From assembly GCA_016930485.1 (NCBI GenBank), contig JAFGGP010000030.1:66745-130744 (forward strand): a stretch of 64,000 nucleotides of DNA. Direction: 5' to 3'. The translations under genes and the position numbers were made by a program. Shown piece by piece: positions 1 to 64,000 of this stretch. Source of the stretch: Candidatus Omnitrophota bacterium. GTDB lineage: Bacteria; Omnitrophota; Gorgyraeia; JAFGGP01. The notes beneath the pieces were generated by a model. It had not been told where the DNA came from. It made no database searches and worked only from the letters and a program-made list of their open reading frames with translations. How positions within the stretch are numbered: the first letter of the stretch is position 1; each line of letters starts with the position of its first letter.

Positions 1-8
1 GGGGGCCA

Positions 9-1589
9 TTACCTGCTATATCGCCCCTGTGCTATCTCAGTAAGTTCGAGGGCATTCGTCCCATCGTCGGGATATCCCGCCCCCCCTACACTGAATGATA
101 ACTTGATGCCTTCGGTTCCTGTCTTTAAGGTATACAGATAGAGTGCGGCTACAAGGCGTTTACGTATTGCCTCGACCGCATCCTTCGGGGCAGAAACGAC
201 GATGCCGAAACAGAAGTTATCCAGCTCAACCAGAATATCCGAAGGCATTCGGATAATCTCGCTTAACATATCCTCCAGTTCACGCCGCGCCCGTTTCCGG
301 GTTTCGTCATCAAGTTTCTGTTGAATGATGTTAAGATCGTCACACCGGATTAAAATACAGAAGACCGGCCTTTCCGGATGGCTATGAATCGCGTCATTAA
401 GCTGATCTTTCAGGTAGAGAAAACCGGTAAAAAGCGGGACGGTAAAATAAAATGTCGTACCCCTGCCGAGTTCGCTCTCGGCCCAAATGTCGCCGCCGTG
501 CAGCTCTACAATTTCCTTGGCGATAGAAAGACCGAGCCCCGTCCCCTGCGCCCCCGGTCCTGCCACCCTCTTAAACTGCTCGAATTTGTTGAAGAGCTTC
601 GGGAGGTGGTCTCTGGCAATGCCCGGCCCATCGTCCTTCACCCACACCTGGAGACATTCATCACTACCCCTGATAACCTGTTCGGCCCCAAGTCGTACCG
701 TACCGCCTTCATCAATATATTTGATGGCATTCCCGACTAAATTGGTAAGAACCTGTATCAACCGCTCTGCATCGCCGTAAATAGCCGGCAGAGATCCCCG
801 GAGTTCATTGCATAGCTCGATACTTCTGGCATCCGCAAGGGTCTTCAACGACGATAAAACCGCTATAACAACGGCGCCGAGACTCTCCTTCTTCTTCTCC
901 AAAACAATCTTCCCCGCTTCTAGCTTGGACATATCCAAAAGATCGTTTATCAATCTGGTCAGGCGCTTGATATCCTGATCTATGATCTTTAAAAACTCCT
1001 CTTGATCGGCATTAATGGCACCCATCCTCTTTTCCAGTAAGAGCTCCACCGCCTGTGTAATGCTCGTCAGTGGCGTCCGAAATTCGTGCGAGACATTGGA
1101 TACAAACTCCGATTTGAGTTCGTCCAGCTTCTTAAGTTCCTTATTGGCTGCCTCGAGTTCCGTGTTTTTTATGGCAAGCTCCCGCTCGAGCCGCTCTTTT
1201 TCTTTTTTGCGCTGAAACTCCTCCAGCACCCGTTGAATGATAAACGGCACCGTCATCGCATACCCTTCCTGTTTCACAATATAATCATAGGCGCCCTCTT
1301 TCATGGCCTTAACGGCTATTTGTTCGTCCCCCTGTCCGGTCACCATAATGACCGGGGTCTCTATGCCTTTTGACTGAATGTGTCCGAGGATCGCTAATCC
1401 GTTCTTGCCGGGGAGGTTATAATCTAAAAGTGCGATGTCAAACCGTTCGGTATCAAGCATCCGGACCGCATCCTCTGCAGAGTGCGCCTTGGTAAGCTGA
1501 TAGGAAAACATATCGGAGTGTTTTTGAAGGATTCTTTCGAGAATCAGACAATCGGTCGGATTGTCATCGACTAACAGTATACGCATCAT
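9..1589 (-). CDS. Hybrid response regulator / histidine kinase with degenerate GGDEF-like C-terminal domain
   Basis: ORF 9..1700. Start set at MMRILLVDD (ATG 1587-1589), just after the TAG of the upstream kinase at 1591-1593. REC domain (ALLDYNLPG), H-box VSHEFRTPLTSI, HATPase boxes GNAIKY, DDGPGI, GTGLGLSI. The last ~130 aa follow the GGDEF-fold pattern (SFSVGGAGYPDDG), but the GG[DE]EF position reads ELDNFCF. Confidence 0.85.
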   Translation of the reverse strand: MMRILLVDDNPTDCLILERILQKHSDMFSYQLTKAHSAEDAVRMLDTERFDIALLDYNLPGKNGLAILGHIQSKGIETPVIMVTGQGDEQIAVKAMKEGAYDYIVKQEGYAMTVPFIIQRVLEEFQRKKEKERLERELAIKNTELEAANKELKKLDELKSEFVSNVSHEFRTPLTSITQAVELLLEKRMGAINADQEEFLKIIDQDIKRLTRLINDLLDMSKLEAGKIVLEKKKESLGAVVIAVLSSLKTLADARSIELCNELRGSLPAIYGDAERLIQVLTNLVGNAIKYIDEGGTVRLGAEQVIRGSDECLQVWVKDDGPGIARDHLPKLFNKFEQFKRVAGPGAQGTGLGLSIAKEIVELHGGDIWAESELGRGTTFYFTVPLFTGFLYLKDQLNDAIHSHPERPVFCILIRCDDLNIIQQKLDDETRKRARRELEDMLSEIIRMPSDILVELDNFCFGIVVSAPKDAVEAIRKRLVAALYLYTLKTGTEGIKLSFSVGGAGYPDDGTNALELTEIAQGRYSR

Positions 1590-1590
1590 A

Positions 1591-4260
1591 CTATGATACC
1601 TCGCCTGATTCCTTGAGCGATTTGGGTAAGGTAAAATAAAATACAGAACCCTCCCCCAACCTCGATTCCACCCAGATGCGCCCGCCGTGCGATTCAACAA
1701 TCTTCTTTACAATCGTCAGTCCTGCGCCCGTTCCTTCGTACTTTTCCCGGCCGTGCAATCGCTGAAAGATCTGGAAGACCTTCTCCTTCGCATCCTCGGG
1801 TATCCCGATGCCGTTATCCTTGACAAAAAATTCGAAAAATCCCTCCTTGTCGGTGCATCCCACCTCCACCGCAGGAGAGGGTTTATCCATAAACTTAACC
1901 GCATTCGATATCAGATTGGTGAAAACCTCGGCAATTCTCACCCGATCACATACCACCTTGGGAAGTCTGCCGACGGTAAGCAAGACCTGCTTTTCGGTAA
2001 TGGCAAACTCCAGTGTTGACTTTACCCCGTCAAGTACCTCGTTGAGATCGGTCGCCTCATACGGATTCTTCCTTCGAGATACGCGCGAGAGGCTCAGAAG
2101 GTCTTCGATGAGGCGCGCCATACTCTTGCCAGAATCGGCTATAGTCTGCAGATATGCCCTGCCCTGTTCATCTATTTTATCGGAATACTCCTCTAAAAGA
2201 AAGCCGCAAAATGCCCGAATGCCCCGAAGCGGTTCCTTCAGGTCGTGCGAAACCACATAGGTAAAATCATCCAATTCCTTGTTGGAGCGCTCAAGGGCCC
2301 TGTTTGCCTCGGCGAGTTCGGCGGTACGCTCGGCAACCTTCTGCTCCAGGCTGCTGTACAGTTCTTTTAGCTCAAAGGCCATGCGGTTAAATTCCTCGGA
2401 CAACTCCTCAATTTCATCCCCTGTTTTGATAGACAGATGATAATCCAGATGGCCCCGCGCAAGCTCCCTCGCCCCCTGCATCAACTTTTGTATGGGGCGG
2501 GTGATATTCCTTGCTGTATATATCCCCACCAGAACGCTGATGGCCGCTATGGCGCCGACAATAAAGAATGTCAGAGTATTGACGATGCGCTGCTGCGCAA
2601 TAATCTCCTGCCGCGCCCTATCAACGCTTTCAAACTCTTCGCTTAGTGCCTGCCCGGCAAGACGACTCCATTGCATGCACAATGTTTCAAAATCCAAAAA
2701 GCGCTCGCTCAACTGACGTGGTGAAGCGCCTCCGGTCTTAAGAATAGCCGCGTTAACCCTGTCAAGATTTTCTTCTATCAGTGCCATATCCTTTGTATGT
2801 GACGGATCGAGCACAATACGACGATGTTCCCCAAGCTTTGCCTTGATCATAAAATATAAATCTGTATAATCACTGTAATAGTTCTTCGCCCCCGTGGCCA
2901 TGAAATGTACGAGTGCAAAACGCATGCGCTGAACCAGACGAGAAATATCCATCAGGCTCTGGATAACCGGGAGGCAGCGCTCATAAAAAATGGCGGTGTC
3001 CAGCTGTTGCGCAGAGGCATTCAAGGCTATGCTGTGCTGCCTTCCAAGAATCGTTTCAACTTCTTTCATAGTGGCGATAATTCCCGAGATCTGCTGATCG
3101 AACGCCTCCTTCTCTGCAAGCACCCCGGCAAATGCCCCATCCAGAGCAAGATGCCGCGCGTAGAGTTCGCCTATGCGCTCTTCCTGAGCCTCGGAAACGA
3201 CGTGCTTCTGATATTCGTCAAAGAGCGATTTAGCCACAACGGCAATATCACGACTGTCGTCGATATACTTCTTATTGTCTGTTAAGAAAAGGGCGCCCAG
3301 TTGAGGCAATAGTTGGTTATGTGTCACGCCGATCGCGATAACCGCATCCCCGGCAGGGATGTGCTCTGATAATACCGCTGTAAGTCCCGCTTTTCTGGAA
3401 AGTTCCAGCCGTTTATATGAAAAAATATCCCTCATCCCCTTTATAAAATCTTCGAGGCTCATCAGGAGCCCATCGATTAAAGCGTTCTGAAGAGACATGT
3501 GCTTGTTCAGTCTTTGGGCAATACCGCTTACTGTGCGAAAGTCGTTCGAAAGAAGTTTGTGCTGTTCTGACATATCATCCTGAAAACCGGACACGCACTG
3601 ATCGATCAATCCCTGCACACTTACGTCGAGATCGACAAGCAGCTGGATATAGTGTTCATCGCCCGTCATCACTAATAGACGCTCGTAAGCGCTATATTTC
3701 ATAAGGAGGCTTTTTATCTCGGTAAGTATCGATATCGCAGGGAGGTAGTCTGACTGGATAAGGAAAATATCCTTGCTGTCTCCAAACGCTTTTTCTTTTG
3801 CCGTGATCAGAAGATCCAGCCGCTTCTGCAGGGTCTCGAATATCTCTTCTGATTTTTTGATATACTGCCGCATCTCGCTGCGTATAACAAAAAGCCTCTC
3901 TATTGTATCGGTAATCTCGTCATAGTCATTGAGATTGACGTTGAGTATCTTGCCTGCGACATCCGGCCCTACATACGTTGTCAGTGCGTTAAGATCTGCT
4001 TCTGTTTTTTCAGAAAGAGAGACGTATTGTTTTTTTGCGTCCGCATCACCAGTAACGGCGTGCGTAAAGGCGGCGTTTATCATATCGGTGAACTCTATCT
4101 GAGCCTCTCCGATCAACCGCAGCGCCGGAACATCCCGCGTTAAAACCTCTTCCAGACTTTTGTAGGTCAATCGCAAAGAGTAGATAGAAAGGGCCCCTAA
4201 AAAAATGGAGAGCAGGAAGGTGGTTACTAAACCAAGTCCGATTTTTCTTGAAATCTTCAT
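1591..4260 (-). CDS. Membrane sensor histidine kinase (large N-terminal sensor region, HAMP, HisKA, HATPase)
   Basis: 889-aa ORF. N-terminal TM helix. A second TM is followed by a HAMP-like segment (RPIQKLMQGARELARGHLDYHL). H-box VSHDLKEPLRGI; G-boxes DNGIGI and GTGAGLTI. Confidence 0.85.
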   Translation of the reverse strand: MKISRKIGLGLVTTFLLSIFLGALSIYSLRLTYKSLEEVLTRDVPALRLIGEAQIEFTDMINAAFTHAVTGDADAKKQYVSLSEKTEADLNALTTYVGPDVAGKILNVNLNDYDEITDTIERLFVIRSEMRQYIKKSEEIFETLQKRLDLLITAKEKAFGDSKDIFLIQSDYLPAISILTEIKSLLMKYSAYERLLVMTGDEHYIQLLVDLDVSVQGLIDQCVSGFQDDMSEQHKLLSNDFRTVSGIAQRLNKHMSLQNALIDGLLMSLEDFIKGMRDIFSYKRLELSRKAGLTAVLSEHIPAGDAVIAIGVTHNQLLPQLGALFLTDNKKYIDDSRDIAVVAKSLFDEYQKHVVSEAQEERIGELYARHLALDGAFAGVLAEKEAFDQQISGIIATMKEVETILGRQHSIALNASAQQLDTAIFYERCLPVIQSLMDISRLVQRMRFALVHFMATGAKNYYSDYTDLYFMIKAKLGEHRRIVLDPSHTKDMALIEENLDRVNAAILKTGGASPRQLSERFLDFETLCMQWSRLAGQALSEEFESVDRARQEIIAQQRIVNTLTFFIVGAIAAISVLVGIYTARNITRPIQKLMQGARELARGHLDYHLSIKTGDEIEELSEEFNRMAFELKELYSSLEQKVAERTAELAEANRALERSNKELDDFTYVVSHDLKEPLRGIRAFCGFLLEEYSDKIDEQGRAYLQTIADSGKSMARLIEDLLSLSRVSRRKNPYEATDLNEVLDGVKSTLEFAITEKQVLLTVGRLPKVVCDRVRIAEVFTNLISNAVKFMDKPSPAVEVGCTDKEGFFEFFVKDNGIGIPEDAKEKVFQIFQRLHGREKYEGTGAGLTIVKKIVESHGGRIWVESRLGEGSVFYFTLPKSLKESGEVS

Positions 4261-4400
4261 GAGCGCGTTAGTTATGGGGCACAGTGATATAAGTCACTGC
4301 GCGAATGAATCCTGTAATGCACTGAGATCCCGCATCAAGTGCGGGATAAATTCAGACTGCAGCTTAGGTTCGCTTCACTCCCTAAGTTGCGTCTTCATTT

Positions 4401-4437
4401 AAAATAAAAAAGGAGGTATGCAACTACCTCCTTTTTG
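4401..4437 (-). terminator. Rho-independent terminator after the outer-membrane protein gene
   Basis: Stem aggaggta / tacctcct with a 6-nt loop. The plus-strand A-run gives a U-run on the minus strand. Confidence 0.75.
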
Positions 4438-4469
4438 CTACATCTTCTTGCTGGCGGCTCTGCGAGGCA

Positions 4470-5354
4470 TTAAAACCTGACAACCCCTCCTGCCGTTATG
4501 GCAAACTCGTCGATAAACCTGGTCTCTAAATTGAATGCGTAGGCAGCCGCATCTTCAGGAAGTACATCGCACCCCGCAACAAAACCTACTTTATTTTTAT
4601 TGCCTGCATGATAGAGATCGTAAACGGCGCTGTTATTCACAAAATGGAGATTGATATCTGTGTCAGACCATGTCAACCCTGCATACGGAATAAACCGATA
4701 GCCCAGCCCCCCCACATACCGATCAAGTTCCTTGCTGACTAAAAGCGACCGCTGCCATTCCCTGACCTTAAACTCGGTCTCGGTTCCGGTTTCGCCGGTG
4801 CCGCTGATTTGGATGCTGTCCAGATCGGGTTCTGTCTCGCGGTACTGGAAATCCGCATATAACTTCATCCCGTAGTCCTTGAACTTCCACAGTTCAAGTT
4901 TGCTGCCCACCCCCCACGCAAACGAAGAATCGCTGTCGACCTCAACCGGGGTGCCGCTATTATTCCATTTATAGTTCAGGTTTGCCACACCAAAGGTCAG
5001 GTAGGGTTCGATTCTTTCGTTCACCGCATAGGAAACCTTGGCCATATACCATTGGCCGTCATCAAGCTTTGCATCGGTCACCTCGGTCGATGTGGAAAAC
5101 TCCTTGTCCAAGACAAACTCGAGATCGAGCGCCCCCTTGAACCGGCCGACATAGCCCCCGGTCTCTTCCAGAGCCAGGGCCAGCGCTATAGAACGGCTCC
5201 GCGATATCAAGCTGTTTCGCGGCGTAGTAATCTCAAGTGAGTTTCCGACAGGAGCTGCATAACTTTCACTTAATTCAGCAGTTATAGCTATTGCTATACA
5301 AAGGGCAATAATCAAACATAATAATTGTCGGCATAGAGATACTTCTTTTTTCAT
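4470..5354 (-). CDS. Outer-membrane beta-barrel protein (porin-like), function unknown
   Basis: Signal peptide (LCLIIALCIAIAITA), alternating beta-strand pattern, C-terminal aromatic residue (GGVVRF). Own sigma-70 promoter and terminator. Confidence 0.6.
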   Translation of the reverse strand: MKKEVSLCRQLLCLIIALCIAIAITAELSESYAAPVGNSLEITTPRNSLISRSRSIALALALEETGGYVGRFKGALDLEFVLDKEFSTSTEVTDAKLDDGQWYMAKVSYAVNERIEPYLTFGVANLNYKWNNSGTPVEVDSDSSFAWGVGSKLELWKFKDYGMKLYADFQYRETEPDLDSIQISGTGETGTETEFKVREWQRSLLVSKELDRYVGGLGYRFIPYAGLTWSDTDINLHFVNNSAVYDLYHAGNKNKVGFVAGCDVLPEDAAAYAFNLETRFIDEFAITAGGVVRF

Positions 5355-5404
5355 ATATCACCTCTTGTTTTCTTTGAATATCATTTGATGCAACTTTTGC
5401 AAAA

Positions 5405-5433
5405 TTTATAACATATCTTATCACCTTTGTCAA
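5405..5433 (-). promoter_or_regulatory. Sigma-70-type promoter of the outer-membrane protein gene
   Basis: Minus strand TTGACA-17 nt-TATAAA, ~50 nt upstream of the ATG. Confidence 0.6.
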
Positions 5434-5521
5434 CGAAAATATAGACATACTGCCATTTTTTAGGCTGTTATAATAAGACAAGTAGGTTTCTCAGGGGCGG
5501 GTATGTTAAAATACACTGGTT

Positions 5522-5887
5522 ATGAAAGAGAGGGGTTTCCTTACCATAAGAGGCCATAATGAGGCAGGGGTTATCGCGGTCTTATCGGCCGATACCCCGT
5601 GGGAGCGAATACGGGGGTTAATCAGAAAAACCCTGAAACCGGACAGGGCCCTTTTCATTCATGGATGCTGGGCCATTCATACCTTTTTTATGCAGGTGCC
5701 TATCGACGTCCTTTTTGTCGACCGGGAGTTTCGTGTCCTTAGGGGCATCATCGGACTGAGGCCGTATCGTCTCGCTGCGTGCAGAGGGGCAGAAGGAGTG
5801 CTTGAGTTTCAGGGCGGACGGCTTGCGGATGCGGGCATTAGTCCTGGTACCGTGTTAGAGTTCAGAGAAAAGACAGAAATGCCTTAG
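5522..5887 (+). CDS. DUF192-family protein
   Basis: 121 aa. The pattern IHGCWAIHTFFMQVPIDVLFVD ... VLEF is typical of the DUF192/COG1430 family. Confidence 0.65.
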   Translation: MKERGFLTIRGHNEAGVIAVLSADTPWERIRGLIRKTLKPDRALFIHGCWAIHTFFMQVPIDVLFVDREFRVLRGIIGLRPYRLAACRGAEGVLEFQGGRLADAGISPGTVLEFREKTEMP

Positions 5888-5976
5888 AAGAATAACGGAG
5901 GATCTTTGAGTGTGCTGCTTTTTGTCCCGCACGAATAATGCCGGTGAATAATGGAGTCAGTACATATGAAAGGAGA

Positions 5977-8064
5977 CTACAGCGAGTTATCTGATGAATA
6001 GTAGACTTCGTCGGATAAAGATCTTGCAGAACGCCTCATGCCTCCCCACTCCTCTTCTGGCTCTTGTTCAAGCTCCTCCACCTCTGCCCGCTCATATAGA
6101 GAGGGGCCGATTTCTTGGATAAAACGGGAAGGCTGCACAATCTTTCCCAGGGTATCGCGATAGTCGTGTTCGATGACCGGATAACTCAGATACAGCTCCC
6201 GTTTGGCGCGCGTAGTCGCTACATAAAAAATCCGGCGTTCCTCCTCCTCGCCGTACTCTTGTCTCAGGGCCATAGGCGCTGGAAATGAACCCTCCCCCAT
6301 TCTTATAAGAAACACCGATTCCCACTCAAGACCCTTTGCCTGGTGGACGGTGCTCAGGATAATCTTCTCCTTATCTGGTTCCGCCCCCATAACTACATCT
6401 TGGCCGTAGAGTTCGCCTAAAAGCACCAGCTCGGAAAGCAGATCCTTGATGCCCGAATACTGTTTGGCAAAAATGGCAAGCTGATTGATGTCTTCGATCC
6501 GGGAGGTATAGTTGTCATACCGGGCCTTCAGGTAATTCATGTATCCTGTCTCCAAGATCGAGGCTATCAACAGTGAGGGATGTTCCCCTTTATGCAATAG
6601 TTCATGAATGAAGCGGAAATCATTTCGGAATCGTTTCCAGAAGCCCATCGCCGAATGTGAAATATCTTTATCGAGCGCCTCGCTCCCAAAAAATGTCTGC
6701 AGGGGATCCGTAGCCCCGGCTATTTTCCGCCACAGTTTATCCGCGGTCATATTTCCTATACGAGGAATCATTAAAAAAAGCCTTCTCCACGCCGCTTCAT
6801 CAAATGGATTTTCCAGAACCTTGAGATGGGCCAAGACATCCTTAATATGGGCCTGTTCAAAAAAGCGCAGCCCGCTCCTGATCTCGTAGGGGATATTGGC
6901 CTTTATCAGTTCTGCCTGTAAGACCATGCTGTGGGCATGCGCCCTGTAGAGAACGGCAATCTCCTCGAGCGGCACCCCTTCTTCCCTGAGTTCCAGAATT
7001 CTCTCACAGGTAAAAGCGGCCTCCTGATAAATATCCTTTACCGGAACCAGACACGGCAATACCCCGTCTTCATTGACCGCCTGAAGATGCTTTTCGTACT
7101 GCCTGGTGTTGTGACTGATGCTTTCGTTGGTAAAATGCAATATCTGCGGTGTGGAGCGGTAATTGATCTCGAGCTTGAATATCTCGGTGCCGGGATTACG
7201 CTCGGGAAACTTCAGGATATTGTCGTAGTTCGCCCCACGAAAGGCATAAATACTCTGGGAATCATCACCGACTACCATAAGATTATGGCCGTTGCGCGAG
7301 GCAAGGAGTTCAACAATATCGGCTTGGATCCTGTTTGTATCCTGATATTCGTCGACGAGGATATACCGAAAAAGAGAGCCATACTTCTCAAGGACATCTT
7401 TATATTCCGAACACAAGACCATGCAGTATCTCAGGAGATCGTCATAGTCCATGCAGTTTGCCTGTTTTTTTCTCCGCTGATATCGCCTTTCTACCTTTTT
7501 AATCTCTTCGGTCCATTGGACAAAGTGAGGATATATATCCTGCATAACACGATCGATCGTCAGCTGGGTATTAAAAGAAAAACTGATGATATTTTTAAGA
7601 ACCGCCGCTGAAGGAAAACGTTCTTTTTCGGTCTTTACGTGGATATCTGTTACGCACAGTTTGATTAAATCCTTCTGATCCTCTTCATCGAGGATCGAGT
7701 AATTTTCCGAATACCCCACTATCCGGGCATTCTGTCTGAGAATCCTGTTCGCTATCGAATGAAATGTCCCGCCCCACACCTTGGAACTGCCCGCGCCGAT
7801 GAGTTGATCGACGCGTCTGAGCATCTCACGGGCCGCCTTATTTGTAAAGGTGGCCAGCATAATATTCTGAGGCAGCAGGCCCTGGAGAATAAGATAGGCG
7901 ACCCGATAGGTTATTGTCCGTGTTTTGCCGCTTCCCGCACCGGCAATCACCAGTTTCGGTCCTTCACCGGCGCAAACAGCCGCTCTCTGTTGTTCATTTA
8001 ATGCATGCTCAAGGTCAAGATGGAATTGCCGTACCGTCTTTGCATGTATTTTAAACTGTCTCAT
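5977..8064 (-). CDS. UvrD/PcrA/Rep-family ATP-dependent DNA helicase
   Basis: Walker A AGAGSGKT, motif II VDEYQDTN, TVHQAKGLEW, YVATTRAK. ATG at 8062-8064. Confidence 0.9.
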   Translation of the reverse strand: MRQFKIHAKTVRQFHLDLEHALNEQQRAAVCAGEGPKLVIAGAGSGKTRTITYRVAYLILQGLLPQNIMLATFTNKAAREMLRRVDQLIGAGSSKVWGGTFHSIANRILRQNARIVGYSENYSILDEEDQKDLIKLCVTDIHVKTEKERFPSAAVLKNIISFSFNTQLTIDRVMQDIYPHFVQWTEEIKKVERRYQRRKKQANCMDYDDLLRYCMVLCSEYKDVLEKYGSLFRYILVDEYQDTNRIQADIVELLASRNGHNLMVVGDDSQSIYAFRGANYDNILKFPERNPGTEIFKLEINYRSTPQILHFTNESISHNTRQYEKHLQAVNEDGVLPCLVPVKDIYQEAAFTCERILELREEGVPLEEIAVLYRAHAHSMVLQAELIKANIPYEIRSGLRFFEQAHIKDVLAHLKVLENPFDEAAWRRLFLMIPRIGNMTADKLWRKIAGATDPLQTFFGSEALDKDISHSAMGFWKRFRNDFRFIHELLHKGEHPSLLIASILETGYMNYLKARYDNYTSRIEDINQLAIFAKQYSGIKDLLSELVLLGELYGQDVVMGAEPDKEKIILSTVHQAKGLEWESVFLIRMGEGSFPAPMALRQEYGEEEERRIFYVATTRAKRELYLSYPVIEHDYRDTLGKIVQPSRFIQEIGPSLYERAEVEELEQEPEEEWGGMRRSARSLSDEVYYSSDNSL

Positions 8065-8494
8065 CCTGATGAGCCTCCCCTTCTATCCCCCGTGCACGCG
8101 CAATCAAGGTGTTTACTAAATGAGCAAGGCGGTCCAGATCATCGCTCTCCCTGAAACGAACGGTGACATTCTGATCGCCATCAACAAACTTTGTTAATTC
8201 ATTCTCGAGGCGGTGCAAAGGACCGCAGAGGCGGTTCGACACAATCAGCGTCCAGGTAATCAGCCCAGCACTGATGATGACATACCCCAGAAAGAGCACC
8301 AGGAGTATTCCTAAAAGCTGGGGACCCAATGTGGTATAGTCAAAGTCGTGCACCAGAATCCCGTTGGTTATTAAAAGACTTAAAAACAGATAAAAACACG
8401 CCATAAGAAGTGCCGTCGGCAGCAGAATCCCCAGCAATACCAGCTTTAAAAACTGAAACTGCGTCCTTGTTTTTGTAAGACGTCTTTTTCTCAT
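8051..8494 (-). CDS. Two-TM membrane protein with HAMP-like cytoplasmic domain only
   Basis: ORF 8051..8521. Start moved to MRKRRLTK (ATG 8492-8494), which has AGGAGG 7 nt upstream. Two hydrophobic helices, then a HAMP-like segment (NRLCGPLHRLENELTKFVDGD...DDLDRLAHLVNTL). The 3' end overlaps the helicase start by 14 nt. Confidence 0.5.
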   Translation of the reverse strand: MRKRRLTKTRTQFQFLKLVLLGILLPTALLMACFYLFLSLLITNGILVHDFDYTTLGPQLLGILLVLFLGYVIISAGLITWTLIVSNRLCGPLHRLENELTKFVDGDQNVTVRFRESDDLDRLAHLVNTLIARARGIEGEAHQDETV

Positions 8495-8521
8495 AACAGT
8501 ACCTCCTGGCAATTGTAGCAT

Positions 8522-8590
8522 ATAGCGACTAGCGGGTAGCGTATAGTAAAAATAAAAAATCTAATCGCTAACCGCTATACGCTGATCGCT
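8522..8590. repeat. Word-array hairpin, TAGCGNN family
   Basis: Left arm tagcgac tagcggg tagcgta tag, A-rich loop, right arm cta atcgcta accgcta tacgctg atcgcta. Five-bp blocks pair and the 2-nt variable positions mostly mismatch. Fills the gap between the folE stop and the next gene start. Confidence 0.8.
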
Positions 8591-8595
8591 AAAAG

Positions 8596-9165
8596 TTATT
8601 TTATGAGTGCCATCGTCTCCATTCTTGTTTTTTCATCCTGCCTGAAGACACCCCGCACAGCACTGGTAACCGTCAGTATGCCCGGTTTTTTTATGCCGCG
8701 CATACTCATGCACAGATGTTCGGCCTCGATAATCACCATAACCCCCTTGGGTCGCAACCGCTCCATCAGGATATCGGCTATCTCGGTAGTAAGCCGTTCC
8801 TGAACCTGGGGCCGTTTTGATAAAATATCAACCACCCTGGCTAACTTACTGAGACCTGTGACCCGATTCTCCTTGGGAATATAGGCAACGTGCGCGGTGC
8901 CGATAAAAGGTACCAGATGATGTTCGCAGACCGAATAAAGCGGGATGCCTTTCAGGAGCACGATCTCATCGTGTTCCTGATCAAAAAAGACCTTAAGGAC
9001 CTTTCGTGGGTCTTTTTTGATCCCGGAAAATATCTCCTCATACATTTCTGCAACCCGTTTCGGCGTATCGGCCAATCCGTCCCTGGTTATATCTTCGCCA
9101 ATTGCTTCTAATATTGTCTTTACCGCTTTTTTGATTTTTGCCTTATTCATGATAACGCCTTTCAT
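8596..9165 (-). CDS. folE: GTP cyclohydrolase I
   Basis: 189 aa. Contains the conserved [12 protein letters not shown] motif. Length is typical of FolE. Confidence 0.9.
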
Positions 9166-9412
9166 GAGCAGATAAGTTATGGAATGTCAGTGAACACACA
9201 TTATAGGTCGTCGACCGTCTGCGAATGAAACTCCGCCCTTTTGGATGGTGCTCCTTCTTACATGCTGTAGAACTGTTGCTGATTCTCCCGTTACCCCATT
9301 GCCGTCTTATAGTAGTTCATACGGCACACCTTCCTGCTTTGGCCTTGTAGCGACTAAAAGGACGGGATACATTCGCTCCCGCAGCTTCGTTTTGCGAAGC
9401 TAAACGGGGGCT

Positions 9413-10870
9413 TCATTTACCTACACAGAACCGCTCGAATATCAAATTGAGTACCTCGTCGGTCGCGCTGGTACCTAATATATCATCGATGTATTCTGCG
9501 GCATTCTTTATATCATCCGCGACGAACTCTATGGAAAACCCTGCTGCCAGATGTTCAAGGGCCTTGAGGAGTCCCTGATAGGTCTGGCGCAACAGTTCCC
9601 GGTGACGTACATTGCTGATGAGAACAGTGCCGCCGTTCGCCGTAACGGCATTATCCGAAAGGGTCCGGACGATCACCTCTTCCAGGATATCAATCTGTGT
9701 CCCCTCACGTGCCGAGACCTCCACAATTTCTGCCTTGCCGGCATAACCCCGAAGGTCGCCCCCGGAAATTTTCCGGGGTAAATCTATCTTGTTCAGTACA
9801 ATAATTCTTTCTTTCTCTGCGTGGTTTTTCAGCAAGGATCTGTCTTCCTCCTCCAGGGATGCCGCACCGTCCACCACAAGAAGCAGGAGATCGGCCTGTC
9901 TGAGCAGGTTGCCCGCCCGGACCATCCCTTCCCGTTCGATGAAATCGCCTGAGGCGCCAAAGCCGGCCGTATCGCATAACGTCAGGGGAATACCGCGAAG
10001 AAAGGTTTCTTCCGTAATAATATCGCGCGTTGTGCCGGCCGCCGGCGCCACAATAGCCCGCTCACTCTTGAGAAGTGCGTTCAGCAGGCTTGACTTCCCC
10101 ACATTACGCCTGCCGTATATAGCCACACAAAGGCCCTGTTTCACTTTTATTGCCGTGTCAAAACCGACGATTAACTCATCAAGGCCTCCGATGATACCGT
10201 GAAGCTCCTCTCCGGTCCGGTCATATTCAAATTCGGCAATCTCCTCATCGGGGAAATCGATCAGCGCCTCGATGTGTGACAGAATCTGCAACAGGTGCGT
10301 ATGAATCGTTTTGATTTTCTCTGAGAGAGCCCCTGTCAGATGGCTCATCGCAAGTGAAAGTGCTGCGTCGGTCCTGGCATCAACGATATCCGCGACTGCC
10401 TCTGCCTGAACAAGATCTATCTTGCCGTTTAAAAAGGCCCGGCGCGTGAATTCTCCCGGTTCGGCAATGCGTGCTCCGTAACGAACCAAGAGATCAAGAA
10501 TTTTCCTTACCACCACGGGGCCGCCATGACAGTTAACTTCAACCATGTCCTCACCGGTGTATGAACGAGGTGCCTTCATGACAATAAGCACCACCTCATC
10601 CACTGTACCGGGGGGCATCTCTGCGTGTTTTTGTCCCGCAGCATCAACGGCCCTGGCAGATTCGAAAGAGGGGGCAACAATAAATCCGGGAATGACGCCG
10701 CGTCTCTCCAGGTCGGGAATGCGGCTCTTTCCTTTGGGGCAGAATACCTTCGCGGCAATATCGCATGCACCCTTCCCGCTCATCCTTACAATGCCGATCG
10801 CCCCTCTGCCGGAAGGAGTCGCAATGGCAACGATGGTATCCTCCAAATAATCAAATACGTCTCTCTTCAT
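9413..10870 (-). CDS. mnmE: tRNA modification GTPase MnmE
   Basis: N-terminal DTIVAIATP, G-domain GRRNVGKSSLLNAL and DTAG, C-terminal CVGK tetrapeptide. Confidence 0.9.
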   Translation of the reverse strand: MKRDVFDYLEDTIVAIATPSGRGAIGIVRMSGKGACDIAAKVFCPKGKSRIPDLERRGVIPGFIVAPSFESARAVDAAGQKHAEMPPGTVDEVVLIVMKAPRSYTGEDMVEVNCHGGPVVVRKILDLLVRYGARIAEPGEFTRRAFLNGKIDLVQAEAVADIVDARTDAALSLAMSHLTGALSEKIKTIHTHLLQILSHIEALIDFPDEEIAEFEYDRTGEELHGIIGGLDELIVGFDTAIKVKQGLCVAIYGRRNVGKSSLLNALLKSERAIVAPAAGTTRDIITEETFLRGIPLTLCDTAGFGASGDFIEREGMVRAGNLLRQADLLLLVVDGAASLEEEDRSLLKNHAEKERIIVLNKIDLPRKISGGDLRGYAGKAEIVEVSAREGTQIDILEEVIVRTLSDNAVTANGGTVLISNVRHRELLRQTYQGLLKALEHLAAGFSIEFVADDIKNAAEYIDDILGTSATDEVLNLIFERFCVGK

Positions 10871-10896
10871 TATCCGTTTTCCCGCATTATGAGATA

Positions 10897-12288
10897 TTAC
10901 GTGACCGTTACCGGCGTCTTGATGAAATATGTTCGTGCCTCAGCCGCTAAAAACAGAGATCCCGTTATCACGATAATCGTCCCGGGCTCTGCCTCGTTCA
11001 GGGCATACCCAATAGCCTCTTCTGGGGCAGGAAAAACAGTTGTGAGAATCCGGCGCTCCTCGAGTAATCCCCTGAGATCTTCGGGGTCCATTGCGCGCGG
11101 GTGGTGTGCCCGCGTTACAATGCAGCTGCATGGATACCGGGACAGCACCTCGGCGATCCGGCGAACGTCTTTTTCCTTTGAGAGCCCGATAATAACGGTC
11201 AGTCTTTTATGCTCTCCGCCAAAATGTCTCTCGATCGTATCAAAAAGTGCCTGCATGCTGGCGGCATTCTGGGCCCCGTCAAGTATGGTATGCGGGGCCC
11301 TTGATACAATCTCGGCCCGTACCGGCCACTTTACAAAACTGAATCCCTCGGCAATCGCCTCCGAATAAATGCTCAGGTTATACAAACGCAGGGCATCTAT
11401 AACGGCCAACACGGTAGCCGCGTTAATTAACTGGTGTCTCCCTATCAAGGGGATCCGAAAACGCTCATAGCCCCCCAGCGCCCCTTTTGCGGAAAATGCC
11501 TGGTATGTCTTTGAAACCTCTTCTTCTTTATAGACAATATCAATCCCTACCTCGACCGGAAAAGCACCCAATGCCCGGCAGCGTTCGATAAGCACCGACC
11601 GTGCCGGTTGAAGCTGAGGCTGGATAACAACATACGTCTTTGGTTTGATGATGCCTGCTTTTTCCGCGGCGATCTCTTCGATCGTTTCCCCCAACAGATG
11701 CATATGATCAAAACTGATGCCGGTAATCACCGACACAAGAGGATAGACCAGGTTGGTCGCATCCAGCCTTCCGCCCACCCCTGTCTCAAGAACGGCATAA
11801 TCAACCTTCTTCTCTTTAAAATACAGCAATGCCGCCGCGGTCAACACCTCAAAAAAGGTAACCTTGCCAAACTTCCTGATGTCCAACAGTGTTATTTTTT
11901 CCTGCACCCGCCCGATGATGCCGGCAAAATCCTCTTCTGATATCATGCCTTCGAAAAGTGTCCTTGAGCCGTCGTGCCCGTATGAAAGCCCCAGCACGTC
12001 GCTATCCAAAATCCTGATCCTCTCCCGAAACGAGTAAAGATGGGGCGACGTAAACAATCCTACCCGTTGAGCGCCCGCGGCGAGGACATAGGCAAGCATT
12101 GCGGCTACCGATCCCTTGCCTTTCGTTCCTGCAATGTGAATGCAGCGCAGGTCATAATGGGGATCGCCCAGCGCCCTAAGCAGGTGTTTCACCCGCTCAA
12201 GCTTTAACCCGCGATAAAATTGCGCCCCGGGGATGGTCTCGTAATCAATAAGGGAGAAGAGAAACTGGGAAGCTTCCTGATACGTCAT
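10897..12288 (-). CDS. folC: Folylpolyglutamate synthase / dihydrofolate synthase
   Basis: Mur-ligase P-loop HIAGTKGKGS. Length and overall pattern match FolC. Sits in a folate-related gene neighbourhood. Confidence 0.85.
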   Translation of the reverse strand: MTYQEASQFLFSLIDYETIPGAQFYRGLKLERVKHLLRALGDPHYDLRCIHIAGTKGKGSVAAMLAYVLAAGAQRVGLFTSPHLYSFRERIRILDSDVLGLSYGHDGSRTLFEGMISEEDFAGIIGRVQEKITLLDIRKFGKVTFFEVLTAAALLYFKEKKVDYAVLETGVGGRLDATNLVYPLVSVITGISFDHMHLLGETIEEIAAEKAGIIKPKTYVVIQPQLQPARSVLIERCRALGAFPVEVGIDIVYKEEEVSKTYQAFSAKGALGGYERFRIPLIGRHQLINAATVLAVIDALRLYNLSIYSEAIAEGFSFVKWPVRAEIVSRAPHTILDGAQNAASMQALFDTIERHFGGEHKRLTVIIGLSKEKDVRRIAEVLSRYPCSCIVTRAHHPRAMDPEDLRGLLEERRILTTVFPAPEEAIGYALNEAEPGTIIVITGSLFLAAEARTYFIKTPVTVT

Positions 12289-12298
12289 GTATATTTTG

Positions 12299-12488
12299 GT
12301 TCTACGGGTTCACGGGTTATTCGAGTTGCTCGGGTTCAAAAATAGTTCTTCGGGTTGCACGGGTTCGGCGGGTTCTTCGGGTTCGTTTTTGTTATCAAAT
12401 TATTTTTCAACCCGTGAACTCGCTAACTCGCTAACTCGTGAACTATTTTCCACTCGCGAACACGCGAACTCGCAGAACACGCGAACCA
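12299..12488. repeat. Word-array inverted repeat, CGGGTT/CGAGTT family (largest copy)
   Basis: Left side has ~9 words containing CG[GA]GTT at an 8-9 bp period. AT loop at 12386-12408. Right side has ~9 words AAC[CTA]CGNN at an 8-bp period. gttcacgggtt (12308-12318) is an exact complement of aacccgtgaac (12409-12419). Confidence 0.85.
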
Positions 12489-12498
12489 GTTTTAAAGG

Positions 12499-14082
12499 TT
12501 AGTGTCTGAAATGCCGTCTGCCGGTAAATACCATGGCAATGCCGGCTTTGTTGCAGGCCTCTATGACCTCCTGATCTTTGATGGACCCGCCTGGCTGAAT
12601 GATGCTTCTGATGCCGGCATCGGCGCATACCTCAATATTGTCAGGCATCGGGAAAAAGGCATCGCTTGCCAGTACCGCACCCTGTGCACGCCCCCCGGCC
12701 TTTTCGGCCGCAATCCGCACGGCATCGACACGGCTCATCTGTCCTGCCCCGATACCGATGGTCTTAAGACCATCGGCGATCACGATAGCATTCGACCGGA
12801 CAAAACGGGCTATCCTCCACGCAAAGGCGAGTGCTTTCATATCGTCTCCGGTCGGTGCCTTTGTTGTCGCCACTGTACACTCTGATAATTCACCGGCAAA
12901 CACCGAGTCTTTTTCTTGAATCAGAAGGCCGCCGGTTATCTTCTTGAGGTGATACGTCTCACTCTTTCCAGCCGCCCCCGGCGCCAGTTCTAGGAGTCTC
13001 AGGTTTTTCTTGGTTGTTAAAAGAGTAAGCGCCTTCTGGGTAAACTGGGGTGCGATAATGCATTCAAGAAAACCGGCATCAAGCATTCTCTCGGCCAGCC
13101 CTATGTCGCAGGTCCTGTTGATACCGACAATCCCCCCGAAGGCCGACAGGCTGTCCCCCTCTAAGGCATCCTGAAATGCCCCTTCTATCTCGGCACCCAG
13201 TGCCGCACCGCAGGGATTGCCGTGTTTAATGACCACGGCGGCCGGCTCATCAAATTCGTACGCAATGGTATAGGCGCTTTCCAAATCAAGGATATTGTTA
13301 TAGGAGAGCTCTTTGCCGTGGAGTTTGCGCGCGGCAAAAATACCGATCGGTCCGGCACCATCGGCCTCCCTGTAAAGTGCCGCCGCCTGGTGGGGATTTT
13401 CGCCATACCGCAACTGCCTCTCGCGCATAAACTGTAACTGCACTGCATCGGGAAAATAACCAGCCATCTGCTGCGTCTGTTTTTCCTTTGAAAGGGCCCT
13501 ATCGAGATATGCCGAGATAAAGCGGTCATAACGCGAGGTTTCTCCGAGGGCCTTTACGGCCAGCTGTCCCAGCGTCTCTTTCGAAAGACACCCGTTGTTC
13601 TCCCTTAATTCATCGAGAACCGGCTCATACTGTGAAATGCCGCTGATAACGGCAACATGTCTGTAATTCTTGGCAGCGGCCCTCAGGAGGCATACGCCAC
13701 CGATATCTATCTCTTCGAGCATATCGCTAAGCGGCAGAGTTCCTCCGGAGCTCTTCTCCTCAAAGGGATACAGATTGACACACACCAGGTCAATGGGCAT
13801 TATATTGAGCCTTGCGAGCTCATCGGTATGACTCTTTTTATCGCGGAGCGCCAGAATGGCACCGTGTATTTTGGGATGAAGCGTTTTTACCCTGCCGTCC
13901 AGAATCTCGGGAAAATCGATCTCTTTTTCGATGAGCGCTGCTGTGACGCCGTGCTCCTTAAGCAGCTGAAAGGTGCCCCCTGTCGAGAGTATCTCGATAT
14001 CCAGCGCGCGCAATCCCCGCGCAAAAGAAACGACATCATCCTTACGGGAAACGCTGACTAACGCCCTCCTGATACGTACCAT
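12499..14082 (-). CDS. purH: Bifunctional AICAR transformylase / IMP cyclohydrolase
   Basis: 527 aa. N-terminal MGS-like ALVSVSRKD...LSTGGT, C-terminal AICARFT (SDAFFPMPDN, GGSIKD). Confidence 0.95.
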   Translation of the reverse strand: MVRIRRALVSVSRKDDVVSFARGLRALDIEILSTGGTFQLLKEHGVTAALIEKEIDFPEILDGRVKTLHPKIHGAILALRDKKSHTDELARLNIMPIDLVCVNLYPFEEKSSGGTLPLSDMLEEIDIGGVCLLRAAAKNYRHVAVISGISQYEPVLDELRENNGCLSKETLGQLAVKALGETSRYDRFISAYLDRALSKEKQTQQMAGYFPDAVQLQFMRERQLRYGENPHQAAALYREADGAGPIGIFAARKLHGKELSYNNILDLESAYTIAYEFDEPAAVVIKHGNPCGAALGAEIEGAFQDALEGDSLSAFGGIVGINRTCDIGLAERMLDAGFLECIIAPQFTQKALTLLTTKKNLRLLELAPGAAGKSETYHLKKITGGLLIQEKDSVFAGELSECTVATTKAPTGDDMKALAFAWRIARFVRSNAIVIADGLKTIGIGAGQMSRVDAVRIAAEKAGGRAQGAVLASDAFFPMPDNIEVCADAGIRSIIQPGGSIKDQEVIEACNKAGIAMVFTGRRHFRH

Positions 14083-14086
14083 AACA

Positions 14087-14647
14087 TCACCTTTCTGATT
14101 CTAAGAGAGATAATTTCATCCTGATGATCTTCATGGAATATTCGAGAGAGGTGATATCGCCCTTAAGCTGGGCGATCTGCTGTTCCACCTCCGAAATCCG
14201 CCGAGTCCAGTCTTCCGACTCTGAGGGGCGCGCGGCGAGCGCATTGAGCTCCTTGAGCATGTTCTTGAGATTCTGCACCTTTGATTTCTTTGCCTTGAGC
14301 TGTGCCTCGATATCTTCTTTTTCAAACTCGACCGCGGTAATATAGGGGGCAAAACCGGCATGCGCTTCTTTTATTTTCTTTTCGACATCATTCTTATACT
14401 GGCTGTATCCTTTCCGAAGACTCTGCATGTCTTTTTCTATTTCTTTTTTCTTAAGTCGCACCTTGCTCTGCAAATCGCCAATCGTGGTATCGAGTGCTTC
14501 CTTTTTCGCCATAACCTCCTTAAAAGCCGGGTCTATCCGCAAAACCTCTTCCAGGGTTTTTTTGTTCTGTCCATAACCGCACCCGCCCAGTATCAGCGTG
14601 CCGGAACATATGAAAACCGCCAGTATGTTATAGTGTATTGTCTTCAT
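14087..14647 (-). CDS. Coiled-coil lipoprotein, function unknown
   Basis: Lipobox LILGGC, then a K/E-rich heptad-like sequence. Stop lies 4 nt before the purH start. Confidence 0.55.
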   Translation of the reverse strand: MKTIHYNILAVFICSGTLILGGCGYGQNKKTLEEVLRIDPAFKEVMAKKEALDTTIGDLQSKVRLKKKEIEKDMQSLRKGYSQYKNDVEKKIKEAHAGFAPYITAVEFEKEDIEAQLKAKKSKVQNLKNMLKELNALAARPSESEDWTRRISEVEQQIAQLKGDITSLEYSMKIIRMKLSLLESER

Positions 14648-14751
14648 AACGGTCTCCCGCTGTTATGGTTAAAATCTCTTTCCCGTCCCTGCGGAGAATC
14701 CTTTAAAGGCCCCCGGCATTTTTGGATAGGGCCCATTATAGCATATATATA

Positions 14752-14793
14752 TAAAAAAAGAAGGGCTTCTTTTTGACCTGAAGAAGCCCTTCT
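14752..14793 (-). terminator. Rho-independent terminator after the TM-helix gene
   Basis: Stem gaagggcttctt / aagaagcccttc, followed on the minus strand by TTTTTTT. Confidence 0.8.
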
Positions 14794-14818
14794 CAGGGGA
14801 GTGCCGAAAAACGTATCT

Positions 14819-15505
14819 TTAGACAGGCATGCCTCTCTTAAATTTATGCACTATATCCTCGATGATGCGTCCGGCCGTCTCCCTGCCGCCCAGCCCAAAT
14901 GCCAGGGCCAGGGCGAGTCCGATGGCACCGAGGATAATGTTAAAACCGAATCCGATAATCCGTGTTCCGATATTGAGCTGTTCTAAGGCGATCGCGGCAG
15001 AAAAAACGATGAGAATGACCTGGGCAATCTGTCCCAAGGTCTTAGCCTCGCTAATACCGGCGTTTGAGGCAGCGGTTCTTACAATCGTCCCCATAAGCGT
15101 TGCAAAAAAAAGCCCCAGCACCAGGATGAAAACGCTCGCAATGACATTCGGAATATAGGTCACGATCTTATCCAGGAGTGTCGCCGCCACCGTCAACCCC
15201 ATAGCATTGACCGCGGTAGTAAATACGATGAGCATTGTCAGCCAGTACACCAGTACCCCGACCAGTTCTGACAGTGTATACCTAATATCCCCTTTTGCCA
15301 AAAAGCTTCTGATTCCCGTGCGCTCGGCAACGACGTCCAGCTTCACCAGCCGTAATACATTAGTAATCAGTTTTTGGATTGCCTTGGCGATAAACCATCC
15401 CACGACCAGGATAATGATTACTCCTATCAGCGTCGGGATAAAACTCATAATCCGTACCAGCATCGCCCGTACGGGCTCTACCACCCCCTGATCCCAATCC
15501 ATCAT
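14819..15505 (-). CDS. Conserved-TM-helix repeat membrane protein (mechanosensitive-channel-related N-terminal type)
   Basis: Repeated helix units of the type IPTLIGVIIILVVGWFIAKAIQKLITNVL, resembling the Pfam TM_helix repeat. Followed by a terminator. Confidence 0.6.
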   Translation of the reverse strand: MMDWDQGVVEPVRAMLVRIMSFIPTLIGVIIILVVGWFIAKAIQKLITNVLRLVKLDVVAERTGIRSFLAKGDIRYTLSELVGVLVYWLTMLIVFTTAVNAMGLTVAATLLDKIVTYIPNVIASVFILVLGLFFATLMGTIVRTAASNAGISEAKTLGQIAQVILIVFSAAIALEQLNIGTRIIGFGFNIILGAIGLALALAFGLGGRETAGRIIEDIVHKFKRGMPV

Positions 15506-15523
15506 ACCCCACCTCCTCTCTTA

Positions 15524-15560
15524 AGCTTTCAGCAGCTGATGGCTGAGAGCCGATGGCTTT
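15524..15560. repeat. Word array, TCAGC/GCTGA family (short copy)
   Basis: agctttcagc agctgat ggctgag agccgat ggcttt, directly upstream of the TM-helix gene start. Confidence 0.6.
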
Positions 15561-15574
15561 AAAAATCTATCCAT

Positions 15575-15606
15575 ATAAATAAAAATGCCCCCTTTTGGGG
15601 GAGCAT
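15575..15606 (-). terminator. Rho-independent terminator (second of two after hppA)
   Basis: Stem atgccccc / gggggcat with loop tttt, then a T-rich run on the minus strand. Confidence 0.65.
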
Positions 15607-15697
15607 TGTTTTGTTATTCAGGAACGTCGTGCCCGTACATATGTTTTGTACTTTTTTTATTATTTAACACCCGCTCGGAATAAAAGTCAAATAAATA

Positions 15698-15726
15698 AAC
15701 CCTACACCCTTTTTGGTGTAGGGTTT
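15698..15726 (-). terminator. Rho-independent terminator after hppA
   Basis: Stem aaaccctacacc / ggtgtagggttt, then atttatttg on the minus strand. Confidence 0.65.
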
Positions 15727-15751
15727 ATTACTCTATCTCCTTATATATCAT

Positions 15752-17725
15752 TTACTTAAAGAAAAGCGGGGCAAACACCAATGATACAATCGCCATCAGC
15801 TTAATCAGAATATTCATCGACGGACCCGAGGTATCTTTGAACGGGTCACCGACGGTATCGCCTACAACAGCCGCGGCATGGGTCGGGGTCCCCTTACCGC
15901 CGAGATTGCCTTCTTCGATCCATTTTTTCGCGTTGTCCCATGCCGCCCCGGTATTTGCCATCATAATACCCATCAGGACGCCACAGGTCGTGGCGCCGGC
16001 CAGAAACCCGCCGAGCGCCTCTTTTCCAATACCAAATCCTATCGCAAGCGGGGCAATAACCGCAAGAAGTCCCGGAAGAATCATCTCAACAAGAGCCCCT
16101 TTGGTTACGATATCAATGCACCGGGCCGTGTCCGGCTTTGCCTTCCCTTCGAGGAGCCCGGCAATCTCCCGAAACTGTCTTCGTATCTCATGAACCATCT
16201 TATGTGCCGCGCGTCCGACCGCCTTCATGGTCAAGGCCACGATAACAAATGGCATCAGCCCCCCCAGTAAAAGCCCGATAATAGTTGCCGGATCGGTCAG
16301 GCTGATTGTCTCAAGCCGTGCGGTCCGCTGATATGCGGAAAAAAGCGCCAGTGCCGTAAGCGCGGCGGATCCGATGGCAAACCCCTTGCCGATTGCAGCG
16401 GTTGTATTACCCAGCGCATCCAGTTTATCGGTAATCTTCCTGATCTGCGGTGGCTGATGTGACATCTCGGCAATGCCGCCGGCATTGTCCGCAATCGGGC
16501 CGTATGAATCGGTAGACATAACCAGACCGATAGTCGAAAGCATCCCGACCGCCGATATGGCGATCCCGTAGAGCCCTGCAAAGTAATAGGAAACATAGAT
16601 GGAAAGGCAGATCGTCAGGAGCGGCATAATCGAACTCTCAAAACCGACCGCAAGCCCGGTAATAATAGTCGTCGCAGGACCTGATTCTGCGCTGGCGGCA
16701 ATAGTCTTTACCGGCGGGCCTGAGGTAAAAAATTCGCTCTCAACCCCGATCAAGATCCCTGCGATGAGACCGCTTAATACCGCCCAGAATACACCGACGC
16801 CGCCCAGCATCTGTGTTACCGCAACATAGGCGCCGATGATGAAAAGGACTCCGCTGATATACGTGGCATACCGCAGGGCCGACTGCGGATTGATTCGTTT
16901 TAAGATACCCATCGAGGAGACGCCGATGACCGAGGCGATCAATCCGATGGTAATCAAAACCAGCGGAAGCGCCATCAATGTAAGCGGGGTAAGCATCGTT
17001 GCGCCGATCGCCATTGTCGCAACAACCGACCCGACATAGGATTCAAAAAGATCGGCACCCATACCTGCCGTATCACCGACGTTGTCGCCTACATTGTCGG
17101 CGATCACCCCGGGATTGCGGGGATCGTCCTCGGGGATACCGGCCTCAACCTTGCCAACCAGGTCTGCCCCCACATCGGCGCTCTTAGTATAGATGCCGCC
17201 GCCGACACGGGCAAAGAGCGCAATGGAGCTGGCACCCATTGCGAATCCGTTAATAATAAATGGTTCCTTGGTAAAGAGGCAGGCAACGGCGATACCCAAC
17301 AGTCCGAGCGCGGCAACAGAAATACCCATAACAGAACCGCCGCGAAACGCCACATCGAGCGCCTCCGGGGCGCCGCCGGTCACGGCCGCCTGACAGGCGC
17401 GATTACTGGAACGCGTCGCTGCCTGCATCCCGATAAATCCGGCAAGCATCGAACATCCGGCACCGGCAAGATAGGCCACTGCGGTCCACATTCCCAAAAA
17501 CATAAACAGGACAACAAAAACCAGGACGACAAAAATACCGATAATCCGGTATTCGCGCGCTAAAAATACCATAGCGCCCTTATGCACCTCCTCGGCAATC
17601 TCCTGCATCACCTCGGATCCGGCGTGCCGGCGCTTTACCGTCACAAAGGTCCAGAGGGCAAAAAGCATTCCCAGCACACCAACCCCTACAGGCACCAACT
17701 CCATCATGTTCATACAATCCTCCAC
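15752..17725 (-). CDS. hppA: Membrane-bound ion-translocating pyrophosphatase
   Basis: Motifs [28 protein letters not shown] and [21 protein letters not shown] has Ala rather than Lys at the position known to separate K+-dependent from K+-independent enzymes, so I predict the K+-dependent type. Several in-frame ATGs at the N-terminus. Confidence 0.95.
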
Positions 17726-17733
17726 TTTTTAAA

Positions 17734-17958
17734 GTCACAAGACACATGACACAAGTCACATGTGAAAACTCAAAATAAAAAAAGTGAATAACAGCATATC
17801 ATTCTTCAAAAAAAGTCGGGAAGTCTTCGCCCCCTCATCCAGCGAGCCGCTCGAATCATAACAATCGTTCTCAATTATGTTTCTATGCGCTAACTGACAA
17901 TTCGCCATACAGAGTTTTTTGGGATTTTGTTTTTTGTTCTTACTTGTGACATGTGTCT
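17734..17958. repeat. Nested element: GWCACAN arms outside, A-rich AAATCAA-type arms inside, ~125-bp unique core
   Basis: Left arm gtcacaa gacacat gacacaa gtcacat gtg (17734-17764). Right arm cttgtgacatgtgtc (17943-17957) complements it at 14 of 15 positions. Inner arms are aaaactcaaaataaaaaaag and gagttttttgggattttgttttttg. Lies in the hppA upstream region. Confidence 0.8.
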
Positions 17959-18034
17959 ATACTAAGGTGTAATTGCTGCCTATTGTAGCAAAAAAAAATA
18001 ATTTAACAAGTTATTTTCAAGTTCCTGAATATAT

Positions 18035-18066
18035 AAAAAACCCGGCTAGAAAACCGGGTTTTTTAT
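18035..18066 (-). terminator. Rho-independent terminator after the repeat-protein gene (bidirectional in appearance)
   Basis: Stem aacccgg / ccgggtt, flanked by A-runs and T-runs on both sides. Confidence 0.8.
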
Positions 18067-18115
18067 CAAACGGCACCTGCATATTACTATAGTGCCCTTC
18101 CTCGTTGCCGCTGCC

Positions 18116-19759
18116 TTATCGAATAACGATGACTGGATCGTCAAACGGCGGATTTTCCTCAATAACCGTCCATTGCCCCTCGGGGTGCACAACAATCTGA
18201 CATTCGATATAATGGATTTTGTCTTGATATTGTAATATCACCAGTCTCGTCATAACACCAACTAAGCCATCAGGCGTTATATCTTCAGAACCAACGATCG
18301 AGATGTCTTCTTTATCCACGCCAAGGGCGCAAGCAAGGTAGGTACGGGCGGTGAGTTCTGCCATGATTGGATCATGGTTTGGTATTTTTCTTACCGCTGT
18401 CCATTGTGCACCAAAATGGCTGCCAAGGTGGCACTCGATATAATGGACGGTGTCTTGATATTGCAGCACGACTACCCGCATGCTGAGTCCAGCCATACCG
18501 TAAGGGGTTATATCTTCAGAATCTCTGACTGTGATATCGCCTCTATCCACCCCTAGCACATTAGCCAGGTAGCGGCGGGCCGTAAGCTCTGCTATGAAGG
18601 GGTTGTAGGCTGAAATCTCCCGCGTAACAGTCCACTGCGCACCTGGATAAACGCCGATCTTGCATTCGATATAATGAACGGCACCTTGATATTCCAGTGT
18701 AATTACCCTTGTCATAGCACCAAGCAGGCCGCGAGGTGTCACGTCTTCGGAGTCGGTGACCCTGATATCACCTTTGTCAACCCCTAGCGCATCCGCAAGA
18801 TAGGCGCGGGCAGTCAGCCCTGCTATAAGCGGGTCGGATGGTGAGATTTCCCGGATAGCCTTCCATGGCGCATTACGCCTGTCGGTGGCACGCTGACACT
18901 CAATATAGTAGGTTTTACCTTGATATTCCAACAGTACAAGCCTTGTCATGACACCGGTTACTGTCATAACAAGACCGTTCATGGATAGAAACGTTAGATT
19001 TTCGGAACCGATAATCGTAATATCTTTCTTCTTCACACCGAGTTTATCAGCAAGGTAATCACGGGCCGCGAGCTCTGCAGGATGTCTCTCTATCTTTGGT
19101 TCTGGTTTTGGGTTGCGCTCGGGGCCCTGTCTTTGCTGTTTGACAAAACAGCTGCCGTCCCGCTCTATCCAGCCACCGGAACCGTTCGACGTGCCGTAGT
19201 ACAGATCCTTGCCAACCTTGAATGTCACAGTATAGGATTGCAACACAACATTGAGCACTGCATAATTTCCTATAGGCCAATGCGTAAGAGTGCCCGTGCT
19301 GAGATTGGTAAGTGCGATCTCATCGACCGAAATTCCTAATTGTTCGGCCAGTTTTTCTTTCCCGTCCTGGATAACCGCCATGGCAATCTCTCGAAACGCT
19401 TCATAGGTAGGTTTGGGAATATAGGTCCAGACGCCCTTGTTGTATGCCTCCTTGAGTATTTCTTCAATATCTTCTTCGCCCTCTGTTTTGCGCCTGCTAA
19501 ACGGTGATGGTTGTTCTCTATGCTTGTTCCTCATTGCCTCTATATGTTTACGTTTCTCTACCGCGCGGTTTAGTATCGCGTCCTGGCCCAATACATCCCC
19601 TACACTTTGCAGATTATCCCCCGGCTTTCCTTCGCCTGTTTGGGGCTTCGGCGCAGGCGGCGCTGCCCAGGCAAGCTGACTGCATATAAAAAGAATGATA
19701 AGGTTAAGCGTGATTGCCCGAATGGAGAATGCCCTATTGAATGTGTGATACGGTACCAT
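18116..19759 (-). CDS. Secreted protein with four tandem ~77-85 aa PepSY-like repeats
   Basis: ORF 18116..19828. Start set at MVPYHTF (ATG 19757-19759), which has AAGGAGG upstream. Signal peptide ...ICSQLAWA. Four repeats of the form AELTAR.YLA..LGVD+.DI.V..SEDITP.G....MTRV..L.YQ...HYIEC. Confidence 0.7.
   Translation of the reverse strand: MVPYHTFNRAFSIRAITLNLIILFICSQLAWAAPPAPKPQTGEGKPGDNLQSVGDVLGQDAILNRAVEKRKHIEAMRNKHREQPSPFSRRKTEGEEDIEEILKEAYNKGVWTYIPKPTYEAFREIAMAVIQDGKEKLAEQLGISVDEIALTNLSTGTLTHWPIGNYAVLNVVLQSYTVTFKVGKDLYYGTSNGSGGWIERDGSCFVKQQRQGPERNPKPEPKIERHPAELAARDYLADKLGVKKKDITIIGSENLTFLSMNGLVMTVTGVMTRLVLLEYQGKTYYIECQRATDRRNAPWKAIREISPSDPLIAGLTARAYLADALGVDKGDIRVTDSEDVTPRGLLGAMTRVITLEYQGAVHYIECKIGVYPGAQWTVTREISAYNPFIAELTARRYLANVLGVDRGDITVRDSEDITPYGMAGLSMRVVVLQYQDTVHYIECHLGSHFGAQWTAVRKIPNHDPIMAELTARTYLACALGVDKEDISIVGSEDITPDGLVGVMTRLVILQYQDKIHYIECQIVVHPEGQWTVIEENPPFDDPVIVIR
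18119..19078 (-). repeat. Four tandem coding repeats (231-255 bp each) inside the secreted-protein gene
   Basis: Unit boundaries from the protein alignment: 18824-19078, 18593-18823, 18362-18592, 18119-18361. Conserved blocks LTAR.YLA, LGVD, SEDITP, HYIEC, QWT. Confidence 0.8.
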
Positions 19760-20046
19760 GTGAAACCTCCTTGTTGTTATATGCTGCAGCGCCTTTTCAT
19801 CTTTTGTTCTCCTGCTAATGCAAACCAAGCTACCGGTTCATCTTCGGTAGCCTGGCCATCCTTTTTTCTGCGCTATCTAAGGATCCGTAACTTTGCGTCC
19901 CACATTCTCATGTGGTTTGCCTTTTCGTGATGTCCCTATATATACAACCCCGGCCGTTAGAAAACATTACATTATTTTTTTGGTCTTTTACAGGATCGGC
20001 TGGTAACTGCATAAATTTAAAGGAGTTATAGAATCATCGGCGGGAT

Positions 20047-21489
20047 TCACTTTTTGAGGCGTCGTAGGCCTGCCGTGGCTTCTCCGACTTCAAGCGTGGA
20101 AGGATAGTGCGATAAAATCTTCTGATAGGCAGCAATTGCCTCTTGTGGATTGCCCAGTTTTTCTTCCTGGATAATGCCGATGGCACACTGCGCCAGTGAG
20201 GCCCACTTGGAGGTAGGGTACATCTGAATAAGCCTGTCTAATGATTCGATGGCCTCCTTATGCATGGCAAGCTTTTCAAAATACGCGGCGATGAAAAGTA
20301 GTATCTGGGGATCGTTTCTTTCATCGGGGAATTGTTCGACAATGTTATTCAACAAGGAAATACTCTTAAGATGTTTTTTTCTGCTGTTCTCTCTTTTTGC
20401 CCTGCTTGAAAGAGCGAGTGCCTGTGTTGCCAGCTTCTGAACCGGTTCGGGGTATCTGCCATGTACATAAAAATGGACGGGTCCGAAAAGTTCCCGCACT
20501 CTATCTCCTTTGTTGCTTAGAATAAGAGACACCAGTATGCGGCCGATGTCATGAATTTCCTGAAGACGTTCCCATTCACCGTCGGTCATTACTAATGGGT
20601 CTTGGGGTTTTTGATCCGGTTTCACGATTGTTTTCTGCGGCGCCTTTACTAATACGATCTTTTCGTAGGCATGATTCTTTATTTCTACTTCACCGTTGGA
20701 AACACCTAACCACGTTTCTCCTGTAATCGGCTGCACATCCACACAAAAACCCGTACCCCGTACGACAGCGGTTGCGCTCGGTGTTTCGATTGTTATCTGG
20801 GATCCTTTAAATTTTTTATCGGTCTTCACCAAGAGCTTTCCCTGTTCGATTTGTATACATGTCTCACCTTTTCTTCGATGCCTAATCAGCTGTTTGGCAA
20901 CAATGATCGTATTCTCTTTTGCCCGCATTCGATAGAGATTGTCCTGGTCTATATCAACGAAGCTGTACGGGCCTGTTTTTATTTTAGTTCCAGAGGATAG
21001 CTGTATGCCCGCTATTGCAGGTTCCCATCTGTTTTCCTCGGCCCCATATACCTCCGCAACACCTTGAAATGAAATAAGAAGAGGCAAATCTCCCCCGGGT
21101 AAATAACTCAATGCAAATAAAAGTATGATTATACCGGTACTAACAGCCACTTTTACAGGGCGCGGCACCGCAATAATTCCCCAGCGCATCTGATCTAACG
21201 AAATTTTTATAGTACTATAAACCTCGGCGAAGCCTCTCTCTAGTACGCCGAATATCCCCTGCTTTGACATTGTGTTCTTCAGCCTCTCCTGAAAGGCGCG
21301 ATCGTAGCCTTCGGATGGCATCACCTCACTTAATTGCTCAACAGAAGCCCGAAGCATTTCCAGTTCTTTAAGCTGCTCCCGACACGCACTACATTCTCTT
21401 ACATGGCCTCGTATTGCAATCGCTTCCTCGGGAGAACATTCTCCGTCAACATAGAATGACAATCTTGTTTTTTGTATATGCGTTTTCAC
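20047..21489 (-). CDS. Anti-sigma factor (zf-HC2, TM, FecR-like domain, C-terminal TPR)
   Basis: N-terminal HVRECSACREQL zinc-finger anti-sigma motif, one TM helix, a FecR-like central region and TPR-like C-terminus. Start overlaps the sigma-factor stop. Confidence 0.75.
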   Translation of the reverse strand: MKTHIQKTRLSFYVDGECSPEEAIAIRGHVRECSACREQLKELEMLRASVEQLSEVMPSEGYDRAFQERLKNTMSKQGIFGVLERGFAEVYSTIKISLDQMRWGIIAVPRPVKVAVSTGIIILLFALSYLPGGDLPLLISFQGVAEVYGAEENRWEPAIAGIQLSSGTKIKTGPYSFVDIDQDNLYRMRAKENTIIVAKQLIRHRRKGETCIQIEQGKLLVKTDKKFKGSQITIETPSATAVVRGTGFCVDVQPITGETWLGVSNGEVEIKNHAYEKIVLVKAPQKTIVKPDQKPQDPLVMTDGEWERLQEIHDIGRILVSLILSNKGDRVRELFGPVHFYVHGRYPEPVQKLATQALALSSRAKRENSRKKHLKSISLLNNIVEQFPDERNDPQILLFIAAYFEKLAMHKEAIESLDRLIQMYPTSKWASLAQCAIGIIQEEKLGNPQEAIAAYQKILSHYPSTLEVGEATAGLRRLKK

Positions 21490-22106
21490 TACTTGCAGCC
21501 TCCTGATTGCACATAATCGTTCGGATTAATATAGTTCTTCAGCATCTTCCGGGCCCTGTTAAGACGAACGCCTACTGTCTGTTCTGAACAATGTAATATT
21601 CGCCCTGCCTCTTTATATGAGAGTCGCTGCTGTCCACAAAGCAGTAAAACCTCTCTATATTTGACCGGCAATGTATGTATGGCTTCATGCAGTTGTTTTT
21701 GAAGCTCTCTTCTTTCAAGATCTCCACCCAAGTTCCTGCCATCGCCAACCATTTCTCCTAACTTTCTTGTATCCTCTTCGTTAACAGATGTATCTAAGGA
21801 AATCTGCGGACTACTCTTCAAACTTCTCAAGGCGTTCTTGGCAAGATTTGTTGCTATAGTATACATCCAGGATTTTGCCTTCCCCATATTCCGGTACGTC
21901 GCAAGATGTGTATATACCTTAATAAATACCTCCTGGGTCAACTCCTCTGCCGTATGATAACTTCCCGTAAATCTGTATAGGTAATTTAAAATCTGCGTTC
22001 TATAACGCCTGTGCAACATCTCAAAGGCGGTCATGTCACCTGCCTGTGCCGCCAGCAATAACTCCTCGTCCGGTGTCTGCTGTGGGTCTTGATTGCGCTC
22101 TTCCAT
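21489..22106 (-). CDS. ECF-type RNA polymerase sigma-70 factor
   Basis: Region 2 (ELTQEVFIKVY) and region 4 HTH (LSYKEAGRILHCSEQTVGVRLNRARKML). Confidence 0.85.
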   Translation of the reverse strand: MEERNQDPQQTPDEELLLAAQAGDMTAFEMLHRRYRTQILNYLYRFTGSYHTAEELTQEVFIKVYTHLATYRNMGKAKSWMYTIATNLAKNALRSLKSSPQISLDTSVNEEDTRKLGEMVGDGRNLGGDLERRELQKQLHEAIHTLPVKYREVLLLCGQQRLSYKEAGRILHCSEQTVGVRLNRARKMLKNYINPNDYVQSGGCK

Positions 22107-22189
22107 CTGCCCTCATTATATATAACACAAAACTGCGCACTTTATTACATTGTCATAAAAATTATAATGGGAACGGTGCCAATATACAA

Positions 22190-22223
22190 TGAAAAAGGTG
22201 TTGTTCGTATCAACAACACCTTT
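22190..22223 (-). terminator. Rho-independent terminator after the acidic secreted-protein gene
   Basis: Stem aaggtgttgtt / aacaacacctt with a 6-nt loop, then tttttc on the minus strand. Confidence 0.7.
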
Positions 22224-22258
22224 TGTTGCGGGCTGTTACTATCTATTGTCGGAGGGCA

Positions 22259-23296
22259 CTACTCTTTACCTTCATCAAGCACAAATATCGCCGTCATCGC
22301 TTCATGTATTTTTATAATCATATTTCCCTGTACATCTTTTATCAGTTCATTCATTTCGACGAGAAATTGCGCTTCGGCCTCTTGCATCTTTTTGATATAC
22401 ATCCTGCGTGCATTAATAAGAACGTCCTGTCGCAACCGCAGTTCTCTCTCAAGGAGTTCCCGGGCCTGTGAAATATACAGATCTTCCTTGCTGATTTGCC
22501 TGGGTTCCTGCTCGGGAGAAACAACATCTCCCGCTTCATCATCGCAAGCAACAGCTATCTCCTGGAGTTGCTCAACGGCATAACGCAACATAATCCTTTT
22601 TTCTTTGTCACTTAACATGCCGTCCTCCCCCGCAAAATAGGTAACAGGATCACTTTCATCACTCCACCATGCGGGCTTTTCCGAAAGTATAATAGCCGAG
22701 AGCTGATCATAATATGCCTTGGAAGATTCACTGTATTCCTTCAGGCATTCCTCCCGTCCTGCCTCAAGCTGTTCGTGTAATATGCGAATCTCCTGCATTA
22801 ACGGTTCATTGCGAGGGACGTCGGTGCCTTCCAAGGTGATTTCTGAAATTATAAAACCGGGGATTGTCTCCTTTTCAAAATCTACCTCAATCGCAATCTC
22901 TTCTGTTTCCTCCTCAGACCCAAAATTACCTATGTGCGTAGCACCCCCTTCTTTTTCTGCGACCCCGGGTTCTTCCACATCTGTATCAATGTCCACTATT
23001 TTTCCATCTGTTACGACAATCGTCACATCCCGTTCACCTATACCTATTTCTATTGGCTCATTCTTTGAAGGCGCATTCCCCCCTCCCCTTATATCTTCCA
23101 GTTCCTTGAGTTTTTTAATATATGCCTCCTGGCTTTCAAACTCCGCGGCATTCTCGCCTGGTTTAACCATAGGGGCCCCGGAAGAAACCTCTGTTTGCGG
23201 CGCTTCTACTCCATCAGCACTCCCTGCCCCGAGACATATCAAAGATGTCAGGAGGGTTAGACATGCGACTATATGTCTGAACTCGGCATCTCTCAT
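22259..23296 (-). CDS. Secreted acidic protein, function unknown
   Basis: Signal peptide (ACLTLLTSLICLGAGSA). Very E/D-rich. I recognise no domain. Terminator downstream. Confidence 0.5.
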   Translation of the reverse strand: MRDAEFRHIVACLTLLTSLICLGAGSADGVEAPQTEVSSGAPMVKPGENAAEFESQEAYIKKLKELEDIRGGGNAPSKNEPIEIGIGERDVTIVVTDGKIVDIDTDVEEPGVAEKEGGATHIGNFGSEEETEEIAIEVDFEKETIPGFIISEITLEGTDVPRNEPLMQEIRILHEQLEAGREECLKEYSESSKAYYDQLSAIILSEKPAWWSDESDPVTYFAGEDGMLSDKEKRIMLRYAVEQLQEIAVACDDEAGDVVSPEQEPRQISKEDLYISQARELLERELRLRQDVLINARRMYIKKMQEAEAQFLVEMNELIKDVQGNMIIKIHEAMTAIFVLDEGKE

Positions 23297-23389
23297 AACG
23301 TTACCACCTCATTGTAGGGTTATCTCAAGTATATCACATGAAAGGCACGCCATATAAAGAATTATCGGTAACCCTTTGAAAAATAATAT

Positions 23390-23418
23390 ATAACAAAACC
23401 CGGCCGAAAAGCCGGGTC
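23390..23418 (-). terminator. Terminator-like hairpin ~130 nt after the dcd stop
   Basis: Stem acccggc / gccgggt, followed by tttgttatat on the minus strand. Confidence 0.55.
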
Positions 23419-23550
23419 TTGTTGATCCAACACCTTAATGAAACCACAATTTGCAGAATATGAGTGAATGCAATTTGTATGGTTGAGTTAATCCCGAGGC
23501 TTGCCCGGAACAGTATCGAAGAGATTGTCCGGGCGTTTAAGCGAAGGATA

Positions 23551-24102
23551 TCACATCTTCGCGAGTGTTACCCCCCTCTGGGCATCGTACTTGCCCCTTT
23601 TATCTTTGTAGGTAGTCCTGCATATCTCGTCGCCCTGAAAGAATAAAATCTGCGCTATCCCTTCCTCTGCGTATAGCTTTACCCCCGACGATGCCCCGTT
23701 GATAATCGAGATAGTCAGGTGTCCTTCCCATCCGGGTTCAAGCGGCGTGACATTAACGACAATCCCGCAGCGCGCCAGGGTGCTTTTGCCGACGCAGGTG
23801 CCCATGATATTGTCGGGCATCCTGAAATATTCGAGCGAGCGGCCCAGCACATAGGAGCCGGCGGGTATGACGCAGACGTCGGCGATTAACTCATCAAAGG
23901 AACCGGCCGACATATTCTTCGGATCGATAAAACTGTCACGGTTGCCTCTCCATATCATAAACTCGTTGGAAAGGCGCATGTCATAGCCATAGCTGGAAAG
24001 GCCGTAGCTGATACAGCCGTCCCTGACCTGCTCGGGGGCAAAGGGTTCGATCATGTTGTGTTCTCTGACCATCTTTTCAATCCACAGGTCGCTTTTAATC
24101 AT
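23551..24102 (-). CDS. dcd: dCTP deaminase
   Basis: ORF 23551..24129 begins with a GTG that lies inside a repeat element. I prefer the ATG at 24100-24102 (MIKSDLWI), which matches typical Dcd N-termini. Conserved VGKSTLARCGI and GWEGHLTISI. Confidence 0.9.
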   Translation of the reverse strand: MIKSDLWIEKMVREHNMIEPFAPEQVRDGCISYGLSSYGYDMRLSNEFMIWRGNRDSFIDPKNMSAGSFDELIADVCVIPAGSYVLGRSLEYFRMPDNIMGTCVGKSTLARCGIVVNVTPLEPGWEGHLTISIINGASSGVKLYAEEGIAQILFFQGDEICRTTYKDKRGKYDAQRGVTLAKM

Positions 24103-24121
24103 AACTTTCTCTTTGTTCGCT

Positions 24122-24212
24122 GAGTTCACGAGTTCTGCGAGTTCTTTTTTAGCGTGTAGCGATTATAATTCTTTGTGTCACTACACGCTAGTCGCTAAAC
24201 GCTAACCGCTAG
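24122..24212. repeat. CGAGTT-family fragment followed by a TAGCGNN-family hairpin
   Basis: gagttcacgagttctgcgagttc (24122-24144), then ttagcgtgtagcgatta ... tacacgctagtcgctaaacgctaaccgctag. ttagcgtgtagc is identical to 55245-55256. Confidence 0.8.
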
Positions 24213-24312
24213 AAACCTCCAGTTATCGGCCCCTGTCCGTGTAACGGCGACGGAGGCCGATAAGCCGGAAGCATATTAACAAGTACTCGATTTACAGTTT
24301 GGTTATTTTATA

Positions 24313-24360
24313 GTGACGCATTTTGTGATACTGCATGTGACATGTGTCTTGTGTCATGTG
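24313..24360. repeat. Word array, GTGAC/GTCAC family, abutting the nrdJ stop codon
   Basis: gtgacgc attttgtgata ctgcatgtgacatgtgtcttgtgtcatgtg. gtgacatgtgtct (24337-24349) is identical to 17946-17958. Confidence 0.8.
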
Positions 24361-26679
24361 TTAAGAGCACTTGGAATAACCGCAGGCATGACATACGGCA
24401 CAGCCCTCTTCATGCCACAGGGCAGCGCCGCAATCAGGGCAGACGCCGATTACATTCGCTCCTCCTCTTGGCCCCTTAACCGGCATCAGTTCTTCTTCGT
24501 GCATGGTATGGGGAGAATGCCTTTCTTCTATCTTGGGGACCTCGGCACCTTCCGCATTCAGCCGTTTTTCGATAACACGCGCTATGGCATCGGCGCATGA
24601 AAAGATCCGCAGCCCCCTGAGCCACGTCGGTTCAGGACATCTGATTCCCCTGAGCTGCTCCATGATGGCCTCCAGCGGAATGCCGCTGCGCAGGGCCAGT
24701 GATACGAGCCGGCCGATCGCCTCAAGCTGGCTTGCCGCGCATCCGCCGGCCTTGCCCATCTGCGAAAACATCTCAAACGGATTGCGCTGTTCGTCTTCAT
24801 TAATGGTCACATACAGACTGCCGCAGCCGGTGCCTATTTTGGTGGTGGTGCCGTGTATGACTTCTGGTCTCGGCCTTCTGCGGAATACATGGGTCTCTTT
24901 GTCGTGGTCTTCCTGGAGGCCCTGCATCTCTCCCGAGGCGCCTCCGGTCTTCTTAATCCCGACTGTCAGCACCTGTTCCTCGCGGCTTCCGTCTCGATAA
25001 ATGGTGATGCCCTTACACCCCATATCGTACGCCGCCAGGTATGCCTCTCTCACTTCTTCTTTTGTGGCACTATTGGGAAAATTGATCGTCTTTGAGACCG
25101 CATCGTCGGTATACTCCTGAAAGGTAGCCTGCATCTTGACATGCCAGTACGGCGTAATGTCCCGCGCAACCACAAACACCTTTTTAATCTCTTCGGGAAT
25201 TTCAGCAATGCCCTGAATGCTTCCGTCCTGGGCAATCCGCCGCATCAGCTCCTCGGAATAAAAACCCCGGTCGCGCGCGCATTTTTCAAAAGCCGTGTTC
25301 ACATAATAAAGATCCGTCCCATCCATAACCGTCTTGGTAAAGACAAGAGAAAAAAGCGGTTCTATACCGCTGGAACAGTCGGCGATCATGCTGATGGTCC
25401 CGGTCGGCGCAATGGTGATAACGGTAGCGTTCCTGAGTTTCGGGCCACCCGGTATGTTGTACACGCTGTGTTCGAAGTTCGGGAATACCCCGCGCTCTTC
25501 GGCGAGTTCTGCCGAGGCTCGCATAGCCTCCTCATAAATAAATCCCATGACCTCTTTGGCAATCTTATTGCCCTCTTCCGAGTCATACGGTATCCGCAGC
25601 TGATAGAGCATGTCCGCAAACCCCATAACACCCAGGCCGATCTTGCGATTGCCGTGGACCATCTCCTCGATCTGCGGCAGAGGGTACTTATTCACTTCGA
25701 TAACATTGTCGAGAAAACGCACTGCCTCTTTTACTACCCTGGCAAGTCTGCCGTAATCAATTCTTTCGCTGGTCACCATGTGAGCCAGATTAATCGAACC
25801 GAGATTACATGATTCGTAGGGCAGGAGCGGTTGTTCACCGCACGGATTGGTCGCCTCGATCTCACCGAGCCTGGGCGTCGGGTTATCCTGGTTTACCCGA
25901 TCGATAAAAATGATGCCGGGATCGCCGTTTTTCCACGCGTTCTCTACCATTCTGTCAAAGACCTCCTGCGCCCTGCGTCTCCCCTCCACCTTTTTAGTCT
26001 GGGGATTCATGAGGCAATACTCATCATCGGTCTTTACCCGTTCCATAAAGTCGTTGGTCACCGCGACGGAGATATTAAAATTCGTGATGTCCTTTTCGTT
26101 TTGCTTACAGGTAATAAACTCCTCGATATCAGGGTGATCGACGCGCAGGATGCCCATATTCGCCCCTCTGCGCGTACCCCCCTGTTTCACCGCTTCGGTG
26201 GCCGAGTTAAATACTTTCAAAAACGATACCGGGCCGCTTGCAACACCACTGGTCGATCTGACGATACTGTTTTTCGGTCTCAGTCTGGAAAAAGAAAACC
26301 CCGTTCCCCCGCCTGACTTATGTATGAGTGCAGTATTCTTGATTGCCTCAAAAATACTCTCCATAGAATCGTCAACCGGTAACACAAAACAGGCGCTCAA
26401 CTGTCCCAGCTCTCTACCGGCATTCATCAACGTCGGTGAATTCGGAAGAAAATCCAACCGAGTCATTGCGTCGAAAAACTTCTCTTCCCACTCGGCCTGC
26501 TGTGCATCGGTAGCATTGAATTTTTTTTCTGCGCTGGCGATGTGACGCGCAACACGACGAAACATCTCTTCAGGGGTCTCGGCCGGACAACCCTCCTTAT
26601 TCTTAATAAGATAACGTCGTTCTAACACCCTTTTGGCATTTTCGGACAAAACAAGTCGGCAAGAACGGGTTGGTGACAT
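24361..26679 (-). CDS. nrdJ: Class II (adenosylcobalamin-dependent) ribonucleotide reductase
   Basis: Active-site block NPCGEQPLLPYESCNLGSINL and IAPTGTIS. No beta-subunit gene nearby. C-terminal CPDCG...CAVCHACG zinc ribbon. ATG at 26677-26679 with AGGAGG 5 nt upstream; the ORF track starts at a GTG at 26685. Confidence 0.9.
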   Translation of the reverse strand: MSPTRSCRLVLSENAKRVLERRYLIKNKEGCPAETPEEMFRRVARHIASAEKKFNATDAQQAEWEEKFFDAMTRLDFLPNSPTLMNAGRELGQLSACFVLPVDDSMESIFEAIKNTALIHKSGGGTGFSFSRLRPKNSIVRSTSGVASGPVSFLKVFNSATEAVKQGGTRRGANMGILRVDHPDIEEFITCKQNEKDITNFNISVAVTNDFMERVKTDDEYCLMNPQTKKVEGRRRAQEVFDRMVENAWKNGDPGIIFIDRVNQDNPTPRLGEIEATNPCGEQPLLPYESCNLGSINLAHMVTSERIDYGRLARVVKEAVRFLDNVIEVNKYPLPQIEEMVHGNRKIGLGVMGFADMLYQLRIPYDSEEGNKIAKEVMGFIYEEAMRASAELAEERGVFPNFEHSVYNIPGGPKLRNATVITIAPTGTISMIADCSSGIEPLFSLVFTKTVMDGTDLYYVNTAFEKCARDRGFYSEELMRRIAQDGSIQGIAEIPEEIKKVFVVARDITPYWHVKMQATFQEYTDDAVSKTINFPNSATKEEVREAYLAAYDMGCKGITIYRDGSREEQVLTVGIKKTGGASGEMQGLQEDHDKETHVFRRRPRPEVIHGTTTKIGTGCGSLYVTINEDEQRNPFEMFSQMGKAGGCAASQLEAIGRLVSLALRSGIPLEAIMEQLRGIRCPEPTWLRGLRIFSCADAIARVIEKRLNAEGAEVPKIEERHSPHTMHEEELMPVKGPRGGANVIGVCPDCGAALWHEEGCAVCHACGYSKCS

Positions 26680-26746
26680 CAACACCTCCTCTCATCGTGG
26701 GTAATTATCTCGTGGGTTGTGCTAATTGTGCAGGAGAAGGAAAGTA

Positions 26747-26762
26747 CCACAATATAAAGTAT
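26747..26762 (-). promoter_or_regulatory. Candidate NrdR box 2 upstream of nrdJ
   Basis: Minus strand ATACTTTATATTGTGG matches at 13 of 16 positions. Overlaps the -10 region of a TTGACA-N17-TACTTT promoter-like sequence. Confidence 0.4.
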
Positions 26763-26803
26763 ATCTTGAGATGGGTATTGTCAAGAGGAAAAAATGCAAA
26801 ATT

Positions 26804-26819
26804 ATACAAGATATTGTAG
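26804..26819 (-). promoter_or_regulatory. Candidate NrdR box 1 upstream of nrdJ
   Basis: Minus strand CTACAATATCTTGTAT matches the 16-bp NrdR palindrome consensus acaCwAtATaTwGtgt at 12 of 16 positions. Overlaps a TATAAT hexamer. Confidence 0.4.
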
Positions 26820-26904
26820 TCGTTAAAATATCTTTCTACTACAGATTGGATAGTGGGGGCTGCTGTGGTATCGGTATAGGCATAACAGATAATAAAAAAA
26901 CGAG

Positions 26905-27696
26905 TTACATCACAGGCCACACCATCTCAACCGCCTCTTGCTTGACCCAGCCACGCAGGTCTCCAGAGATATACATCTCGAGCCAGCCATGTAATGACTT
27001 TACTGCCCGAAAGGTCGTTCCTTCGTGTACTGCAAACTGTACCGAGTATTGCTCTCCCGGTCCGGAATGAACCGTGACTTTCGGCACTATAACAACCGCT
27101 TCCTGCGCGTTTTCCCGGTTGTATATTTTTATGCCGCATGATATCGAAACAGCCACGGCAATTGCCGCAACAAAGGCAATAACCGGGATAAGTGCGCGCC
27201 GTGCATATATCATGTAGAACGCCAAGGCAATTAAAACTGTCAGAATAACTACGAGGATCGAGAGAAAACGCAGTGTTTCGTCTAATGTGAATGCATGGTG
27301 GATATCAGTAAGCAGTCTCTGTAAGAGTATTGTACTCGGAAGTTTAACTTTGTCTACTATTTTATTTTGTGCTATCTCCAGATTTTTTTTGGTGTCCTTA
27401 TCTCGGGGCGCAAGAAGCAGCGCCCTTTCATAATTCACAATTGCCTTCCCCAGTTGTCCGTTTTTAAAATAAGCGTTTCCCGCATTGTAATATACATCAG
27501 CTGAGAGGATGCCGCGCCTAATAATTTCCTCATATCGACCGATCGCCTCTTGATAGTTTCCCTGCTCATAGAGGTAATTACCACGGGCAAATAAAGACTG
27601 CGGCGTATCCTCGGCAGCGGCTATAGACAAAAAATACGCCATGCCACATGTCAGCAATAACGCGCATAGATCCCTTCGGTTGAATACCTTCATCAT
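26905..27696 (-). CDS. batE: BatE-like protein (TPR repeats, TM helices, C-terminal SH3-like domain)
   Basis: Start set at MMKVFNRR, 1 nt after the batD stop. TPR pairs (YNAGNAYFKNGQ), two TM helices, SH3-like tail (VTVHSGPGEQYSV...GWV). Last gene of the Bat operon. Confidence 0.7.
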   Translation of the reverse strand: MMKVFNRRDLCALLLTCGMAYFLSIAAAEDTPQSLFARGNYLYEQGNYQEAIGRYEEIIRRGILSADVYYNAGNAYFKNGQLGKAIVNYERALLLAPRDKDTKKNLEIAQNKIVDKVKLPSTILLQRLLTDIHHAFTLDETLRFLSILVVILTVLIALAFYMIYARRALIPVIAFVAAIAVAVSISCGIKIYNRENAQEAVVIVPKVTVHSGPGEQYSVQFAVHEGTTFRAVKSLHGWLEMYISGDLRGWVKQEAVEMVWPVM

Positions 27697-27697
27697 T

Positions 27698-29563
27698 CTA
27701 TATCCTGATCCTCTCCAGCGAAACAATGATATCCTCCGCCTCGTTGACACTCTGGGTAAACCGGCCCCTGTCCTGCTTCACATCGGTAAACCGCATAAGG
27801 TCGCACTCCTCTAACAGTTTCTTTGTCTTGTGAATTAGCTCTTCAGAAACTCCCCGTCCCCGTAGCGTGTCGCAGAGTTCTATCGTGGTCATACCGGAGG
27901 CGGAGAGATTAAGTCTGTCAGCGATATACTCGGTTATCGCCCGGTACACCTCGCGGTATACGGCCTCTCCCGAATCCTGCTCTTTGAGTCTCTGCAGGGC
28001 CTTCTTTAGTCGTTTACGCGCAACCTTATGCGCCCGATGCAGCCGCGCATACCGCACATCCTGCGTCAATTTCCTGCGGTGCCGGGCATCGACAAAACAG
28101 ATAAACAGTATAAGCGGGCTCAAAAGATGGGCATATATAAAAAGCCTGTTTCTGTAAAGCGGTGTCTGTAACCCAGTCATCTGTCTTAATTCGGTCTTGA
28201 TATAACGAATATCCGTGGCAATAAGTGCAATCTCTTTTTTCTCAGTGTATGTTAGACTGGGCACAACCGGGCCTGTCGCCTGAAGGGCCTCCTGCGGTTT
28301 CACGGTTACGTTAATCGCGATCGGCTGTGTCGTAATTGTGCCATACTCTTTCGTCCTAGGGTTAAAAAAATGATAGGTGAGCGGCTCGAGTGTTGCCGTT
28401 CCGGCGCTCTTTGGAATTAATACCTTTTGAAAGGTTTTTTTGCCCCCTACTACATAATTATTTTTTGTGACCTCCTCGGAGCTCCCTGAATCGTAGACTT
28501 TACACATGTCCGGAACCGATACAACCGGATCCGAGAGGGTCCTTATATTGCCCCGACCTTCGATGCTTATAGTAAGTGTTACGGGATCGCCTTCCTGGAC
28601 TTCGAGTCTGTCGGCCTTGACCGACATGTCATACTGACCTACCGCCCCTGCAAAATCCCGGGGCCTGCCTTGTTCGGGAAGCGCCTTTACCTCAAGGGTG
28701 ATCGGGTCGGTGGTAAGAATAACCGGTTGACCCCGGCGAAAAATACTCATAGGATCCCGGTCGAATATATCAAAGGCGCTTCTTCTAAAAAAATCCTCTA
28801 TACGGTCAACACTTGCCTCAAGACGTGCAGGACCAATAACGTACTGGCCGGGCGCCGTCGGAAAGAGGGCGGTCTTTATCTCGGTAACCAGGTACCGTCT
28901 CCCGTTAATAACCTTATAGTACTTATTTTGAGGAGGCATATCCTCTGCCCAGAAACCAGTCGTGGAAGGCGGCGTATAAACTGGATTGTCAAACAGTTGA
29001 ACCGCCTGATAGAAAGCAAAGGTCAACGTCACCTGTTCATTGACATACGGCGTCAGATTGTCGACGTAGGTCTCTATAAACATCTCCTGTGCCCTGCCCT
29101 GTTCCTGGTCGCCGGTCTGTGGCAGGGACGGCTGCGATGACGGTCCTCTGGAAGACGGTGCCTGCGCATACCCTTGAGGGCCGCTGTCTGTCACCTCGAT
29201 CTCTAACGGCTCTGTTGAATACGTCTGCCCGTCATACGTAACACGGATGGGGCCTATCGTTTTCTTGCCGGTGGCGTTCGGCACGAGTATATAGGTAAAC
29301 GTCACCTGAGCAAATACCTGGGTATTGTGCACTGAGATATTCTGCGCGCGTCCCGAAGAGTAGGCGGTAAAATCGGCAAGGGGAGGAAACTGCGGCTCCG
29401 GAATCCTGCCCGTAGCCCCGGAGATAACTACGGTAAGCGTCACCGTCTCATTAATGGTCATCCTGTCTCTATCGAGAGAGGCCGCTATGGAGATATCGGC
29501 GGCAGAGGCCACTCCTGTGAACAGCCATAGACCGTAGACCGTAGACCATAGACCATAGACCAT
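27698..29563 (-). CDS. batD: BatD-like oxygen-tolerance protein
   Basis: ORF 27698..29632. The likely start, MVYGLWSTVYGLWLFTGVASA (ATG 29561-29563), gives a signal peptide. Large extracytoplasmic region, TM helix and C-terminal ECDLMRF block, as in BatD. Confidence 0.75.
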   Translation of the reverse strand: MVYGLWSTVYGLWLFTGVASAADISIAASLDRDRMTINETVTLTVVISGATGRIPEPQFPPLADFTAYSSGRAQNISVHNTQVFAQVTFTYILVPNATGKKTIGPIRVTYDGQTYSTEPLEIEVTDSGPQGYAQAPSSRGPSSQPSLPQTGDQEQGRAQEMFIETYVDNLTPYVNEQVTLTFAFYQAVQLFDNPVYTPPSTTGFWAEDMPPQNKYYKVINGRRYLVTEIKTALFPTAPGQYVIGPARLEASVDRIEDFFRRSAFDIFDRDPMSIFRRGQPVILTTDPITLEVKALPEQGRPRDFAGAVGQYDMSVKADRLEVQEGDPVTLTISIEGRGNIRTLSDPVVSVPDMCKVYDSGSSEEVTKNNYVVGGKKTFQKVLIPKSAGTATLEPLTYHFFNPRTKEYGTITTQPIAINVTVKPQEALQATGPVVPSLTYTEKKEIALIATDIRYIKTELRQMTGLQTPLYRNRLFIYAHLLSPLILFICFVDARHRRKLTQDVRYARLHRAHKVARKRLKKALQRLKEQDSGEAVYREVYRAITEYIADRLNLSASGMTTIELCDTLRGRGVSEELIHKTKKLLEECDLMRFTDVKQDRGRFTQSVNEAEDIIVSLERIRI

Positions 29564-29788
29564 CCGCCTCCGGCTGATGAAAAAAGTCTTCGGTTGATTG
29601 CCTGTGGTTTGTGGTTTGAAAAAATATACCATGGTTTATGTTTGAATCTGTTAAGGAGTAAAGTTTTTTATTTCACGACTCGCTCTGCGCTCGCTTGAAA
29701 AGTATGACCTTTGAGTTCTTCGATAGTCGGGCGCCTGCCCTCCGTAGCCTTGGCGAAGGAGGGATCTTCGGTCTATGGTCTATGGTCT
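29526..29788. repeat. AGACCRT heptamer array and its perfect 19-bp inverted partner, flanking the batC-batD junction
   Basis: Five tandem AGACCRT heptamers (with flanking partial words) at 29526-29563. agaccatagaccatagacc (29543-29561) is the exact reverse complement of ggtctatggtctatggtct (29770-29788). Confidence 0.9.
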
Positions 29789-29794
29789 TGTATA

Positions 29795-30658
29795 TTACCA
29801 GTCTTTTTCAACCCTGATGGCGTCCCTGGAAATAGTGGTTTTCTGTAACTCCTTTAACTGGTCTTTCTCCGCCTGACCCATGGCATTCAGTATTCGCTCG
29901 GCATCCTCTTTTGTCATCTCACTGCCTTGACCCTGTTTTTGTTGTGAAGAGGCTTGAGCCGCTTCTTTTTCTTCTCCGCTACCCTCTTCATTTTTATTGC
30001 CTTCTTCTTCCTCGCCAACTTCCCCGGAAGATTCTTCGGATCCATTCTCCTTTTCTTCCTCATGAACGGCCTGCGTCTTTTCTTTTTCCCCTTTTTCTCC
30101 CTGCTTTTCTTCCGACTGATTCGCTCCCTCTTCCTTATGTTGTGTCCCGCTCTGTGCACCTTGAGCCTGCTGCTGTTGTTGCGACATCCCTGTGCCTTCT
30201 TTTTTCTCGGCAGACTCCTTTAACTTTTTCTGTATCATCTCTATATTATACTTCGCGTCTTCGTCATCATCCCGCACCTCGAGACACTTTTTATAGTTTT
30301 CCAGGGCCTCCAGTAATTTTCCGGACCGGTAATTCGTATTTCCCAAATTATAATAGGTATCAGCCTGAAGCGCTATATCTTCGGTTCCGAGGGCCTGGGT
30401 ATATTCCTTTTCGGCCTCGTCAAACTTACCCTGCCGGTACAGTGCGTTTCCTATATTGTAGTGAATCTCGCTGGATGCCGGTGAGTCTATCTGTGCATCC
30501 CTGTAGAGCCTGAGCGCTTCATCGCTCTCTCCCCGTTCCAGGAGCCCGTTGGCCTCTTTGACCTTCGAGCCTACAGAGGCGGCCTCTGCAGTAACACAGC
30601 ACAGTATCGCTATAACCGTTATACCACAAAGGGTAAAAAGACGCCCTGTAGCCTTCAT
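29795..30658 (-). CDS. batC: BatC-like TPR protein with acidic low-complexity tail
   Basis: Start MKATGRLF overlaps the batB stop (ATGA). Signal peptide, TPR repeats (YNIGNALYRQGKF, YNLGNTNYRSGK), then an E/K/G/Q-rich low-complexity region. Confidence 0.7.
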   Translation of the reverse strand: MKATGRLFTLCGITVIAILCCVTAEAASVGSKVKEANGLLERGESDEALRLYRDAQIDSPASSEIHYNIGNALYRQGKFDEAEKEYTQALGTEDIALQADTYYNLGNTNYRSGKLLEALENYKKCLEVRDDDEDAKYNIEMIQKKLKESAEKKEGTGMSQQQQQAQGAQSGTQHKEEGANQSEEKQGEKGEKEKTQAVHEEEKENGSEESSGEVGEEEEGNKNEEGSGEEKEAAQASSQQKQGQGSEMTKEDAERILNAMGQAEKDQLKELQKTTISRDAIRVEKDW

Positions 30659-31677
30659 GATACCGCCCCCTTTTTGCGCAAGCTTACCTTCGGAACTCCG
30701 CACATCTCGATCGCCAACAGTAACCATGAGAGGATCAGGGGGATCTTAAACCGCTCCTCATAGCGTGTATAGACCCGGTCGCTCAGCTCCTTTTTTTCCA
30801 TGCTGGATATGTCGTCGTAAATGCTGTCAAGCTCGAGCTGCCCCGCAGTAGACCGGTAGTATTTCCCGTTGGTTGTTAACGCGATTTTCTGCAGGGTATA
30901 TTCGTCGAGCTTGCTCACAACAGGCGTCCCGTCGGCATCCTTCTTGTGTCCGATCACATTCCCAGCCTCATCTCTTATAGGAATAGGCTCTCCGGAAGGC
31001 GTCCCAATACCGATGGTGTATATCTTAATACCCTCTCTCTTCGCCTCCTCCGCCTCATTGATCGCGTCCCCCGTATGACTCTCGCCGTCGGTCATAAGAA
31101 TAAACACCTTATGTTTTCTCTCTTTCTTGATAAAGGCATCCCGTGCCGCCTGCACCGCCTTTGCCACCGAGGTACCGCCCACCGGGATGTACCCCGCGTC
31201 TATCTGCTGGACAAACATGCTGCATGCCTCATAATCCAGCGTCAGGGGACACTGCACAAAGCTCTCGCCGGCAAACAGTACAATGCCGATCCTGTCCCCT
31301 TTCAGTTTTTTTATCAGGCCTGAGACCTCCCGCTTGGCAGCAGCCAGGCGCGTCGGCTTTACATCCTCGGTAAGCATACTATCGGATACATCGATGGCGA
31401 CAATAATGTCGATCCCGCGTCTCTTCTCTATGCCTAATGTGGCGCCGAACTGCGGTCTGGCTATCGCCACAACCAGAAAAGCGCACGCGCAGACAATTAG
31501 GCCCGATCGCACCTTCTGTCGTGTGCGCAACGGGCGGGGAAACAGTCTCTCAGCGCCCGCCGAATCGGCAAAACGCAGCCTGAGCCGTTTCTTTACCTGA
31601 AAGACATAGACATAAAAAATAACGAGCGCCGGAACCAGTGCTAGTAGATTTAAAAAATGAATCGCTCCCCACTTCAT
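30655..31677 (-). CDS. batB: BatB-like von Willebrand factor A protein
   Basis: N-terminal TM helices, a vWA MIDAS-like DVSDSM and a C-terminal TM helix. Confidence 0.8.
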   Translation of the reverse strand: MKWGAIHFLNLLALVPALVIFYVYVFQVKKRLRLRFADSAGAERLFPRPLRTRQKVRSGLIVCACAFLVVAIARPQFGATLGIEKRRGIDIIVAIDVSDSMLTEDVKPTRLAAAKREVSGLIKKLKGDRIGIVLFAGESFVQCPLTLDYEACSMFVQQIDAGYIPVGGTSVAKAVQAARDAFIKKERKHKVFILMTDGESHTGDAINEAEEAKREGIKIYTIGIGTPSGEPIPIRDEAGNVIGHKKDADGTPVVSKLDEYTLQKIALTTNGKYYRSTAGQLELDSIYDDISSMEKKELSDRVYTRYEERFKIPLILSWLLLAIEMCGVPKVSLRKKGAVS

Positions 31678-31695
31678 AGTTAACCTTTCGTATTA

Positions 31696-32043
31696 GTCAC
31701 ATGTCGCCTGTCACAGGTCACCAGTTTTTAAATCAAAAATCAAGGTGCAAAAATCAAAATGGCATATCAAAATGTAAAAATTAATAAAGTCACCTGGTCG
31801 CCGGTCACATGTCACAAGTAAAAACCGCAAACCTAATTTTGAACCTTTTGTGTCATTCCGGGCTTGGCCCGGAATCCATTATTTCGCTTTTTCCCTTTCG
31901 GTGGCTTCCCGCTTCCGCGGGAATGACACAGGATTTGTTCATTTTGAATTTTACATTTGCCTGCCCTGAGTTGCATCGAAGGGTCATTTTGATATTTGAT
32001 GTTTGATATTTAATTTTACTTACCCGTGATTTTGTGACTTTGT
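31696..32043. repeat. 348-bp composite element between batA and batB (GTCAC arrays, AAATCAA/TTTGATA arrays, central ATTCCGGG-type hairpins)
   Basis: GTCAC arrays at 31696-31722 and 31789-31818 flank an AAATCAA array. atatcaaaatg (31764-31774) is an exact complement of cattttgatat (31985-31995). tgtgtcattcc (31849-31859) is an exact complement of ggaatgacaca (31920-31930). Local hairpins are attccggg-cttgg-cccggaat and ttcccgc-ttcc-gcgggaa. gtgattttgtgacttt sits at the right end. Confidence 0.85.
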
Positions 32044-33036
32044 CTAGGGTAATACCCGCAACGCGGTCCCGGATAGAACAATCTCGCTCAGTAATAGCAG
32101 CAGCGCCGGGATCAGAACCGTATTTGCCCGTTCGTCATACTCGACGTACTCCCGGGTCTGAATCTCCGTCTTTTCCAGTCTGTTAATATGTTCGTATATC
32201 TCGCCGAGTCCCTTTTCATCCTTTGCCCTGAAGTACAACCCGCCTGTGATCCGGGCGATTTCGTCCAGCGTCTTTTCATCGATCTCTGTTGCCATGCGCA
32301 CATACTGCCTGCCAAAAATCGGATGGTCAACCGGATAGAGTGCGCCGCCCGGCGTACCTGCGCCGATCGTATATATCTTGATGCCGAACGTCTTGGCAAC
32401 CCGCGCCGCGGTAATCGGGTCGATCTCGCCCTGATTGTTCACGCCGTCGGTAAGCAAAATAATGACCTTGCTCTTTGCGGTCGAGTCCTTCAGGCGATTC
32501 ACCGCGGTGGCGATCGCCGTACCGATGGCCGTGCCGTCGGCGATCATGCCGATGGTCACCTCGTCGGTAAGACGCTTGAGAATGCCGTAATCCAGGGTTA
32601 ACGGGCACTGTGTTATGGCGTACCGCGCAAAGACAACCATGCCGACGCGGTCGTGCTGCCGTTCATCGATAAATTTCTTGATCACCTCTTTTGCCGCACC
32701 GAGCCGGTTCTGCGGCTTAAAGTCTTCGGCCTTCATGCTGCCCGATATGTCAAGGGTCAGGATAATATCAACACCCTCGGTTATCAGCTCTTCCTCGGTT
32801 GTGCCGTACTGTGGCCGTGAAAGCCCGACAACCATAAGGGTTACAACGGCGACGCGCAACACAAAAGGAACGATACTTAAGCGCCTGCGCAGCGAGGGTG
32901 GGATCCGCCCAAAAGGGGCGGTCTGCGAATAGGTCACGCCGGCACGGTTCTGTGAAAACTGCCGGCGAAATATTACTATCAGCACCAGCCCTGCGAGCAG
33001 CAACAGATAGAGAGGATCGGCCAAACGCATATTCAT
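32044..33036 (-). CDS. batA: BatA-like von Willebrand factor A protein
   Basis: N-terminal TM helices, MIDAS DISGSM and a C-terminal TM helix. Start overlaps the upstream gene by 4 nt. Confidence 0.8.
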   Translation of the reverse strand: MNMRLADPLYLLLLAGLVLIVIFRRQFSQNRAGVTYSQTAPFGRIPPSLRRRLSIVPFVLRVAVVTLMVVGLSRPQYGTTEEELITEGVDIILTLDISGSMKAEDFKPQNRLGAAKEVIKKFIDERQHDRVGMVVFARYAITQCPLTLDYGILKRLTDEVTIGMIADGTAIGTAIATAVNRLKDSTAKSKVIILLTDGVNNQGEIDPITAARVAKTFGIKIYTIGAGTPGGALYPVDHPIFGRQYVRMATEIDEKTLDEIARITGGLYFRAKDEKGLGEIYEHINRLEKTEIQTREYVEYDERANTVLIPALLLLLSEIVLSGTALRVLP

Positions 33037-34235
33037 GAGATTGCCCCGCCTACCGAGGCGACATCCCCCGGTTGTACTGTTTCTGCCGGTGTCGTTATCT
33101 CAACAATGTGATACGCCTGTTTGGTATCTTCTTCAATGGTATGTCGCGGTGGTGCATACTTCGCAAATTTAACCAAGTCACACTCTTTTAAAAATGAATA
33201 CACCAGATCGACATGGTCTCTGTCGACCCTGTTGCGCCTGAGTTGGTGGTAAAACTCCCATGTTGTCCTGTCGAGTGCCACAATACTCCAGCGACCTTCG
33301 CTGTAGCGCCTGATGATATCGCTTAACCGGTCATAATACTCTTTGAGCTTCCCTTCTGCCAAAAGGGACGAACGGCATAGACTGTCCAGTTCTTCCCGCG
33401 CCGTGTCCTCGGGTGGGCGGCGTAACGTCTCCTCTTCCTTGTTTCTCCTGCGTAACCGAAGAATATACAAGGCCGCGGCAATGCCTCCCCCGATAAGCAC
33501 AATACCACCCATTACCCACCATACGCGCCGCAGATCCCGCGGCATCGCCCGTGTGCCCTTAATATCACGGACATCATCTCCGTCACCGGTCCGCCGTATG
33601 ACCGGTTTGACGGTAATAGTCCGCGCAGGGGCGGTTATCTCCCGGACAACACCGACGGCATCGGTATAGCTAAGGGTAACCGGCGGGATAGTATACTCCC
33701 CCAGGGTAAACGTAGTAATCAGGTACTCCTGGATATAGGTAATGCGCCCTTTCTTAACGGTAGGGCCGGTCACCTTGTAGTCTCTAATCTGAAATTCGTC
33801 GAGATTGGCCGCAAGCTCTGGGTACTCGAGTCGGATTCCCTCATCATGCTCCAGACGTAACACATACCGAACCGTATCACCTATGGTTACCTCTGTCCGG
33901 TCAACCTCGGCGGTGACCTCCGCCTCTTTTATTCCGTTCGCATCCTGCGCAAGAGAAAGTGGCACAGCAAAAAACCCCCACACAACCATACAGCACACCA
34001 GACCCATTGTAATAATTTTATCCCTCGCGGTAGGGCCTTTTATAATCCGGAGCGAGCCCTTGGGGACCGAAAAATACCTTGAGAGCAGGCGTATGACGTG
34101 TTTGTTTGCTTGGCCCTTATCCGGCGCGGCCGTCACCCACACCTTATAGGCATCCTCTCCAATCTGCTCCACTTTTTCGGCGCTGGCACGGGGGATGACC
34201 CGTATATGTATTCTTTTTTCCGACATTGAATTCAT
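33033..34235 (-). CDS. DUF167 (YggU-like) domain fused in frame to a short BatD-like / DUF4381-like membrane protein
   Basis: Residues 1-77 look like a complete DUF167 domain (IRVIPRASAEKV...KGQANKHVIRLLSRYFSVPKGSLRIIKGPTARDKII). An internal M begins a signal-peptide-like MGLVCCMVVWGFFAVPLSLA. This is followed by a BatD-N-like domain, a TM helix and an ECDLVKF block. No stop separates the two parts. Confidence 0.6.
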   Translation of the reverse strand: MNSMSEKRIHIRVIPRASAEKVEQIGEDAYKVWVTAAPDKGQANKHVIRLLSRYFSVPKGSLRIIKGPTARDKIITMGLVCCMVVWGFFAVPLSLAQDANGIKEAEVTAEVDRTEVTIGDTVRYVLRLEHDEGIRLEYPELAANLDEFQIRDYKVTGPTVKKGRITYIQEYLITTFTLGEYTIPPVTLSYTDAVGVVREITAPARTITVKPVIRRTGDGDDVRDIKGTRAMPRDLRRVWWVMGGIVLIGGGIAAALYILRLRRRNKEEETLRRPPEDTAREELDSLCRSSLLAEGKLKEYYDRLSDIIRRYSEGRWSIVALDRTTWEFYHQLRRNRVDRDHVDLVYSFLKECDLVKFAKYAPPRHTIEEDTKQAYHIVEITTPAETVQPGDVASVGGAIS

Positions 34236-34254
34236 ACTTTTCTACCCATTTTAA

Positions 34255-34414
34255 TAAACTCTAAACTCAAAATCCTAACCCCCGTTAGAAAATACATGTT
34301 GCAAGCTGCTCCCCTTTTGACAACCTTCTTTCTAACGGAGTAAACAAATCCAAAATCCAAATGCTCAAAAAGTAGCTACCCACGGGCAAGCCCGTAGAAC
34401 TCTGCCCTACGGGT
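34255..34414. repeat. Composite intergenic element (A-rich words, CCGTTAGAAA inverted pair, ACGGGC hairpin)
   Basis: ccgttagaaa (34282-34291) faces tttctaacgg (34329-34338). Words aaactctaaactcaaaatcc and aaatccaaaatccaaatgctcaaaaag. acgggc-aa-gcccgt hairpin near 34384-34397. Confidence 0.6.
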
Positions 34415-34422
34415 TATTAGAA

Positions 34423-35715
34423 TTAAGGCTGCTTTTTCCCTTTTCCCGAATTCTGCAATTCCTCAAGGACCTTATCATAGATCTCTACCCCCTGTGCCTC
34501 ACCCAGGGTGCCGGTCAGTTCCTCGAATTTCGCCCGTTCTTTTTCTCTTTGTATCTCCATAACAACCTGTTCTCTAACCTCATCCAGAGAGCGGACCCTC
34601 TCGGGGGTTTTGTCGATCACCTTGATAATATGCCATCCCTTCCGCGTCTCCAAAGGAATGCTGAACGCGTTTACGTCCATCTCAAAGGCCGCCTGGGCAA
34701 AATCGGCATCATCGCCCAATCCCGGAATATATCCGTCCCTCCGAATGGCCCCGACCCTCCCGCCTTTTCCCTTCGTCTCCTCGTCGAGCGAGAGTTCCTG
34801 AACCAGTGCGGTAAAGTCCTCGCCGTTATTGAGCCGGTCCAGCGCCGCCTGGGCCTCTTTCTGGGTCGCGACCACAATCTGGGCTATGGTCACTGTCGCG
34901 GGAATCGTAAACTTATCCTTATGCGCCCGGTAATAGAGATCGATGTCAGCCTCGGAGATCTCGATCTTGCTGAGCACCTCATCCTGATAGAGCTTTTCCA
35001 CCATGAGCTGTTTTTTGGTCATATTCGTCAGATCGACTACCTGGGCGTCTTTGTCAAAACCGCGTCGCCTGGCGGCCTCATAGAGTAATTCGCTGGTGAC
35101 ATATTTACCGAGAAAATCCTGCATCTTCGCCGGTGACCCAAACTGTCCGCGTAGCTCGTCGGGTAACTTCTCTATCTGCCCCTGTAGTTCACTCAAGGTG
35201 ATCTTGCGTTCACCGAGCCGGGCCACGACAATGTCATTGTCCGAAAGAGTGCTTTTTTCTTCTGTCTCCTCCCGATCGCCGCCCAGGGCGGTCGCCTGCT
35301 GCAAAAGCCGCTGGGCCTCGCGGGTTCTGCCCAGTCGCTCCAGACACTCGATAATCCGTCTGTCGATCTCGGAAAGCAGCTGCGTCTCCGGTACAATCAG
35401 CTTTGCCTTGAGATACTGTCCGACTGCGCTCTCATAGTCGCTCAGGTGATCCATATAGATATTGCCGATTAAGAAGTTGAGGTGGGCCCTCTTCTCCCTG
35501 TCCAGCGAGGGATCGGCAAGATACGTCTGGTACTGTTCGATGGCCTGGTCGTAAAGCCGGTAATCAATCAGTTCGTCGGCGTATTCCTTGATAAAGGCAA
35601 AGTCGATATTTGAGGCCAGCTTCTTTTCACACGGACCCCCGGTCATAAGCCAGATAGCGCCGATCACAAACAGGGTCGTCAAAACTGTGGTAATGATGAT
35701 AAACGTCTTACCCAT
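34423..35715 (-). CDS. Membrane-anchored TPR / SurA-N / parvulin-type peptidyl-prolyl isomerase
   Basis: N-terminal TM anchor and a TPR-like region. Parvulin domain pattern (ATVTIAQIVV...GGRVGAIRRDGYIPGLG...GWHIIKV). Confidence 0.75.
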   Translation of the reverse strand: MGKTFIIITTVLTTLFVIGAIWLMTGGPCEKKLASNIDFAFIKEYADELIDYRLYDQAIEQYQTYLADPSLDREKRAHLNFLIGNIYMDHLSDYESAVGQYLKAKLIVPETQLLSEIDRRIIECLERLGRTREAQRLLQQATALGGDREETEEKSTLSDNDIVVARLGERKITLSELQGQIEKLPDELRGQFGSPAKMQDFLGKYVTSELLYEAARRRGFDKDAQVVDLTNMTKKQLMVEKLYQDEVLSKIEISEADIDLYYRAHKDKFTIPATVTIAQIVVATQKEAQAALDRLNNGEDFTALVQELSLDEETKGKGGRVGAIRRDGYIPGLGDDADFAQAAFEMDVNAFSIPLETRKGWHIIKVIDKTPERVRSLDEVREQVVMEIQREKERAKFEELTGTLGEAQGVEIYDKVLEELQNSGKGKKQP

Positions 35716-35733
35716 TGTTTTCCTCCACTTTTT

Positions 35734-35796
35734 GAGCTTTCAGCCGTCAGCCCTCAGCTTTTCGCGAGCTGAAAGCTGGTGGCCAATAGCTGAAGG
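35734..35796. repeat. Word-array hairpin, NTCAGCN family
   Basis: gagc tttcagc cgtcagc cctcagc tt, loop ttcgc, then gagctgaa agctggt ggccaat agctgaa gg. Lies between the DUF58 and PPIase genes. Confidence 0.75.
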
Positions 35797-35807
35797 TGCT
35801 GTGTGCC

Positions 35808-36686
35808 TTACCGGAATTTTTTCGCGCGTCTCTTAAAAAATGCGATAAGCGGTTTAATATACGACTGATCCGTAAAAAATTCTATGAAATCAATATCATT
35901 GGCCCTGAAAAAGTCCTTGAGCCCCATACGCTCCTGCGAGCGCCGTTCGGAAAACTCCTGCCGTAATGTCCTATCCGAGGTATCGATAAGCTCCAGCTCG
36001 CCGGTCTCGGCGTCCTTGAGCTTGATGAGGCCTACATTCGGCAAAGACATCTCGCGGGGATCGGTAATAATAATGGGGACGATATCATGTTTTTTGCCGA
36101 TAATCTTGAAGGACCGGGAAAAATCGGGACTAAAAAAATCGGATATCAAAAAGACGACCGCCCGTTTTCTGATAACGCGGCCCAGATAGTCGAGCGCAAC
36201 ACGGATATTGGTCTGCCGGCTCCTCGGTTGAAAGTACAACAGGTCGCGAATAACGCGTAACACGTGCCGGCGCCCTTTCTTGGGGGGTATGAAGTTCTCG
36301 ACGGTATCGGAGAAAAGAATGAGGCCAATCTTGTCGTTATTGGTTACGGCGCTGAACGCGAGTACCGCGGCAAGCTCGGCGAGCATCTCCGATTTGGTGC
36401 GCTGCGCGGTGCCGAATACACAGGAAGAACTGACATCGGCCAGAATAATGCTGGTCAGCTCGCGTTCTTCGGTAAAGAGCTTGACATACGGCCGGTTCAT
36501 CCGCGCGGTGACGTTCCAGTCGATCGATCGGATATCGTCACCGGGAAAATACTCCCGCACCTCGGCAAACTCCATGCCCCGGCCCTTAAAGACACTTTCG
36601 TACTGGCCGGCAAAAGTCTCTGTCACGAGTTTCCCGGTCGCGATTTCAATTTGACGAACTTTCTTGAGGATCTCTTTTGGAATCAT
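35808..36686 (-). CDS. DUF58-family (vWA-like) protein, MoxR partner
   Basis: FEFAEVREYFPGDDIRSIDWNVTAR is the hallmark DUF58 block. Sits downstream of MoxR, the usual position. Confidence 0.85.
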   Translation of the reverse strand: MIPKEILKKVRQIEIATGKLVTETFAGQYESVFKGRGMEFAEVREYFPGDDIRSIDWNVTARMNRPYVKLFTEERELTSIILADVSSSCVFGTAQRTKSEMLAELAAVLAFSAVTNNDKIGLILFSDTVENFIPPKKGRRHVLRVIRDLLYFQPRSRQTNIRVALDYLGRVIRKRAVVFLISDFFSPDFSRSFKIIGKKHDIVPIIITDPREMSLPNVGLIKLKDAETGELELIDTSDRTLRQEFSERRSQERMGLKDFFRANDIDFIEFFTDQSYIKPLIAFFKRRAKKFR

Positions 36687-36690
36687 TTGT

Positions 36691-36792
36691 GAGTGCTCAA
36701 GTTCTTCGGGTTCTACGAGTTCACGAGTTAAAAAAATGATTCGATAACAAAATCGAACCCGAGTAACCCGCGAACTGGCGAACCCGTGAACT
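36691..36792. repeat. Word-array hairpin, CGGGTT/CGAGTT family
   Basis: gagtgctcaagttcttcgggttctacgagttcacgagtt, A-rich loop, then cgaacccgagtaacccgcgaactggcgaacccgtgaact. Lies between moxR and DUF58. Confidence 0.8.
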
Positions 36793-36794
36793 AT

Positions 36795-37775
36795 TTACGG
36801 TACCTCCACCCCGTCAAAGACGCGGCGGGCAATGTCCTCGCCGGTCAGCTCCTCCGCCTCTGCCTCATAGGTCGGGATAATCCTGTGCCTGAGCACATCC
36901 AGTCCGACCGCCTTCACGTCCTCGGGAGTCACATAGCCCCGTCCGCGCAAAAAGGCGTGGGCGCGCGAGGCGATGTTCAAATAAATGCAGGCGCGGGGCG
37001 AGGCCCCGTATGAAATCAATGATTTAATATCAAGGTTGTGCTTCTCCGGCTCCCGTGTCGCGAAGACAATATCGACGATATACTCCTTCACCTTATCGTC
37101 GATATAGACCTGTCGCACCACCTCCCTGGCGTGGAGAATATCCGCCGGGGTTACAACCGGACTGGGCCGGGGTTCATCCTTTCCGGCCATCCGCTCCATG
37201 ATCTCTTTTTCCTCATCACGGGTAGGATAATCGATCTTGAGTTTTAATAAAAACCGATCTACCTGTGCCTCGGGCAGCGGATACGTACCCTCCTGTTCTA
37301 TCGGGTTCTGGGTAGCAAGCACCAGAAAGGGCGCCTCGAGCCGGAAGGTCTCCTGGCCGATCGTCACCTGCCGCTCCTGCATCGCCTCAAGGAGTGCGCT
37401 CTGCACCTTTGCCGGGGCACGGTTAATTTCGTCCGCCAGAATAATATTGGCAAAGATCGGGCCTTTCTTGGTAGAAAATGACCCCTGCTGGGGATTGTAG
37501 ACAAGGGTCCCCACGAGGTCCGCCGGCAATAGATCCGGTGTAAACTGTATGCGCTGAAACTTTGCCTGGATGCATCCCGCCAGTGTCCTGACAGAAAGCG
37601 TCTTGGCGAGTCCGGGTACGCCCTCCAGCAAAATATGCCCGTCCGCCAGAAGACCGATCAGGAGCCGCTCGACCATATACTTCTGACCGACGATGATCTT
37701 CGACATCTCATTCAGGATATTGCGGACAAACAGACTTTCTTTTTCAACAAGCTCGGTAATCTGCTTCAGTTCCAT
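36795..37775 (-). CDS. moxR: MoxR-family AAA+ ATPase
   Basis: Walker A GVPGLAKT, Walker B ILADEINRA, length ~326 aa. Confidence 0.9.
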   Translation of the reverse strand: MELKQITELVEKESLFVRNILNEMSKIIVGQKYMVERLLIGLLADGHILLEGVPGLAKTLSVRTLAGCIQAKFQRIQFTPDLLPADLVGTLVYNPQQGSFSTKKGPIFANIILADEINRAPAKVQSALLEAMQERQVTIGQETFRLEAPFLVLATQNPIEQEGTYPLPEAQVDRFLLKLKIDYPTRDEEKEIMERMAGKDEPRPSPVVTPADILHAREVVRQVYIDDKVKEYIVDIVFATREPEKHNLDIKSLISYGASPRACIYLNIASRAHAFLRGRGYVTPEDVKAVGLDVLRHRIIPTYEAEAEELTGEDIARRVFDGVEVP

Positions 37776-37799
37776 AATGCCCCTCCTTCTGGAAATTGT

Positions 37800-38345
37800 T
37801 TATGTCAAAAATCTTTTTACAGAACTAATACTTTTGCCAAAAGTATCGGTTGCGCTTCCTATAATAAAGCCTGTCAGCAAACACTTTTCTGCCGCTTGAG
37901 ATAAAATCGTGGCGTCGGAGGTTTTGTCTAAATCGTGTTCAAACTGCTCAATTCTTTCTTGAGAGCGGCGCCGGCGCTGTTCTGTCCGAGCAAATAACAA
38001 CCCCATAACACCTAACTCTTTAGCATCAAGCCATAATACCTTACAGTTACGGCAACTATCAATTTTAACAAAGTCCGTACCCATATAACCGTAATTTTCC
38101 ATCTCTGCATTACATGAAGGGCAAAAAAGACTTTTTCCTATATCAGAAAGAGGTTCTATTGGATAATCAGGATCGATTATCTGCATAAGATCCTTGCTAA
38201 AAATCTGCAACATTCGTAATAAATTCCTTTGTTTAATCAGCATACCCTTGCAACCTGAACAAAGATATATTTCTATCGTATGATACACACCTGACTGTAA
38301 CGTTTTTGCGCAACGGGGGCACTTCAAAGTATTAATGCGCTCCAT
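37800..38345 (-). CDS. Double zinc-ribbon protein (two zf-TFIIB-type CxxC...CxxC modules) with hydrophobic tail
   Basis: CPRCAKTL...CSGCKGMLI and CPSCNAEM...CRNCKVLWLDAKELG match the zf-TFIIB-like pattern (CP.C ... C..C.G.WLD..EL). Ends 24 nt before the moxR start. Confidence 0.55.
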   Translation of the reverse strand: MERINTLKCPRCAKTLQSGVYHTIEIYLCSGCKGMLIKQRNLLRMLQIFSKDLMQIIDPDYPIEPLSDIGKSLFCPSCNAEMENYGYMGTDFVKIDSCRNCKVLWLDAKELGVMGLLFARTEQRRRRSQERIEQFEHDLDKTSDATILSQAAEKCLLTGFIIGSATDTFGKSISSVKRFLT

Positions 38346-38463
38346 GGAAAACCTCGATTGAATTTCTAACAGCCGTTTCGCCCGCTCTTTTTGAAACTTT
38401 ACACTCTAAATAAAGTGAAATTCCAAATGGCAAACCGTAACCAGTAAATAGACCCTCTCTCAT
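38332..38463 (-). CDS. Possible 43-aa small ORF, translationally coupled to the zinc-ribbon gene
   Basis: My hand translation gives MREGLFTGYGLPFGISLYLECKVSKRAGETAVRNSIEVFHGAH. Its stop overlaps the zinc-ribbon ATG by 14 nt. No similarity recognised. Confidence 0.2.
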   Translation of the reverse strand: MREGLFTGYGLPFGISLYLECKVSKRAGETAVRNSIEVFHGAH

Positions 38464-38501
38464 AATATTTTCTATTACGGCTAGCTGCAAAAGCCGCTTT
38501 C

Positions 38502-38557
38502 TTCGTTCTCGGGTTTGTTTGAACTTGAATCCTTCGTAGAACTCGCTAACTCGCGAA
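38502..38557. repeat. Short CGGGTT-family hairpin overlapping the clpB stop codon
   Basis: ttcgttctcgggtttg ... gaactcgctaactcgcgaa. The clpB TAG stop lies inside the word gagttagcg on the minus strand. Confidence 0.6.
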
Positions 38558-41149
38558 TTGCTTATTAAAGATTAAGGCATTCCCGGATATATCCACATCT
38601 ACGGCAATCATATCGCCATCGAGAAAGTGCCCCTGGAGAAACTCTTGAGAGAGCGGATTTAAAAGAAATGTCTGGAGCGCCCGTTTCAGGGGACGCGCCC
38701 CGTATACCGGGTCATATCCCTTCCTGGCAAGAAACTCCTTTGCCCCGTCGCTCAGCAGCATGCGTAGTTTGCGGTCGCTTAATCGTTTTTGAATCCGCCC
38801 GACCTGGATATCGACTATCCGCGCAAGGCATCCGGTATCCAATGTGTTAAAAAGGATAACCTCGTCAATCCGGTTGAGAAATTCGGGCCGAAAATGCGCC
38901 CGCAGGGCCTCGTTCATTTTTTTCTGCAATCCCTCCGGATTTAATTCGTATTCTTCGATAAACCGGCTTCCTATGTTTGAGGTCATAATAATAACGGTGT
39001 TCTTAAAATTTATCACGCGTCCCTGACTGTCTGTTAGACGGCCGTCGTCGAGTATCTGTAACAGTATGTTAAATACATCCGCGTGCGCCTTTTCAATCTC
39101 GTCAAAGAGGATAACCGCGTAAGGCCGGCGTCTTATCTGCTCGGTCAGCTGGCCCCCTTCTTCATACCCGACATAGCCGGGTGGTGCGCCGATCAACCGC
39201 GAGACGGCGTGTTTTTCCATATACTCGGACATATCGATTCTGACCAGCGCGTGCTCGTCGTCAAACAGGAACTCGGCCAGTGTGCGTGCCAGTTCGGTCT
39301 TGCCTACGCCGGTCGGCCCCAGAAAGATAAAACTCCCCAGCGGCCGGTCCGGATCGGCCAAGCCCGAGCGGGCCCGCCTCACCGCATTGGCAACGCTCTC
39401 GCAGGCAGCATCCTGCCCTACCACACGTTCCTTCAGGCGGTCCTCCATATGAATCAGTTTTTCCGTCTCGCCTTCCATCAGTTTCGCGGTGGGAATGCCT
39501 GTCCACTGGGCAACAATACCAGCAATATCCTCCTCATCAACCTCTTCCTTTAAAAGGCCCCGATTCTGCTGAAGTTCGGCAAACCGGGCGTTTTCCTCAT
39601 TAAGCTTCTTATCGAGCGCGTTCAATATCCCGTATTTCAGCTCTGCGGCCCGCGACAGGTCCTGTTTTCGTTCGGCAAGCTCTATCTCTGTCCTCGTCTT
39701 CTCAATCTGTTCCTTGACAGCCCTGATCGCCTCAATAACCGCTTTTTCTTTTCGCCACTCCCCCTCCATCTCATCCGATTGTTTGCCAAGCTCCTTCAGC
39801 TGCTCTTCTATTTTATCAAGTCTTTCCCGGGAGCCCCTGTCTTTTTCCTTCTTGAGGGCCTGCCGCTCTATTTCAAGCTGCATAATCTGACGCTTGACCT
39901 GATCGAGTTCTGTAGGCAAACTGTCTATCTCGATCCGCAGCTTAGAGGCCGCTTCATCAATAAGATCGATGGCCTTGTCAGGCAAAAACCTGCCGGTGAT
40001 ATAGCGGTGGGACAACGTCGCTGCCGCCACCAGTGCCGTGTCTTTAATGCGTACGCCGTGGTGCACCTCATATTTTTCCTTGAGGCCGCGCAGGATGGCA
40101 ATGGTATCCTCAACAGAGGGCTCGCCGATCAGGACCTGCTGAAATCTTCTCTCAAGCGCGGGGTCCTTCTCAATATTCTTGCGGTATTCATCCAGGGTGG
40201 TGGCGCCGATACACCTGAGCTCTCCCCGTGCCAGGGCGGGTTTAAGCATATTGGACGCGTCAACCGCGCCCTCGGCCGACCCTGCCCCCACCACGGTGTG
40301 CAGTTCATCGATAAAGAGGATGATCTCTCCCTGCCGCGCCTCGATCTCCTTCAGAACGGCCTTCAGACGGTCCTCAAACTCACCCCTGTATTTAGAGCCG
40401 GCGACAAGGCTGCCGATATCGAGCGCGATGACCTTTTTATCCCTGAGCGTCTCCGGGACATCACCTTGGATAATTCTTCCGGCAAGGCCCTCCGCAATAG
40501 CGGTCTTACCGACCCCCGGTTCTCCGATTAAGACAGGATTGTTCTTGGTGCGCCGTGAAAGCACCTGGATAACACGCCGGATCTCTTCATCCCTGCCGAT
40601 AACCGGGTCGAGCCTTCCCTGCGAGGCAAGCTCGGTAAGGTCCCTGCCGAATTTTTTCAGGGGCTGATATTTATCCTCAGGGGCCTGGTCGGTAACGCGC
40701 TGGGCACCCCTGATATCCTTCAGTGCCGCAAGTATCTTCTCCTTTGTGATTCCGTAGCGGGTAAGCAGGTTGGGGCGGGAACCGTCCGTAAGCTGTGTGT
40801 AGCCGATAAGGAGGTGTTCAGTCGATATGTACTCGTCCTGAAGAAGTGTCGCAGCCTGCATTGCCTGATGCAGGACCTCTTTCAGCTCGTTGGAAAAATA
40901 GACATCACCGGCTACCCCCTTGCCCTCAACCCGCGGGAAATCCTTAATGGCCCGGTCGACTTCTCCGGTCAGCCGATTCATCTCTACCCCCAGCCGCTTA
41001 AGCAGCGGTTGGGTAATATCGGCATCACCGGCAAGGAGCGCGTCAAGCAGGTGCTCAGGCTCGAGGACCTGATGCCTGTATGCCTGTGCCCTCTGCACCG
41101 CGCTCTGCACGATTTCCTGTGTCTTATAGGTATATTTGTTTGGGTCCAT
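38546..41149 (-). CDS. clpB: ClpB disaggregase chaperone
   Basis: 867 aa. Two AAA modules ([16 protein letters not shown]) and a long coiled-coil middle domain. Confidence 0.95.
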
Positions 41150-41155
41150 GGGGTT

Positions 41156-41237
41156 GGGCTCTCAGCCATCAGCCTTCAGCCGCTGTCCGCCACACTGCGT
41201 GGCGAGATCTCGCCTTCAGCCGCTGAGAGCTGAAGGC
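41156..41237. repeat. NTCAGCN-family element with internal GC hairpins, between htpX and clpB
   Basis: gggctctcagccatcagccttcagccgctg ... cgccacactgcgtggcg, ggcgagatctcgcc ... ttcagccgctgagagctgaaggct. ctcagccatcagcc is identical to 62557-62570. Confidence 0.8.
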
Positions 41238-42079
41238 TATCTAATCGCTAGCAGTCTTCTGATCCGCTCCTCTATCGGCGGATGCGTCCTGAAAAGTGCG
41301 CTTAAAAAATTACCGTGCAGCGGGTTTACGATAAAAAGATGCGCAGTCGTAGGCGATGCCGCGATCGGATACCGGGTATTGTGCTGTTCCAGTTTTCCCA
41401 GCGCCGAGGCAAGCCCCTTGGGGGTGCCGGCGATTTGTGCGCCGCTCCGGTCAGCGCCGTACTCTCTCGTGCGCGAGATGGCAAGCTGCACGATCAGCGC
41501 TGCGATCGGGGCAACAATGGACATAATGAGGAGGGCAAAGGCATTGCTGTCGCTGCTGCGCCCCTTGCCTCCAAAGCCGCCGAAAATAGCGGCCCAGCGT
41601 ATAAAGTTTGCAATCATAGTAATAGCACCAGCAATAGTGGCGGTGACGCTCATGATAAGCATATCCCTGTTCTTCACATGGGACAGCTCATGTGCCAGAA
41701 CGCCGCGCAGCTCCTCATCATCCAGAAGACGCACAATCCCTTCGGTAACGGCAACACAGGCATGTTGTGGATTCCGCCCCGTTGCAAACGCGTTCGGCGT
41801 CTCCTGAGGGATGAGAAAAAGCCGCGGCATCGGGAGCCCGGCGCGCCCTGCCAGGTCGCGTACCATATCGAATAACGCCGGGGCGTCCGACTCGCTTAAC
41901 TCCCGCGCTCCGTACATAGCCAGTACGATCTTGTCGCTGTACCAGTAGGAAATAAAATTCAGCATGAGCGCAAAGATAAAGGCAAACGAGGCCCCCTGCG
42001 CCCCCCCGACCGCGCCGCCTATCCACACCAGAAGCATCGTCAATATAACAAGCAGCATGCCTGTTTTTAGATAATTCAT
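41237..42079 (-). CDS. htpX: HtpX-family membrane zinc metalloprotease
   Basis: HELSH zinc motif ([12 protein letters not shown]) and four TM segments. Strong sigma-70 promoter upstream. Confidence 0.9.
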
Positions 42080-42116
42080 GGCCGACTCCTTTCCGTACCC
42101 CTTTTATATTCCATTG

Positions 42117-42145
42117 ATTGTATCAATAAGGCTCCTTAGTGTCAA
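42117..42145 (-). promoter_or_regulatory. Sigma-70-type promoter of htpX (and probably clpB)
   Basis: Minus strand TTGACA-17 nt-TACAAT, ~35 nt upstream of the htpX ATG. Confidence 0.65.
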
Positions 42146-42234
42146 TGGGGCGCGCCCATCCCCAGGCTAGGCTCTTTTTCTACGTATTGCGATGCCTATA
42201 CACAAAAAACAGGGTGCTTCCTGTATTCTTTCCT

Positions 42235-42597
42235 TTATGTAATCACTATTTTTTTAGGCTGGGTCTTCTCTGACTTAGTCAGCGTGACGGTGAGGATCCC
42301 GTTTTCATAATCGGCGTTTATTTTCCCCTTATCTACCTCGTCGCCTAAGATAAATGCCCTTCTATATTCAAGGAGGCAGCGCTCTCTCATAATAGGTGTA
42401 TACCCCTTGGGCACCTCACATTCCTTCTGACTCCCCTTTATAGTCAGTTCATCCCCTATTAATTCAACCTGTATATCTTCTTTCTGTAAGCCGGCCATCT
42501 CGGCCTTCAGGACAACCTCTTTTTCCGTCTCTTGTATCGTTACGTAGGGTGTAACACTTTTCTTTATTTCTTCTCTGTTCTGGTTAACAAAAGTCAT
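42235..42597 (-). CDS. Hsp20 / alpha-crystallin small heat-shock protein
   Basis: 120 aa. Alpha-crystallin pattern (AEMAGLQKEDIQVEL...GILTVTLTK). Confidence 0.85.
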   Translation of the reverse strand: MTFVNQNREEIKKSVTPYVTIQETEKEVVLKAEMAGLQKEDIQVELIGDELTIKGSQKECEVPKGYTPIMRERCLLEYRRAFILGDEVDKGKINADYENGILTVTLTKSEKTQPKKIVIT

Positions 42598-42656
42598 AGC
42601 TACGTCTCCTCGGATAATGAGTTAGTGGGCGGACCTTTCGAAGGTCCGCCCTATTG

Positions 42657-43124
42657 TTACCTGACATCTATCTTAATCTGTTTTGGTTTTGCCGTTTCCT
42701 TTTTGGTAAGGGTGATCTCAAGGACCCCTCCTTTATAGGTAGCTGCGACTTTATTGGGGTCTACCTCGACCGGGAGCGCAATGGCCCTGTTAAAGCTTCC
42801 GTAAAACCTCTCGGAGCGGATATAGTCTTTTTCTTTGGTTTCACCCTCGCGCTTTTTTTCTCCCTTAATAACCAGAATATCTCCCTGAACCGATATGTCT
42901 AGCTCTTCCTTTTTCATGCCCGGAATATCGGCCCTTACCAGAACCGTGTCTTTGGAATCATACACATCTACCGCAGGACTCCACATGCCTTCGAGTAGTC
43001 CCGTATCCCGTTCAGGCCACCGCGTAAGCGAAAAGTTAAACAATCTGTTCATTTCATTCTGGAGTTTTTCAAGCTCATAAAAAGGATCCCATCTCTCTCT
43101 TTTTCTATACGGTACAAGCGCCAT
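42657..43124 (-). CDS. Hsp20 / alpha-crystallin small heat-shock protein
   Basis: 155 aa. PAVDVYDSKD...ADIPGMKKEELDISV...GVLEITLTK. CIRCE element in its upstream region. Confidence 0.9.
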   Translation of the reverse strand: MALVPYRKRERWDPFYELEKLQNEMNRLFNFSLTRWPERDTGLLEGMWSPAVDVYDSKDTVLVRADIPGMKKEELDISVQGDILVIKGEKKREGETKEKDYIRSERFYGSFNRAIALPVEVDPNKVAATYKGGVLEITLTKKETAKPKQIKIDVR

Positions 43125-43229
43125 GGTGGTTACCTCCTTTTTGTTGGTTCGGTTATGTTCTCTTTTCCGTCTACAAAAATAGCAAAATACTCTTTTTATT
43201 TCTTAACCACCCCCCTCTTATTCTACTTC

Positions 43230-43255
43230 TAGCACTCATTTAGCAAGAGTGCTAA
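43230..43255. promoter_or_regulatory. CIRCE operator (HrcA-binding inverted repeat) upstream of hsp20
   Basis: tagcactc-atttagcaa-gagtgctaa. On the minus strand it reads TTAGCACTC-N9-GAGTGCTAg. The established consensus is TTAGCACTC-N9-GAGTGCTAA, so 17 of 18 arm positions match with exact 9-nt spacing. Confidence 0.85.
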
Positions 43256-43299
43256 TGAATGCTTAAAAATTTTTTACCTCGTGAGATAACTTCCATATC

Positions 43300-43587
43300 T
43301 CATGGGGTGAACCCCTCTTTCTCCAACGGTGTTTTTTCAAGTCTCAGAATATATTTAATCCCGCGCGTATTGACTCCGTATTCTTTAATGAGTCCACGGA
43401 TATGAAGCAGCGTCATAACGTCCTTCTTGCAATAAAGACGGGTTTTTCCCTGAGAACGTTTAGGACATACCAGACCATCCTTATCCAGCTGACGTAAGGT
43501 CCATTCCGGCAGATTTACCAGCTTGCTTACTACACTGATGATATATACCGGCTCACACGGATCGATCTCAAAGGTTAAATACTCCAT
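43300..43587 (-). CDS. MerR-family heat-shock regulator, HspR-like
   Basis: The ORF track starts at a TTG at 43608. I prefer the ATG at 43585-43587 (MEYLTFEID), which has GGGGGAGAAAGG upstream and lies downstream of the predicted promoter. HTH pattern YIISVVSKLVNLPEWTLRQLDKDGLVCPKRSQGKTRLY resembles HspR. Confidence 0.7.
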   Translation of the reverse strand: MEYLTFEIDPCEPVYIISVVSKLVNLPEWTLRQLDKDGLVCPKRSQGKTRLYCKKDVMTLLHIRGLIKEYGVNTRGIKYILRLEKTPLEKEGFTP

Positions 43588-43612
43588 GCCTTTCTCCCCC
43601 TTCTTCAATGTA

Positions 43613-43641
43613 AGTCTACATCAAAAAAATATATCTGTCAA
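43613..43641 (-). promoter_or_regulatory. Sigma-70-type promoter of the HspR-like gene
   Basis: Minus strand TTGACA-17 nt-TAGACT. The -10 box ends ~25 nt upstream of ATG 43587. Confidence 0.6.
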
Positions 43642-43820
43642 GATTTTTTATTGAAAAATTTATACTATATAAACTTTTTAGTTAATTTATTTAATTTCTT
43701 AACTACAATTAAATCAACAAATTATGTATAAAAATTAAAATTTTCTAATTTAGAAATATTAAAAAAATCTTATTTTTATTTATATTATTTTAGATTATCT
43801 AATAGATATCGTGTCTCCTG

Positions 43821-43849
43821 TTGACTGTGTGTATCTATTATGTTACTAT
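43821..43849 (+). promoter_or_regulatory. Sigma-70-type promoter of the suhB-like gene
   Basis: TTGACT-17 nt-TACTAT, ~30 nt upstream of ATG 43878. Confidence 0.55.
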
Positions 43850-43877
43850 ACTTCAACCTTAATGTAAGGAGGAGACA

Positions 43878-44693
43878 ATGAATGAGGAGATTCAAAAACG
43901 ATTCGATGTTGCCTGTGAAGCAGCACGGCAGACAGGAAAGCTTCTTTTGGAGTATCTGCAAAAACCCCGCCAAATCAGTTATAAGGGGGAGATCGATCTG
44001 GTAACAGACGCGGATAAGGCGGCAGAGACAAACATATTGCGTATGGTAAAGGAACACTTCCCTGAAGATGGGATGCTGGCCGAGGAATCTGCCGCGGTTC
44101 TCAGCAAAACAGATTACCGGTGGATTATCGACCCTCTGGACGGGACGACAAACTTCGCGCATACGTTTCCGATGTTCTGCACCTCAATCGCCGTTGAATA
44201 CCGGCAGGAAATTGTCGCGGGGGCCGTGTTTGACCCGATCCACAATGAACTCTTCTGTGCCAGAAAGGGAGCAGGCGCAAACCTCAACGGTGTGCGTATC
44301 CGGGTATCAGGGGCGGACGACCTCCAGAAATCCCTCCTGGCAACAGGCTTTCCGTATGACAGGCGCGTTTCTCCTGATTACTATATCGAATTTTTCAAGC
44401 AGTTCATGTTTAACTGTCAGGCGATCCGGCGCTGCGGTTCGGCGGCCCTTGATCTGTGTTATCTTGCCTCAGGAAGGCTCGACGGGTTCTGGGAGTTAAA
44501 ACTTCATCCGTGGGATACCGCAGCAGGATATCTGATTCTGGCCGAGGCGGGTGGACGCGCAACTAACTTTGCGGGCGAACCGTTCTCCATATTCATGGAG
44601 GAAGTCGTCGGTTCAAATAGCATTATTCATGATCAGATGCTGGCAATTATCGCGGGGGTAACTTCGCGTTACAAACCGCAAGAACATCAATGA
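43878..44693 (+). CDS. suhB: Inositol monophosphatase family protein (SuhB-like)
   Basis: Motifs WIIDPLDGTTNF and WDTAAG. GGAGG RBS upstream. Confidence 0.85.
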   Translation: MNEEIQKRFDVACEAARQTGKLLLEYLQKPRQISYKGEIDLVTDADKAAETNILRMVKEHFPEDGMLAEESAAVLSKTDYRWIIDPLDGTTNFAHTFPMFCTSIAVEYRQEIVAGAVFDPIHNELFCARKGAGANLNGVRIRVSGADDLQKSLLATGFPYDRRVSPDYYIEFFKQFMFNCQAIRRCGSAALDLCYLASGRLDGFWELKLHPWDTAAGYLILAEAGGRATNFAGEPFSIFMEEVVGSNSIIHDQMLAIIAGVTSRYKPQEHQ

Positions 44694-44733
44694 CCAAGAT
44701 ACAAATTCCCTGCCTGATGCGGACTCTATTTTT

Positions 44734-44929
44734 TTTCACATTGTCCGCCAAATAGCGAGACCTCGCCCGCCTCGTCATCTTTGATGACGGGCGAGACGGG
44801 AAATGTGGGCTGCCCTTCCCCACATTGAAATGTGGGCTACTTGGACACAGAACGGCATAGTGTGTGTTCATTTTGAACTTCACATTGTCCTTTTGCATTT
44901 TACTTTTTGATATTTGATTTTATTAATTG
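44734..44929. repeat. Composite element downstream of the exonuclease gene, sharing a terminus with the batA-batB element
   Basis: ttcacattgtcc occurs twice (44734, 44879). AAATGTGGGC/CCCACATT hairpins are present. tgttcattttgaacttcacattgtcc (44865-44890) matches 31936-31961 at 22 of 26 positions. ttttgatatttgat (44905-44918) is identical to 31987-32000. Confidence 0.8.
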
Positions 44930-44937
44930 ATTATACG

Positions 44938-45735
44938 CTAAATAAAGCTCTGGGTGAGGTATTCAGGAGGGATTTCGTAACGACTCCAGAGGGGGTTGAC
45001 GCGTTTGATATTCTCCATCTTAAAGGTGCGCACGTGGCCTTCCAGCGGCACGAGCCCTTTCAGGAGCATGCCCTCAATAGAGTAAATGTGCACCTGAAGT
45101 TTTTCATTGCCTGCCTCGGCAGAGTGCCCCCGATACTCCATTTCCACTACCAGTTTTCTCTCAAAACTCTCCCGGATTGTCTTCTCGAGAAGTGTATCGA
45201 GACGGCGCCAGTTCACCGAAACACTTATCTTGTCTGCGGTGTCCTTGGCGGTAAAATAGATCATCCCGTTCTGTCTCCCAAATTCATATACATCCCGTGT
45301 CAGACGGACATCATCGATGCAGTATGACTTGAGTTTTTCGATGTCACCGGACCGGAAGTACTGGATCGCATCAAGACCGTCTCCGCTCTTCAGCTTTCCC
45401 AGGGTGGCCTCAGCGACACTGTTGAGGCTGACGCGATGCCCGACGACCTTCTGAATCTCCTCCATAATATCAAGCACCGGCAATGAATCAACAGAGGTGG
45501 TGAAATACGGGCTGAGTGCCGGCAGATCAAAACGGCGTATGTTAAATCCTATGATACGGTCGCACAAAAGCAGCCGACTCTCAAGTTCGTGTAGCTGCGT
45601 CTCATCAAAGGTTTGAAAAGACGTCTCTGCGTAATCATAGATACCGACGACCGAGACCTTAAGCTGTCCGGGATCCCGCGTTCCGATATCACGGAAGGTA
45701 TTCTGTGTCTCAAGGTCAAGGACTATCTCGTTCAC
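44938..45735 (-). CDS. RNase H-fold 3'-5' exonuclease (PolB-exo-like) fused to a WYL-like C-terminal domain
   Basis: Exo I LDLET, Exo II IGFNIRRFD, Exo III YCIDDVRLT. The C-terminal ~95 aa (VVEMEYRG...VHIYSIEG...GHVRTFKMENIKRV) follows the WYL-domain pattern ending R.F+ld+I. Confidence 0.65.
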   Translation of the reverse strand: MNEIVLDLETQNTFRDIGTRDPGQLKVSVVGIYDYAETSFQTFDETQLHELESRLLLCDRIIGFNIRRFDLPALSPYFTTSVDSLPVLDIMEEIQKVVGHRVSLNSVAEATLGKLKSGDGLDAIQYFRSGDIEKLKSYCIDDVRLTRDVYEFGRQNGMIYFTAKDTADKISVSVNWRRLDTLLEKTIRESFERKLVVEMEYRGHSAEAGNEKLQVHIYSIEGMLLKGLVPLEGHVRTFKMENIKRVNPLWSRYEIPPEYLTQSFI

Positions 45736-45749
45736 AATGCACTCCTCCT

Positions 45750-46520
45750 TTAAATGATCAGTTTGAATAATGCCAGGCTCATAAGCAGCAGACCGGTCGC
45801 ACTTTTTGAAATCTCGAAGAGAGGCGGCTTCTCCGTTCCTTCTTTTCTGATAACGCCGACGGTCAACAGCGGCACGACACAGGCCGCCGGTATAAAAGAA
45901 CTGAGAAGAGACGGCCTTTTTAATTCAATAAAAAGGATCGCATACCCTATAACAGCCGAGATAAGGGTTCCATAGGCGATCTTGGATGCCGTCATCGCAA
46001 AGCGCCTGATTTTTTTCTGTGTTTTTTTTGCCGTCTTCGTAAGCCGCTCTGCCTGTTTTTCCAATCGCAAAAAAGCAGACCATGCTACGGTTGCAATAAA
46101 CAGACTTGTGAATGTCAGGTATAATGACGTGATGTACACAAAGATGAAGCGCGAGTCCTTCAGTGTCGCTATAGACGGCTCCATAGAGCGACATACAAGG
46201 CCCGATCCAATAATGAAGGCCGCGGCAATCACGTGAGGTAACACAAGGTTTTGCATCTTCAGCCGGTACTCCATAAACATATATTCACCGACCAGAATCC
46301 ACGCCAAAGATACGCCGATACCCGATATGGTATAAAACAGTGCCTGCGTCGACTCGTAATGCCCCACAATCAGAGTGAGTGTATGGACCAGAAAACCGCT
46401 GACCAGGGCTAATACCCCAAGAACGCTGACCTTATCTTTGGTGCGGACCAGCGGCCTTATAAAAAAAAGGGCACTAGTGCAGTAGAGAATGAGAGTCGCT
46501 AACAGCAGGCCTTTGAACAT
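45750..46520 (-). CDS. Polytopic membrane protein, function unknown
   Basis: 256 aa with about 7 hydrophobic segments and a basic loop (KTAKKTQKKIRR). No motif recognised. Confidence 0.5.
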   Translation of the reverse strand: MFKGLLLATLILYCTSALFFIRPLVRTKDKVSVLGVLALVSGFLVHTLTLIVGHYESTQALFYTISGIGVSLAWILVGEYMFMEYRLKMQNLVLPHVIAAAFIIGSGLVCRSMEPSIATLKDSRFIFVYITSLYLTFTSLFIATVAWSAFLRLEKQAERLTKTAKKTQKKIRRFAMTASKIAYGTLISAVIGYAILFIELKRPSLLSSFIPAACVVPLLTVGVIRKEGTEKPPLFEISKSATGLLLMSLALFKLII

Positions 46521-46625
46521 TATAACAACAATATTCCTTTTGGCTCTTCAGACAAAATCTCTTCCTTGCTGTGCCTGTCAGAACGAGCGGCCCGGAAAAT
46601 CAGAATATACCCCCCTCCCGCTCAA

Positions 46626-46997
46626 TTACTTAACGGAGAGAACCGCATTCTGGGTGCCGAACTCATTGGTTATGAAGTGCTGTGCGGCAGGGTCGTCGCA
46701 CCACGTATCGTCCACAATAAAGCGATACTGGTAAGTGCCCGGATTGAGTTTCAGCTCTTTTGTCCAGAGGCCGGTTTTGCTTTTGGTAAGCGGCGTGGCC
46801 TTCCAACCGTTGAAATCCCCTGCAACACCCACGCTGTATGCCGAGGGTGCGTCAAAAGAAACCGTTATTGTCTTCTCGGATGCCTTTTTTGCCTGCGTGG
46901 CAGCCGTCTTTGCGCAGCAATCTTTCTTGCTTGATGCGCACTCGGTCTTTGCGGTTGCCTTTTTCGTCATGTTCGCCTTTTTTGTTGCCATAACCAC
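46626..46997 (-). CDS. Glycogen-binding (CBM48 / AMPK-beta-like) domain protein with K/A-rich basic N-terminus
   Basis: VSFDAPSAYSVGVAGDFNGWK...GTYQYRFIVDDTW is the CBM48 / E-set pattern. The first ~45 aa are lysine/alanine rich. Confidence 0.65.
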   Translation of the reverse strand: MVMATKKANMTKKATAKTECASSKKDCCAKTAATQAKKASEKTITVSFDAPSAYSVGVAGDFNGWKATPLTKSKTGLWTKELKLNPGTYQYRFIVDDTWCDDPAAQHFITNEFGTQNAVLSVK

Positions 46998-47043
46998 TCC
47001 TTTCGTTTTACCCCGTTAGAGAATTGCTTTTCTTTCTACGTGA

Positions 47044-47946
47044 TTAAAAACTCATAGCATCCCGTAATGCCCTGAGACGCCCTTCCACATCCTGCGGTCC
47101 AAGTTCCATAAGTCGTTCGATGCCGAATCTCTCAACACAAAAAGAGCCCATAACCACGCCGTAGGCTACCGCCTCTTTCATTTCCTTCAGGCCAAAGCTT
47201 TTGTTCTGTGCCAGATATCCGAGACAGCCACCCGCAAAGGTATCTCCTGCCCCCGTCGGGTCTACTACCGACTTAACCGGGTAGGTCGGCAATGTAAAAA
47301 TAGTCTCCTTATGGACCAGCAGCGCCCCGTGTTCTCCTTTCTTAATAATGACTGCCTTAAGACCTCCCGCAAGCAATTTCTCGCCGGCAAGTAAGACGTT
47401 TTGCTCCTCGGCAAGCATCTTTGCCTCTTCATCATTCAATATCAGAATATCTATTTTGCCCAGCAGTTTGAGCAAGGCCTCCCGCTTAGACACAATCCAG
47501 TGGTCCATGGTATCTGCGGCAATCAACGAATAAGAATCGATCTGGTTAATCAAATCTGCCTGCAATTCAGGATCGATATTGGCAAGGAATACGATATCCG
47601 GATTTTTCAGGTTATCCGGGATATTCGGTGTAAATGCGGAAAAGACATTGAGCTGCAGATCAAGGGTTTCGCGTTTATTAAGGTCTTCAAAATACTTGCC
47701 TTTCCACCGGAAGGTCTTCCCTTCCCGCACCTCAAGTCCGCTCAGATTAACGTTCCGTTTGCGAAACGGCTCTATATGCTGCTGCGGAAAATCCTTGCCG
47801 ATCACCCCTACCAGATTAACCTCTGCAAATAAAGATGCCGCAAGACTGAAGTAGGTAGCCGAACCCCCCAGTTGCTCCTCATTGGCGCCGAAAGGGGTTT
47901 CGACGCAGTCTATCGCGATTGACCCGATAACTAAAATTTCACCCAT
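47044..47946 (-). CDS. PfkB-family carbohydrate kinase
   Basis: C-terminal DPTGAGDTFAGG signature and an N-terminal GG-type motif. Confidence 0.8.
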   Translation of the reverse strand: MGEILVIGSIAIDCVETPFGANEEQLGGSATYFSLAASLFAEVNLVGVIGKDFPQQHIEPFRKRNVNLSGLEVREGKTFRWKGKYFEDLNKRETLDLQLNVFSAFTPNIPDNLKNPDIVFLANIDPELQADLINQIDSYSLIAADTMDHWIVSKREALLKLLGKIDILILNDEEAKMLAEEQNVLLAGEKLLAGGLKAVIIKKGEHGALLVHKETIFTLPTYPVKSVVDPTGAGDTFAGGCLGYLAQNKSFGLKEMKEAVAYGVVMGSFCVERFGIERLMELGPQDVEGRLRALRDAMSF

Positions 47947-48258
47947 TTCTTATTATGCCCCTTAATAATTGGGGGAATCGCCTCCGGCAGGTTTTTGGGT
48001 TGAGTGCAATTATAACAAATAGGCCGAAAAACACAAGAAGAAACTCATTGCCGCCAAAAAAGGTGCAGGAACGGTTTTCATAAGGATGTTGTTGTGCCGT
48101 TTAGTCACTGTTCACCCAAATAAACAGCACCCCTTATATTTTATTTCTTTAAAAAGCAGCAGGCTCTTTCCTAAGAAATTTAATTATGAACGATAAGAGA
48201 CGCTTTTCTTTTTTGTTAAATCCCCTTAAAAAGTTAAGAGGTGCGTTGGTCCGCACAA

Positions 48259-48275
48259 TGGCATAATTATTGCAT
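48259..48275 (+). promoter_or_regulatory. Sigma-54 (-24/-12) promoter upstream of the LTD protein gene
   Basis: TGGCATaattaTTGCAT has GG-N10-GC spacing and matches the consensus TGGCAC-N5-TTGCW at all but one position. Lies ~90 nt upstream of ATG 48364. The palindrome gtgcg-ttggtc-cgcac sits immediately upstream (48241-48256). Confidence 0.7.
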
Positions 48276-48363
48276 ATTTATCAATAGAAATTTGTTAAAT
48301 CATCAAACTATACACAGTGGTTGCGGCCGCCCGCGTGTGTGTAGAAACAACAAGGAGGTAGGT

Positions 48364-49038
48364 ATGTATAAAATGGTGTTGTGTGCGTTGCTCGGTATTT
48401 GTCTGTCCGCTTTCTGGTGTCCCCAGGCAGAGGCCATGGTAGTCATCAGTGAGATCTACTATGACCACCCGGGAGACGATGAAGGGCATGAATTTGTCGA
48501 GCTGTACAATAACTCTGACGAGGTCGTGGATCTGACGCACTGGGAAATCCAGTGGGCCGGCAACGAGTTTGCCCAGCGGGGCGTTGAGATCTCGGGAACA
48601 ATCGCCCCACACGGGTACTTCCTGATCGGAGGGGATTTTACGCTGGCCGATTTCGGTGTTGAGCCGGATATGATCTATAACTTTGACTTCCAGAATGGCG
48701 GGTCGGCAACGGACGGGATACGCCTGTATGATGGTATCGAATACTATGATACTATCCTGTATGACAGCCCGAATGCCAACACACTCCCCGGAGATCTGGG
48801 CTGGGGCGGTGCCACTTTTGCCCCGGACGTCACACAGGGACATAGCCTGGCTCGCGAAAAGGTCTTTCGTGATACAGACGAAATGAACGACTTTATTGAA
48901 CTGACGACGCCGCAGCCTGATAACTCTTCAGTTCAAAAGCCGAAGGGGAGTGCACAGATCCCCGAGAATGCTACGGTCATTTCACTTGCGGGAGGAATGG
49001 CGGGCATGAATCTCGTACATAAACTGTGGAGATTCTAA
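48364..49038 (+). CDS. Secreted lamin-tail-domain (LTD) protein with PEP-CTERM-like C-terminal anchor
   Basis: ORF 48241..49038. Start set at MYKMVLCALLG (ATG 48364-48366), which has AAGGAGG upstream. LTD pattern ISEIYYDHPGDDEGHEFVELYN...VDLTHW. C-terminus IPENATVISLAGGMAGMNLVHKLWRF resembles PEP-CTERM (motif, hydrophobic stretch, basic end). Confidence 0.7.
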   Translation: MYKMVLCALLGICLSAFWCPQAEAMVVISEIYYDHPGDDEGHEFVELYNNSDEVVDLTHWEIQWAGNEFAQRGVEISGTIAPHGYFLIGGDFTLADFGVEPDMIYNFDFQNGGSATDGIRLYDGIEYYDTILYDSPNANTLPGDLGWGGATFAPDVTQGHSLAREKVFRDTDEMNDFIELTTPQPDNSSVQKPKGSAQIPENATVISLAGGMAGMNLVHKLWRF

Positions 49039-49047
49039 CGGAAGACT

Positions 49048-49116
49048 AAAAAGGGCGCAGATTCTCCTGAAGCTAAAAAAAGGATGGGGCTTCTTTAGGC
49101 AGGGTCTGCGCCTTTT
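49048..49116. terminator. Bidirectional terminator between the convergent LTD and RND genes
   Basis: Outer stem ggcgcaga / tctgcgcc with T-runs on both strands. Inner stem gaagc / gcttc. Confidence 0.6.
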
Positions 49117-52100
49117 CTACACAACTGTGGTGGGGTCCTGTTCCGTGACTGTTGCGTCCACCCGGCAGACAGGCTTTAACAGCTTGCTATTCGGAAAAAT
49201 TTTCTTACAGAAAAACGACTTGATATCGCTGAGCACTAAATAGATGCACGGTATCATGAAAATAACAAGTGTCGTAGCAAAAGCAAGACCCCAGCTTAGG
49301 GCAAGCGCCATCGGTTTGAGGAATGGATCGTTACCCCCGATCCCATAGGCAACCGGTAGAAGCCCGCCGACAGTGGTAATAGTGGTAAGGATAACGGGTC
49401 TTAACCTGATCTGTCCTGCCTGAATAACCGCCTCCCTGAGCGGCAGTCCTTCCTTGCGTTTTTTATTAATAAATTCCACCAGGACGATCGAATCGTTTAC
49501 CACCACACCGATCAGTCCGATAATGCCCATACCGGCCAGAAAGCTTACCGGTTCATGGTGGAGTTTAAAGGCCACTATCACCCCGATCAGGCCAAACGGT
49601 ATGGCAAGCATAATAATCAACGGCTGTATCAGGGATTGAAAGGTAGCGGCGAGAATCACGTAAATAAGAAAGAGGGCGACCAGAAGCGCCTTAACCAAAC
49701 TCAGCATTGACGTTCTGTTTTCCTCAAATTCACCGCCAAGTTCGGAAGAGTATCCGCGTTTATCGTTAAAATAGCCTTCGAAGTGTTTCATGACAAGCCG
49801 GTTTGCCTTCTCCGAGGTAATTTGTTTCCTGTTTACTTCAGCGCCCACCGTGACAACCCGTTTACCGTCAAGGTGATATATCCTGGCAAGGGACTGATCT
49901 CTTTCAAAGCTCGCCACCTTATTAAGAGGTATCAGATTACCCAGCTTGTTCTGTATCAGAATCTTATCAAAGGCCTCCATGGATCCCCGGTATTGTTCAG
50001 GCAGACGGACCTTTACGTCGATCTCCTCTTCTGCCTTGAGGGGTTTAATCGTGGTTGCGACGCCACCCTCGAACGCATACCGTACGGTCCTGGCAATATC
50101 GCCGACCTGCAGATATGCCTGGGCCGCCTTATCTCTGTCAACTACTATCCTGATCTCATCCTTGCCCAGGCTGTAGTCGTCGGATATGTCCTTCACCCCC
50201 TTTAAGGTCTGCAGATACCGCTTAACATCATCGCTTATAGAGGTAAGCATACTGAATGCCTCGCCTTTAATGCGCACGGATACAGGTTTGCCTACCGGCG
50301 GACCGGGTTTTACCATCTGAAACGTCAGTTTTTCAAACTGTTCGAATTCCTTCATGCCGGCGGCCTTCTCGCGCAATGCATCCACGATATCTTCGGCCAG
50401 TCGCCTCCTGTGCTGGATCGGCGTCAGATAGACAACAAGCTGTCCCAGGTGTGAACCGAAGGTATCGACCGGGCCGACAATACTCCATTCGCCTATAGAA
50501 CCAACCTGCGTGATATAGGTATCAAGGTCTTTCTTCGGGAGGCTGTTGACCAATTTCTCAACCGGCTCCAGCGCCTTCCTTGTCTCCTCAAGCGAGGTAC
50601 CTACCGGCATCTCTCCCATTATGTAAAATGTCTCAACGCCCCTCGGCGGGAAAAGCTCTCTGTCCATAAAATATCCCTCTATCCCAGCAAAAATAAAGAT
50701 TAAAAGAAGTCCCCCCATCGCGATATAGCGGTGCGCAAGCAGGGTTTCTATGGTCTTTGTGTAAAAACCGAGCAGCGCCTTAAACCACTCACTCTCTTTC
50801 TTCGACAGTATTTTTCCCTGCGGGTCCCGTTTCGGTGGCTTTACAAAATCAGCGAGGTGTGACGGCAGTATAATAAATGCCTCAATGATCGAGGCGGTAA
50901 GGGCAATGATAACTACCTGCGGTATGACCCGCGTAAACTTTCCCATAATACCACTCATGACAATCAGCGAACAGAAAGCCACAAGTGTGGTAGTAACAGT
51001 AGCGGTAACCGGCTTTACGACTTCGTTCGTCCCAATAATTGCTGCCTGTTTTCGCGGGACCCCCTGTTCGATATACCGGTAGACGTTTTCAGAGATAATG
51101 ATGCCGTCGTCCACGATCATGCCCAGCACGATAATCAGCCCAAACATCGTAAGCAGATTAATGCTCATACCCATGTAGCTCATAATAATAAAGGTAATAA
51201 AGAAGGCTATGGGGATGCCAAAGGCGGTCCAGAGGGCAATCCATCTGTTTAAAAAGATCAGGAGGCAGCTCACCACCAGAACGATACCCACCATCCCGTT
51301 ATTCTTGAGCACGTTAAGGCGTCTCCTGATGTAATAGGACATATCATCGATAAGCCGTATCTTGAGATTTGCCGGGGCCTCTTTTTTGTACGCCGCAACG
51401 ATTTTTTTAACCTCATCGACAATCCGTATGGCATCTCCTTTTTCCTTTTTGATGACGCTCGAGAAGATGGCCCGCTCGCCGTCGGTCATATACATTACCT
51501 TGTCGTCCTCCAGGGTATAGCGTACCGTTGCCACATCCCTGATCCTGAGCCAGTTACCAAGGTCGTTGGCGCGGATAATCACCTCTTCTATCTCCTCCGG
51601 TGTCCGGAATTCACCGGTTGTCCGTATACTGAACTCCTCCTTTGGCGCACGCAGGTCGCCGGCAGGAACCGAGATATTCCGGCTTGCCAGGGCCGACATA
51701 AGCTCATCAAACGAGATATGATACTCCTTTAACCTGTCCGGGTTTACCTCAACCCACATCTCCTTATCACGCCAGCCAAAACGGCCCGCCCTTGCGACCC
51801 CGCTGACATCCTCAAACATGTCCTCCAACACCTCGGCGTGTTGCTGGAGTTCAAGCTCCGGTAAACCGCTCAGCGAAATATACACCACCGGAATTTCCTT
51901 GCTCGACGGCTTGGTGACGATAGGGTCTTCGACGTCCTCGGGCAGGTCGCTCACACGGTCCACGGCCTGTTCAATATCCTTGAGCACCCTGTCCTGTTCG
52001 ATCTCGTTCAGGTCCGGGTCGAGTTTGATTTTTATAAAAGAGGTGCCCTCCGCAGAGGTAGACTCAAGTTCATCTATGCCGTTAATGCCTTTGATTTCCT

Positions 52101-52305
52101 TCTCCAGCGGGATAGTTAACAGTTTTTCCACTTCTACCGCCTGGGCCCCGGGCCAGATGGTGCTTACGGTGATAAAATCAAAGGCGACGTTGGGAAAAGC
52201 CTCTTTGCGTATGCCAAGCATAACCGTAAGGCCAACGATCAGGATAAAGACCGAGGCCATATTAACCAGCAGTGAATTTCTGACGGAAAAATCGGCTATC
52301 TTCAT
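49117..52305 (-). CDS. RND-family efflux transporter (AcrB/CzcA-like)
   Basis: 1062 aa with 12-TM architecture and two large periplasmic loops. Start overlaps the OEP stop. Confidence 0.9.
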   Translation of the reverse strand: MKIADFSVRNSLLVNMASVFILIVGLTVMLGIRKEAFPNVAFDFITVSTIWPGAQAVEVEKLLTIPLEKEIKGINGIDELESTSAEGTSFIKIKLDPDLNEIEQDRVLKDIEQAVDRVSDLPEDVEDPIVTKPSSKEIPVVYISLSGLPELELQQHAEVLEDMFEDVSGVARAGRFGWRDKEMWVEVNPDRLKEYHISFDELMSALASRNISVPAGDLRAPKEEFSIRTTGEFRTPEEIEEVIIRANDLGNWLRIRDVATVRYTLEDDKVMYMTDGERAIFSSVIKKEKGDAIRIVDEVKKIVAAYKKEAPANLKIRLIDDMSYYIRRRLNVLKNNGMVGIVLVVSCLLIFLNRWIALWTAFGIPIAFFITFIIMSYMGMSINLLTMFGLIIVLGMIVDDGIIISENVYRYIEQGVPRKQAAIIGTNEVVKPVTATVTTTLVAFCSLIVMSGIMGKFTRVIPQVVIIALTASIIEAFIILPSHLADFVKPPKRDPQGKILSKKESEWFKALLGFYTKTIETLLAHRYIAMGGLLLIFIFAGIEGYFMDRELFPPRGVETFYIMGEMPVGTSLEETRKALEPVEKLVNSLPKKDLDTYITQVGSIGEWSIVGPVDTFGSHLGQLVVYLTPIQHRRRLAEDIVDALREKAAGMKEFEQFEKLTFQMVKPGPPVGKPVSVRIKGEAFSMLTSISDDVKRYLQTLKGVKDISDDYSLGKDEIRIVVDRDKAAQAYLQVGDIARTVRYAFEGGVATTIKPLKAEEEIDVKVRLPEQYRGSMEAFDKILIQNKLGNLIPLNKVASFERDQSLARIYHLDGKRVVTVGAEVNRKQITSEKANRLVMKHFEGYFNDKRGYSSELGGEFEENRTSMLSLVKALLVALFLIYVILAATFQSLIQPLIIMLAIPFGLIGVIVAFKLHHEPVSFLAGMGIIGLIGVVVNDSIVLVEFINKKRKEGLPLREAVIQAGQIRLRPVILTTITTVGGLLPVAYGIGGNDPFLKPMALALSWGLAFATTLVIFMIPCIYLVLSDIKSFFCKKIFPNSKLLKPVCRVDATVTEQDPTTVV

Positions 52306-53867
52306 TATTCCTCAAAGCCCCACTTGTTGAGAATCGCGTTCTGTGCCAGCTCCAGATCTACCAGGGCCTTTTTGTAGGAGGCACGCGCGGAAATATGTTC
52401 TTTTTCTGCCTGGATTAAATCTTCCTGAAAATCGATTACCGTAAAGCTGTTCGACCGGCCCCTTCCCAGCTTTTTTTCTTCGGATTCCAGCTTTTTCGTC
52501 TGCAGCTCTTCTACCTGCCCCGCCTCTTTCACGGTGAAAAGGGCCAGCTTGAGGTTGCGGAGTTTTTCGTCAAGTTCGACCAGGATTGCCTTCTCGATCT
52601 GCTCGAGTTCGATAAGCGACTTCTGTTTTTCAAACCGGGCCTTTTCATGCTCGCTCCCGGCCTTTCTGTTTTCCAGATTAAAGGAGAACTCCGCCCCGAT
52701 ATAATACGTGGTATGGTCGGCTGAGGTCATAACATCGTAAGCCCCGCCCGAACCGCTGTCAAGACCGTTTAAGGCAAAAGAACCGATCAGGTCCAGCTCC
52801 GGCCACCGGCTGTTGGATGTCAGTTTGATGTTGATGTCCTTCGCCTCTACGTCCTCCTTCTGCCGCAGATAGTCACGCCGCTGGGCAAAGGCCTGTCTGA
52901 ATACGGCTTCCTCCTCCGGCAGCCTCTCATCGACATCAAGAGATTCTACCGGCACTATCTTTTCATCGCTAAAATCATACAATGCCAGCTTCAGGCTGTT
53001 GAGTGTGTCTTCGTAGGCATTCTCGGCTATCAAGACCTCTATCTGCCTCAGATGAAGATTGGCTTCGCTTGCGTAGACATCGGTATCCTCCGAGAGCCCG
53101 GTTTCGAGTTTCTTGCGATTGATATCCAAAAGTGCCTGTGCCTTCTCCAGCGCGTGGTACTTTGCCTGTACGATTTTCCGTGCCTCAACCAAACCCCAAT
53201 ACAGTTTTTCCACACCCGCCAGTGTCTCTTCGATGCGCTGTTTTGTAGTATGGTCGAACTTGCTGATGTCGATTTTGGTAAGCCTGACCGTACCCCGGTC
53301 GATCATGCCCCCGATATTTTTAAGAACCGACTGCGTTACCTCCAGCTCCGTCGAGGAATCAAAACTCGGGTTAATATCCACAAAGGGAGAATCGCTTTTC
53401 AGGCGTTTATTGGTATTGCTTAACTCAAGCGTGGTGCCCGTAGGAAGCTTCTTCTTCAGTGAGGCCTCATACGTCGTGGTAAGAGATGCGGTTCCGGAAA
53501 CGGTGCTGGCGCTCTGCCGGTCGGCATCGGTATAGCCGAATTCCAGGTCCAGATACGTATCGTATATGGAATACGCGCTTTTAAGTGAAGTCCCCTTGAT
53601 CGCCTTTTCTATCCGGGCAAGCTTTATATCCAGATTGTTCTCAAAGGCCTCCCGCATTACCTCATCCAGTGTCATGGGTCTTCCCTCTTCGATAACGTCA
53701 GCGTTTTTCTGTTCGATAAGGACCGTGTCCATCTCGGTCGTCTCCAGGCCTAACAAAGATTCATCACACATCATGTCAAGGTACGAACATACAAAAAGAA
53801 ACATCCCGAAACTATATATAAGGCCTTTATACCAAAACCGGATGTCGTAGTAACCTAGTTGCTTCAT
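52305..53867 (-). CDS. TolC-like outer-membrane efflux protein (OEP family)
   Basis: 520 aa. Duplicated OEP repeat pattern with coiled-coil segments. Confidence 0.8.
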   Translation of the reverse strand: MKQLGYYDIRFWYKGLIYSFGMFLFVCSYLDMMCDESLLGLETTEMDTVLIEQKNADVIEEGRPMTLDEVMREAFENNLDIKLARIEKAIKGTSLKSAYSIYDTYLDLEFGYTDADRQSASTVSGTASLTTTYEASLKKKLPTGTTLELSNTNKRLKSDSPFVDINPSFDSSTELEVTQSVLKNIGGMIDRGTVRLTKIDISKFDHTTKQRIEETLAGVEKLYWGLVEARKIVQAKYHALEKAQALLDINRKKLETGLSEDTDVYASEANLHLRQIEVLIAENAYEDTLNSLKLALYDFSDEKIVPVESLDVDERLPEEEAVFRQAFAQRRDYLRQKEDVEAKDINIKLTSNSRWPELDLIGSFALNGLDSGSGGAYDVMTSADHTTYYIGAEFSFNLENRKAGSEHEKARFEKQKSLIELEQIEKAILVELDEKLRNLKLALFTVKEAGQVEELQTKKLESEEKKLGRGRSNSFTVIDFQEDLIQAEKEHISARASYKKALVDLELAQNAILNKWGFEE

Positions 53868-53874
53868 GGTAGCA

Positions 53875-54315
53875 TCATCCCCCTGTTAAAATGCCTGTAA
53901 CCTTCTCTAAAATAGATACGTATGTCTCTCTCTCATCGGGAGAAAGGGCGCTGAATCCCACCTTGATAACCTCGGCGCGCTGTGAACGCACCTTCTGAAT
54001 GAGCGCCTGTCCTCTTTTTGTCAGCTGGATAAAAATGACCCGTCTGTCGGCCTCTGAAGGAAGCCTTGTCAGGAGATCAAGTTTTGCGAGCCTGTCCACA
54101 ATCCCGGTGACCGCCGGCCTGGAGATACGCATCTCCGCGGCCACCTCACACATCTTTATCCTGCCGGCATTCCCGATTAATTCCAGAACAAGGAACTGCG
54201 GGATACTCAGATCTCCTTTTATAAAAATAGCCGACTGCCGCACGTGAACCTTCCGGATAAATCGAGGGATAATCTGGTTCATGCGTTCTATAAACTGTTC
54301 GATGGTCAGAGACAT
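53875..54315 (-). CDS. MarR-family transcriptional regulator
   Basis: Winged-helix pattern LSIPQFLVLELI...MCEVAAEMRISRPAVTGIVDRLAKLDLLTR. Confidence 0.85.
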   Translation of the reverse strand: MSLTIEQFIERMNQIIPRFIRKVHVRQSAIFIKGDLSIPQFLVLELIGNAGRIKMCEVAAEMRISRPAVTGIVDRLAKLDLLTRLPSEADRRVIFIQLTKRGQALIQKVRSQRAEVIKVGFSALSPDERETYVSILEKVTGILTGG

Positions 54316-54405
54316 CGTCGGCCCAAATAGTTCATCTTGTTATTAATTAATTTCGTTAACTATTCACACTTTTAATTATATACCAGAGAATGGGCGGTGT
54401 CAACT

Positions 54406-54594
54406 CATTTGAACCTTCAGCTGTCAGCTATCAGCTGTCAGCTTTTTAAAAGACGGTTAGTTTTTATACATGTGTAACTTTAATATATATAATATGTTAT
54501 ATTATATCGATTACTGCGTATGCTGACATGTTCCCTGCCCCATCAACAACTTTGAATCCGAAAGACTGAATGCTGATAACTGAAGGCCGAAAGC
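54406..54594. repeat. NTCAGCN-family inverted arms flanking a ~120-bp AT-rich core upstream of the marR operon
   Basis: Left arm ccttcagctgtcagctatcagctgtcagc (54414-54442). Right arm gactgaatgctgataactgaaggccgaaagc (54564-54594). Each arm is preceded by a tttgaa word. Confidence 0.8.
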
Positions 54595-54595
54595 T

Positions 54596-55231
54596 TTAAA
54601 AAAGTGGCTTTATTTCATCCGGTTCCGGCAGGTGAAATACGTCGTTAATGGTAAGGATCGTACGTTGGTGGTCGGTAATTTCCAGTGTTGTAATGCCACA
54701 ATTATCAAGCCTCATCGTAAAGAGCATACGATCAAAATCTGCCCCCAAGAGAAGGGACAGGTAGGCGGTAATCACCCCGCCGTGGGCCACTATACACAGT
54801 GCGGTATCATTTTTGTGGGCCTCGATAATCTCGGTCAATACGGAACGGACCCGCGCGAAGAACTCGGGGCGGGTCTCCGCCTCTTCAATACAAAGTGACG
54901 CGGGATCCTCAAGCCAGCGCGTGTAGGCGCCTGAAAATATCTTGTCAATCTCTGCCTTCGTCTTCCCTTCCCACGCCCCCAGCCTGATCTCACGCAGGCG
55001 CTCGTCCAGTATCAGCTCTGCGCCGCAGACAGCGGCGATCTCCTGCGCCGTCTCGCTGGCCCTTTTTAGATCACTGGAGTAGATCCGGCTAAGAGATCTT
55101 CCGGTAAACCGCTCGGCGACCAACCGTGCCTGCCGGCGGCCGGCATCAGAAAGGGGTATATCCGTATGACCCTGCACCTTATCTTCCTGATTCCAGGCGC
55201 TCTCGCCGTGTCTCACTAAATACAATCTCAT
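54596..55231 (-). CDS. Histidine phosphatase superfamily protein (phosphoglycerate mutase / CobC-like)
   Basis: N-terminal LVRHGESAWN catalytic motif and a downstream VAHGG. Confidence 0.8.
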   Translation of the reverse strand: MRLYLVRHGESAWNQEDKVQGHTDIPLSDAGRRQARLVAERFTGRSLSRIYSSDLKRASETAQEIAAVCGAELILDERLREIRLGAWEGKTKAEIDKIFSGAYTRWLEDPASLCIEEAETRPEFFARVRSVLTEIIEAHKNDTALCIVAHGGVITAYLSLLLGADFDRMLFTMRLDNCGITTLEITDHQRTILTINDVFHLPEPDEIKPLF

Positions 55232-55244
55232 TTATATTCCTTTT

Positions 55245-55433
55245 CTTAGCGTGTAGCCGATTAGCGGCTAGCGTATGGTGAATAAATCCTAAACTCTACC
55301 TCATTCTCGTAATTAGTAACTCGCTTCGCTTTCTCAAACGGCTTTTAAAGTGTTAGTTACTAGTTACTGATTACTAGTTACGTTTTTCTTTGTGGGTTTG
55401 TCTAATCGCTAAACGCTATCCGCTAGACGCTAA
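55245..55433. repeat. Nested element: TAGCGNN arms outside, TAGTTAC-type arms inside
   Basis: Outer arms ttagcgtgtagccgattagcggctagcgtatgg (55245-55277) and ctaatcgctaaacgctatccgctagacgctaac (55401-55433). Inner arms cgtaattagtaact and gttagttactagttactgattactagttacg. Confidence 0.85.
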
Positions 55434-55435
55434 CA

Positions 55436-56701
55436 TTATCCCCAGATAAACCAGACAAAGAGAGAGGCCAGCGTAACGGCCACAAGGGTAAAGGGAAGAC
55501 CGATCTTTACAAAATCACAAAAGCGCACCTCGTAGCCTTTCTGTCTTAACTGGCCGTAGGCAACGATGTTTGCCGACGCCCCCACCGGCGTGATATTCCC
55601 ACCCAGGCAGGCGCCGATAAGAAGAGCAAACATAAAAAGCATCTCCGAACTCCCCAGGTCCGTCGCAAGATTCCTTGCAACCGGCAGCATGGCCGCCAGA
55701 TACGGGACATTATCGACAAATGCGGATATTAACACAGAAAATATAACCAGCATACTAAATGTTAAAAATATATTGCCACCCAACATACGCTCCAGCACAT
55801 TGCTCAGCTCATCCATCCAGCCGGCCTCAACGAGTGACCCGACAAGGATAAAAACGCCCATCAAAAAAAGCGTGCTCTGCCAGTCAAATCCCCGTACCGT
55901 CCCGGAAAGAGAGGTCTGTCTCCCAAAAAAACTCCACGCAATGCTTACCGCGGCACAAAAGAGACACACCGTGCCTGCCAGAAATCTGAAATCGGGATCT
56001 ATAACCGATGCCCCGATTAAACCGGCAATCAGCGCACACAGAAAAAATGTCGGCATCCAACTCGTCACTTTTGTCTGAAAGCCCACCTCCACTGCCCGGC
56101 TGTACCTCCTGAAGACGAAATAGAGCACGATGAGCGACCCGGCCGCCGCCAGCTGGATGGCAAAAAAGATAGACGGCCTCCCGGCCAGAAAGAAAAAGTC
56201 ATTAAAATTAAGGCGGGCGTACGCCGCCAGGAGCATGCTGGGTGGATCGCCGATCAGGGTCGCCGTCCCCTGCAGATTCGAAGAGACCGCAATCGCGATC
56301 AAGAGGGTAACCGGTCTGATGTCGAGTTTCTCGGCAAGGGCAAAGGCGACCGGCGCAACAATCAGGACAACAGCCACGTTCTCCAGGGCAATCGAAAGCA
56401 CCCCTGATATAAAACAGAGGGCCAGAATTGAAAAGGTCGCATTCCGTATCTTTGCCACCAGCATACCCGCCAGAAACCCCGGGGCACCAGACCGCATAAA
56501 GAGATCGGCGACAATCAGGGTGCCGACAAAAACCCCGATAATATTCCAGTTAATGTAGCCGGTCATCCGGCCGACCGTGGTGAGCCGGAAAAGGGCAAGA
56601 AGGATACACCCGGCGCACGCGACAAGATGTTTAAACCGGTGAAGGACGACAAAAAGAAAATAGGAAACGAGGAAAATAATCAGTACGAGCAGCTGTTCCA
56701 T
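55436..56701 (-). CDS. ArsB/NhaD-superfamily (CitMHS-like) permease
   Basis: ORF 55436..56752 starts at a TTG inside a repeat hairpin. I prefer the ATG at 56699-56701 (MEQLLVLIIF), which has GGGAG upstream. Polytopic with about 11 TM helices. My hand count of the C-run at 55439-55443 disagrees by 1 nt with the track stop, so I use the track coordinate. Confidence 0.7.
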   Translation of the reverse strand: MEQLLVLIIFLVSYFLFVVLHRFKHLVACAGCILLALFRLTTVGRMTGYINWNIIGVFVGTLIVADLFMRSGAPGFLAGMLVAKIRNATFSILALCFISGVLSIALENVAVVLIVAPVAFALAEKLDIRPVTLLIAIAVSSNLQGTATLIGDPPSMLLAAYARLNFNDFFFLAGRPSIFFAIQLAAAGSLIVLYFVFRRYSRAVEVGFQTKVTSWMPTFFLCALIAGLIGASVIDPDFRFLAGTVCLFCAAVSIAWSFFGRQTSLSGTVRGFDWQSTLFLMGVFILVGSLVEAGWMDELSNVLERMLGGNIFLTFSMLVIFSVLISAFVDNVPYLAAMLPVARNLATDLGSSEMLFMFALLIGACLGGNITPVGASANIVAYGQLRQKGYEVRFCDFVKIGLPFTLVAVTLASLFVWFIWG

Positions 56702-56748
56702 AACTCCCGCCAGGCCCGACCTTCGGCCATCCTCCGTAACGTCAAATT

Positions 56749-56902
56749 CCAAATGTCAAATGAATCACTTAATCTCAAATAACAAATAAAAAAATTTTTT
56801 AGGTAATTTGGGATTGAAGATTCATTTTGATTTTGCCTGCCAACTCTTTAGCAGGGACATTGGTCATTTGTCATTAAGTTACCTGTGTCATGTGTCATTG
56901 GT
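56749..56902. repeat. AT-rich AAATCAA-type hairpin (~40-bp arms) plus a GTCAT/GTCAC word array overlapping the cca 3' end
   Basis: Arms at 56749-56794 and 56795-56834 are about 80% complementary (tcaaatgaatc pairs with gattcattttga). Then cctgc...gcagg, then gtcattt gtcatta agttacct gtgtcat gtgtcat tgg. The last codons of cca (LTNDT) lie in this array. Confidence 0.75.
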
Positions 56903-58237
56903 AAGTGGGGGAAAATGTTCTTTTACCCACCGAAGGGCCTCTTCCTTTGTCTGAACGATTCCCTCCAGATACGCCTCCTCGGCCTGTCTGAGCACCTCCC
57001 CCATATACGGCCCCTGTGTATAGCCGGCACCGAGCAGGTCTCGCCCCGAGAGAACTGGAGGGGCGGCCGGAGGACGTGCCTGCAGCTCTTTGTATTTTTC
57101 TGTTAGAAATTCAAAGACCGAGAGATCTCCGTGAGACGCCAGGCAATCGATCCTGTGCATAACCAGTTCGTCCGGAAACGTGGGGCGAAGCATAAAATGC
57201 TCGAGCCTCGTCGGCTTCATCTGTTTCACATGCATGAACCGCATGTGATTAGCGATCATGATGCTTACGGTCTCTATGTCTCTGTTTGAGAACCGCAGTC
57301 TGCGCAGGATGTGTTCGGCCATCTCCGCGCCCCGTTTATCGTGCTCGTTAAAGCGGATCCTGTCCGATTGCTGAAACGTGGCCGGTTTGGCAATATCATG
57401 AAGAAGCGTCGCAAAGGCAAGAACCGGATTCGGGTTCTCCAGAAGATCCATCATGCGCCTGGTATGTTCAAAGACATCGCCCTCGGGATGAAACTCCCGC
57501 GGCTGTTCAACACCCTTCAGGGCGCATACCTCGGGTAACAGTTCCTTAAGAAGGCCCGTCTCCAGAAGAAGTTCAAGGGCCCGGCCGGCCCCGTGCGAGG
57601 TACATATCTTGATGAGCTCATCCCTGATCCGTTCTATACTCACCTGGTGAATCGCCGCACAGGTATCCTGTATTGCCTGATACGTCTCCGGTTCGATCTG
57701 AAAATCCAACTTACAGGAAAAGCGCACGGCCCGTAACATCCGCAATTTATCCTCCTCGAAGCGCTTATAGGGGCTGCCGACCGACCGGATGAGTTTTTGT
57801 TCTATGTCCTTTTGCCCGTCGACATAATCGATGACCTCTCTCTGCCTGAGATCATAAAACAGGGCGTTGACGGTAAAGTCTCTGCGCAGGGCGTCTTCTC
57901 TGGCATCGGTAAAACGCACGTTCGTCGGATGCCTGCCGTCAAGATACGGGCCTTCCCTGCGGAATGTTGCTACCTCAAACTCAAACGGCCCTTCGAGTAT
58001 GAGGATGACACCGAACTGCTGGCCGATGGCGAGCGTCTTTGCGAATAACCTCCTCGTCTCATCGGGGCGGGCACTGGTGGCAATATCATAGTCGTCCGGC
58101 TTTCTCTTCATAATCATATCGCGCACGCACCCGCCGGCAAAGTACGCAATGAAACCACGGCTGTTCAGGCGTTTAATAATCGCCTCGGCAACCATCCGTT
58201 TTCTCTCTTTTTTGAAAAATCTGCCGAAGATCTTCAT
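56888..58237 (-). CDS. cca: CCA-adding tRNA nucleotidyltransferase with HD domain
   Basis: YFAGGCVRD...DYDIAT head domain and an HD domain (LLHDIAKP). The start shares 1 nt with the upstream stop (TGATG). Confidence 0.8.
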   Translation of the reverse strand: MKIFGRFFKKERKRMVAEAIIKRLNSRGFIAYFAGGCVRDMIMKRKPDDYDIATSARPDETRRLFAKTLAIGQQFGVILILEGPFEFEVATFRREGPYLDGRHPTNVRFTDAREDALRRDFTVNALFYDLRQREVIDYVDGQKDIEQKLIRSVGSPYKRFEEDKLRMLRAVRFSCKLDFQIEPETYQAIQDTCAAIHQVSIERIRDELIKICTSHGAGRALELLLETGLLKELLPEVCALKGVEQPREFHPEGDVFEHTRRMMDLLENPNPVLAFATLLHDIAKPATFQQSDRIRFNEHDKRGAEMAEHILRRLRFSNRDIETVSIMIANHMRFMHVKQMKPTRLEHFMLRPTFPDELVMHRIDCLASHGDLSVFEFLTEKYKELQARPPAAPPVLSGRDLLGAGYTQGPYMGEVLRQAEEAYLEGIVQTKEEALRWVKEHFPPLTNDT

Positions 58238-59475
58238 CAGGAAGAATCCCGTACCTGTTTTTCCAGAATAACCAGCGTTTCAAAATGCGGGGTATGCGGA
58301 AACATATCATACACACCTATGTGCCTTATTTCATAATCGCGGCTCCGCGCAAAAATCTGTTGTAGATCAAAGCTTAGGCTCTTTATATTGCATGAAAGAT
58401 AGAATATATAGCGGGCCCCGCTTTCGACGAGCGGTCCGTATACCTTCTTGTGCAGCCCCGGACGCGGCGGGTCAAGCACGATCAGACCCGGGGAAAAGCG
58501 CCGCAAGAACATCATGTCTTCCTTCAGTCTGTTTTCTATATTGGTGGCGACAAACCGGGCTTCTGTTATGCCATTGGCCTCCTTGTTTGCCTGCGCACTG
58601 GCGATATTGCCTTCATCCTGTTCAACCCCGATCACGTCGCTGACGCCCGGTGCATGGAACGCCAGATATAAACCGATGGCACCGGTACCGCAGTAGAGAT
58701 CCACTATCCGCAGGGACTCCGTACGGGGCAGGAGCGATGCCATATCCCTGTAAATGCGCCTTGTCTGCGATAGATTGGGCTGAAAAAAATTCAGCGGGTA
58801 GACACGGAGCTTCACGCCGTCAATCTCTTCTATGAGGAACTCCTCCCCGCCGATATGAATCAGCTCATCGGGGATGGCCACGTCGCTGATCTTGCTGTTA
58901 ATGCCCCAGTAGAGGCTCCGCACGCAGGGTATATCACGTAACAGCCCCTCAAAAAGAGGGTCTACCACACCCCGTTCACCTGGTGTAGTAATAAGCAGTG
59001 CCATAACCCCTGCCTGTGTTTCGCTCCAGCGCAGGGTAAGATGGCGCCAGAAGCCGCTCTTTTTCTTCGAGCTGTAGGCATCGATACCGGACCGCGCGGC
59101 AAAGTCCCGCACCGCGCTCATGACCTCTCCGAAAGGCTCCGGCGAGATCAGGCAGTCCTCCACATCTATGACGTTCCAGTAAGAACCGCTTTTATGCATC
59201 CCCAGCGCAAGCTCTCCCGTGGCCGGGGAGAATGAAAACTCCATCTTATTCCGGTAGCGCCACTCGGCCTTGCTGGGACAGAAGATCGCCTCTTCAAGGA
59301 GCTCTGCCGGCACCACGTCGGAAAGCTGCTCTGTAAAACGCCGGTGCTTGCGCGCCACCTGCTCGGCATACGCAATATCCTGAAACCGGCAGCCCCCGCA
59401 CGACCCGAAATAGGGGCATCGCGGCTCAACCCTTTCTGCTTCAGGGGCGTTGTGATGTGGGGTTACTTCAGGCAT
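58237..59475 (-). CDS. RNA (uracil-5-)-methyltransferase, RlmD/TrmA family, with 4Fe-4S cysteines
   Basis: CPYFGSCGGCRFQ cluster, SAM motif VDLYCGTGAIG, C-terminal catalytic region YLSCN. Confidence 0.8.
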   Translation of the reverse strand: MPEVTPHHNAPEAERVEPRCPYFGSCGGCRFQDIAYAEQVARKHRRFTEQLSDVVPAELLEEAIFCPSKAEWRYRNKMEFSFSPATGELALGMHKSGSYWNVIDVEDCLISPEPFGEVMSAVRDFAARSGIDAYSSKKKSGFWRHLTLRWSETQAGVMALLITTPGERGVVDPLFEGLLRDIPCVRSLYWGINSKISDVAIPDELIHIGGEEFLIEEIDGVKLRVYPLNFFQPNLSQTRRIYRDMASLLPRTESLRIVDLYCGTGAIGLYLAFHAPGVSDVIGVEQDEGNIASAQANKEANGITEARFVATNIENRLKEDMMFLRRFSPGLIVLDPPRPGLHKKVYGPLVESGARYIFYLSCNIKSLSFDLQQIFARSRDYEIRHIGVYDMFPHTPHFETLVILEKQVRDSS

Positions 59476-59508
59476 AACTTTTTAACCGGTCCTCCGGCCC
59501 TTTGTTAA

Positions 59509-59588
59509 GGTCATCAGGTCACCACGATACCATGTCACCAGAAAAAACTAAAAATAAAAAGCGGCTCACTGGCGACTTCGCGACTTGT
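59509..59588. repeat. Word-array hairpin, GTCAC/GTGAG-GCGAC family
   Basis: ggtcatc aggtcacc acgatacc atgtcacc, A-rich loop, then ctcactg gcgactt cgcgactt gt. Confidence 0.65.
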
Positions 59589-59768
59589 ATATTGTCATGT
59601 AATTGTATCAGAAGTTAACGACCGACTCAACACCTATTGAGAAGCCGGGAGACGCTGCCTGCCGGGGCATAACTCCATAATTTGAAAGCGGATCCGCGAA
59701 GACGGGTCCCGCGCCCCGCCAGACGGCCGATTGACATAACCCGGAAAATCTGTATAATTTATCATACT

Positions 59769-61340
59769 ATGGCAAAGGTCAGGTCCCGATGGGCCTCGAA
59801 GTTCGGGGTCATTATGGCAGTGGCCGGAAGCGCGGTGGGGCTAGGCAATTTCCTGCGGTTCCCGGTTCAGGCGGCCGCAAACGGCGGCGGCGCCTTCATG
59901 ATCCCTTACTTCCTCTCGCTCTTCCTCCTGGGGCTTCCCTTGATGTGGATCGAATGGACTGCCGGCAGGTACGGCGGCGGTTTCGGACACGGTACTGCCC
60001 CGGGCATATTCCACACCCTGTGGCAGAAGAACCGGTTCATAAAGTACTTCGGCGTCATCGGCATCTTTGGCCCCCTGGTAATCTTTATCTACTATACCTA
60101 CATCGAAAGCTGGCTCCTCGCCTACTCATATTACACCCTGAGCGGGAAATATTTCGGACTGACCTCTCAGGAAGGAATGCAGACATTTCTACGGGGATAT
60201 CAGGGACTTGAACACAATCAGTTCTTCAGCGGCATCGGACCCGCGTATCTCTTCTTTGTGATTACCTTTATATTGAATATCACGGTTATCTATTACGGTA
60301 TCTCGAGCGGCATCGAGCGCCTTTCCAAGATCGCTATGCCGGTCCTGCTGTGTCTCGCGGTGGTCATCGCAGTCCGCGTCCTGACACTGGGAGCACCCAA
60401 CCCGGCACACAGGTCATGGAGCGCACTGAACGGCCTGGGGTTCCTGTGGAATCCCAACTTCACCGCACTCAGGGATGCCCGCGTGTGGCTTGCCGCCGCC
60501 GGACAGATATTTTTCACCCTCAGCGTCGGTATCGGCGTTATCCTGACCTACGCCAGTTATCTCTCGCACGGTGATGACGTGGCCCTCTCGGGCCTGAGCG
60601 CGGTCAGTACCAACGAATTCGCGGAGGTCATCCTGGGCGGCAGCATTATTATCCCGGCGGCATATATCTTTTTCGGGCCTGAGGGTGTCCGGGAGGTAGC
60701 AACGAGCGGCGCGTTTAATCTTGGCTTTGTCACCATGCCGATCATATTCCAGAAAATGGCCCTCGGCGGCGTCTTCGCCTTTTTATGGTTTCTGCTTCTT
60801 TTCCTTGCCGGCATCACCTCATCGGTCTCACTGGCACAGCCCGCCATCGCCTTTATGGAAGATGAGTTCGACATCTCGCGCGCAAAGGCGGTCAGGATAG
60901 CCGCCCTCTTCTGTTTTATCTGCTGTCAACCCGCTATCTTTTTTCTGGGAAACGGCGTTGTCGACGAACTGGATTTCTGGGGAGGGACATTCTGCCTTGT
61001 CCTCTTTGCCACCATCGAGACGATTCTCTTCGGCTGGGTCCTCGGTATCGAGAAGGCGTGGGAAGAGATCCACCGCGGGGCCGACATCAGAATACCCCGT
61101 GTCTATAAATTCATCATCAAATACATCACCCCCCTCTTTTTATTCTTTGTCCTGGGTTTCTGGTTCATCCAGCAGGGGGTGCCTACTATCCTCATGAAAA
61201 ACGTCCCCCCTGAAACTAGGGCCTTTGTCCTCGGGACTCGCATCATGCTTGCCGTTATCTTCCTCACCCTGGCCTTTCTGGTGAACAGGGCGTGGCGGCG
61301 CAAAACCCGTCTTGAACGGCTAAGGAGCGAGGCACCATGA
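59769..61340 (+). CDS. Sodium-dependent NSS (SNF) family transporter
   Basis: ORF 59682..61340. Start set at MAKVRSRWASKFG. Hallmark AGSAVGLGNFLRFP and 11-12 TM helices. Confidence 0.85.
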   Translation: MAKVRSRWASKFGVIMAVAGSAVGLGNFLRFPVQAAANGGGAFMIPYFLSLFLLGLPLMWIEWTAGRYGGGFGHGTAPGIFHTLWQKNRFIKYFGVIGIFGPLVIFIYYTYIESWLLAYSYYTLSGKYFGLTSQEGMQTFLRGYQGLEHNQFFSGIGPAYLFFVITFILNITVIYYGISSGIERLSKIAMPVLLCLAVVIAVRVLTLGAPNPAHRSWSALNGLGFLWNPNFTALRDARVWLAAAGQIFFTLSVGIGVILTYASYLSHGDDVALSGLSAVSTNEFAEVILGGSIIIPAAYIFFGPEGVREVATSGAFNLGFVTMPIIFQKMALGGVFAFLWFLLLFLAGITSSVSLAQPAIAFMEDEFDISRAKAVRIAALFCFICCQPAIFFLGNGVVDELDFWGGTFCLVLFATIETILFGWVLGIEKAWEEIHRGADIRIPRVYKFIIKYITPLFLFFVLGFWFIQQGVPTILMKNVPPETRAFVLGTRIMLAVIFLTLAFLVNRAWRRKTRLERLRSEAP

Positions 61341-61429
61341 ACCTCTACGGCTGGATCATGCTCACCGTCTCATGGGCTACCATACTGCTGCTTCTGGTAT
61401 TCTGTTTCCGGCGCATCCTCAAGCCTTAA
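61337..61429 (+). CDS. Possible 30-aa single-TM peptide coupled to the NSS transporter
   Basis: My hand translation gives MNLYGWIMLTVSWATILLLLVFCFRRILKP. Its ATG overlaps the transporter TGA (ATGA). Not in the ORF track because it is below 60 aa. Confidence 0.4.
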   Translation: MNLYGWIMLTVSWATILLLLVFCFRRILKP

Positions 61430-61436
61430 AAACAGG

Positions 61437-61640
61437 ATGAGTGGACCGATGAAGATTCAACTGCACAACAGGGTAAAAGAGCTGGAGATCGACTCTATCA
61501 AGGCGCGCGTGCTTCTCAAAGAACTGGGCATCTCTCCCGGGGCGGCGCTCGTTATCAAAAATGATGTCCTCGTCTGTGAAGACGAAATTCTCACGGCCGA
61601 AGACTCCATCAGAATCATCAAAACTATCTCGGGTGGCTGA
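61437..61640 (+). CDS. ThiS/MoaD-family ubiquitin-like sulfur carrier (TtuB-like), C-terminal GG
   Basis: 67 aa ending in ISGG. Lies 2 nt upstream of a PP-loop thiolase gene. Confidence 0.7.
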   Translation: MSGPMKIQLHNRVKELEIDSIKARVLLKELGISPGAALVIKNDVLVCEDEILTAEDSIRIIKTISGG

Positions 61641-61642
61641 GT

Positions 61643-62599
61643 ATGAGATGCCGTAACTGCCGTGAAAAAGCCGTTATCCACATGCCGGCGCATAAACTGG
61701 CCCTCTGTGGGTCCTGTTATATAAGCTGGTTTGAGGGCTATACCGAGCGGACTATTCAGAAGTTCAATATGCTGAAACCGGGCGAGCAGATCCTCGTTGC
61801 TGTCTCGGGCGGGAAAGACAGCCTTGCCCTGTGGCAGGTACTCACGCGGCTAGGGGTTAACACGACCGCGCTCTATATACACCTCGGGATAGCGCAGAAA
61901 GAGTACTCTGATACCTCGCTTGCGAAGGCACGGGCCTTTGAAGAGCGCCTCAATTCCTCCCTCATCGTGATAGACGTCGCGAAAGAACTCGGCATGTCAG
62001 TCCCTGAAACAAAGCGGCTTATGAGCCGGAAAGTCTGTGCGACCTGCGGCCTTATCAAGCGCTATTATATGAATAAGACCGCTGCGGACGGTGAGTTCGA
62101 TGCCATCGCTACCGGACACAATCTCGATGACGAAACGGCATCGCTTTTGGGGAACACTATGGAGTGGCGGCTTTCGTATCTGAAAAGGCAGCACCCGGTC
62201 CTTGCCGAAAGACCACCGGGCCTCAAAAAGAAGGTCAAGCCGTTCTGTTACTTTACCGAAAAGGAGACCGCAACCTATGCCTTCCTCACCGGCATAGATT
62301 ATATTATGACCGAGTGCCCCTATGCGCTCCACGCCTCGTCTATCGAATATAAAAATGTCCTGAATGCGCTGGAGGAAAACGGGGCGGGGAGAAAACGGCG
62401 TTTTTACGACCACCTCCTGAAGGCGCAGGGACACCTCGCCTTCCCTGAGGAGGCCGAACTAAACAGGTGCCGGATATGTAACCAGCCCACCACCTTATCC
62501 GTCTGCTCCTTCTGCAATATCTCAAAGAAAATACGGGAGATCAAAGATAAAAAGCCCTCAGCCATCAGCCGTCAGCATTCAGCTGTGGCCGAGGTTTAA
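61643..62599 (+). CDS. ttuA: PP-loop ATPase, TtuA/NcsA-like tRNA 2-thiolation enzyme
   Basis: N-terminal CRNC...CGSC zinc finger, PP-loop SGGKDS, central CATCG, C-terminal CRIC...CSFC zinc finger. The last ~15 aa (PSAISRQHSAVAEV) are encoded by a repeat element. Confidence 0.7.
   Translation: MRCRNCREKAVIHMPAHKLALCGSCYISWFEGYTERTIQKFNMLKPGEQILVAVSGGKDSLALWQVLTRLGVNTTALYIHLGIAQKEYSDTSLAKARAFEERLNSSLIVIDVAKELGMSVPETKRLMSRKVCATCGLIKRYYMNKTAADGEFDAIATGHNLDDETASLLGNTMEWRLSYLKRQHPVLAERPPGLKKKVKPFCYFTEKETATYAFLTGIDYIMTECPYALHASSIEYKNVLNALEENGAGRKRRFYDHLLKAQGHLAFPEEAELNRCRICNQPTTLSVCSFCNISKKIREIKDKKPSAISRQHSAVAEV
62554..62590. repeat. NTCAGCN word array forming the 3' end of the ttuA-like ORF
   Basis: ccctcagcc atcagcc gtcagca ttcagct gtggcc. 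Translated in frame as PSAISRQHSAVA. Confidence 0.75.
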
Positions 62600-62747
62600 A
62601 AACCCCAGCCCCCGCATTAAACCAGAGTCCTCTGTAGAACATACTGAAACGCGGCGCACTTCTTTAAAGACTTCCGTAACCTATTTAGCAGTTATCCACA
62701 GGGTAGGTCACATTTAAGTGTGCCCTACGGTCGTGCGGTTGCTTGTA

Positions 62748-62775
62748 CTTTGTGATTTGGAATTTGAAATTTCCC
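62748..62775. repeat. TTTGRRA heptamer array next to the CDF gene stop
   Basis: ctttgtga tttggaa tttgaaa tttcccc, a clear 7-bp period. Confidence 0.6.
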
Positions 62776-62783
62776 CGCAGGGT

Positions 62784-63671
62784 TTAGTGATCCCCGGGGT
62801 AGTAGGGTTCGATATGGACGAGCACGTAGCTTACCTCTGGAAAAGACTGCCGGATGGCATTCTTTACCTCGGTGGCAATGTGGTGGGATTTTTCCACGCT
62901 CATATCCTTGTCTACCTCAACGTGTATATTGGCAAGATAATGGAGCCCTGCTTTTCTGACGAGTATCTTTTCGATATCTTTGACTCCCGGGATCGATAGC
63001 GCGATACTCCTGATCCGGTCCCTCACCTCCTGATCAACGACCCCGTCCATCAGTTCCGATGTTGACTGACGCAGCATCATTACCCCGACCCAGCATATCA
63101 TAAGCGCAATGATGACCGCCGCGACTCTGTCGGCGTAGGCAAATCGGCCTCCCCCGTACTCTGCCAGCGCTATGCCTCCAAAGGCAACCACCGAGGAGAG
63201 CGCGTCCGAGCGGTGGTGCCAGGCATCAACGGTGATGGATGTCGAATGAATCTTCTTCCCGAGCCGTACCTTGTACTGGTACATCCCCTCCTTGCATAAC
63301 ACCGAAAAGAGCGCCACCCATAACGTGGCCTGCGCAGGGGCAGAAAGCGCTTCCCGGGAAGCAACATCCCGGAAGGCGCTGAATCCGAGATACGCCCCCA
63401 GACATATCAGAAACGATGAGATTGCCCACGCCGCAATCGACTCCGCTTTTCCGTGTCCGTAGGGATGGTCCGGGTCTTCCGGCTTTGATGCTATCTCGAT
63501 ACCCAAAAGCACTATCACCGAAGAAACGGTGTCGGAAAACGAGTGAAAGCTGTCCACGATCAGCGCGGTGCTCTTGCCGAACACGCCCACGACCAGCTTG
63601 AGCACACCAAGAAGGATATTGCCGAAGATGCCGACCATCGCCCCGAATTTTGCCCTGTCGTAACGGTCCAT
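62784..63671 (-). CDS. Cation diffusion facilitator (CDF) metal efflux transporter
   Basis: ORF 62784..63923. Start set at MDRYDRAKF (ATG 63669-63671) because the upstream 84 codons overlap the neighbouring gene. Metal-site motifs DSFHSFSD and DAWHHRSD. Confidence 0.85.
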   Translation of the reverse strand: MDRYDRAKFGAMVGIFGNILLGVLKLVVGVFGKSTALIVDSFHSFSDTVSSVIVLLGIEIASKPEDPDHPYGHGKAESIAAWAISSFLICLGAYLGFSAFRDVASREALSAPAQATLWVALFSVLCKEGMYQYKVRLGKKIHSTSITVDAWHHRSDALSSVVAFGGIALAEYGGGRFAYADRVAAVIIALMICWVGVMMLRQSTSELMDGVVDQEVRDRIRSIALSIPGVKDIEKILVRKAGLHYLANIHVEVDKDMSVEKSHHIATEVKNAIRQSFPEVSYVLVHIEPYYPGDH

Positions 63672-63673
63672 TA

Positions 63674-64000
63674 TTACCTCTGTTTTTGTGCGAGGATAAA
63701 AAGGCGCGCGCTCAAAAAACCATAGTCGCCCTTTTGAATACGCAAACCCCCGTGCCGTTTGATCGTTACGCGCGAAAAACCGCAGCGTTTGAGAAGACCC
63801 CTGATTTCGTCCTTCCCGTAGAGCCGGGTACAGTATGTCTTGTCCTTCAAGAGCCCTTTTTTCTTCGAGATAGCTACCTCCCGGGCCTTCACACAATCCG
63901 GACCGATGTCCCTCACCCGGCACACAATAACATCCTCATCGGCCTCATGCCAGCTCCGGGGTGCGAGGTTCCTCCGTATATACTGCGCGTCGGCAATATC
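63674..64000 (-). CDS. C-terminal fragment of a probable SAM-dependent methyltransferase (runs off the window edge)
   Basis: The frame stays open to position 64000. The tail ...YCTRLYGKDEIRGLLKRCGFSRV... resembles class I methyltransferase C-termini. Confidence 0.35.
   Translation of the reverse strand, partial: DIADAQYIRRNLAPRSWHEADEDVIVCRVRDIGPDCVKAREVAISKKKGLLKDKTYCTRLYGKDEIRGLLKRCGFSRVTIKRHGGLRIQKGDYGFLSARLFILAQKQR

Follow-up and report, generated by a model that had tools for sequence, protein, structure and literature searches.

STRR-like 'beaded' repeat hairpins in the spacers between genes of a Candidatus Omnitrophota bacterium

The window, a 64-kb stretch of DNA from a Candidatus Omnitrophota bacterium, carries housekeeping genes such as purH, folC and clpB, with arrays of short degenerate words in the gaps between them. 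A single construction rule, proposed in the original prediction, applies: a tandem degenerate word is followed by a loop or core and then by an array of the reverse complement. The proposal of several dispersed families also stands, as the same words recur with the same polarity at unlinked loci, the word lying 5' of its reverse complement in 9/9 informative copies. Dispersal follows from this recurrence and not from the shared 11–14-nt strings first cited as proof, which are about as frequent as chance would give once a word is common (by our estimate ~0.7 shared 14-mers expected). Between five and seven different words occur in the window. The initial count of 20 loci was too high; arrays are found in ~17 gaps and clear hairpins in ~12.

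The TAGCG family includes a hairpin between folE and the next ORF (8522..8592; z -3.7/-4.0, folding energies being scored as z against dinucleotide shuffles), in which three TAGCGNN units (8522-8547), an A/T loop and four NNCGCTA units (8560-8592) succeed one another. A second copy (24149..24213) has two units in its 5' arm and four to five CGCTA units in its 3' arm; it is flanked by an unpaired CGAGTT x3 array in the dcd start region, detected by TRF (24118..24145), and by a TGTGAC/TGTGTC array directly adjoining the ribonucleotide reductase stop codon (24313..24361). In the third copy (55246..55434; z -4.2/-5.5), arms at 55246-55276 and 55400-55434 enclose a GTAACT/TAGTTAC hairpin (55300-55381). 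A CGGGTT/CGAGTT hairpin of ~195 nt and period 8-9 occupies the purH-folC gap (12296..12490, arms 12296-12388 and 12408-12490; z -6.1/-5.5), and a CGGGTT/AACCCG hairpin occupies the moxR-DUF58 gap (36690..36794; z -7.0), beginning directly after the stop codon and ending 3-13 nt short of an ATG lacking an SD. A small CGGGTT/AACTCG pair overlaps the end of clpB (38502..38560), its fold not being significant.

TCAGC hairpins lie between the DUF58 and PPIase-like genes (35734..35800; z -3.8), in the htpX-clpB gap, which is occupied by a copy with a G+C-rich core (41156..41234; z -1.9), and at 54412..54592 (z -4.8), where arms at 54412-54446 and 54556-54592 surround an A/T-rich palindromic core. 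A short, weak TCAGC/GCTGA hairpin (15520..15556; z -1.8) is located just 5' of the SD of an MscS-like gene and 3' of two canonical terminators, and an unpaired TCAGCC x4 array lies at the 3' end of a ttuA-like gene in a convergent gap (62553..62583). Nesting of families, as first described, is seen at 17734-17962, 31696-32043 and 55246-55434. The nested element in the 5' region of the H+-PPase gene (17733..17962), which folds with a z of only -1.3, has outer GTCACA (17733-17764) and TGTGAC (17940-17962) arms around A/T-rich arrays and a core, with a promoter-like site upstream (18009-17982). The one occupying the batA-batB gap (31696..32043; z -3.8) has outer GTCAC arrays at 31696-31727 and again at 31785-31822, TGTGAC at 32017-32043, inner arms of AAATCAA (31727-31765) and TTTGATA (31984-32016), and G+C-rich core hairpins.

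Among the remaining elements, a TAGACC(R) x5.6 array (29525..29566), which reads (AUGGUCU)n on the sense strand, contains the likely start of batD and codes for its signal peptide; its partner arm, GGTCTAT x2.7 (29765..29792), lies 2 nt past the stop of the upstream TPR gene, and the whole (29520-29795) folds with z -4.1/-6.4. In the convergent gap that follows suhB, an A/T-rich array of the TTTGATA type (44891..44935) belongs to a ~90-nt stretch resembling 31921-32016. CAAAT/ATTTG and TGTCAT/TGTGTCA arrays share the gap between cca and a CitMHS transporter gene (56741..56898; z -2.9/-4.4). A weak GGTCAC array in a divergent gap (59509..59545; z -0.6/+0.9) has no clear partner and is a doubtful member.

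The arrays are non-random. Fourteen were recovered in the window as exact 5-mers in at least three copies at a period of 6-10, compared to 0.15 on average over 20 block shuffles, and all of them (14/14) are within or adjoin intergenic gaps, these gaps amounting to 12.8% of the window. The same scan found none in 50 kb of E. coli K-12 and none in 64 kb of Zixibacteria/Ignavibacteria loci. TRF recovered period-7/8/9 arrays at almost every position first reported, and intergenic self-match at lag 7 was 0.301, against 0.267 at lags 5-6 in the same gaps and 0.242 at lag 7 in coding sequence. An assembly artefact is unlikely, since an independent Logan assembly is 100% identical to the window across 8522 and the same architecture is present in many unrelated assemblies.

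When folded against shuffled controls, most elements did far better (z -3 to -7), strong folds being those at 36691, 12299, 24122-24365 (z -5.3), 54414, 55245, 29526, 8522, 35734 and 31696; six (38502, 59509, 55351 taken alone, 15524, 41156 and 17734) were no better than their dinucleotide shuffles, and the arrays at 24122 (CGAGTT) and 62554 (TCAGC) have no inverted partner. The initial description of 5-bp blocks separated by 2-nt mismatches fits the TAGCG and TCAGC families, but not the CGGGTT hairpin at 36691, which is paired almost throughout, as are some elements of other genomes. The arms have the 5-nt core alone in common, and pairing at spacer positions does not exceed chance (26% Watson-Crick, equal in shifted registers), which gives "beaded" stems; the complementarity of the arms hardly falls when unit order is shuffled (mean z 0.74, Fisher p 0.08). 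Conservation and pairing are both highest in the basal unit, AGCTnTCAGC/GCTGAnAGCT. Sequence tests for selection at the RNA level came out negative: across 21 hairpins, restricted to those with flanking ORFs on the same strand, no G.U excess was seen on the sense strand (8 G.U vs 13 A.C), and the sense strand folds about as well as the antisense strand.

Placement in co-directional operon gaps, in contact with stop and start codons, is borne out, with the likely batD start inside the AUGGUCU array. The 5' arm starts 0-8 nt past the upstream stop in 10 gaps, the arrays at 38502 and 56863 overlap the end of the upstream gene, and in 11/14 gaps the downstream start lies within 27 nt of the end of the 3' arm; the downstream genes folC, DUF58 and clpB lack an SD. 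Some copies are unpaired, follow terminators or sit in convergent gaps. Ordinary stem-plus-T-tract terminators are present elsewhere in the organism, so the elements do not represent its terminators.

A new observation is that such hairpins occur at these operon junctions in other Omnitrophota and in unrelated metagenomic contigs too, mostly built from other words; moxR-DUF58, purH-folC, folC-mnmE, TPR-batD and batA-batB hold different words in different genomes. In two relatives that keep this gene order (contigs L098 and L100) the junctions are only 12-33 nt long and hold no element, so the elements are dispensable there. Between species 88.6% identical the core words are retained while spacers and unit numbers are altered, and slippage is visible as a whole-unit indel between orthologous elements, again with the core kept. 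Of the earlier contrast between dispersal and local slippage, dispersal holds, but local slippage is also present, with higher-order periods of 14, 16, 17 and 18. No unit-number difference was found between near-identical contigs (the window and L001, L057 and L060, L062 and L063). Arrays also extend into tolerant coding sequence, namely the batD signal peptide, that of a gene on L097, and a low-complexity linker on L099 in which the word of the adjoining gap recurs.

Such hairpins are common in phage contigs too. Across unrelated viral contigs, 62 of 66 TCAGC pairs have the polarity of the window vs 4 with the opposite one, and TAGCG pairs are divided 8 to 0, while arrays of the control word TGCAC are paired in 1/61 only. 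On phage contig L139, the terminase-portal-protease-capsid module has a TCAGC hairpin in almost all of its gaps, and for phage-contig hairpins with co-directional flanks (n=21) the median distance is 6 nt from stop to element (quartiles -1 to 12) and 22 nt from element to start. T7-like phages have intercistronic RNase III processing hairpins, imperfect ~20-28 bp stems with internal loops that separate many of the genes on a polycistronic transcript, a layout shared by the L139 head module. T7 RNase III sites are not known to have a tandem word structure, conserved word or polarity.

REP, MITE, CRISPR and canonical terminator identities were rejected, in agreement with the original prediction for REP/BIME, MITE and CRISPR, and an Rfam search matched no family. 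REP copies share 20-40 nt of sequence and are spread by RAYT transposases. The window elements differ in sharing only a 5-nt core, in being built as tandem word arrays and in having no RAYT among the ORFs scanned; they resemble the REP, BIME and REPIN sequences of enterobacteria and pseudomonads, which serve as mRNA stabilizers, gyrase/IHF sites and IS targets (PMC3116915), as dispersed intergenic palindromic repeats within operons.

The further claim that no known counterpart exists is not supported. Aklujkar et al. (2009) described in G. metallireducens 'putative global regulator binding sites' of classes 1-3 (Gmet_I sites), paired hepta-, octa- and nona-nucleotide arrays with units GTTGCTYN, TCTCCGTS[Y] and MTYCTGA, which were read as putative IHF/HU DNA-binding sites (PMC2700814). 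As in the window, a site comprises three to five 7-9-nt units in tandem, ~5 positions of the unit being conserved and 2-3 variable; the two sites of a pair are on opposite strands, a variable interval apart (~70-115 nt for class 3), and several classes occur per genome in intergenic positions such as the proB/proA gap. Polarity agrees with that of the window, 8/8 class 3 pairs having a TCAGR-type word to the left and YCTGA to the right, and the word of class 3 is similar to the TCAGC/GCTGA of the window. The words are otherwise different, no Geobacter unit being tandem in the window, the phylum is another and nesting was not reported. The STRRs of filamentous cyanobacteria are likewise 7-bp tandem units in non-coding DNA, with a few families per genome and possible hairpins between co-transcribed genes, as between hupS and hupL, where they were proposed to raise transcript stability or give translational coupling (PMC2670836). 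Their units (STRR1-3: CCCCAGT, TTGGTCA and CAACAGT) are not tandem in the window, and the host is an Omnitrophota bacterium instead of a heterocystous cyanobacterium; in the window, moreover, units are degenerate (5+2), arrays as a rule have an inverted partner and one family may sit inside another. The direct TAACTGA heptamer repeats of Beggiatoaceae, Cyanobacteria and Bacteroidetes, for which a post-transcriptional role was proposed and Csp, S1 or CsrA were named as possible binding proteins (MacGregor 2015; PMC4679880), also form intergenic arrays (2-6 units) that end a few nt before start codons in transcripts of unrelated genes, and their CTGA is shared with the 3' arm of the TCAGC family. 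They are near-exact repeats of one word with no hairpin partner (one inverted pair was reported), and TAACTGA is not tandem in the window.

The best reading of the elements is as STRR-like 'beaded' repeat hairpins, non-coding and occupying the spacers between genes. That they arise as a mutational by-product or function-free selfish repeat, with slippage expanding units and template switching making inverted copies, is rather unlikely. Growth would stop at selected sequence such as coding regions and SD sites, so that gaps would be exactly filled, and the patchy distribution among syntenic Omnitrophota, the different elements at one junction in different lineages, the invasion of tolerant coding sequence, the unconstrained spacers and the higher-order repeats that reveal slippage are all as expected. 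Such a process does not account for identical words and polarity at unlinked loci and in viral contigs, where arrays of the control word are nearly always unpaired, for the core words retained between species, or for a phage head module that keeps an element in nearly every gap despite packaging constraints.

A DNA-level platform, in which a nucleoid-associated or regulatory protein binds head-to-head arrays on the duplex, is unlikely. It is consistent with arms that appear as independent arrays from a common variant pool, showing no unit-by-unit covariation, with polarity fixed relative to the center, the lack of G.U excess and the copies in convergent and divergent gaps, as well as with gyrase/IHF binding at BIMEs and the IHF/HU proposal for G. 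metallireducens (PMC2700814). The number of words in one 64-kb window would demand several binding specificities, units spaced 7 bp apart do not keep phase with the DNA helix, no candidate protein was identified, and the tight fit to stop and start codons and use in a phage late operon suit RNA or translation better.

The suggestion of a REPIN-like, non-autonomous mobile element (MITE-like, with a transposase in trans and nesting caused by insertion of one element in another) is not favored and appears improbable. Dispersed families, nesting, fixed polarity, the defined ends of the TCAGC family (AGCTnTCAGC...GCTGAnAGCT) and the insertion of IS elements at a fixed distance from Geobacter class 1 sites (PMC2700814) would agree with mobility, but copies agree in the core word only and vary in loop, unit number and spacers, no duplication of target sites was observed, the search for a transposase or RAYT found none among the window ORFs scanned or the flanks fetched, and related genomes differ in word at the same junction. 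Contingency (phase-variation) repeats, in which unit-number change switches neighboring genes, are very improbable: tandem 7-nt units do adjoin start codons and differ in number between species, but the arrays are degenerate, which suppresses slippage, the neighbors are housekeeping genes, paired inverted arrays are not typical of such loci, and unit number is equal in near-identical contigs.

The leading, though tentative, reading is that the elements are intercistronic stem-loops transcribed with their operons, which lengthen by unit slippage and affect mRNA stability or translational coupling, although a stem as the sole target of selection would leave the recurring words and polarity across unrelated genomes unexplained. 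Each consists of two opposed arrays of a 7-9-nt unit, and since the 5-nt cores of the 5' and 3' arms are complementary, either DNA strand or the transcript can fold to a long stem, predicted to comprise ~5-bp helices parted by small internal loops in several registers. Whole units are gained, lost or duplicated by slippage, largely independently in the two arms, with core word and polarity (word 5', reverse complement 3') preserved. As they lie inside co-directional operons and 5' leaders, the elements are assumed to be transcribed, and the anatomy favors an RNA- or translation-level function. Acting in cis on the mRNA, a folded hairpin 3' of the upstream cistron may slow 3'-exonucleolytic decay or mark processing sites. 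With its stem spanning from 0-8 nt after the stop to a few nt before the next start, it would keep stop and start adjacent, and a ribosome terminating upstream could melt the basal helix, thereby exposing the downstream initiation region and coupling translation of the two genes.

The arrays are real features of the window: TRF recovers period-7, -8 and -9 arrays at the positions where the original prediction had placed them, and self-match at lag 7 stands out in intergenic DNA alone, at 0.301; neighbouring lags give 0.267 in the same DNA, and lag 7 gives 0.242 in coding sequence. Counting exact 5-mers that occur at least three times at a period of 6–10 gives 14 arrays where 0.15 are expected from block shuffles, all 14 in or at gaps, which make up 12.8% of the window; no such arrays are present in the controls, 50 kb of E. 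coli K-12 and the Zixibacteria and Ignavibacteria loci. By our estimate some 2.1 kb of the window's 8.2 kb of intergenic DNA, roughly one quarter, consists of these arrays. An assembly artefact is made unlikely by an independent assembly that is identical through the TAGCG element at 8522. The Logan run SRR13394437 contains the organism. The independent Logan contig of the same organism (L001/L103) ends inside the CGGGTT array of the element at 12299, at window position 12360, as is expected where an assembler meets a repeat; word-array repeats therefore fragment assemblies. The predicted hairpin character holds for most elements, whose folds beat those of dinucleotide-shuffled controls at z −3 to −7; six cannot be told from their shuffles, and two arrays lack an inverted partner.

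The architecture of the elements, their dispersal, their fixed polarity and their placement from stop to start are direct observations. On the sense strand each element starts 0–8 nt past the stop codon of the upstream gene, and its far end usually lies 3–27 nt ahead of the next start codon; three of the downstream genes, folC, DUF58 and clpB, have no SD sequence. Where a gap holds a word in both orientations, the reverse complement always comes 3′ of the word (9/9 informative copies, p ~0.002), a property that is strand-symmetric. The same words recur at unlinked loci of the window, bearing out the view of them as dispersed families, and nesting is likewise seen in three gaps, each with an outer and an inner word family. 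Higher-order periods of 14, 16, 17 and 18 represent duplicated two-unit blocks. A second dispersed repeat, GTTCATTTTGAAYTTYACATT..., lies at 31921–32016 and 44850–44935, with 76% identity over 42 nt; an A/T-rich word array forms its end, and small palindromes are also shared within the window (gcgagatctcgcc at ~41190 and gcgagacctcgcc at ~44755).

Some heptamer arrays fall in translated sequence. The (AUGGUCU)n array at 29525–29566 (−) contains the likely batD start and encodes the batD signal peptide MVYGLWSTVYGLWLFTGVASA; on the comparison contig L097, (TTTGTTC)x4 encodes a signal peptide at 11383–11412, and in L099 (Ca. Gorgyraea atricola) GACAAG units fall in the low-complexity linker of a TPR gene (13920–13996), 1.5 kb from an intergenic hairpin of the same word. 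Mechanical ORF calls are extended into or through arrays at 8051–8521 (−), 23551–24129 (−) and 61643–62599 (+); the first two probably begin in reality at 8494, an ATG that has an SD (GGAGG), and at 24102, and the C-terminal end of the third, a ttuA-like ORF, reads through a TCAGCC array.

The window has a G+C content of ~50%, with nearly all genes on the minus strand, and its genes are of housekeeping type (purH, folC, mnmE, folE, uvrD, H+-PPase, ribonucleotide reductase, dcd, clpB, htpX, a moxR-DUF58-batA-batD aerotolerance operon and an RND pump). The DUF58 protein is an exact match to a protein annotated 'MAG: Candidatus Omnitrophica bacterium', and the best relatives of purH are Omnitrophota MAGs at 45–50% identity; the collections searched hold no closer relatives for a presence/absence comparison, the best non-identical DUF58 being at 66% and the best purH at 50%. 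A c-di-GMP-I riboswitch aptamer is found at 19843–19931 (−), scoring 57.6 bits (gathering score 35), upstream of a 570-aa ORF (18116–19828) that has no Pfam match above gathering score.

Elements of the same construction, built from other words and often at the same junctions, are present at other Omnitrophota loci. GCAGNNN (L002) and ACCAGAGC (L016) lie directly after purH, TAGTGNN (L005) and AAGTGAT (L008) ahead of mnmE, GCCCGTTNN (L097) at the TPR-batD junction, and GACAAGN (L099) at the batA-batB junction. In two relatives that keep the gene order, L098 and L100, the junction gaps are only 12–33 nt and contain no word arrays. At least three gaps of L100 (2560–2733, 7675–7794 and 15917–16001) contain a palindrome of 37 nt, gtttacacttcaagcaatactcgttttgtaaacttac, that is REP-like. 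In both relatives a small gene with a Pfam match to the magnetosome protein MamI (L098 5921–6142, L100 7795–8016) lies immediately upstream of htpX and moxR; no counterpart of it was seen in the window. Among 80 metagenomic contigs selected by DUF58 similarity alone, hairpins of this type occupy roughly 10–12 of the ~68 measurable moxR-DUF58 gaps, with z of −4.7 to −7.5 for those that could be folded; one of them (L036) has the TCAGC word in the polarity of the window. The moxR-DUF58 gap of L024 (1–1160) holds a different type of repeat, with four ~19-nt units of ggagtcgggggctaataa. Evolution proceeds by whole units around a conserved core: in orthologous elements on contigs 88.6% identical, the core word is kept while a whole 8-nt unit and spacer positions differ. 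Between the near-identical contigs L062 and L063, differences cluster in a single recombined segment, so that this pair adds nothing to a presence/absence comparison.

The occurrence of the elements is wide and includes phages. A pattern scan of viral contigs gave at least 120 stretches of TCAGCNN x4 and 63 of TAGCGNN x4, against 49 of the control TGCACNN x4, which was used in place of CTGACNN, a control word dropped as confounded with the GCTGAC units of the TCAGC family. Among the matches listed, a GCTGA array lies no more than 400 nt from 66/137 TCAGC arrays; TCAGC comes first in 62 of these pairs, and the order is reversed in 4; TAGCG pairs run TAGCG then CGCTA in 8/8, and only 1/61 control arrays is paired. 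The 48 non-redundant TCAGC hairpins among the matches listed typically have arms of four units around a ~21-nt loop, with ends of the form AGCTnTCAGC...GCTGAnAGCT; their predicted structure is a series of 5-bp helices separated by 2x2 internal loops, and the 47 that were folded have a median z of −7.3. For the 21 of these listed hairpins with co-directional flanks, the median distance is 6 nt from stop to element and 22 nt from element to start. In L139, a tailed-phage head module (terminase, portal, protease and major capsid protein), a TCAGC hairpin is present in nearly every gap. TCAGC arrays in this and two other viral contigs (L113 and L114) often open with GTAGCGG or TAGCT, so that TAGC(G/T) and TCAGC may be forms of a single word family. 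A BLAST search of cultured phages with a TCAGC hairpin gave no match, possibly an effect of the low-complexity filter.

The elements of the window belong to a kind that has been described but is unexplained. The original prediction could match the heptad architecture to none of the repeat types that it considered; counterparts do exist, described earlier for Geobacter and cyanobacteria. In the genome paper on G. metallireducens, three classes of opposite-strand site pairs are listed (24, 21 and 8 pairs), whose sites have 3–5 tandem units of 8, 8–9 and 7 nt; the distance within a pair varies, and one example lies between proB and proA. Binding of IHF or HU was the authors' guess, and the alignment of class 3 has five NTYCTGA heptads per site, with one polarity in 8/8 pairs (PMC2700814). 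The window elements likewise consist of tandem degenerate 7–9-nt units in opposite-strand intergenic pairs at variable distance, except for the unpaired CGAGTT array at 24122 and TCAGC array at 62554. None of the consensus units GTTGCTYN, TCTCCGTS[Y] and MTYCTGA is tandem in the window, and TCAGC/GCTGA only resembles TCAGR/YCTGA. In filamentous cyanobacteria, 7-bp STRR hairpins between hupS and hupL have been described as common, and a role in stability or translational coupling was proposed (PMC2670836). Like STRRs, the window elements are dispersed, non-coding tandem heptanucleotides of few families per genome, and they fit the hupS-hupL type of hairpin by fold and position, co-transcription being assumed. 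The STRR1-3 units are CCCCAGT, TTGGTCA and CAACAGT; these have 0 tandem occurrences in the window, and the STRR hosts are filamentous cyanobacteria whereas the window host is an Omnitrophota by DUF58 annotation and purH relatives. TAACTGA direct repeats just ahead of start codons are known from Beggiatoaceae and other groups (PMC4679880); in the window TAACTGA occurs 2+1 times and never in tandem.

The predicted lack of a match to REP/BIME, MITE or CRISPR held for the sequence features compared. REP, BIME and REPIN copies share an imperfect palindrome of 20–40 nt, whereas the window copies share only a 5-nt core and the array architecture, and the elements do not fit the 23–50-nt direct repeats and unique spacers of similar length that define CRISPR. 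Intrinsic terminators have a G+C-rich stem followed by a T tract, which the word-array hairpins lack; canonical ones are present at 23423–23392, 15729–15694 and 15607–15584, so the organism has ordinary stem-plus-T-tract terminators and the word hairpins are something else. Rfam (release 15, gathering threshold and E <= 1) likewise has no match on the elements; elsewhere in the window it returns only the c-di-GMP-I-type riboswitch and three sub-threshold matches at 17984–18126, a region in which a canonical T-tract hairpin lies at 18040–18070.

The best reading, put forward tentatively, is that the elements are transcribed intercistronic stem-loops serving segmental stability or processing together with translational coupling. 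Transcription would cross the elements, which as stem-loops between cistrons could set segmental mRNA stability or processing, and coupling may arise as a terminating ribosome melts the basal helix beside the downstream start. Among the 48 listed phage hairpins, no spacer pairing above chance was detected (26% Watson-Crick, equal in shifted registers), and the set of spacers in the 3′ arm is approximately that of the 5′ arm in reverse complement. Unit-by-unit covariation of the arms was not significant, unit-order shuffles (mean z 0.74, Fisher p 0.08) barely lowering complementarity. Each arm is therefore a separate draw from a common pool of unit variants, and only the core links the two. Beside these results stands a rather doubtful alternative, that the arrays are a functionless product of slippage or selfish spread. 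At the RNA level, no sense-strand excess of G.U was found as a sign of selection (8 G.U against 13 A.C and 26 other mismatches), sense and antisense strands fold about equally well, and purine-rich 5′ arms (18 vs 9, p = 0.12) are not significant. A role as protein platforms at the DNA level is unlikely. MITE-like mobility is improbable, as terminal inverted repeats, target-site duplication and a conserved interior define a MITE, whereas the window flanks show no duplications and the interiors are unrelated, and neither RAYT (IS200/IS605-like TnpA) nor transposase is present among the window ORFs scanned and the flanks fetched. The idea that heptads supply stop codons in all frames, true of 10/13 window arrays, was rejected as a general rule, at 0.34 against 0.36 in a column-permuted null (62 arrays, all loci).

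It is mainly because the conserved words and the polarity are the least explained feature that a trans-acting partner should be sought. A bolder and unlikely proposal is that the 'beaded' TCAGC and TAGCG hairpins form a cross-phylum class of cis-elements, common to Omnitrophota, other uncultured bacteria, Geobacter-like genomes and many phages, which would be defined by a conserved word, a fixed polarity and placement from stop to start, and be read by a conserved trans-acting partner. This partner would be either the terminating ribosome or a single-strand binder with a footprint of ~7 nt, for which cold-shock-domain and S1 proteins are examples. The question of function is open to direct test in G. 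metallireducens, which can be cultured and is amenable to genetics.

No literature was found that links the Geobacter, cyanobacterial and TAACTGA cases or describes the TCAGC family, and full-text searches with typical array strings gave unrelated matches only, apparently PCR primers by the titles of the papers. The Geobacter and cyanobacterial descriptions have never been connected and never explained, and unrelated genomes carry this architecture at matching operon junctions, while a phage structural operon has it in its gaps. In practice, word arrays break assemblies, extend ORF calls, and supply start codons and signal peptides. If the cross-phylum class were real, it would represent a general device of intercistronic control, as widespread as REP elements and so far undescribed as a class; and if the role in mRNA stability or translational coupling is correct, the elements would add to the operons of uncultured lineages a common regulatory layer that goes unannotated.

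Follow-up and report, generated by a model that had tools for sequence, protein, structure and literature searches.

A predicted secreted repeat protein of Omnitrophota, encoded directly downstream of an ECF sigma/anti-sigma pair, is preceded by a leader that combines a c-di-GMP-I riboswitch with an ECF-type promoter motif. On balance, we think that the sequence favors control of this protein by both ECF-dependent initiation and c-di-GMP-dependent anti-termination, which would fit a role for it in attached or sessile cells. The regulators are of known kinds, and the repeat domain is undescribed. The window, i.e., the whole stretch of DNA analyzed (64,000 nucleotides), carries the sigma, anti-sigma, and repeat-protein genes on the minus strand at the positions given in the initial annotation, and the NCBI source of the repeat protein is a Candidatus Omnitrophica MAG. 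The features of the locus, in the direction of transcription, are as follows.

22113..22151, minus strand: ECF-type promoter motif of the sigma gene (GTAAT 22144-22148, N17, GTT 22124-22126)
21489..22106, minus strand: ECF (group 4) sigma gene, 205 aa (Pfam and NCBIfam)
20047..21489, minus strand: anti-sigma gene, 480 aa (Pfam zf-HC2, FecR, TPR)
19935..19973, minus strand: ECF-type promoter motif of the repeat-protein leader (GTAAT 19966-19970, N17, GTT 19946-19948)
19843..19931, minus strand: c-di-GMP-I (GEMM-I) riboswitch aptamer (Rfam RF01051)
19823..19857, minus strand: alternative 13-bp terminator-like hairpin, candidate expression platform, followed by UUUGCAUU
19766..19772, minus strand: Shine-Dalgarno sequence AAGGAGG, 6 nt before the ATG at 19759 (from the sequence)
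18116..19759, minus strand: repeat-protein gene, 547 aa (ORF; NCBI hypothetical protein JW844_04935)
19661..19759, minus strand: predicted signal peptide, aa 1-33, ending in AWA and followed by AP (translation read by eye)
19139..19405, minus strand: N-terminal domain, aa ~119-207, probably a fifth, more diverged unit (AF2; HMM match to the helix only)
18836..19090, minus strand: repeat unit 1, aa 224-308 (profile i-E 2e-39)
18605..18835, minus strand: repeat unit 2, aa 309-385 (repeat alignment, profile)
18374..18604, minus strand: repeat unit 3, aa 386-462 (repeat alignment, profile; structure modeled)
18119..18373, minus strand: repeat unit 4 and short C-terminal tail, aa 463-547 (repeat alignment, profile)

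The riboswitch leader of the repeat-protein gene

No other regulatory feature of the locus is as strong as the predicted riboswitch. Its match to RF01051 scores 57.6 bits (gathering score 35; E 1.2e-08 for the whole window), covers model positions 1-87 of 87, and is the sole gathering-level Rfam match within the 64 kb. The aptamer has a hairpin capped by a GAGA tetraloop as well as conserved GGCAAAC, GACGCAAAG, and ACCGAA blocks, and its 3′ end lies 84 nt upstream of the repeat-gene ATG, that is, in the 5′ leader. The 287 bp described in the initial annotation as a spacer are therefore not empty, and constitute a regulatory leader whose riboswitch had been overlooked. Ligand contacts were assessed at the equivalents of Vc2 G20, A47, and C92, with A in place of G20 taken as a sign of c-GAMP; G20 and C92 are assigned their part in ligand contact by PMC6140456. 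The equivalents are present as an unpaired G at 19921 preceding the G-C pair, an A at 19894 following ACGC, and CC at 19846-19847 within ACCGA. We infer the correspondence between Vc2 numbering and the consensus columns, which fits the RF03167 “GGC” consensus, a consensus that differs at the A47 column. The RF03167 “GGC variant” itself (54.6 bits) was rejected: the variant-defining column holds A, not G, and the score is below that model’s own cut-off.

In the 13-bp hairpin, the aptamer’s 3′ strand serves as the 5′ arm. The hairpin has a predicted energy of −22.8 kcal/mol (z −4.8), none of 200 shuffled sequences folds equally well, and the minimum free energy fold of the whole leader also contains it. 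Its UUUGCAUU tail is only moderately U-rich, and a terminator scan did not call the hairpin, the 9-nt loop of which exceeds the limit of that scan. A homologous design was found in a second leader, in locus L011, where the same aptamer strand enters a canonical terminator (22-bp stem and U8 tail). The L011 leader precedes the gene for P0005, another protein with the repeat domain that is likewise located behind a c-di-GMP-I riboswitch. In total, the riboswitch is found in two of the seven domain-family genes having upstream sequence. None of the ~6 plausible GEMM-I aptamers from a metagenome scan for the riboswitch subtype (120 stretches; regular expression for the 5′ core) precedes a domain-bearing gene. 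The window ORFs checked included no diguanylate cyclase, and a GGDEF/EAL motif search of the window produced only false leads.

The sigma/anti-sigma pair and the shared promoter motif

The sigma factor matches Pfam Sigma70_r2 (5.6e-19) and Sigma70_r4_2 (6.4e-15) without region 3, and thus has the make-up of ECF (group 4) factors, which consist of sigma-2 and sigma-4 only and span ~200 aa. It scores 103 bits against NCBIfam TIGR02937 (sigma70-ECF superfamily; cut-off 42.9), without an equivalog-level NCBIfam match and with no FecI-type model among the best 25 of its 95 NCBIfam matches. The anti-sigma gene, the start of which shares 1 nt with the sigma stop, encodes an N-terminal zf-HC2 domain (ZAS; PF13490, 2.9e-09), one hydrophobic, presumably membrane-spanning segment (read by eye), a FecR domain predicted to lie outside the cytoplasm (PF04773, 1.2e-08), and C-terminal TPRs (TPR_6, 2.4e-10). 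These domains, together with an HxxxCxxC motif (H29-x3-C33-x2-C36) that is invariant across three homologs (alignment A3), bear out the original assignment of the pair, and the co-encoded zf-HC2 protein qualifies as the cognate anti-sigma factor. Classical cell-surface signaling, which had also been proposed, is not supported: no TonB-dependent transducer was seen among the ORFs within ~5 kb (ORF translations, with Pfam on some), and the anti-sigma N-terminus is a ZAS. Neighboring ORF translations resemble H+-pyrophosphatase, dCTP deaminase, and ribonucleotide reductase; Pfam recognized one mechanosensitive-channel-like protein and gave no match for a 345-aa acidic protein.

In 19760-20046, where the initial annotation suggested looking for an ECF-type promoter, there is a zero-mismatch match to G[GT]AAT-N17-GTT at 19935-19973, ending 4 nt ahead of the aptamer. 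This consensus recurs in orthologous loci and has two matches in the window versus 0.25 expected, both at the predicted places, one ahead of the sigma gene and one ahead of the repeat gene. When a position weight matrix (PWM) trained only on sites of other loci was scored at 127,924 window positions, the sigma-gene site ranked first and the repeat-gene site third; the second-ranked site (30610-30648) was dismissed as lying inside a coding region. Leave-one-locus-out matrices ranked the two sites 1 and 2 in both L013 and L004, and 1 and 26 in L016; in L003, L014, and L015 the motif is weak or undetected. The training sites in other loci were initially chosen by eye. Unbiased bipartite k-mer enumeration in intergenic regions returned only A-rich noise; the motif was seen by eye and then tested. 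The sigma H/E group is under the control of anti-sigma factors of the ZAS type, RshA and RsrA among them. The motif matches the promoter consensus of the Corynebacterium ECF factors sigma H and sigma E, GGAAT-N18-19-GTT (PMC10012870). The adjacent ECF sigma factor probably uses the shared motif. The occurrence of the same bipartite motif before the sigma and repeat genes also lends indirect support to the earlier suggestion that the module has the repeat protein as an output.

Alternatively, the shared motif could be an extended −10 promoter (TGnTATATA) of the housekeeping sigma factor, in which case c-di-GMP alone would control the gene and the adjacency of the sigma/anti-sigma pair would be meaningless for regulation. 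Several sites indeed contain TGTTATATA, which can be read within the motif as an extended −10 element; the L011 riboswitch leader is located behind a sigma-70-type promoter (TTGACA-N17-TATACT) with no sigma/anti-sigma pair nearby; and relatives do not keep the repeat gene next to the pair (see below). However, the GGAAT/GTAAT block stands at a constant distance of 14 nt from nGnGTT in eight sites, there is no TTGACA-like −35 element at 17 nt, and the minus strand of the spacer contains no sigma-70-like site. Furthermore, both motif positions recur in orthologous loci, and a general promoter should recur across the ~55 genes, whereas only two window sites score high. We therefore regard housekeeping transcription as an unlikely explanation and retain ECF-dependent initiation.

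An Omnitrophota repeat domain and its genomic linkage

The 547-aa protein is probably exported: its N-terminus reads as a signal peptide, and in the AF2 model aa 4-31 form one helix. The four tandem units of 77-85 aa noted initially are all present, but extend over 18119-19090 rather than 18119-19078. They have 26 invariant columns in common, pairwise identities of 45-60% (aa) and 55-64% (nt), and the same codon at 39-53% of the residues conserved between units; TRF detected no DNA tandem repeat. The repeats are old, not recent as had been thought. A diverged fifth copy at the N-terminus is plausible from the structural model, in which a helix (119-141) followed by strands (149-157, 174-182, and 185-191; pLDDT ~65-90) reproduces the order of elements in the unit, but the unit HMM matches the helix alone (i-E 0.018).

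Unit 3 was confidently modeled (pLDDT 93.8) as one helix packed with a four-stranded antiparallel sheet. Neither the four units nor 15 family members match any Pfam family at E ≤ 10, PepSY included, and the “PepSY-like” label thus does not hold at the sequence level. The unit profile retrieved only a chance match from PDB sequences (E 1.5), the only match of the 547-aa protein among 5.8 billion clusters is itself, and all domain relatives bearing an organism name belong to Omnitrophota. The unit defines a rare family, an undescribed domain of ~77 aa. The fold invites the idea that the units are PepSY/cystatin-like inhibitor modules, which would make the protein a multi-headed, secreted inhibitor of proteases: one helix lies on an antiparallel sheet, Foldseek gives weak cystatin-like, monellin, and NTF2-like matches to the unit (TM ~0.5), the full-length model matches YpeB at E 6.9e-3, and in L003 the gene at the equivalent position is followed by a Peptidase_S8 gene. 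Yet the unit has no PDB match in Foldseek at E ≤ 1e-3, the full-length matches reach TM of only ~0.1-0.2, the Pfam PepSY model is absent as stated, and none of the ORFs adjoining the repeat gene in the window looked like a protease gene, which makes an inhibitor function improbable.

The sigma/anti-sigma pair is kept in L003, L004, and L013-L016, and in all six of these loci a same-strand ORF follows beyond a gap of 140-410 bp; several of these ORFs begin with a signal-peptide-like segment (by eye). Conservation of the repeat gene beside the pair was not found: a unit-profile scan detected no repeat-protein homolog downstream in any of the six related loci, and the pair is beside none of the five domain relatives with readable upstream genes. 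The downstream protein of L003 (BLAST E 0.13) was rejected as a unit homolog because the unit-profile scans (A2) list no match. In line with the initial annotation, the repeat protein might instead bind the FecR/TPR domains of the anti-sigma factor as their ligand or partner in the periplasm, and might act as a sensor or feedback component besides being an output. This proposal draws on the protein-binding TPRs and predicted extracytoplasmic FecR domain, the predicted export of the repeat protein, and the adjacency of the two genes, but is quite improbable given that a binding partner should co-vary, whereas the anti-sigma family is conserved (~35% identity) and its downstream genes are unrelated to each other.

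Proposed dual control and comparison with known systems

According to the favored scheme of dual control, the membrane-spanning ZAS/FecR/TPR anti-sigma factor would release the ECF sigma factor, which would then recognize the GTAAT-N17-GTT promoter; the same motif would drive the sigma gene, resulting in autoregulation. The repeat-gene transcript would start almost immediately with the c-di-GMP-I riboswitch. In the ligand-free state, the aptamer’s 3′ strand would pair into the 13-bp terminator-like hairpin and transcription would stop, whereas bound c-di-GMP would let the aptamer keep this strand and RNA polymerase read through, so that the ligand probably turns the switch ON. Both gates would be needed, so that production of the protein would require an envelope signal together with high c-di-GMP. 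The product, with one diverged and four regular copies of the 77-aa domain, would be exported through Sec to the periplasm or the surface. Surface adhesins are known to be controlled by c-di-GMP riboswitches (PMC6366702). A dual gate would fit a function in attached or sessile cells, and the protein may function as, for example, an adhesin, a matrix component, or an envelope scaffold. A broader and rather doubtful possibility is that the conserved ZAS-FecR-TPR cassette of Omnitrophota is a portable driver, its GGAAT-N17-GTT promoter being wired to lineage-specific secreted cargo that differs from genome to genome. Here the cargo would be a protein made of a new, Omnitrophota-restricted domain and further subject to the c-di-GMP riboswitch, so that envelope signal and second-messenger state would meet in a transcription-level AND gate controlling attachment.

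Omnitrophota are uncultured, and our literature search found nothing experimental on their regulation. The locus offers a concrete circuit consisting of a short RNA, a predicted ECF promoter, and a confidently modeled small domain without a described family. If the dual gate is true, an envelope-stress pathway and c-di-GMP signaling are combined at a single promoter and leader; if it is false, the locus still holds a c-di-GMP-regulated gene for a secreted protein next to an ECF pair, both of an ordinary kind. The presence of the same cassette before unrelated, apparently secreted proteins in related genomes suggests a route to lineage-specific surface proteins in Omnitrophota.

YpeB carries PepSY domains in tandem. 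The repeat protein resembles PepSY (PF03413) proteins in having small helix and antiparallel-sheet modules in tandem in an exported protein, with a weak Foldseek match to YpeB, but differs in lacking a sequence-profile match, and the structural match is not significant. As in FecI/FecR/FecA systems, the anti-sigma factor has a FecR domain; unlike in these systems, its sigma-binding N-terminus is a zf-HC2 domain, its C-terminus is composed of TPRs, and no TonB-dependent transducer is found among the ORFs within ~5 kb. RsrA and RshA are soluble anti-sigma factors. The sigma factor is similar to sigma R, sigma H, and sigma E in having regions 2 and 4 only, an adjoining anti-sigma factor with HxxxCxxC, and G[GT]AAT-N17-GTT before its own gene (compared with PMC10012870), although the spacer is one nucleotide shorter than in the sigma H/E consensus. 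In contrast to RsrA and RshA, the anti-sigma factor described here spans the membrane and includes FecR and TPR domains.

The leader itself is closest to c-di-GMP-I riboswitches (RF01051) such as Vc2 of Vibrio cholerae: the full model is matched above the curated cut-off, and, as in other GEMM-I cases, the gene for a (predicted) exported protein carries the aptamer in its 5′ leader, with a competing hairpin as the apparent expression platform. Our literature search retrieved no report of a c-di-GMP riboswitch in Omnitrophota, and we are not aware of any earlier description of a GEMM-I riboswitch joined to an ECF promoter. Unlike known GEMM-I cases, this one has a weak terminator tail, precedes a member of an undescribed family, and starts just a few nucleotides after an ECF-type promoter motif. 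In role, it is related to the c-di-GMP riboswitches that control surface adhesins in Clostridioides difficile.

Sigma and anti-sigma genes and the ECF-type promoter motif

The open reading frames and domain matches of the three minus-strand genes agree with the gene and domain calls of the initial annotation; they are listed below together with the predicted regulatory elements.

Features of the locus (window coordinates)
21489-22106, minus strand: ECF sigma gene, 205 aa; Sigma70_r2 and Sigma70_r4_2 without region 3; NCBIfam sigma70-ECF
20047-21489, minus strand: anti-sigma gene, 480 aa; zf-HC2, FecR and TPR domains
18116-19759, minus strand: repeat-protein gene, 547 aa; ORF with an ATG preceded by AAGGAGG, 287 bp after the anti-sigma gene
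22113-22151, minus strand: putative promoter motif upstream of the sigma gene, GTAAT-N14-TGTGTT
19935-19973, minus strand: putative promoter motif before the aptamer, GTAAT-N14-GGGGTT
19843-19931, minus strand: c-di-GMP-I riboswitch aptamer; RF01051, 57.6 bits against a gathering score of 35, full model, E 1.2e-08
19823-19857, minus strand: alternative 13-bp hairpin directly downstream, using the aptamer 3' strand; -22.8 kcal/mol, z -4.8

Judged by its sequence, the 205-aa protein is an ECF sigma factor. The start of the anti-sigma gene lies 1 nt within the sigma stop codon, and the HxxxCxxC motif of its product (H29, C33, C36) is unchanged across three homologues. The gene immediately upstream of sigma (22259-23296, minus strand) encodes an acidic protein of 345 aa whose N-terminus resembles a signal peptide and which has no match in Pfam or NCBIfam; a 12-bp hairpin terminator (22200-22235) lies between this gene and the sigma promoter. 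Elsewhere in the window (27698-33036, minus strand), an aerotolerance-operon-like cluster of BatD, VWA, VWA/BatA and TPR genes is found downstream of a ribonucleotide reductase gene.

Both promoter motifs conform to G[GT]AAT-N17-GTT. When the window was searched on both strands with at most one mismatch, a degenerate pattern recovered these two sites and no others, versus 0.25 expected by chance; it had, however, been fitted to the same two sites, so that an independent test was needed. A position weight matrix built solely from six sites of other loci ranked the window sites first and third of 127,924 positions. In leave-one-locus-out scans of three of the six related contigs carrying sigma/anti-sigma homologues, the two expected sites ranked 1 and 2 in both L013 and L004, whereas L016 had them at ranks 1 and 26; in the remaining three (L003, L014 and L015) the motif was weak or missing. 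The position of the leader motif predicts a transcription start at about 19937-19940, just ahead of the aptamer. On the minus strand of the 287-bp spacer, no sigma-70-like site was found. A rival reading takes the promoter to be a housekeeping one.

The c-di-GMP-I riboswitch in the leader

The aptamer is the sole gathering-level match in the Rfam scan of the 64 kb. It contains the conserved blocks GGCAAAC, GACGCAAAG and ACCGAA, as well as a hairpin with a GAGA tetraloop, and carries the canonical A at the column defining the "GGC" variant model RF03167. According to our own mapping, the equivalents of Vc2 G20, A47 and C92 are all present (for the roles of G20 and C92 in Vc2, see PMC6140456), and the ligand is therefore predicted to be c-di-GMP rather than c-GAMP. 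None of 200 shuffled sequences folds as well as the alternative hairpin, which is followed by UUUGCAUU. A second, related c-di-GMP-I leader (L011:7473-7546, RF01051 48.7 bits) shares the CCGAA(A)GATGAA junction with the window leader; there, the equivalent aptamer strand enters a 22-bp stem followed by U8, a canonical terminator. Based on this aptamer/terminator strand design, including the canonical terminator of L011, the window leader is predicted to be an ON switch, in which bound c-di-GMP would keep the strand in the aptamer and block termination.

In L011, the riboswitch, ahead of which lies a TTGACA-N17-TATACT promoter, is followed by a 92-aa ORF and then by the gene for P0005 (1271 aa, L011:7705-11816), a protein with the same domain as the window repeat protein. 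Neither the other sigma/anti-sigma loci nor five further loci of the domain family have the riboswitch. In two further loci from a metagenome scan (L051 and L079), GEMM-I riboswitches that share the CCGAAAGATGAA junction lie ahead of a small protein and, by eye, short Flp-pilin-like ORFs, a context consistent with c-di-GMP controlling the surface appendages of other uncultured bacteria. Several weak Rfam matches, the rimP leader (E 0.018) among them, fall far short of their cut-offs and cluster at window 17984-18126, in the gap that separates the H+-pyrophosphatase gene from the repeat gene. A leader or terminator region, either structured or AT-rich, probably accounts for them.

Downstream genes, repeat units and domain family

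Relatives of the anti-sigma factor, with about 35% identity, are encoded in the six related contigs, most of which are labelled Omnitrophota and one Planctomycetia. In all six, the sigma/anti-sigma pair is followed after 140-410 bp by a sizeable ORF on the same strand, and several of these ORFs begin, by eye, with a signal-peptide-like segment. One contains a beta-helix and an Ig domain, another GLUG motifs, and the others have no Pfam match; BLAST and the unit HMM revealed no kinship with the repeat protein or with one another. Conversely, for the five domain-family genes whose upstream neighbours could be seen (P0006, P0021, P0003, P0005, P0023), no sigma/anti-sigma pair was found nearby. 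The repeat gene is thus not conserved next to the pair, an outcome that the initial annotation had named as one that would refute its reading. In another rival reading, the repeat protein binds the anti-sigma factor. The common promoter motif still argues for a regulatory link between the pair and the repeat gene in this genome, and further suggests that the pair is conserved as a cassette whose downstream genes can be exchanged.

Several other features of these contigs were recorded. Two near-identical promoter-like sequences (TTTGTTATATTT...TGTTTAT; L003:5139-5177 and L003:1724-1762), one ahead of a 552-aa gene and the other ahead of two small ORFs further downstream, flank a Peptidase_S8 gene. 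In L016, a small cysteine-rich ORF (MNKIICKKCGSAGYSASEVALCPCGGRC..., approximately 4289-4430) that resembles a zinc ribbon separates the promoter motif from the downstream gene. L014 has another sigma-like gene with a small ORF behind it (10004-11333), some 3 kb downstream from the first cassette.

The 547-aa protein, which NCBI records as hypothetical and assigns to a Candidatus Omnitrophica MAG, is probably exported and active outside the cytoplasm, judging by its signal-peptide-like N-terminus. Its four tandem units (aa 224-308, 309-385, 386-462 and 463-547) share 26 invariant columns. The repeats had been described as recent, which is not borne out by pairwise identities of 45-60% (protein) and 55-64% (DNA), by the retention of the same codon at only 39-53% of conserved residues, or by Tandem Repeats Finder, which detected no tandem repeat in the DNA. 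The full-length AlphaFold2 model (mean pLDDT 71) has one fold common to all four units. The proposed diverged N-terminal copy (aa 119-207) has the same order of elements in this model (pLDDT about 65-90), whereas the unit HMM matches its helix alone; a fifth unit is thus plausible, not proven.

No Pfam family, PepSY included, matches any of the four units or the 15 aligned family members at E<=10, leaving the PepSY resemblance without support at the sequence level, and a PDB sequence search with the unit gave no match. Among 1.84 billion cluster representatives, only 15 proteins matched a profile built from the four units at E<=0.001; the 77-aa domain, which belongs to no described family, is thus very rare. 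About eight contain the full-length domain, in a region with no Pfam match; they are mostly large, and several N-termini are signal-peptide-like by eye. All domain relatives bearing an organism name come from Candidatus Omnitrophota. The other matches are confined to the helix of another, cysteine-containing repeat. P0009, P0010 and P0012-P0014 have such a distinct tandem repeat, in which cysteines are conserved (WPDxCLG...C); its N-terminal helix motif AR..LA..LGV....V is all that it shares with the unit, Pfam gave no match where checked, and it may represent a distant sister family.

Unit 3, modelled with AlphaFold2 from the 15-sequence alignment (pLDDT 93.8), is predicted to fold into a helix of 16 residues followed, after a short turn, by four antiparallel strands. 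Foldseek against the PDB returned nothing at E<=1e-3 for this model, and the weak matches (TM about 0.5) are cystatin-like, monellin and NTF2-like folds. A further rival reading takes the repeat protein for a protease inhibitor. The full-length model reached TM of only about 0.1-0.2, with YpeB, which carries tandem PepSY domains, at rank 49.

Proposed regulation and comparison with known systems

In the mechanism we propose, an envelope signal would be sensed through the FecR/TPR portion of the anti-sigma factor and would set the sigma factor free, which would then start transcribing from both its own promoter and that of the leader. With abundant c-di-GMP bound by the nascent leader, transcription would proceed into the repeat-protein gene, the product of which would be exported and work outside the cytoplasm. 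Since adhesins and surface proteins are often under c-di-GMP riboswitches (PMC6366702), we infer, and favour, a role in attachment, envelope or matrix. The sigma factor, anti-sigma factor and riboswitch are members of known families, and it is unsurprising in itself that an exported protein should contain a small repeated domain. A full-text literature search found no ECF-type promoter running directly into a c-di-GMP riboswitch; judging by motif statistics and structure prediction, this arrangement would be a two-input gate. The locus is not a FecIRA system because, whereas FecIRA has a TonB-dependent transducer, none is present among the examined ORFs neighbouring the sigma/anti-sigma pair. 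Sigma factors of the ECF sigma H/E group are held by ZAS anti-sigma factors. The window motif fits the GGAAT...GTT consensus of Corynebacterium sigma H/E promoters (GGAAT-N18-19-GTT; PMC10012870), although its spacer is one base shorter.

Follow-up and report, generated by a model that had tools for sequence, protein, structure and literature searches.

In a metagenome-assembled genome (MAG) of Candidatus Omnitrophota, the region that follows the batC gene and the first codons of batD carry the same heptanucleotide repeat in opposite orientations. This arrangement raises the question of whether the repeat is a device dedicated to batD, giving the core of its signal peptide and controlling its translation, or whether it belongs to a wider class of intergenic elements, one of which has come to overlap a gene. 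The question was studied on a stretch of 64 kb containing the locus, referred to below as the window.

The inverted repeat between batC and batD

The bat genes lie on the minus strand, and their mRNA reads opposite to the window coordinates. The features of the junction are the following:

27698..29632, minus strand: batD open reading frame (PF13584), from Pfam BatD and public annotation
29501..29563, minus strand: predicted signal-peptide region in its short form (21 aa, MVYGLWSTVYGLWLFTGVASA), with predicted cleavage before ADISIAAS
29525..29563, minus strand: heptamer tract of 5.6 units, encoding MVYGLWSTVYGLW and including the 19-nt downstream arm (29543-29561)
29561..29563, minus strand: candidate batD start ATG, coinciding with the first tract unit, from reading of the sequence
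29567..29571, minus strand: GGAGG, Shine-Dalgarno-like motif, 3 nt before ATG 29563
29603..29618, minus strand: second heptamer tract, within the spacer, AAACCAC x2.3 on the mRNA (TGTGGTT on the plus strand)
29630..29632, minus strand: alternative batD start ATG of the public annotation (644-aa product), without Shine-Dalgarno motif
29736..29763, no strand assigned: REP-like hairpin TGCCCTCCGTAGCCTTGGCGAAGGAGGG, adjoining the upstream arm
29770..29788, minus strand: upstream arm, AGACCAUAGACCAUAGACC on the mRNA, 2.7 heptamer units, with UAG in all three frames
29795..29797, minus strand: batC stop codon TAA, from reading of the sequence
29795..30727, minus strand: batC open reading frame, TPR protein, from Pfam TPR (287 aa in the form given by one gene caller)

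Pfam also identified VWA in 30655-31677 and BatA plus VWA in 32044-33036, and in the 644-aa form the BatD domain begins at residue 51. Window positions 24796-31878 (7,083 nt) were 100% identical to an independent Logan assembly of run SRR13394437, both this assembly and the NCBI MAG coming from the same single sample.

The plus-strand sequences AGACCATAGACCATAGACC (29543-29561) and GGTCTATGGTCTATGGTCT (29770-29788) are exact reverse complements over 19 bp, with 208 nt between them, as a previous sequence-only reading of this DNA had reported. They form the longest exact inverted repeat of the 64 kb with a spacer of up to 400 nt, the runners-up being of 11-12 nt. The repeat is far beyond chance: none of 100 dinucleotide-preserving shuffles of the window gave a match at three or fewer mismatches, and the per-spacer test yielded z = 17.4. 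Both arms are tracts of a single heptanucleotide repeat, AGACCRT / AYGGTCT. With a period of 7, TRF found 5.6 copies at 29525-29563 (93% matches), which correspond to five full AGACCRT units at 29529-29563, as well as 2.7 copies at 29770-29788 and 2.3 copies at 29603-29618. On the mRNA the longest of these tracts reads AUGGUCU three times, ACGGUCU twice and finally AUGG, so that both the five full copies and the in-frame product MVYGLWSTVYGLW described previously were recovered by TRF and by translation. Since the arms are low-complexity tandem repeats, they can pair in several registers.

Along the transcript, the batC stop codon (TAA, 29797-29795) is followed by 6 nt (TATACA) and then by the first arm, which runs from 29788 to 29770. 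The second arm runs from 29561 to 29543, starting at the G of the ATG at 29563-29561 and continuing through codons 2-7. The distance of the first arm from the stop codon and the starting point of the second arm at that G were therefore those of the earlier reading.

The gap between batC and batD measures 231 nt here, while six homologous loci have gaps of 0 to about 60 nt, and the best non-self BatD in the collections searched, where no closer genome was found, had 51% identity. A permissive Rfam scan of 29400-29900 gave no match at E ≤ 1, and the sole match of the gathering-score scan of the whole window was a c-di-GMP-I riboswitch away from the batC/batD locus. Scanning of 29300-30000 for promoters and terminators on both strands identified no site in the spacer. 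Nothing here supports a promoter of batD inside the spacer, an intrinsic terminator or a gene for an antisense RNA.

Paired tracts across the intergenic spacers

Paired tracts flanking intergenic spacers form a genome-wide class, to which the batC/batD pair belongs. Tracts with a period of 7 occupy 2.6% of the intergenic bases of the window versus 0.12% of the coding ones (about 22-fold), just two of them touching coding sequence, and periods 4-6 and 10-11 account for 0% of intergenic nucleotides. The best inverted repeat was a pair of period-7 tracts in 10 of the 32 intergenic spacers. The spacers with paired arms are located as follows:

8522, 17726, 24130, 29564, 31678, 35716, 41150, 53868, 55232, 56753: spacers with period-7 arms
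12289, 36687: spacers with arms of 8-9-nt units

The usual layout consists of a stop codon, 0-12 nt, arm 1, a loop, arm 2, a Shine-Dalgarno motif and an ATG, and is well represented by the spacer at 8522-8595, where GGAGG and ATG 8494 come after arm 2. In 9 of 12 pairs, no more than about 12 nt separate arm 1 from the preceding stop codon; arm 2 mostly stops just short of the Shine-Dalgarno motif. The loops, of 8 to about 230 nt, have unrelated contents. In minimum-free-energy folds the stem formed by the two tracts closes these spacers (z from -3 to -6). Classical terminator hairpins with T-runs occupy other spacers, which sets the tract pairs apart as elements of another kind. The units fall into at least six families (TTAGCGN, TCAGCNN, GTTCGCG-type, ATGTGAC, TTTGATN and GGTCTAY). 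Those other than that of batD recur 3-5 times, but in the form of tandem heptamers instead of a conserved REP of 20-40 nt, and the tract families keep one internal order (TAGCG...CGCTA in 3/3). Among the pairs of the window, that of batC/batD is the only perfect one and also the only one with its downstream arm inside coding sequence.

A general design in which a stop-rich arm comes first and a start-rich one second was considered. It fits AGACCAT/ATGGTCT, but most of the other downstream arms contain stops, and it was discarded. In addition, the mismatches in the stems of the other pairs, few and balanced in number, showed no bias of G.U over A.C, and the comparison of sense and antisense folding energies across 16 spacers gave mixed results. 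These data give no positive sign of selection on mRNA over DNA, or of any selection.

The heptamer tract at the 5' end of batD

In all frames the repeat (GGTCTAY)n is free of stop codons and reads VYGLWS(M/T). Directly before the conserved (D/E)DISISA, over 100 BatD homologues carry a signal peptide of about 20 aa (19-21), the N-terminus having the pattern M-K/R..h-region..SYA|(D/E)DISISA. The in-frame starts upstream of ADISIAAS are ATG 29632, ATG 29563 and a GTG that leaves no signal peptide; the sequence contains no usable in-frame batD start downstream of the tract. As the usable starts lie only in the tract or upstream of it, the tract must be read and is almost certainly translated in batD. 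The previous proposal that a repeat of non-coding type is translated here was thus upheld by the intergenic enrichment of such tracts, the signal peptides of the homologues and the starts available. It is very unlikely that the tract is a mis-assembly, or that BatD starts downstream and leaves it untranslated. Tandem repeats are prone to mis-assembly and the h-region encoded by the tract is unusually weak on the Kyte-Doolittle scale, but the NCBI MAG and the Logan assembly agree base for base over the 7,083 nt, and a start at the downstream GTG (in GVASA) would deprive BatD of the signal peptide present in the homologues with complete N-termini.

In the short form of the predicted signal peptide, the first 13 residues come from the tract and the last 8 resemble the signal peptides of the homologues, the post-tract residues LFTGVASA being similar to their LFLTGVSYA. 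The c-region has the small residues at -3 and -1 of Sec-type signal peptides, A-S-A|ADISIAAS aligning with S-Y-A|(D/E)DISISA. The description of the tract as a hydrophobic core was generous. Its Wimley-White octanol value (-0.77) is inside the range of the homologues (-0.98 ± 0.14), whereas the best 10-aa Kyte-Doolittle mean (1.54) is below that of every one of 84 homologues (3.07 ± 0.32, minimum 2.17).

The start of batD is either ATG 29563 or the annotated ATG 29632, and the data favour neither. The first, which the sequence-only reading took as probable, is indeed a candidate start in frame, but GGAGG is just 3 nt away from it and it gives an n-region without K or R, residues found within the first six positions in 83 of 84 homologue signal peptides. 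Starting at 29632 places MVYFFKPQTTGNQPKTFFISRRR ahead of the tract and provides a positive n-region (..ISRRR-M..). The same GGAGG (29567-29571) lies 10 nt before ATG 29556, which is out of frame and opens an ORF of 23 aa, and falls within RRR in the long reading. Only the 644-aa form of BatD has been called, and the 621-aa product of the short start is not on record. Gene callers may extend or misplace starts in tracts of this type, the annotated 644-aa BatD being an example, together with ATG 8521 inside another arm 2 and the odd N-termini of many BatD entries in databases.

Heptamer tracts were absent from the batC/batD junction of four homologous genome-contig loci (45-47% identical). Other BatD genes have different heptamers at the same position, TCTGTYT encoding LFSVFCLLFSVFC in one locus (L008) and GGCAGNN in another (L006). 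The GGTCTAY unit also recurs elsewhere: tracts of 2.7 copies were present in at least 120 metagenome stretches, 23 of them at the 5' ends of long ORFs. The same tract forms the core of signal peptides or leaders in unrelated genes, such as that of an NlpD-like lipoprotein (MRKLKLSLFICGLWSMVYGLMFLSGC; L057) with LysM and M23 domains, the lipobox LSGC and a tract-encoded leader; L127, L022, L032 and L125, the last with a prepilin-type leader, are further examples. About 21 of the 120 metagenome tracts had an inverted partner within 500 nt, for which reason pairing is not obligatory for this unit, and the partner was upstream or downstream with nearly equal frequency (12 vs 10).

Probable origin and possible effect of the paired tracts

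On balance, and with some reserve, we consider the batC/batD repeat to be a member of a REP-like class of paired tracts whose downstream tract encroached on the batD signal peptide. The locus consists of two oppositely oriented tracts of the simple sequence repeat (SSR) AGACCRT / AYGGTCT, belonging to a class of this MAG in which pairs of tracts with period 7, at times 8 or 9, bracket intergenic spacers. The downstream tract would have expanded or shifted over the 5' end of batD, taking the place of the ancestral start codon and n-region together with roughly half of the h-region, and translation would now begin in the tract (ATG 29563) or read through it from ATG 29632. The wide batC-batD gap relative to the homologous loci and the LFTGVASA remnant matching the homologues both point to encroachment of the tract on the gene. 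Such a tract would be tolerated in batD because (GGTCTAY)n is free of stops and gives a mildly hydrophobic, aromatic heptapeptide in every frame, and because the sequence of a signal peptide is only loosely constrained. On a transcript spanning batC and batD, the arms may form a helix of about -34 kcal/mol, looping the whole spacer and covering positions +3 to +21 of batD. The likeliest effect would be of the REP type, an intercistronic stem altering mRNA stability or processing, with somewhat less independent initiation of batD; a switch specific to batD seems less likely than this general effect.

Such a switch would require a long-range helix selected to occlude the batD start and opened by ribosomes terminating at batC or by a signal, with upstream events thereby regulating BatD synthesis or being coupled to it. 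The G of the AUG and codons 2-7 all lie within the helix, the first arm begins 6 nt after the batC stop and this is the only perfect pair in the window. The thermodynamic model gave a duplex energy of -34.4 kcal/mol for arm 1 and the tract and a pairing probability of 0.96 for arm 1, with the initiation region unpaired at 0.20 in its presence versus 0.38 when it was scrambled. However, about ten other spacers have the same architecture in front of unrelated genes, the predicted accessibility of the Shine-Dalgarno motif is the same with or without arm 1, and the AUG is still largely paired after scrambling. Arm 1 is also predicted to pair with the tract in three registers, of which a minor one (+21, P about 0.09) leaves the AUG uncovered. 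To judge from the size of its footprint, a ribosome halted at the batC stop would reach the outer 3-5 bp only, which pair with codons 6-7 and not with the AUG. The locus folds better in antisense, with -103.9 kcal/mol for the plus strand versus -79.9, and the tract at 29603-29618 is predicted to pair with the AGACCRT tract through G.U pairs on the plus strand only. According to these folding predictions, any gating of batD translation by the helix would be modest. The gating hairpin of the earlier reading was therefore not supported as a dedicated device, the pair belonging to a class, the drop in accessibility being small and the Shine-Dalgarno motif unchanged, and we consider selection for such a gate improbable.

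A stronger competitor, which could be correct but has clearly the lesser chance, is that the tracts are a neutral by-product, generated by polymerase slippage in a 7-nt register, without a role at the RNA level, their inverted partners arising from template switching and the overlap with batD being a tolerated accident. The lack of G.U bias and of a consistent advantage of the sense strand agrees with it, as do the mostly mismatched variable unit positions of the other pairs, the unpaired majority of metagenome GGTCTAY tracts and the fact that, among long SSRs, heptamers are the most frequent in many bacteria (PMC4679880, PMC4692102). But slippage alone would hardly produce so regular a placement of the arms, with arm 1 at most about 12 nt from the stop in 9/12 pairs and arm 2 mostly just before the Shine-Dalgarno motif, and two tracts make up the best inverted repeat of 10-12 of the 32 spacers. 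Insertion between batC and batD of a mobile composite of MITE or REPIN type, a tract-ended segment of about 250 nt with a REP-like hairpin and the inverted repeat as its terminal inverted repeat, is unlikely. It would account for the 231-nt gap, and the 28-nt hairpin has an identical copy (28/28) at 3136-3163 of an unrelated contig (L082), flanked by GGTCTAA and AGACCAN tracts in the same order as here. The single internal order of the tract families is also compatible with insertion, and the interruption of the Logan contigs within tract-rich spacers hints at further copies in other parts of the genome. Nevertheless, beyond that hairpin no second copy of the spacer sequence occurs in the window or in 128 fetched loci, and at batC/batD we found neither target-site duplication at the arm ends nor copies sharing internal sequence, as a MITE would have. 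The loops of 8 to about 230 nt have unrelated content, and arm 2 is longer than arm 1 (5.6 vs 2.7 units), reaching essential coding sequence. Neither was there one conserved palindromic unit in many copies, as in REP or REPIN; GGTCTAY is confined to this one locus in the 64 kb, and no further tract of it appeared in 5.5 kb of new sequence from Logan contigs reached via neighbouring proteins.

Still more doubtful is a contingency locus, in which slipped-strand changes in heptamer number would shift the batD frame or the choice of AUG. An SSR inside the 5' coding region has precedents in neuO (PMC13001214) and opa (PMC3960869). If translation starts at ATG 29632, a change of one unit would frameshift batD, and ATG 29556, with its better 10-nt spacing from GGAGG, would by sequence arithmetic come into frame with one extra downstream unit. 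On the other hand, the perfect runs are short (3 + 2 units) and known contingency tracts longer. Moreover, the three consecutive AUGGUCU units place an AUG in every frame, so that any copy change would leave an in-frame AUG and buffer switching. The two assemblies, both from one sample, are identical, and BatD is an envelope protein of housekeeping type and not a surface antigen.

Both SSR-encoded leader peptides, in Neisseria opa, and paired heptamer tracts, in Xanthomonas, are already known, whereas a literature search for paired heptamer tracts in Omnitrophota or for heptamer-encoded signal peptides yielded no direct precedent. Stern et al. reportedly described the CTCTT coding repeats in the leader-peptide region of opa in 1986. 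These pentamers (PMC3960869), like the batD tract, are short tandem repeats of the 5' coding region translated as part of a hydrophobic signal or leader peptide. The opa tracts are long and perfect, have proven high-frequency on/off switching by frameshift and lack an inverted partner; that of batD is a short, imperfect tract of heptamers, which offers an AUG in each frame and is matched by an inverted tract following the stop codon of the preceding gene. Because the unit is a heptamer, three units of batD make seven amino acids, which is also the case of the 5' coding repeat (AAGACTC)n of E. coli K1 neuO (PMC13001214), translated at the N-terminus. In neuO there are 3-53 perfect units giving phase variation, and the repeat is neither a signal peptide nor an inverted pair. 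The intergenic GGGAATC heptamers of Xanthomonas form 70-75 convergent (inverted) pairs (Rehm et al. 2015, PMC4692102). They share with our tracts the frequent occurrence of inverted pairs a short distance apart, from which stem-loops or cruciforms could form, and the batC/batD arms, complementary at 19/19 positions, and the nine other spacers with period-7 arms conform to this type. The Xanthomonas repeats have one G-rich unit, discussed as a G-quadruplex former, and overlap with coding starts is not reported for them; the Omnitrophota MAG has at least six unit families, in pairs bracketing whole spacers.

Comparable heptamer tracts are the STRR of cyanobacteria. TAACTGA direct repeats occur in marine Beggiatoaceae, cyanobacteria and Bacteroidetes (MacGregor 2015, PMC4679880). 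These heptamers also lie just upstream of starts, one orientation containing stops in all frames and the other being occasionally read at protein ends, but they have a single unit, almost never form inverted pairs (1/170 sets) and are not reported as signal peptides. The REP, BIME and REPIN elements are proteobacterial extragenic palindromes with conserved 20-40-nt units mobilised by RAYT transposases, and REP elements affect mRNA stability in some operons. The tract pairs resemble them as abundant extragenic hairpin-forming repeats, distinct from terminators, located between co-transcribed genes and at gene ends; they differ in having arms made of tandem heptamers of several families and very variable loops. 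In phage MS2, long-range pairing in the coat-replicase mRNA masks the start of the downstream cistron, and similarly a distant upstream segment is predicted to pair here with the initiation region of the next cistron. The upstream arm of MS2 is inside the translated coat gene and ribosomes open the helix. Coupling of batC and batD by unwinding is doubtful since arm 1, unlike that of MS2, lies past the stop codon.

More speculatively, the heptamer families might constitute a genome-wide system of zippers, each pair looping out a spacer and bringing the stop codon beside the next start region. It is an equally bold proposal that these stems are processing, stability or coupling signals, an SSR-built equivalent of REP or of rRNA-type processing stems. 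With similar caution, stop-free units such as GGTCTAY may be recurrent raw material for de novo signal peptides in many environmental bacteria. If the encroachment that we favour is correct, batD would be a clean natural example of an export signal overwritten by expanding non-coding repeat DNA and still functional, and this overwriting would have recurred with the same heptamer in unrelated bacteria, which bears on the looseness of signal-peptide constraint and on the origin of new N-termini. For the Omnitrophota, the paired heptamer tracts at about one third of the spacers would represent a previously undescribed, repeat-based layer of operon architecture.

The batC/batD inverted repeat and its translation

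The batC-batD spacer is flanked by two 19-nt arms which are exact reverse complements, with 208 nt between them. Both are heptamer tandem repeats according to TRF; the tract at 29525-29563 has 5.6 units, that at 29770-29788 has 2.7. The surrounding genes, taken from a gene-caller record and Pfam, and a third tract are as follows.

32044-33036, minus strand, BatA (Pfam BatA and VWA)
30655-31677, minus strand, BatB (Pfam VWA)
29795-30727, minus strand, BatC (Pfam TPR)
27698-29632, minus strand, BatD (PF13584)
26905-27750, minus strand, BatE-like protein (Pfam TPR)
29603-29618, TGTGGTT x2.3, third tract, within the batC-batD spacer

This pair is the longest exact inverted repeat of the window (spacer of at most 400 nt), the next longest being 11-12 nt, and no match to it was found in shuffles of the window, not even with 3 mismatches. 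On the mRNA, arm 1 starts 6 nt past the batC TAA, while the first base of arm 2 is the G of ATG 29563 and the arm spans codons 2-7; translated in frame, the tract gives MVYGLWSTVYGLW. Since the Logan assembly of SRR13394437 showed no difference from the window over 7,083 nt, the tract is no error of a single assembler. BatD of the window is 100% identical to the NCBI entry 'MAG: protein BatD [Candidatus Omnitrophica bacterium]', and the closest of the other BatD proteins (375 homologues) has 51% identity. In four loci from GTDB species representatives, three of them from Omnitrophota, BatD identity was 45-47%.

Three in-frame start candidates were considered for batD.

29632, minus strand, ATG, used in the public annotation (644-aa form)
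29563, minus strand, ATG
GTG inside GVASA, minus strand, which would leave no signal peptide

The tract is read from either ATG. Among the 120 BatD homologues listed, the usual N-terminus consists of M-(K/R)-(K/Y)-, a hydrophobic stretch and S-Y-A, directly followed by (D/E)DISISA. That of the window reads ...LWLFTGVASA|ADISIAAS, and the Pfam BatD domain begins at residue 51 of the 644-aa form. The last 8 signal-peptide residues, LFTGVASA, are similar to those of homologues (e.g., LFLTGVSYA in the homologue P0024) and the first 13 derive from the tract. The sequence-only reading was correct in its description of the repeat (exact complementarity, distance, arm positions and in-frame reading), and its proposal that the array is translated and was co-opted into the BatD N-terminus holds. 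Most simply, the ancestral start would have been replaced by the tract, together with the n-region and half of the h-region of the signal peptide. The batC-batD gap is 231 nt here versus 0 to about 60 nt in six homologous loci, in whose gaps no such inverted tract pair was found.

ATG 29563 has GGAGG just 3 nt upstream, versus 5-8 nt for other window genes, and gives an n-region without K/R, residues present within the first six positions in 83 of 84 homologue signal peptides. ATG 29632 lacks a Shine-Dalgarno motif, yet it supplies RRR immediately before the h-region. A further codon, ATG 29556, has an ideal spacing of 10 nt but is out of frame and opens a 23-aa ORF. On these sequence features, ATG 29563 and ATG 29632 are both candidate starts of batD. 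The best 10-residue window on the Kyte-Doolittle scale reached 1.54, while homologues averaged 3.07 ± 0.32 (minimum 2.17); with the Wimley-White octanol scale, in which Trp and Tyr count in favour, the values were -0.77 here and -0.98 ± 0.14 in homologues. The predicted signal peptide is atypically weak, though possible.

Because 3 and 7 share no common factor, 21 nt of (GGTCTAY)n encode a cyclic permutation of one heptapeptide, VYGLWS(M/T), in every frame. This orientation contains no stop codon and one ATG per ATGGTCT unit; as three consecutive AUGGUCU put an AUG in each frame, one of these stays in frame when a single unit is gained or lost downstream. Read the other way, as AGACCAT, the repeat has TAG in all three frames. 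TGA, TAA or TAG occurs in the majority of the remaining downstream arms of the window, which could not be read through.

Paired tracts in the spacers of the window and predicted effect on batD

When every spacer was read on its sense strand, the intergenic regions of the window were of two kinds. Classical terminator spacers carry a terminator hairpin with a T-run and, in some cases, also a promoter. Bracketed spacers have at either end a tract of a 7-nt unit (in some cases 8-9 nt), the two tracts pointing in opposite directions. TRF identified many heptamer tracts, period-7 coverage being 2.6% of intergenic versus 0.12% of coding nucleotides; intergenic coverage was 0.7% for each of periods 8 and 9, and none was found for periods 4-6 and 10-11. 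The best ungapped inverted repeat had period-7 arms in 10 of the 32 spacers.

Spacers of the window by type (for the terminator type, examples; period-7 and 8-9-nt refer to the arms of the best inverted repeat)
4407-4436, terminator type
14759-14793, terminator type
15694-15729, terminator type
22193-22224, terminator type
8522-8595, bracketed, period-7
12289-12498, bracketed, 8-9-nt
17726-18115, bracketed, period-7
24130-24360, bracketed, period-7
29564 (start), batC/batD, period-7
31678-32043, bracketed, period-7
35716-35807, bracketed, period-7
36687-36794, bracketed, 8-9-nt
41150-41236, bracketed, period-7
53868-54595, bracketed, period-7
55232-55435, bracketed, period-7
56753-56887, bracketed, period-7

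The tract-tract stem closes the minimum-free-energy folds of the bracketed spacers (z of -3 to -6 versus shuffles), and these stems are periodic, with 4-6-bp cores broken at variable unit positions. The families TTAGCGN, TCAGCNN, GTTCGCG-type, ATGTGAC, TTTGATN and GGATTTN recur in different spacers, each keeping one internal order (e.g., TAGCG...CGCTA in 3/3 pairs). As a rule, the stop codon is followed after 0-12 nt by arm 1, then by a loop (8-230 nt) and arm 2, and finally by the Shine-Dalgarno motif and ATG. The distance from the upstream stop to arm 1 is mostly at most 12 nt, and the Shine-Dalgarno motif comes just after the end of arm 2; in the spacer 8522-8595, for example, GGAGG and then ATG 8494 come after arm 2. 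The paired tracts are distinct from the classical terminators of other spacers. The batC/batD pair stands out as perfect (19/19, z = 17.4) and in having arm 2 located 3' of the Shine-Dalgarno motif and ATG, within coding sequence.

Only two period-7 tracts of the window touch coding sequence, that of batD and a TCAGCNN tract at 62553-62576 (plus strand), which overlaps the 3' end of a TtuA-like gene (61643-62599). In gene 8051-8521 (minus strand) the longest-ORF start, ATG 8519-8521, falls in a heptamer arm; GGAGG lies 8 nt 5' of ATG 8494 (8492-8494, minus strand), which suggests that the true start is this downstream codon. Heptamer tracts appear to mislead start-codon calling. Same-sample Logan contigs stop in tract-rich spacers (L130 at about window position 12360 and L005 at 31878), as would be expected if these tract sequences had further copies in the genome. 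In addition, a c-di-GMP-I riboswitch (RF01051, 57.6 bits versus a gathering score of 35) was found at 19843-19931 (minus strand), upstream of ORF 18116-19828.

The 19-bp duplex of the two batC/batD arms has a folding energy of -34.4 kcal/mol. In a partition-function model covering the transcript from the batC end to the batD start, arm 1 pairs with the tract at P = 0.96, in registers 0 (about 0.5), +7 (about 0.37) and +21 (about 0.09). The modelled unpaired fraction of the initiation region (-12 to +18) is 0.20, versus 0.38 when arm 1 is scrambled or absent, and GGAGG accessibility is unchanged by arm 1 (0.57 versus 0.55). A ribosome halted at the batC stop would presumably, from its footprint size, reach only the outermost few pairs, at codons 6-7 and not the AUG. 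From the modelled accessibility and this limited reach, the predicted effect on batD would be a moderate dampening rather than a switch. Nothing sets the batC/batD pair functionally apart from other pairs of the genome. Overall, the observation made from the sequence is confirmed and its interpretation partly supported: translation and co-option hold, and a dedicated gate is unproven and less likely.

The pairs of this class showed neither a bias of G.U over A.C mismatches nor a consistent sense-strand folding advantage. The batC-batD spacer (29520-29795) folds at -103.9 kcal/mol (z -6.5) on the antisense (plus) strand versus -79.9 kcal/mol (z -3.9) on the mRNA strand, because G.U pairs between the TGTGGTT tract and AGACCAT can form on the antisense strand only. 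The TGTGGTT tract may be the degraded remnant of an earlier partner arm. The spacer gave no promoter-like or terminator-like site and no match to an Rfam family.

Recurrence of the unit and possible origin of the spacer

A scan of metagenome contigs for GGTCTAYGGTCTAYGGTCT gave at least 120 stretches. The scanned loci (545 kb) were heptamer-rich, with 316 period-7 tracts versus 23 for period 6 and 23 for period 8. Among the matches listed, a partner in inverted orientation lay at most 500 nt away in about 21/120, before or after the tract, and 23 tracts lay at the 5' end of a long ORF. In contig L057 (715-800), the signal-peptide h-region of a LysM and peptidase M23 (NlpD-like) lipoprotein, MRKLKLSLFICGLWSMVYGLMFLSGC, is encoded by a GGTCTAT x3.7 tract. 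Another GGTCTAT x3.7 tract, in L127 (627-760), encodes that of a Sec-type signal peptide, MKKLPLLVYGLWSMVYGLIVSLII...VFA|QS, whose c-region has a further tract (CCCTGTA); paired TCAAATC/GATTTGA tracts lie upstream of it. Tracts were also located within signal-peptide-like N-termini (L022 and L032) and in a prepilin-type leader (L125). The BatD 5' ends of loci L008 (9300-9372; TCTGTYT tract encoding LFSVFCLLFSVFC inside the signal peptide) and L006 (10001-10045; GGCAGNN tract encoding MAVGSRQMAVGSRQ) carry heptamer tracts which differ from that of the window but are placed alike. Heptamer tracts have thus been co-opted repeatedly into N-terminal export signals.

In L111 (3335-3410), an unrelated high-GC metagenome contig, an AGACCAY x5 / GGTCTAY x3 hairpin lies immediately 5' of the signal peptide of a BatD-like protein, a call based on a weak DUF4381 match; L111 and the window have the unit and the gene neighbourhood in common. 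A 7-aa periodicity was seen in the N-termini of the database BatD proteins P0087, P0098, P0109 and P0114. Many such periodic N-termini probably share a heptamer-tract origin.

Adjoining arm 1 there is a REP-like hairpin, TGCCCTCCGTAGCCTTGGCGAAGGAGGG, whose loop GTAGCCTTGGCGAA is conserved in the hairpins of contigs L082 and L117.

Copies of the REP-like hairpin
window 29736-29763, adjoining arm 1
L082 1158-1195
L082 2918-2935
L082 3136-3163, 28/28 identical to the window copy
L117 4287-4304

The stems show compensatory variants, CCCTCC/GGAGGG versus CCGCC/GGCGG, the latter type being represented by three more hairpins in L082 and one in L117. In L082, elements are also read in frame, as RRSLGEGGS, in N-terminal regions of ABC-ATPase-like ORFs. 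An origin of the batC-batD spacer from a mobile composite element was kept in play, since the hairpin has copies in both contigs and the identical one, in a contig of 56% GC unrelated to the Omnitrophota window, adjoins a GGTCTAA tract and has an AGACCAN tract on its other side, in the same order as here. Against it, all other parts of the spacer are single-copy in the window and in 128 loci compared, and no target-site duplication was found at the arm ends.

Relation to known repeat systems

REP/BIME elements are extragenic, non-terminator hairpins inside operons and would be the closest functional analogy for the hairpins of the window. Leader peptides encoded by simple sequence repeats, to which the batD tract can be likened, are classically known from Neisseria opa, whose leader region contains CTCTT coding repeats (PMC3960869), and neuO likewise has a translated 5' heptanucleotide repeat (PMC13001214). 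Frequent inverted pairs of intergenic heptamer tracts, similar to those of the window, are a feature of Xanthomonas, with 70-75 pairs of GGGAATC tracts (PMC4692102). In Beggiatoaceae, TAACTGA heptamer tracts lie just upstream of start codons and are occasionally read at protein ends, one orientation having stops in all frames (PMC4679880). What is new is the combination: an Omnitrophota genome has spacers bracketed by pairs from several heptamer families, in one pair an arm also provides a candidate start and the N-terminal part of the signal-peptide coding region for a conserved gene, and the GGTCTAY unit does so repeatedly in unrelated genes.
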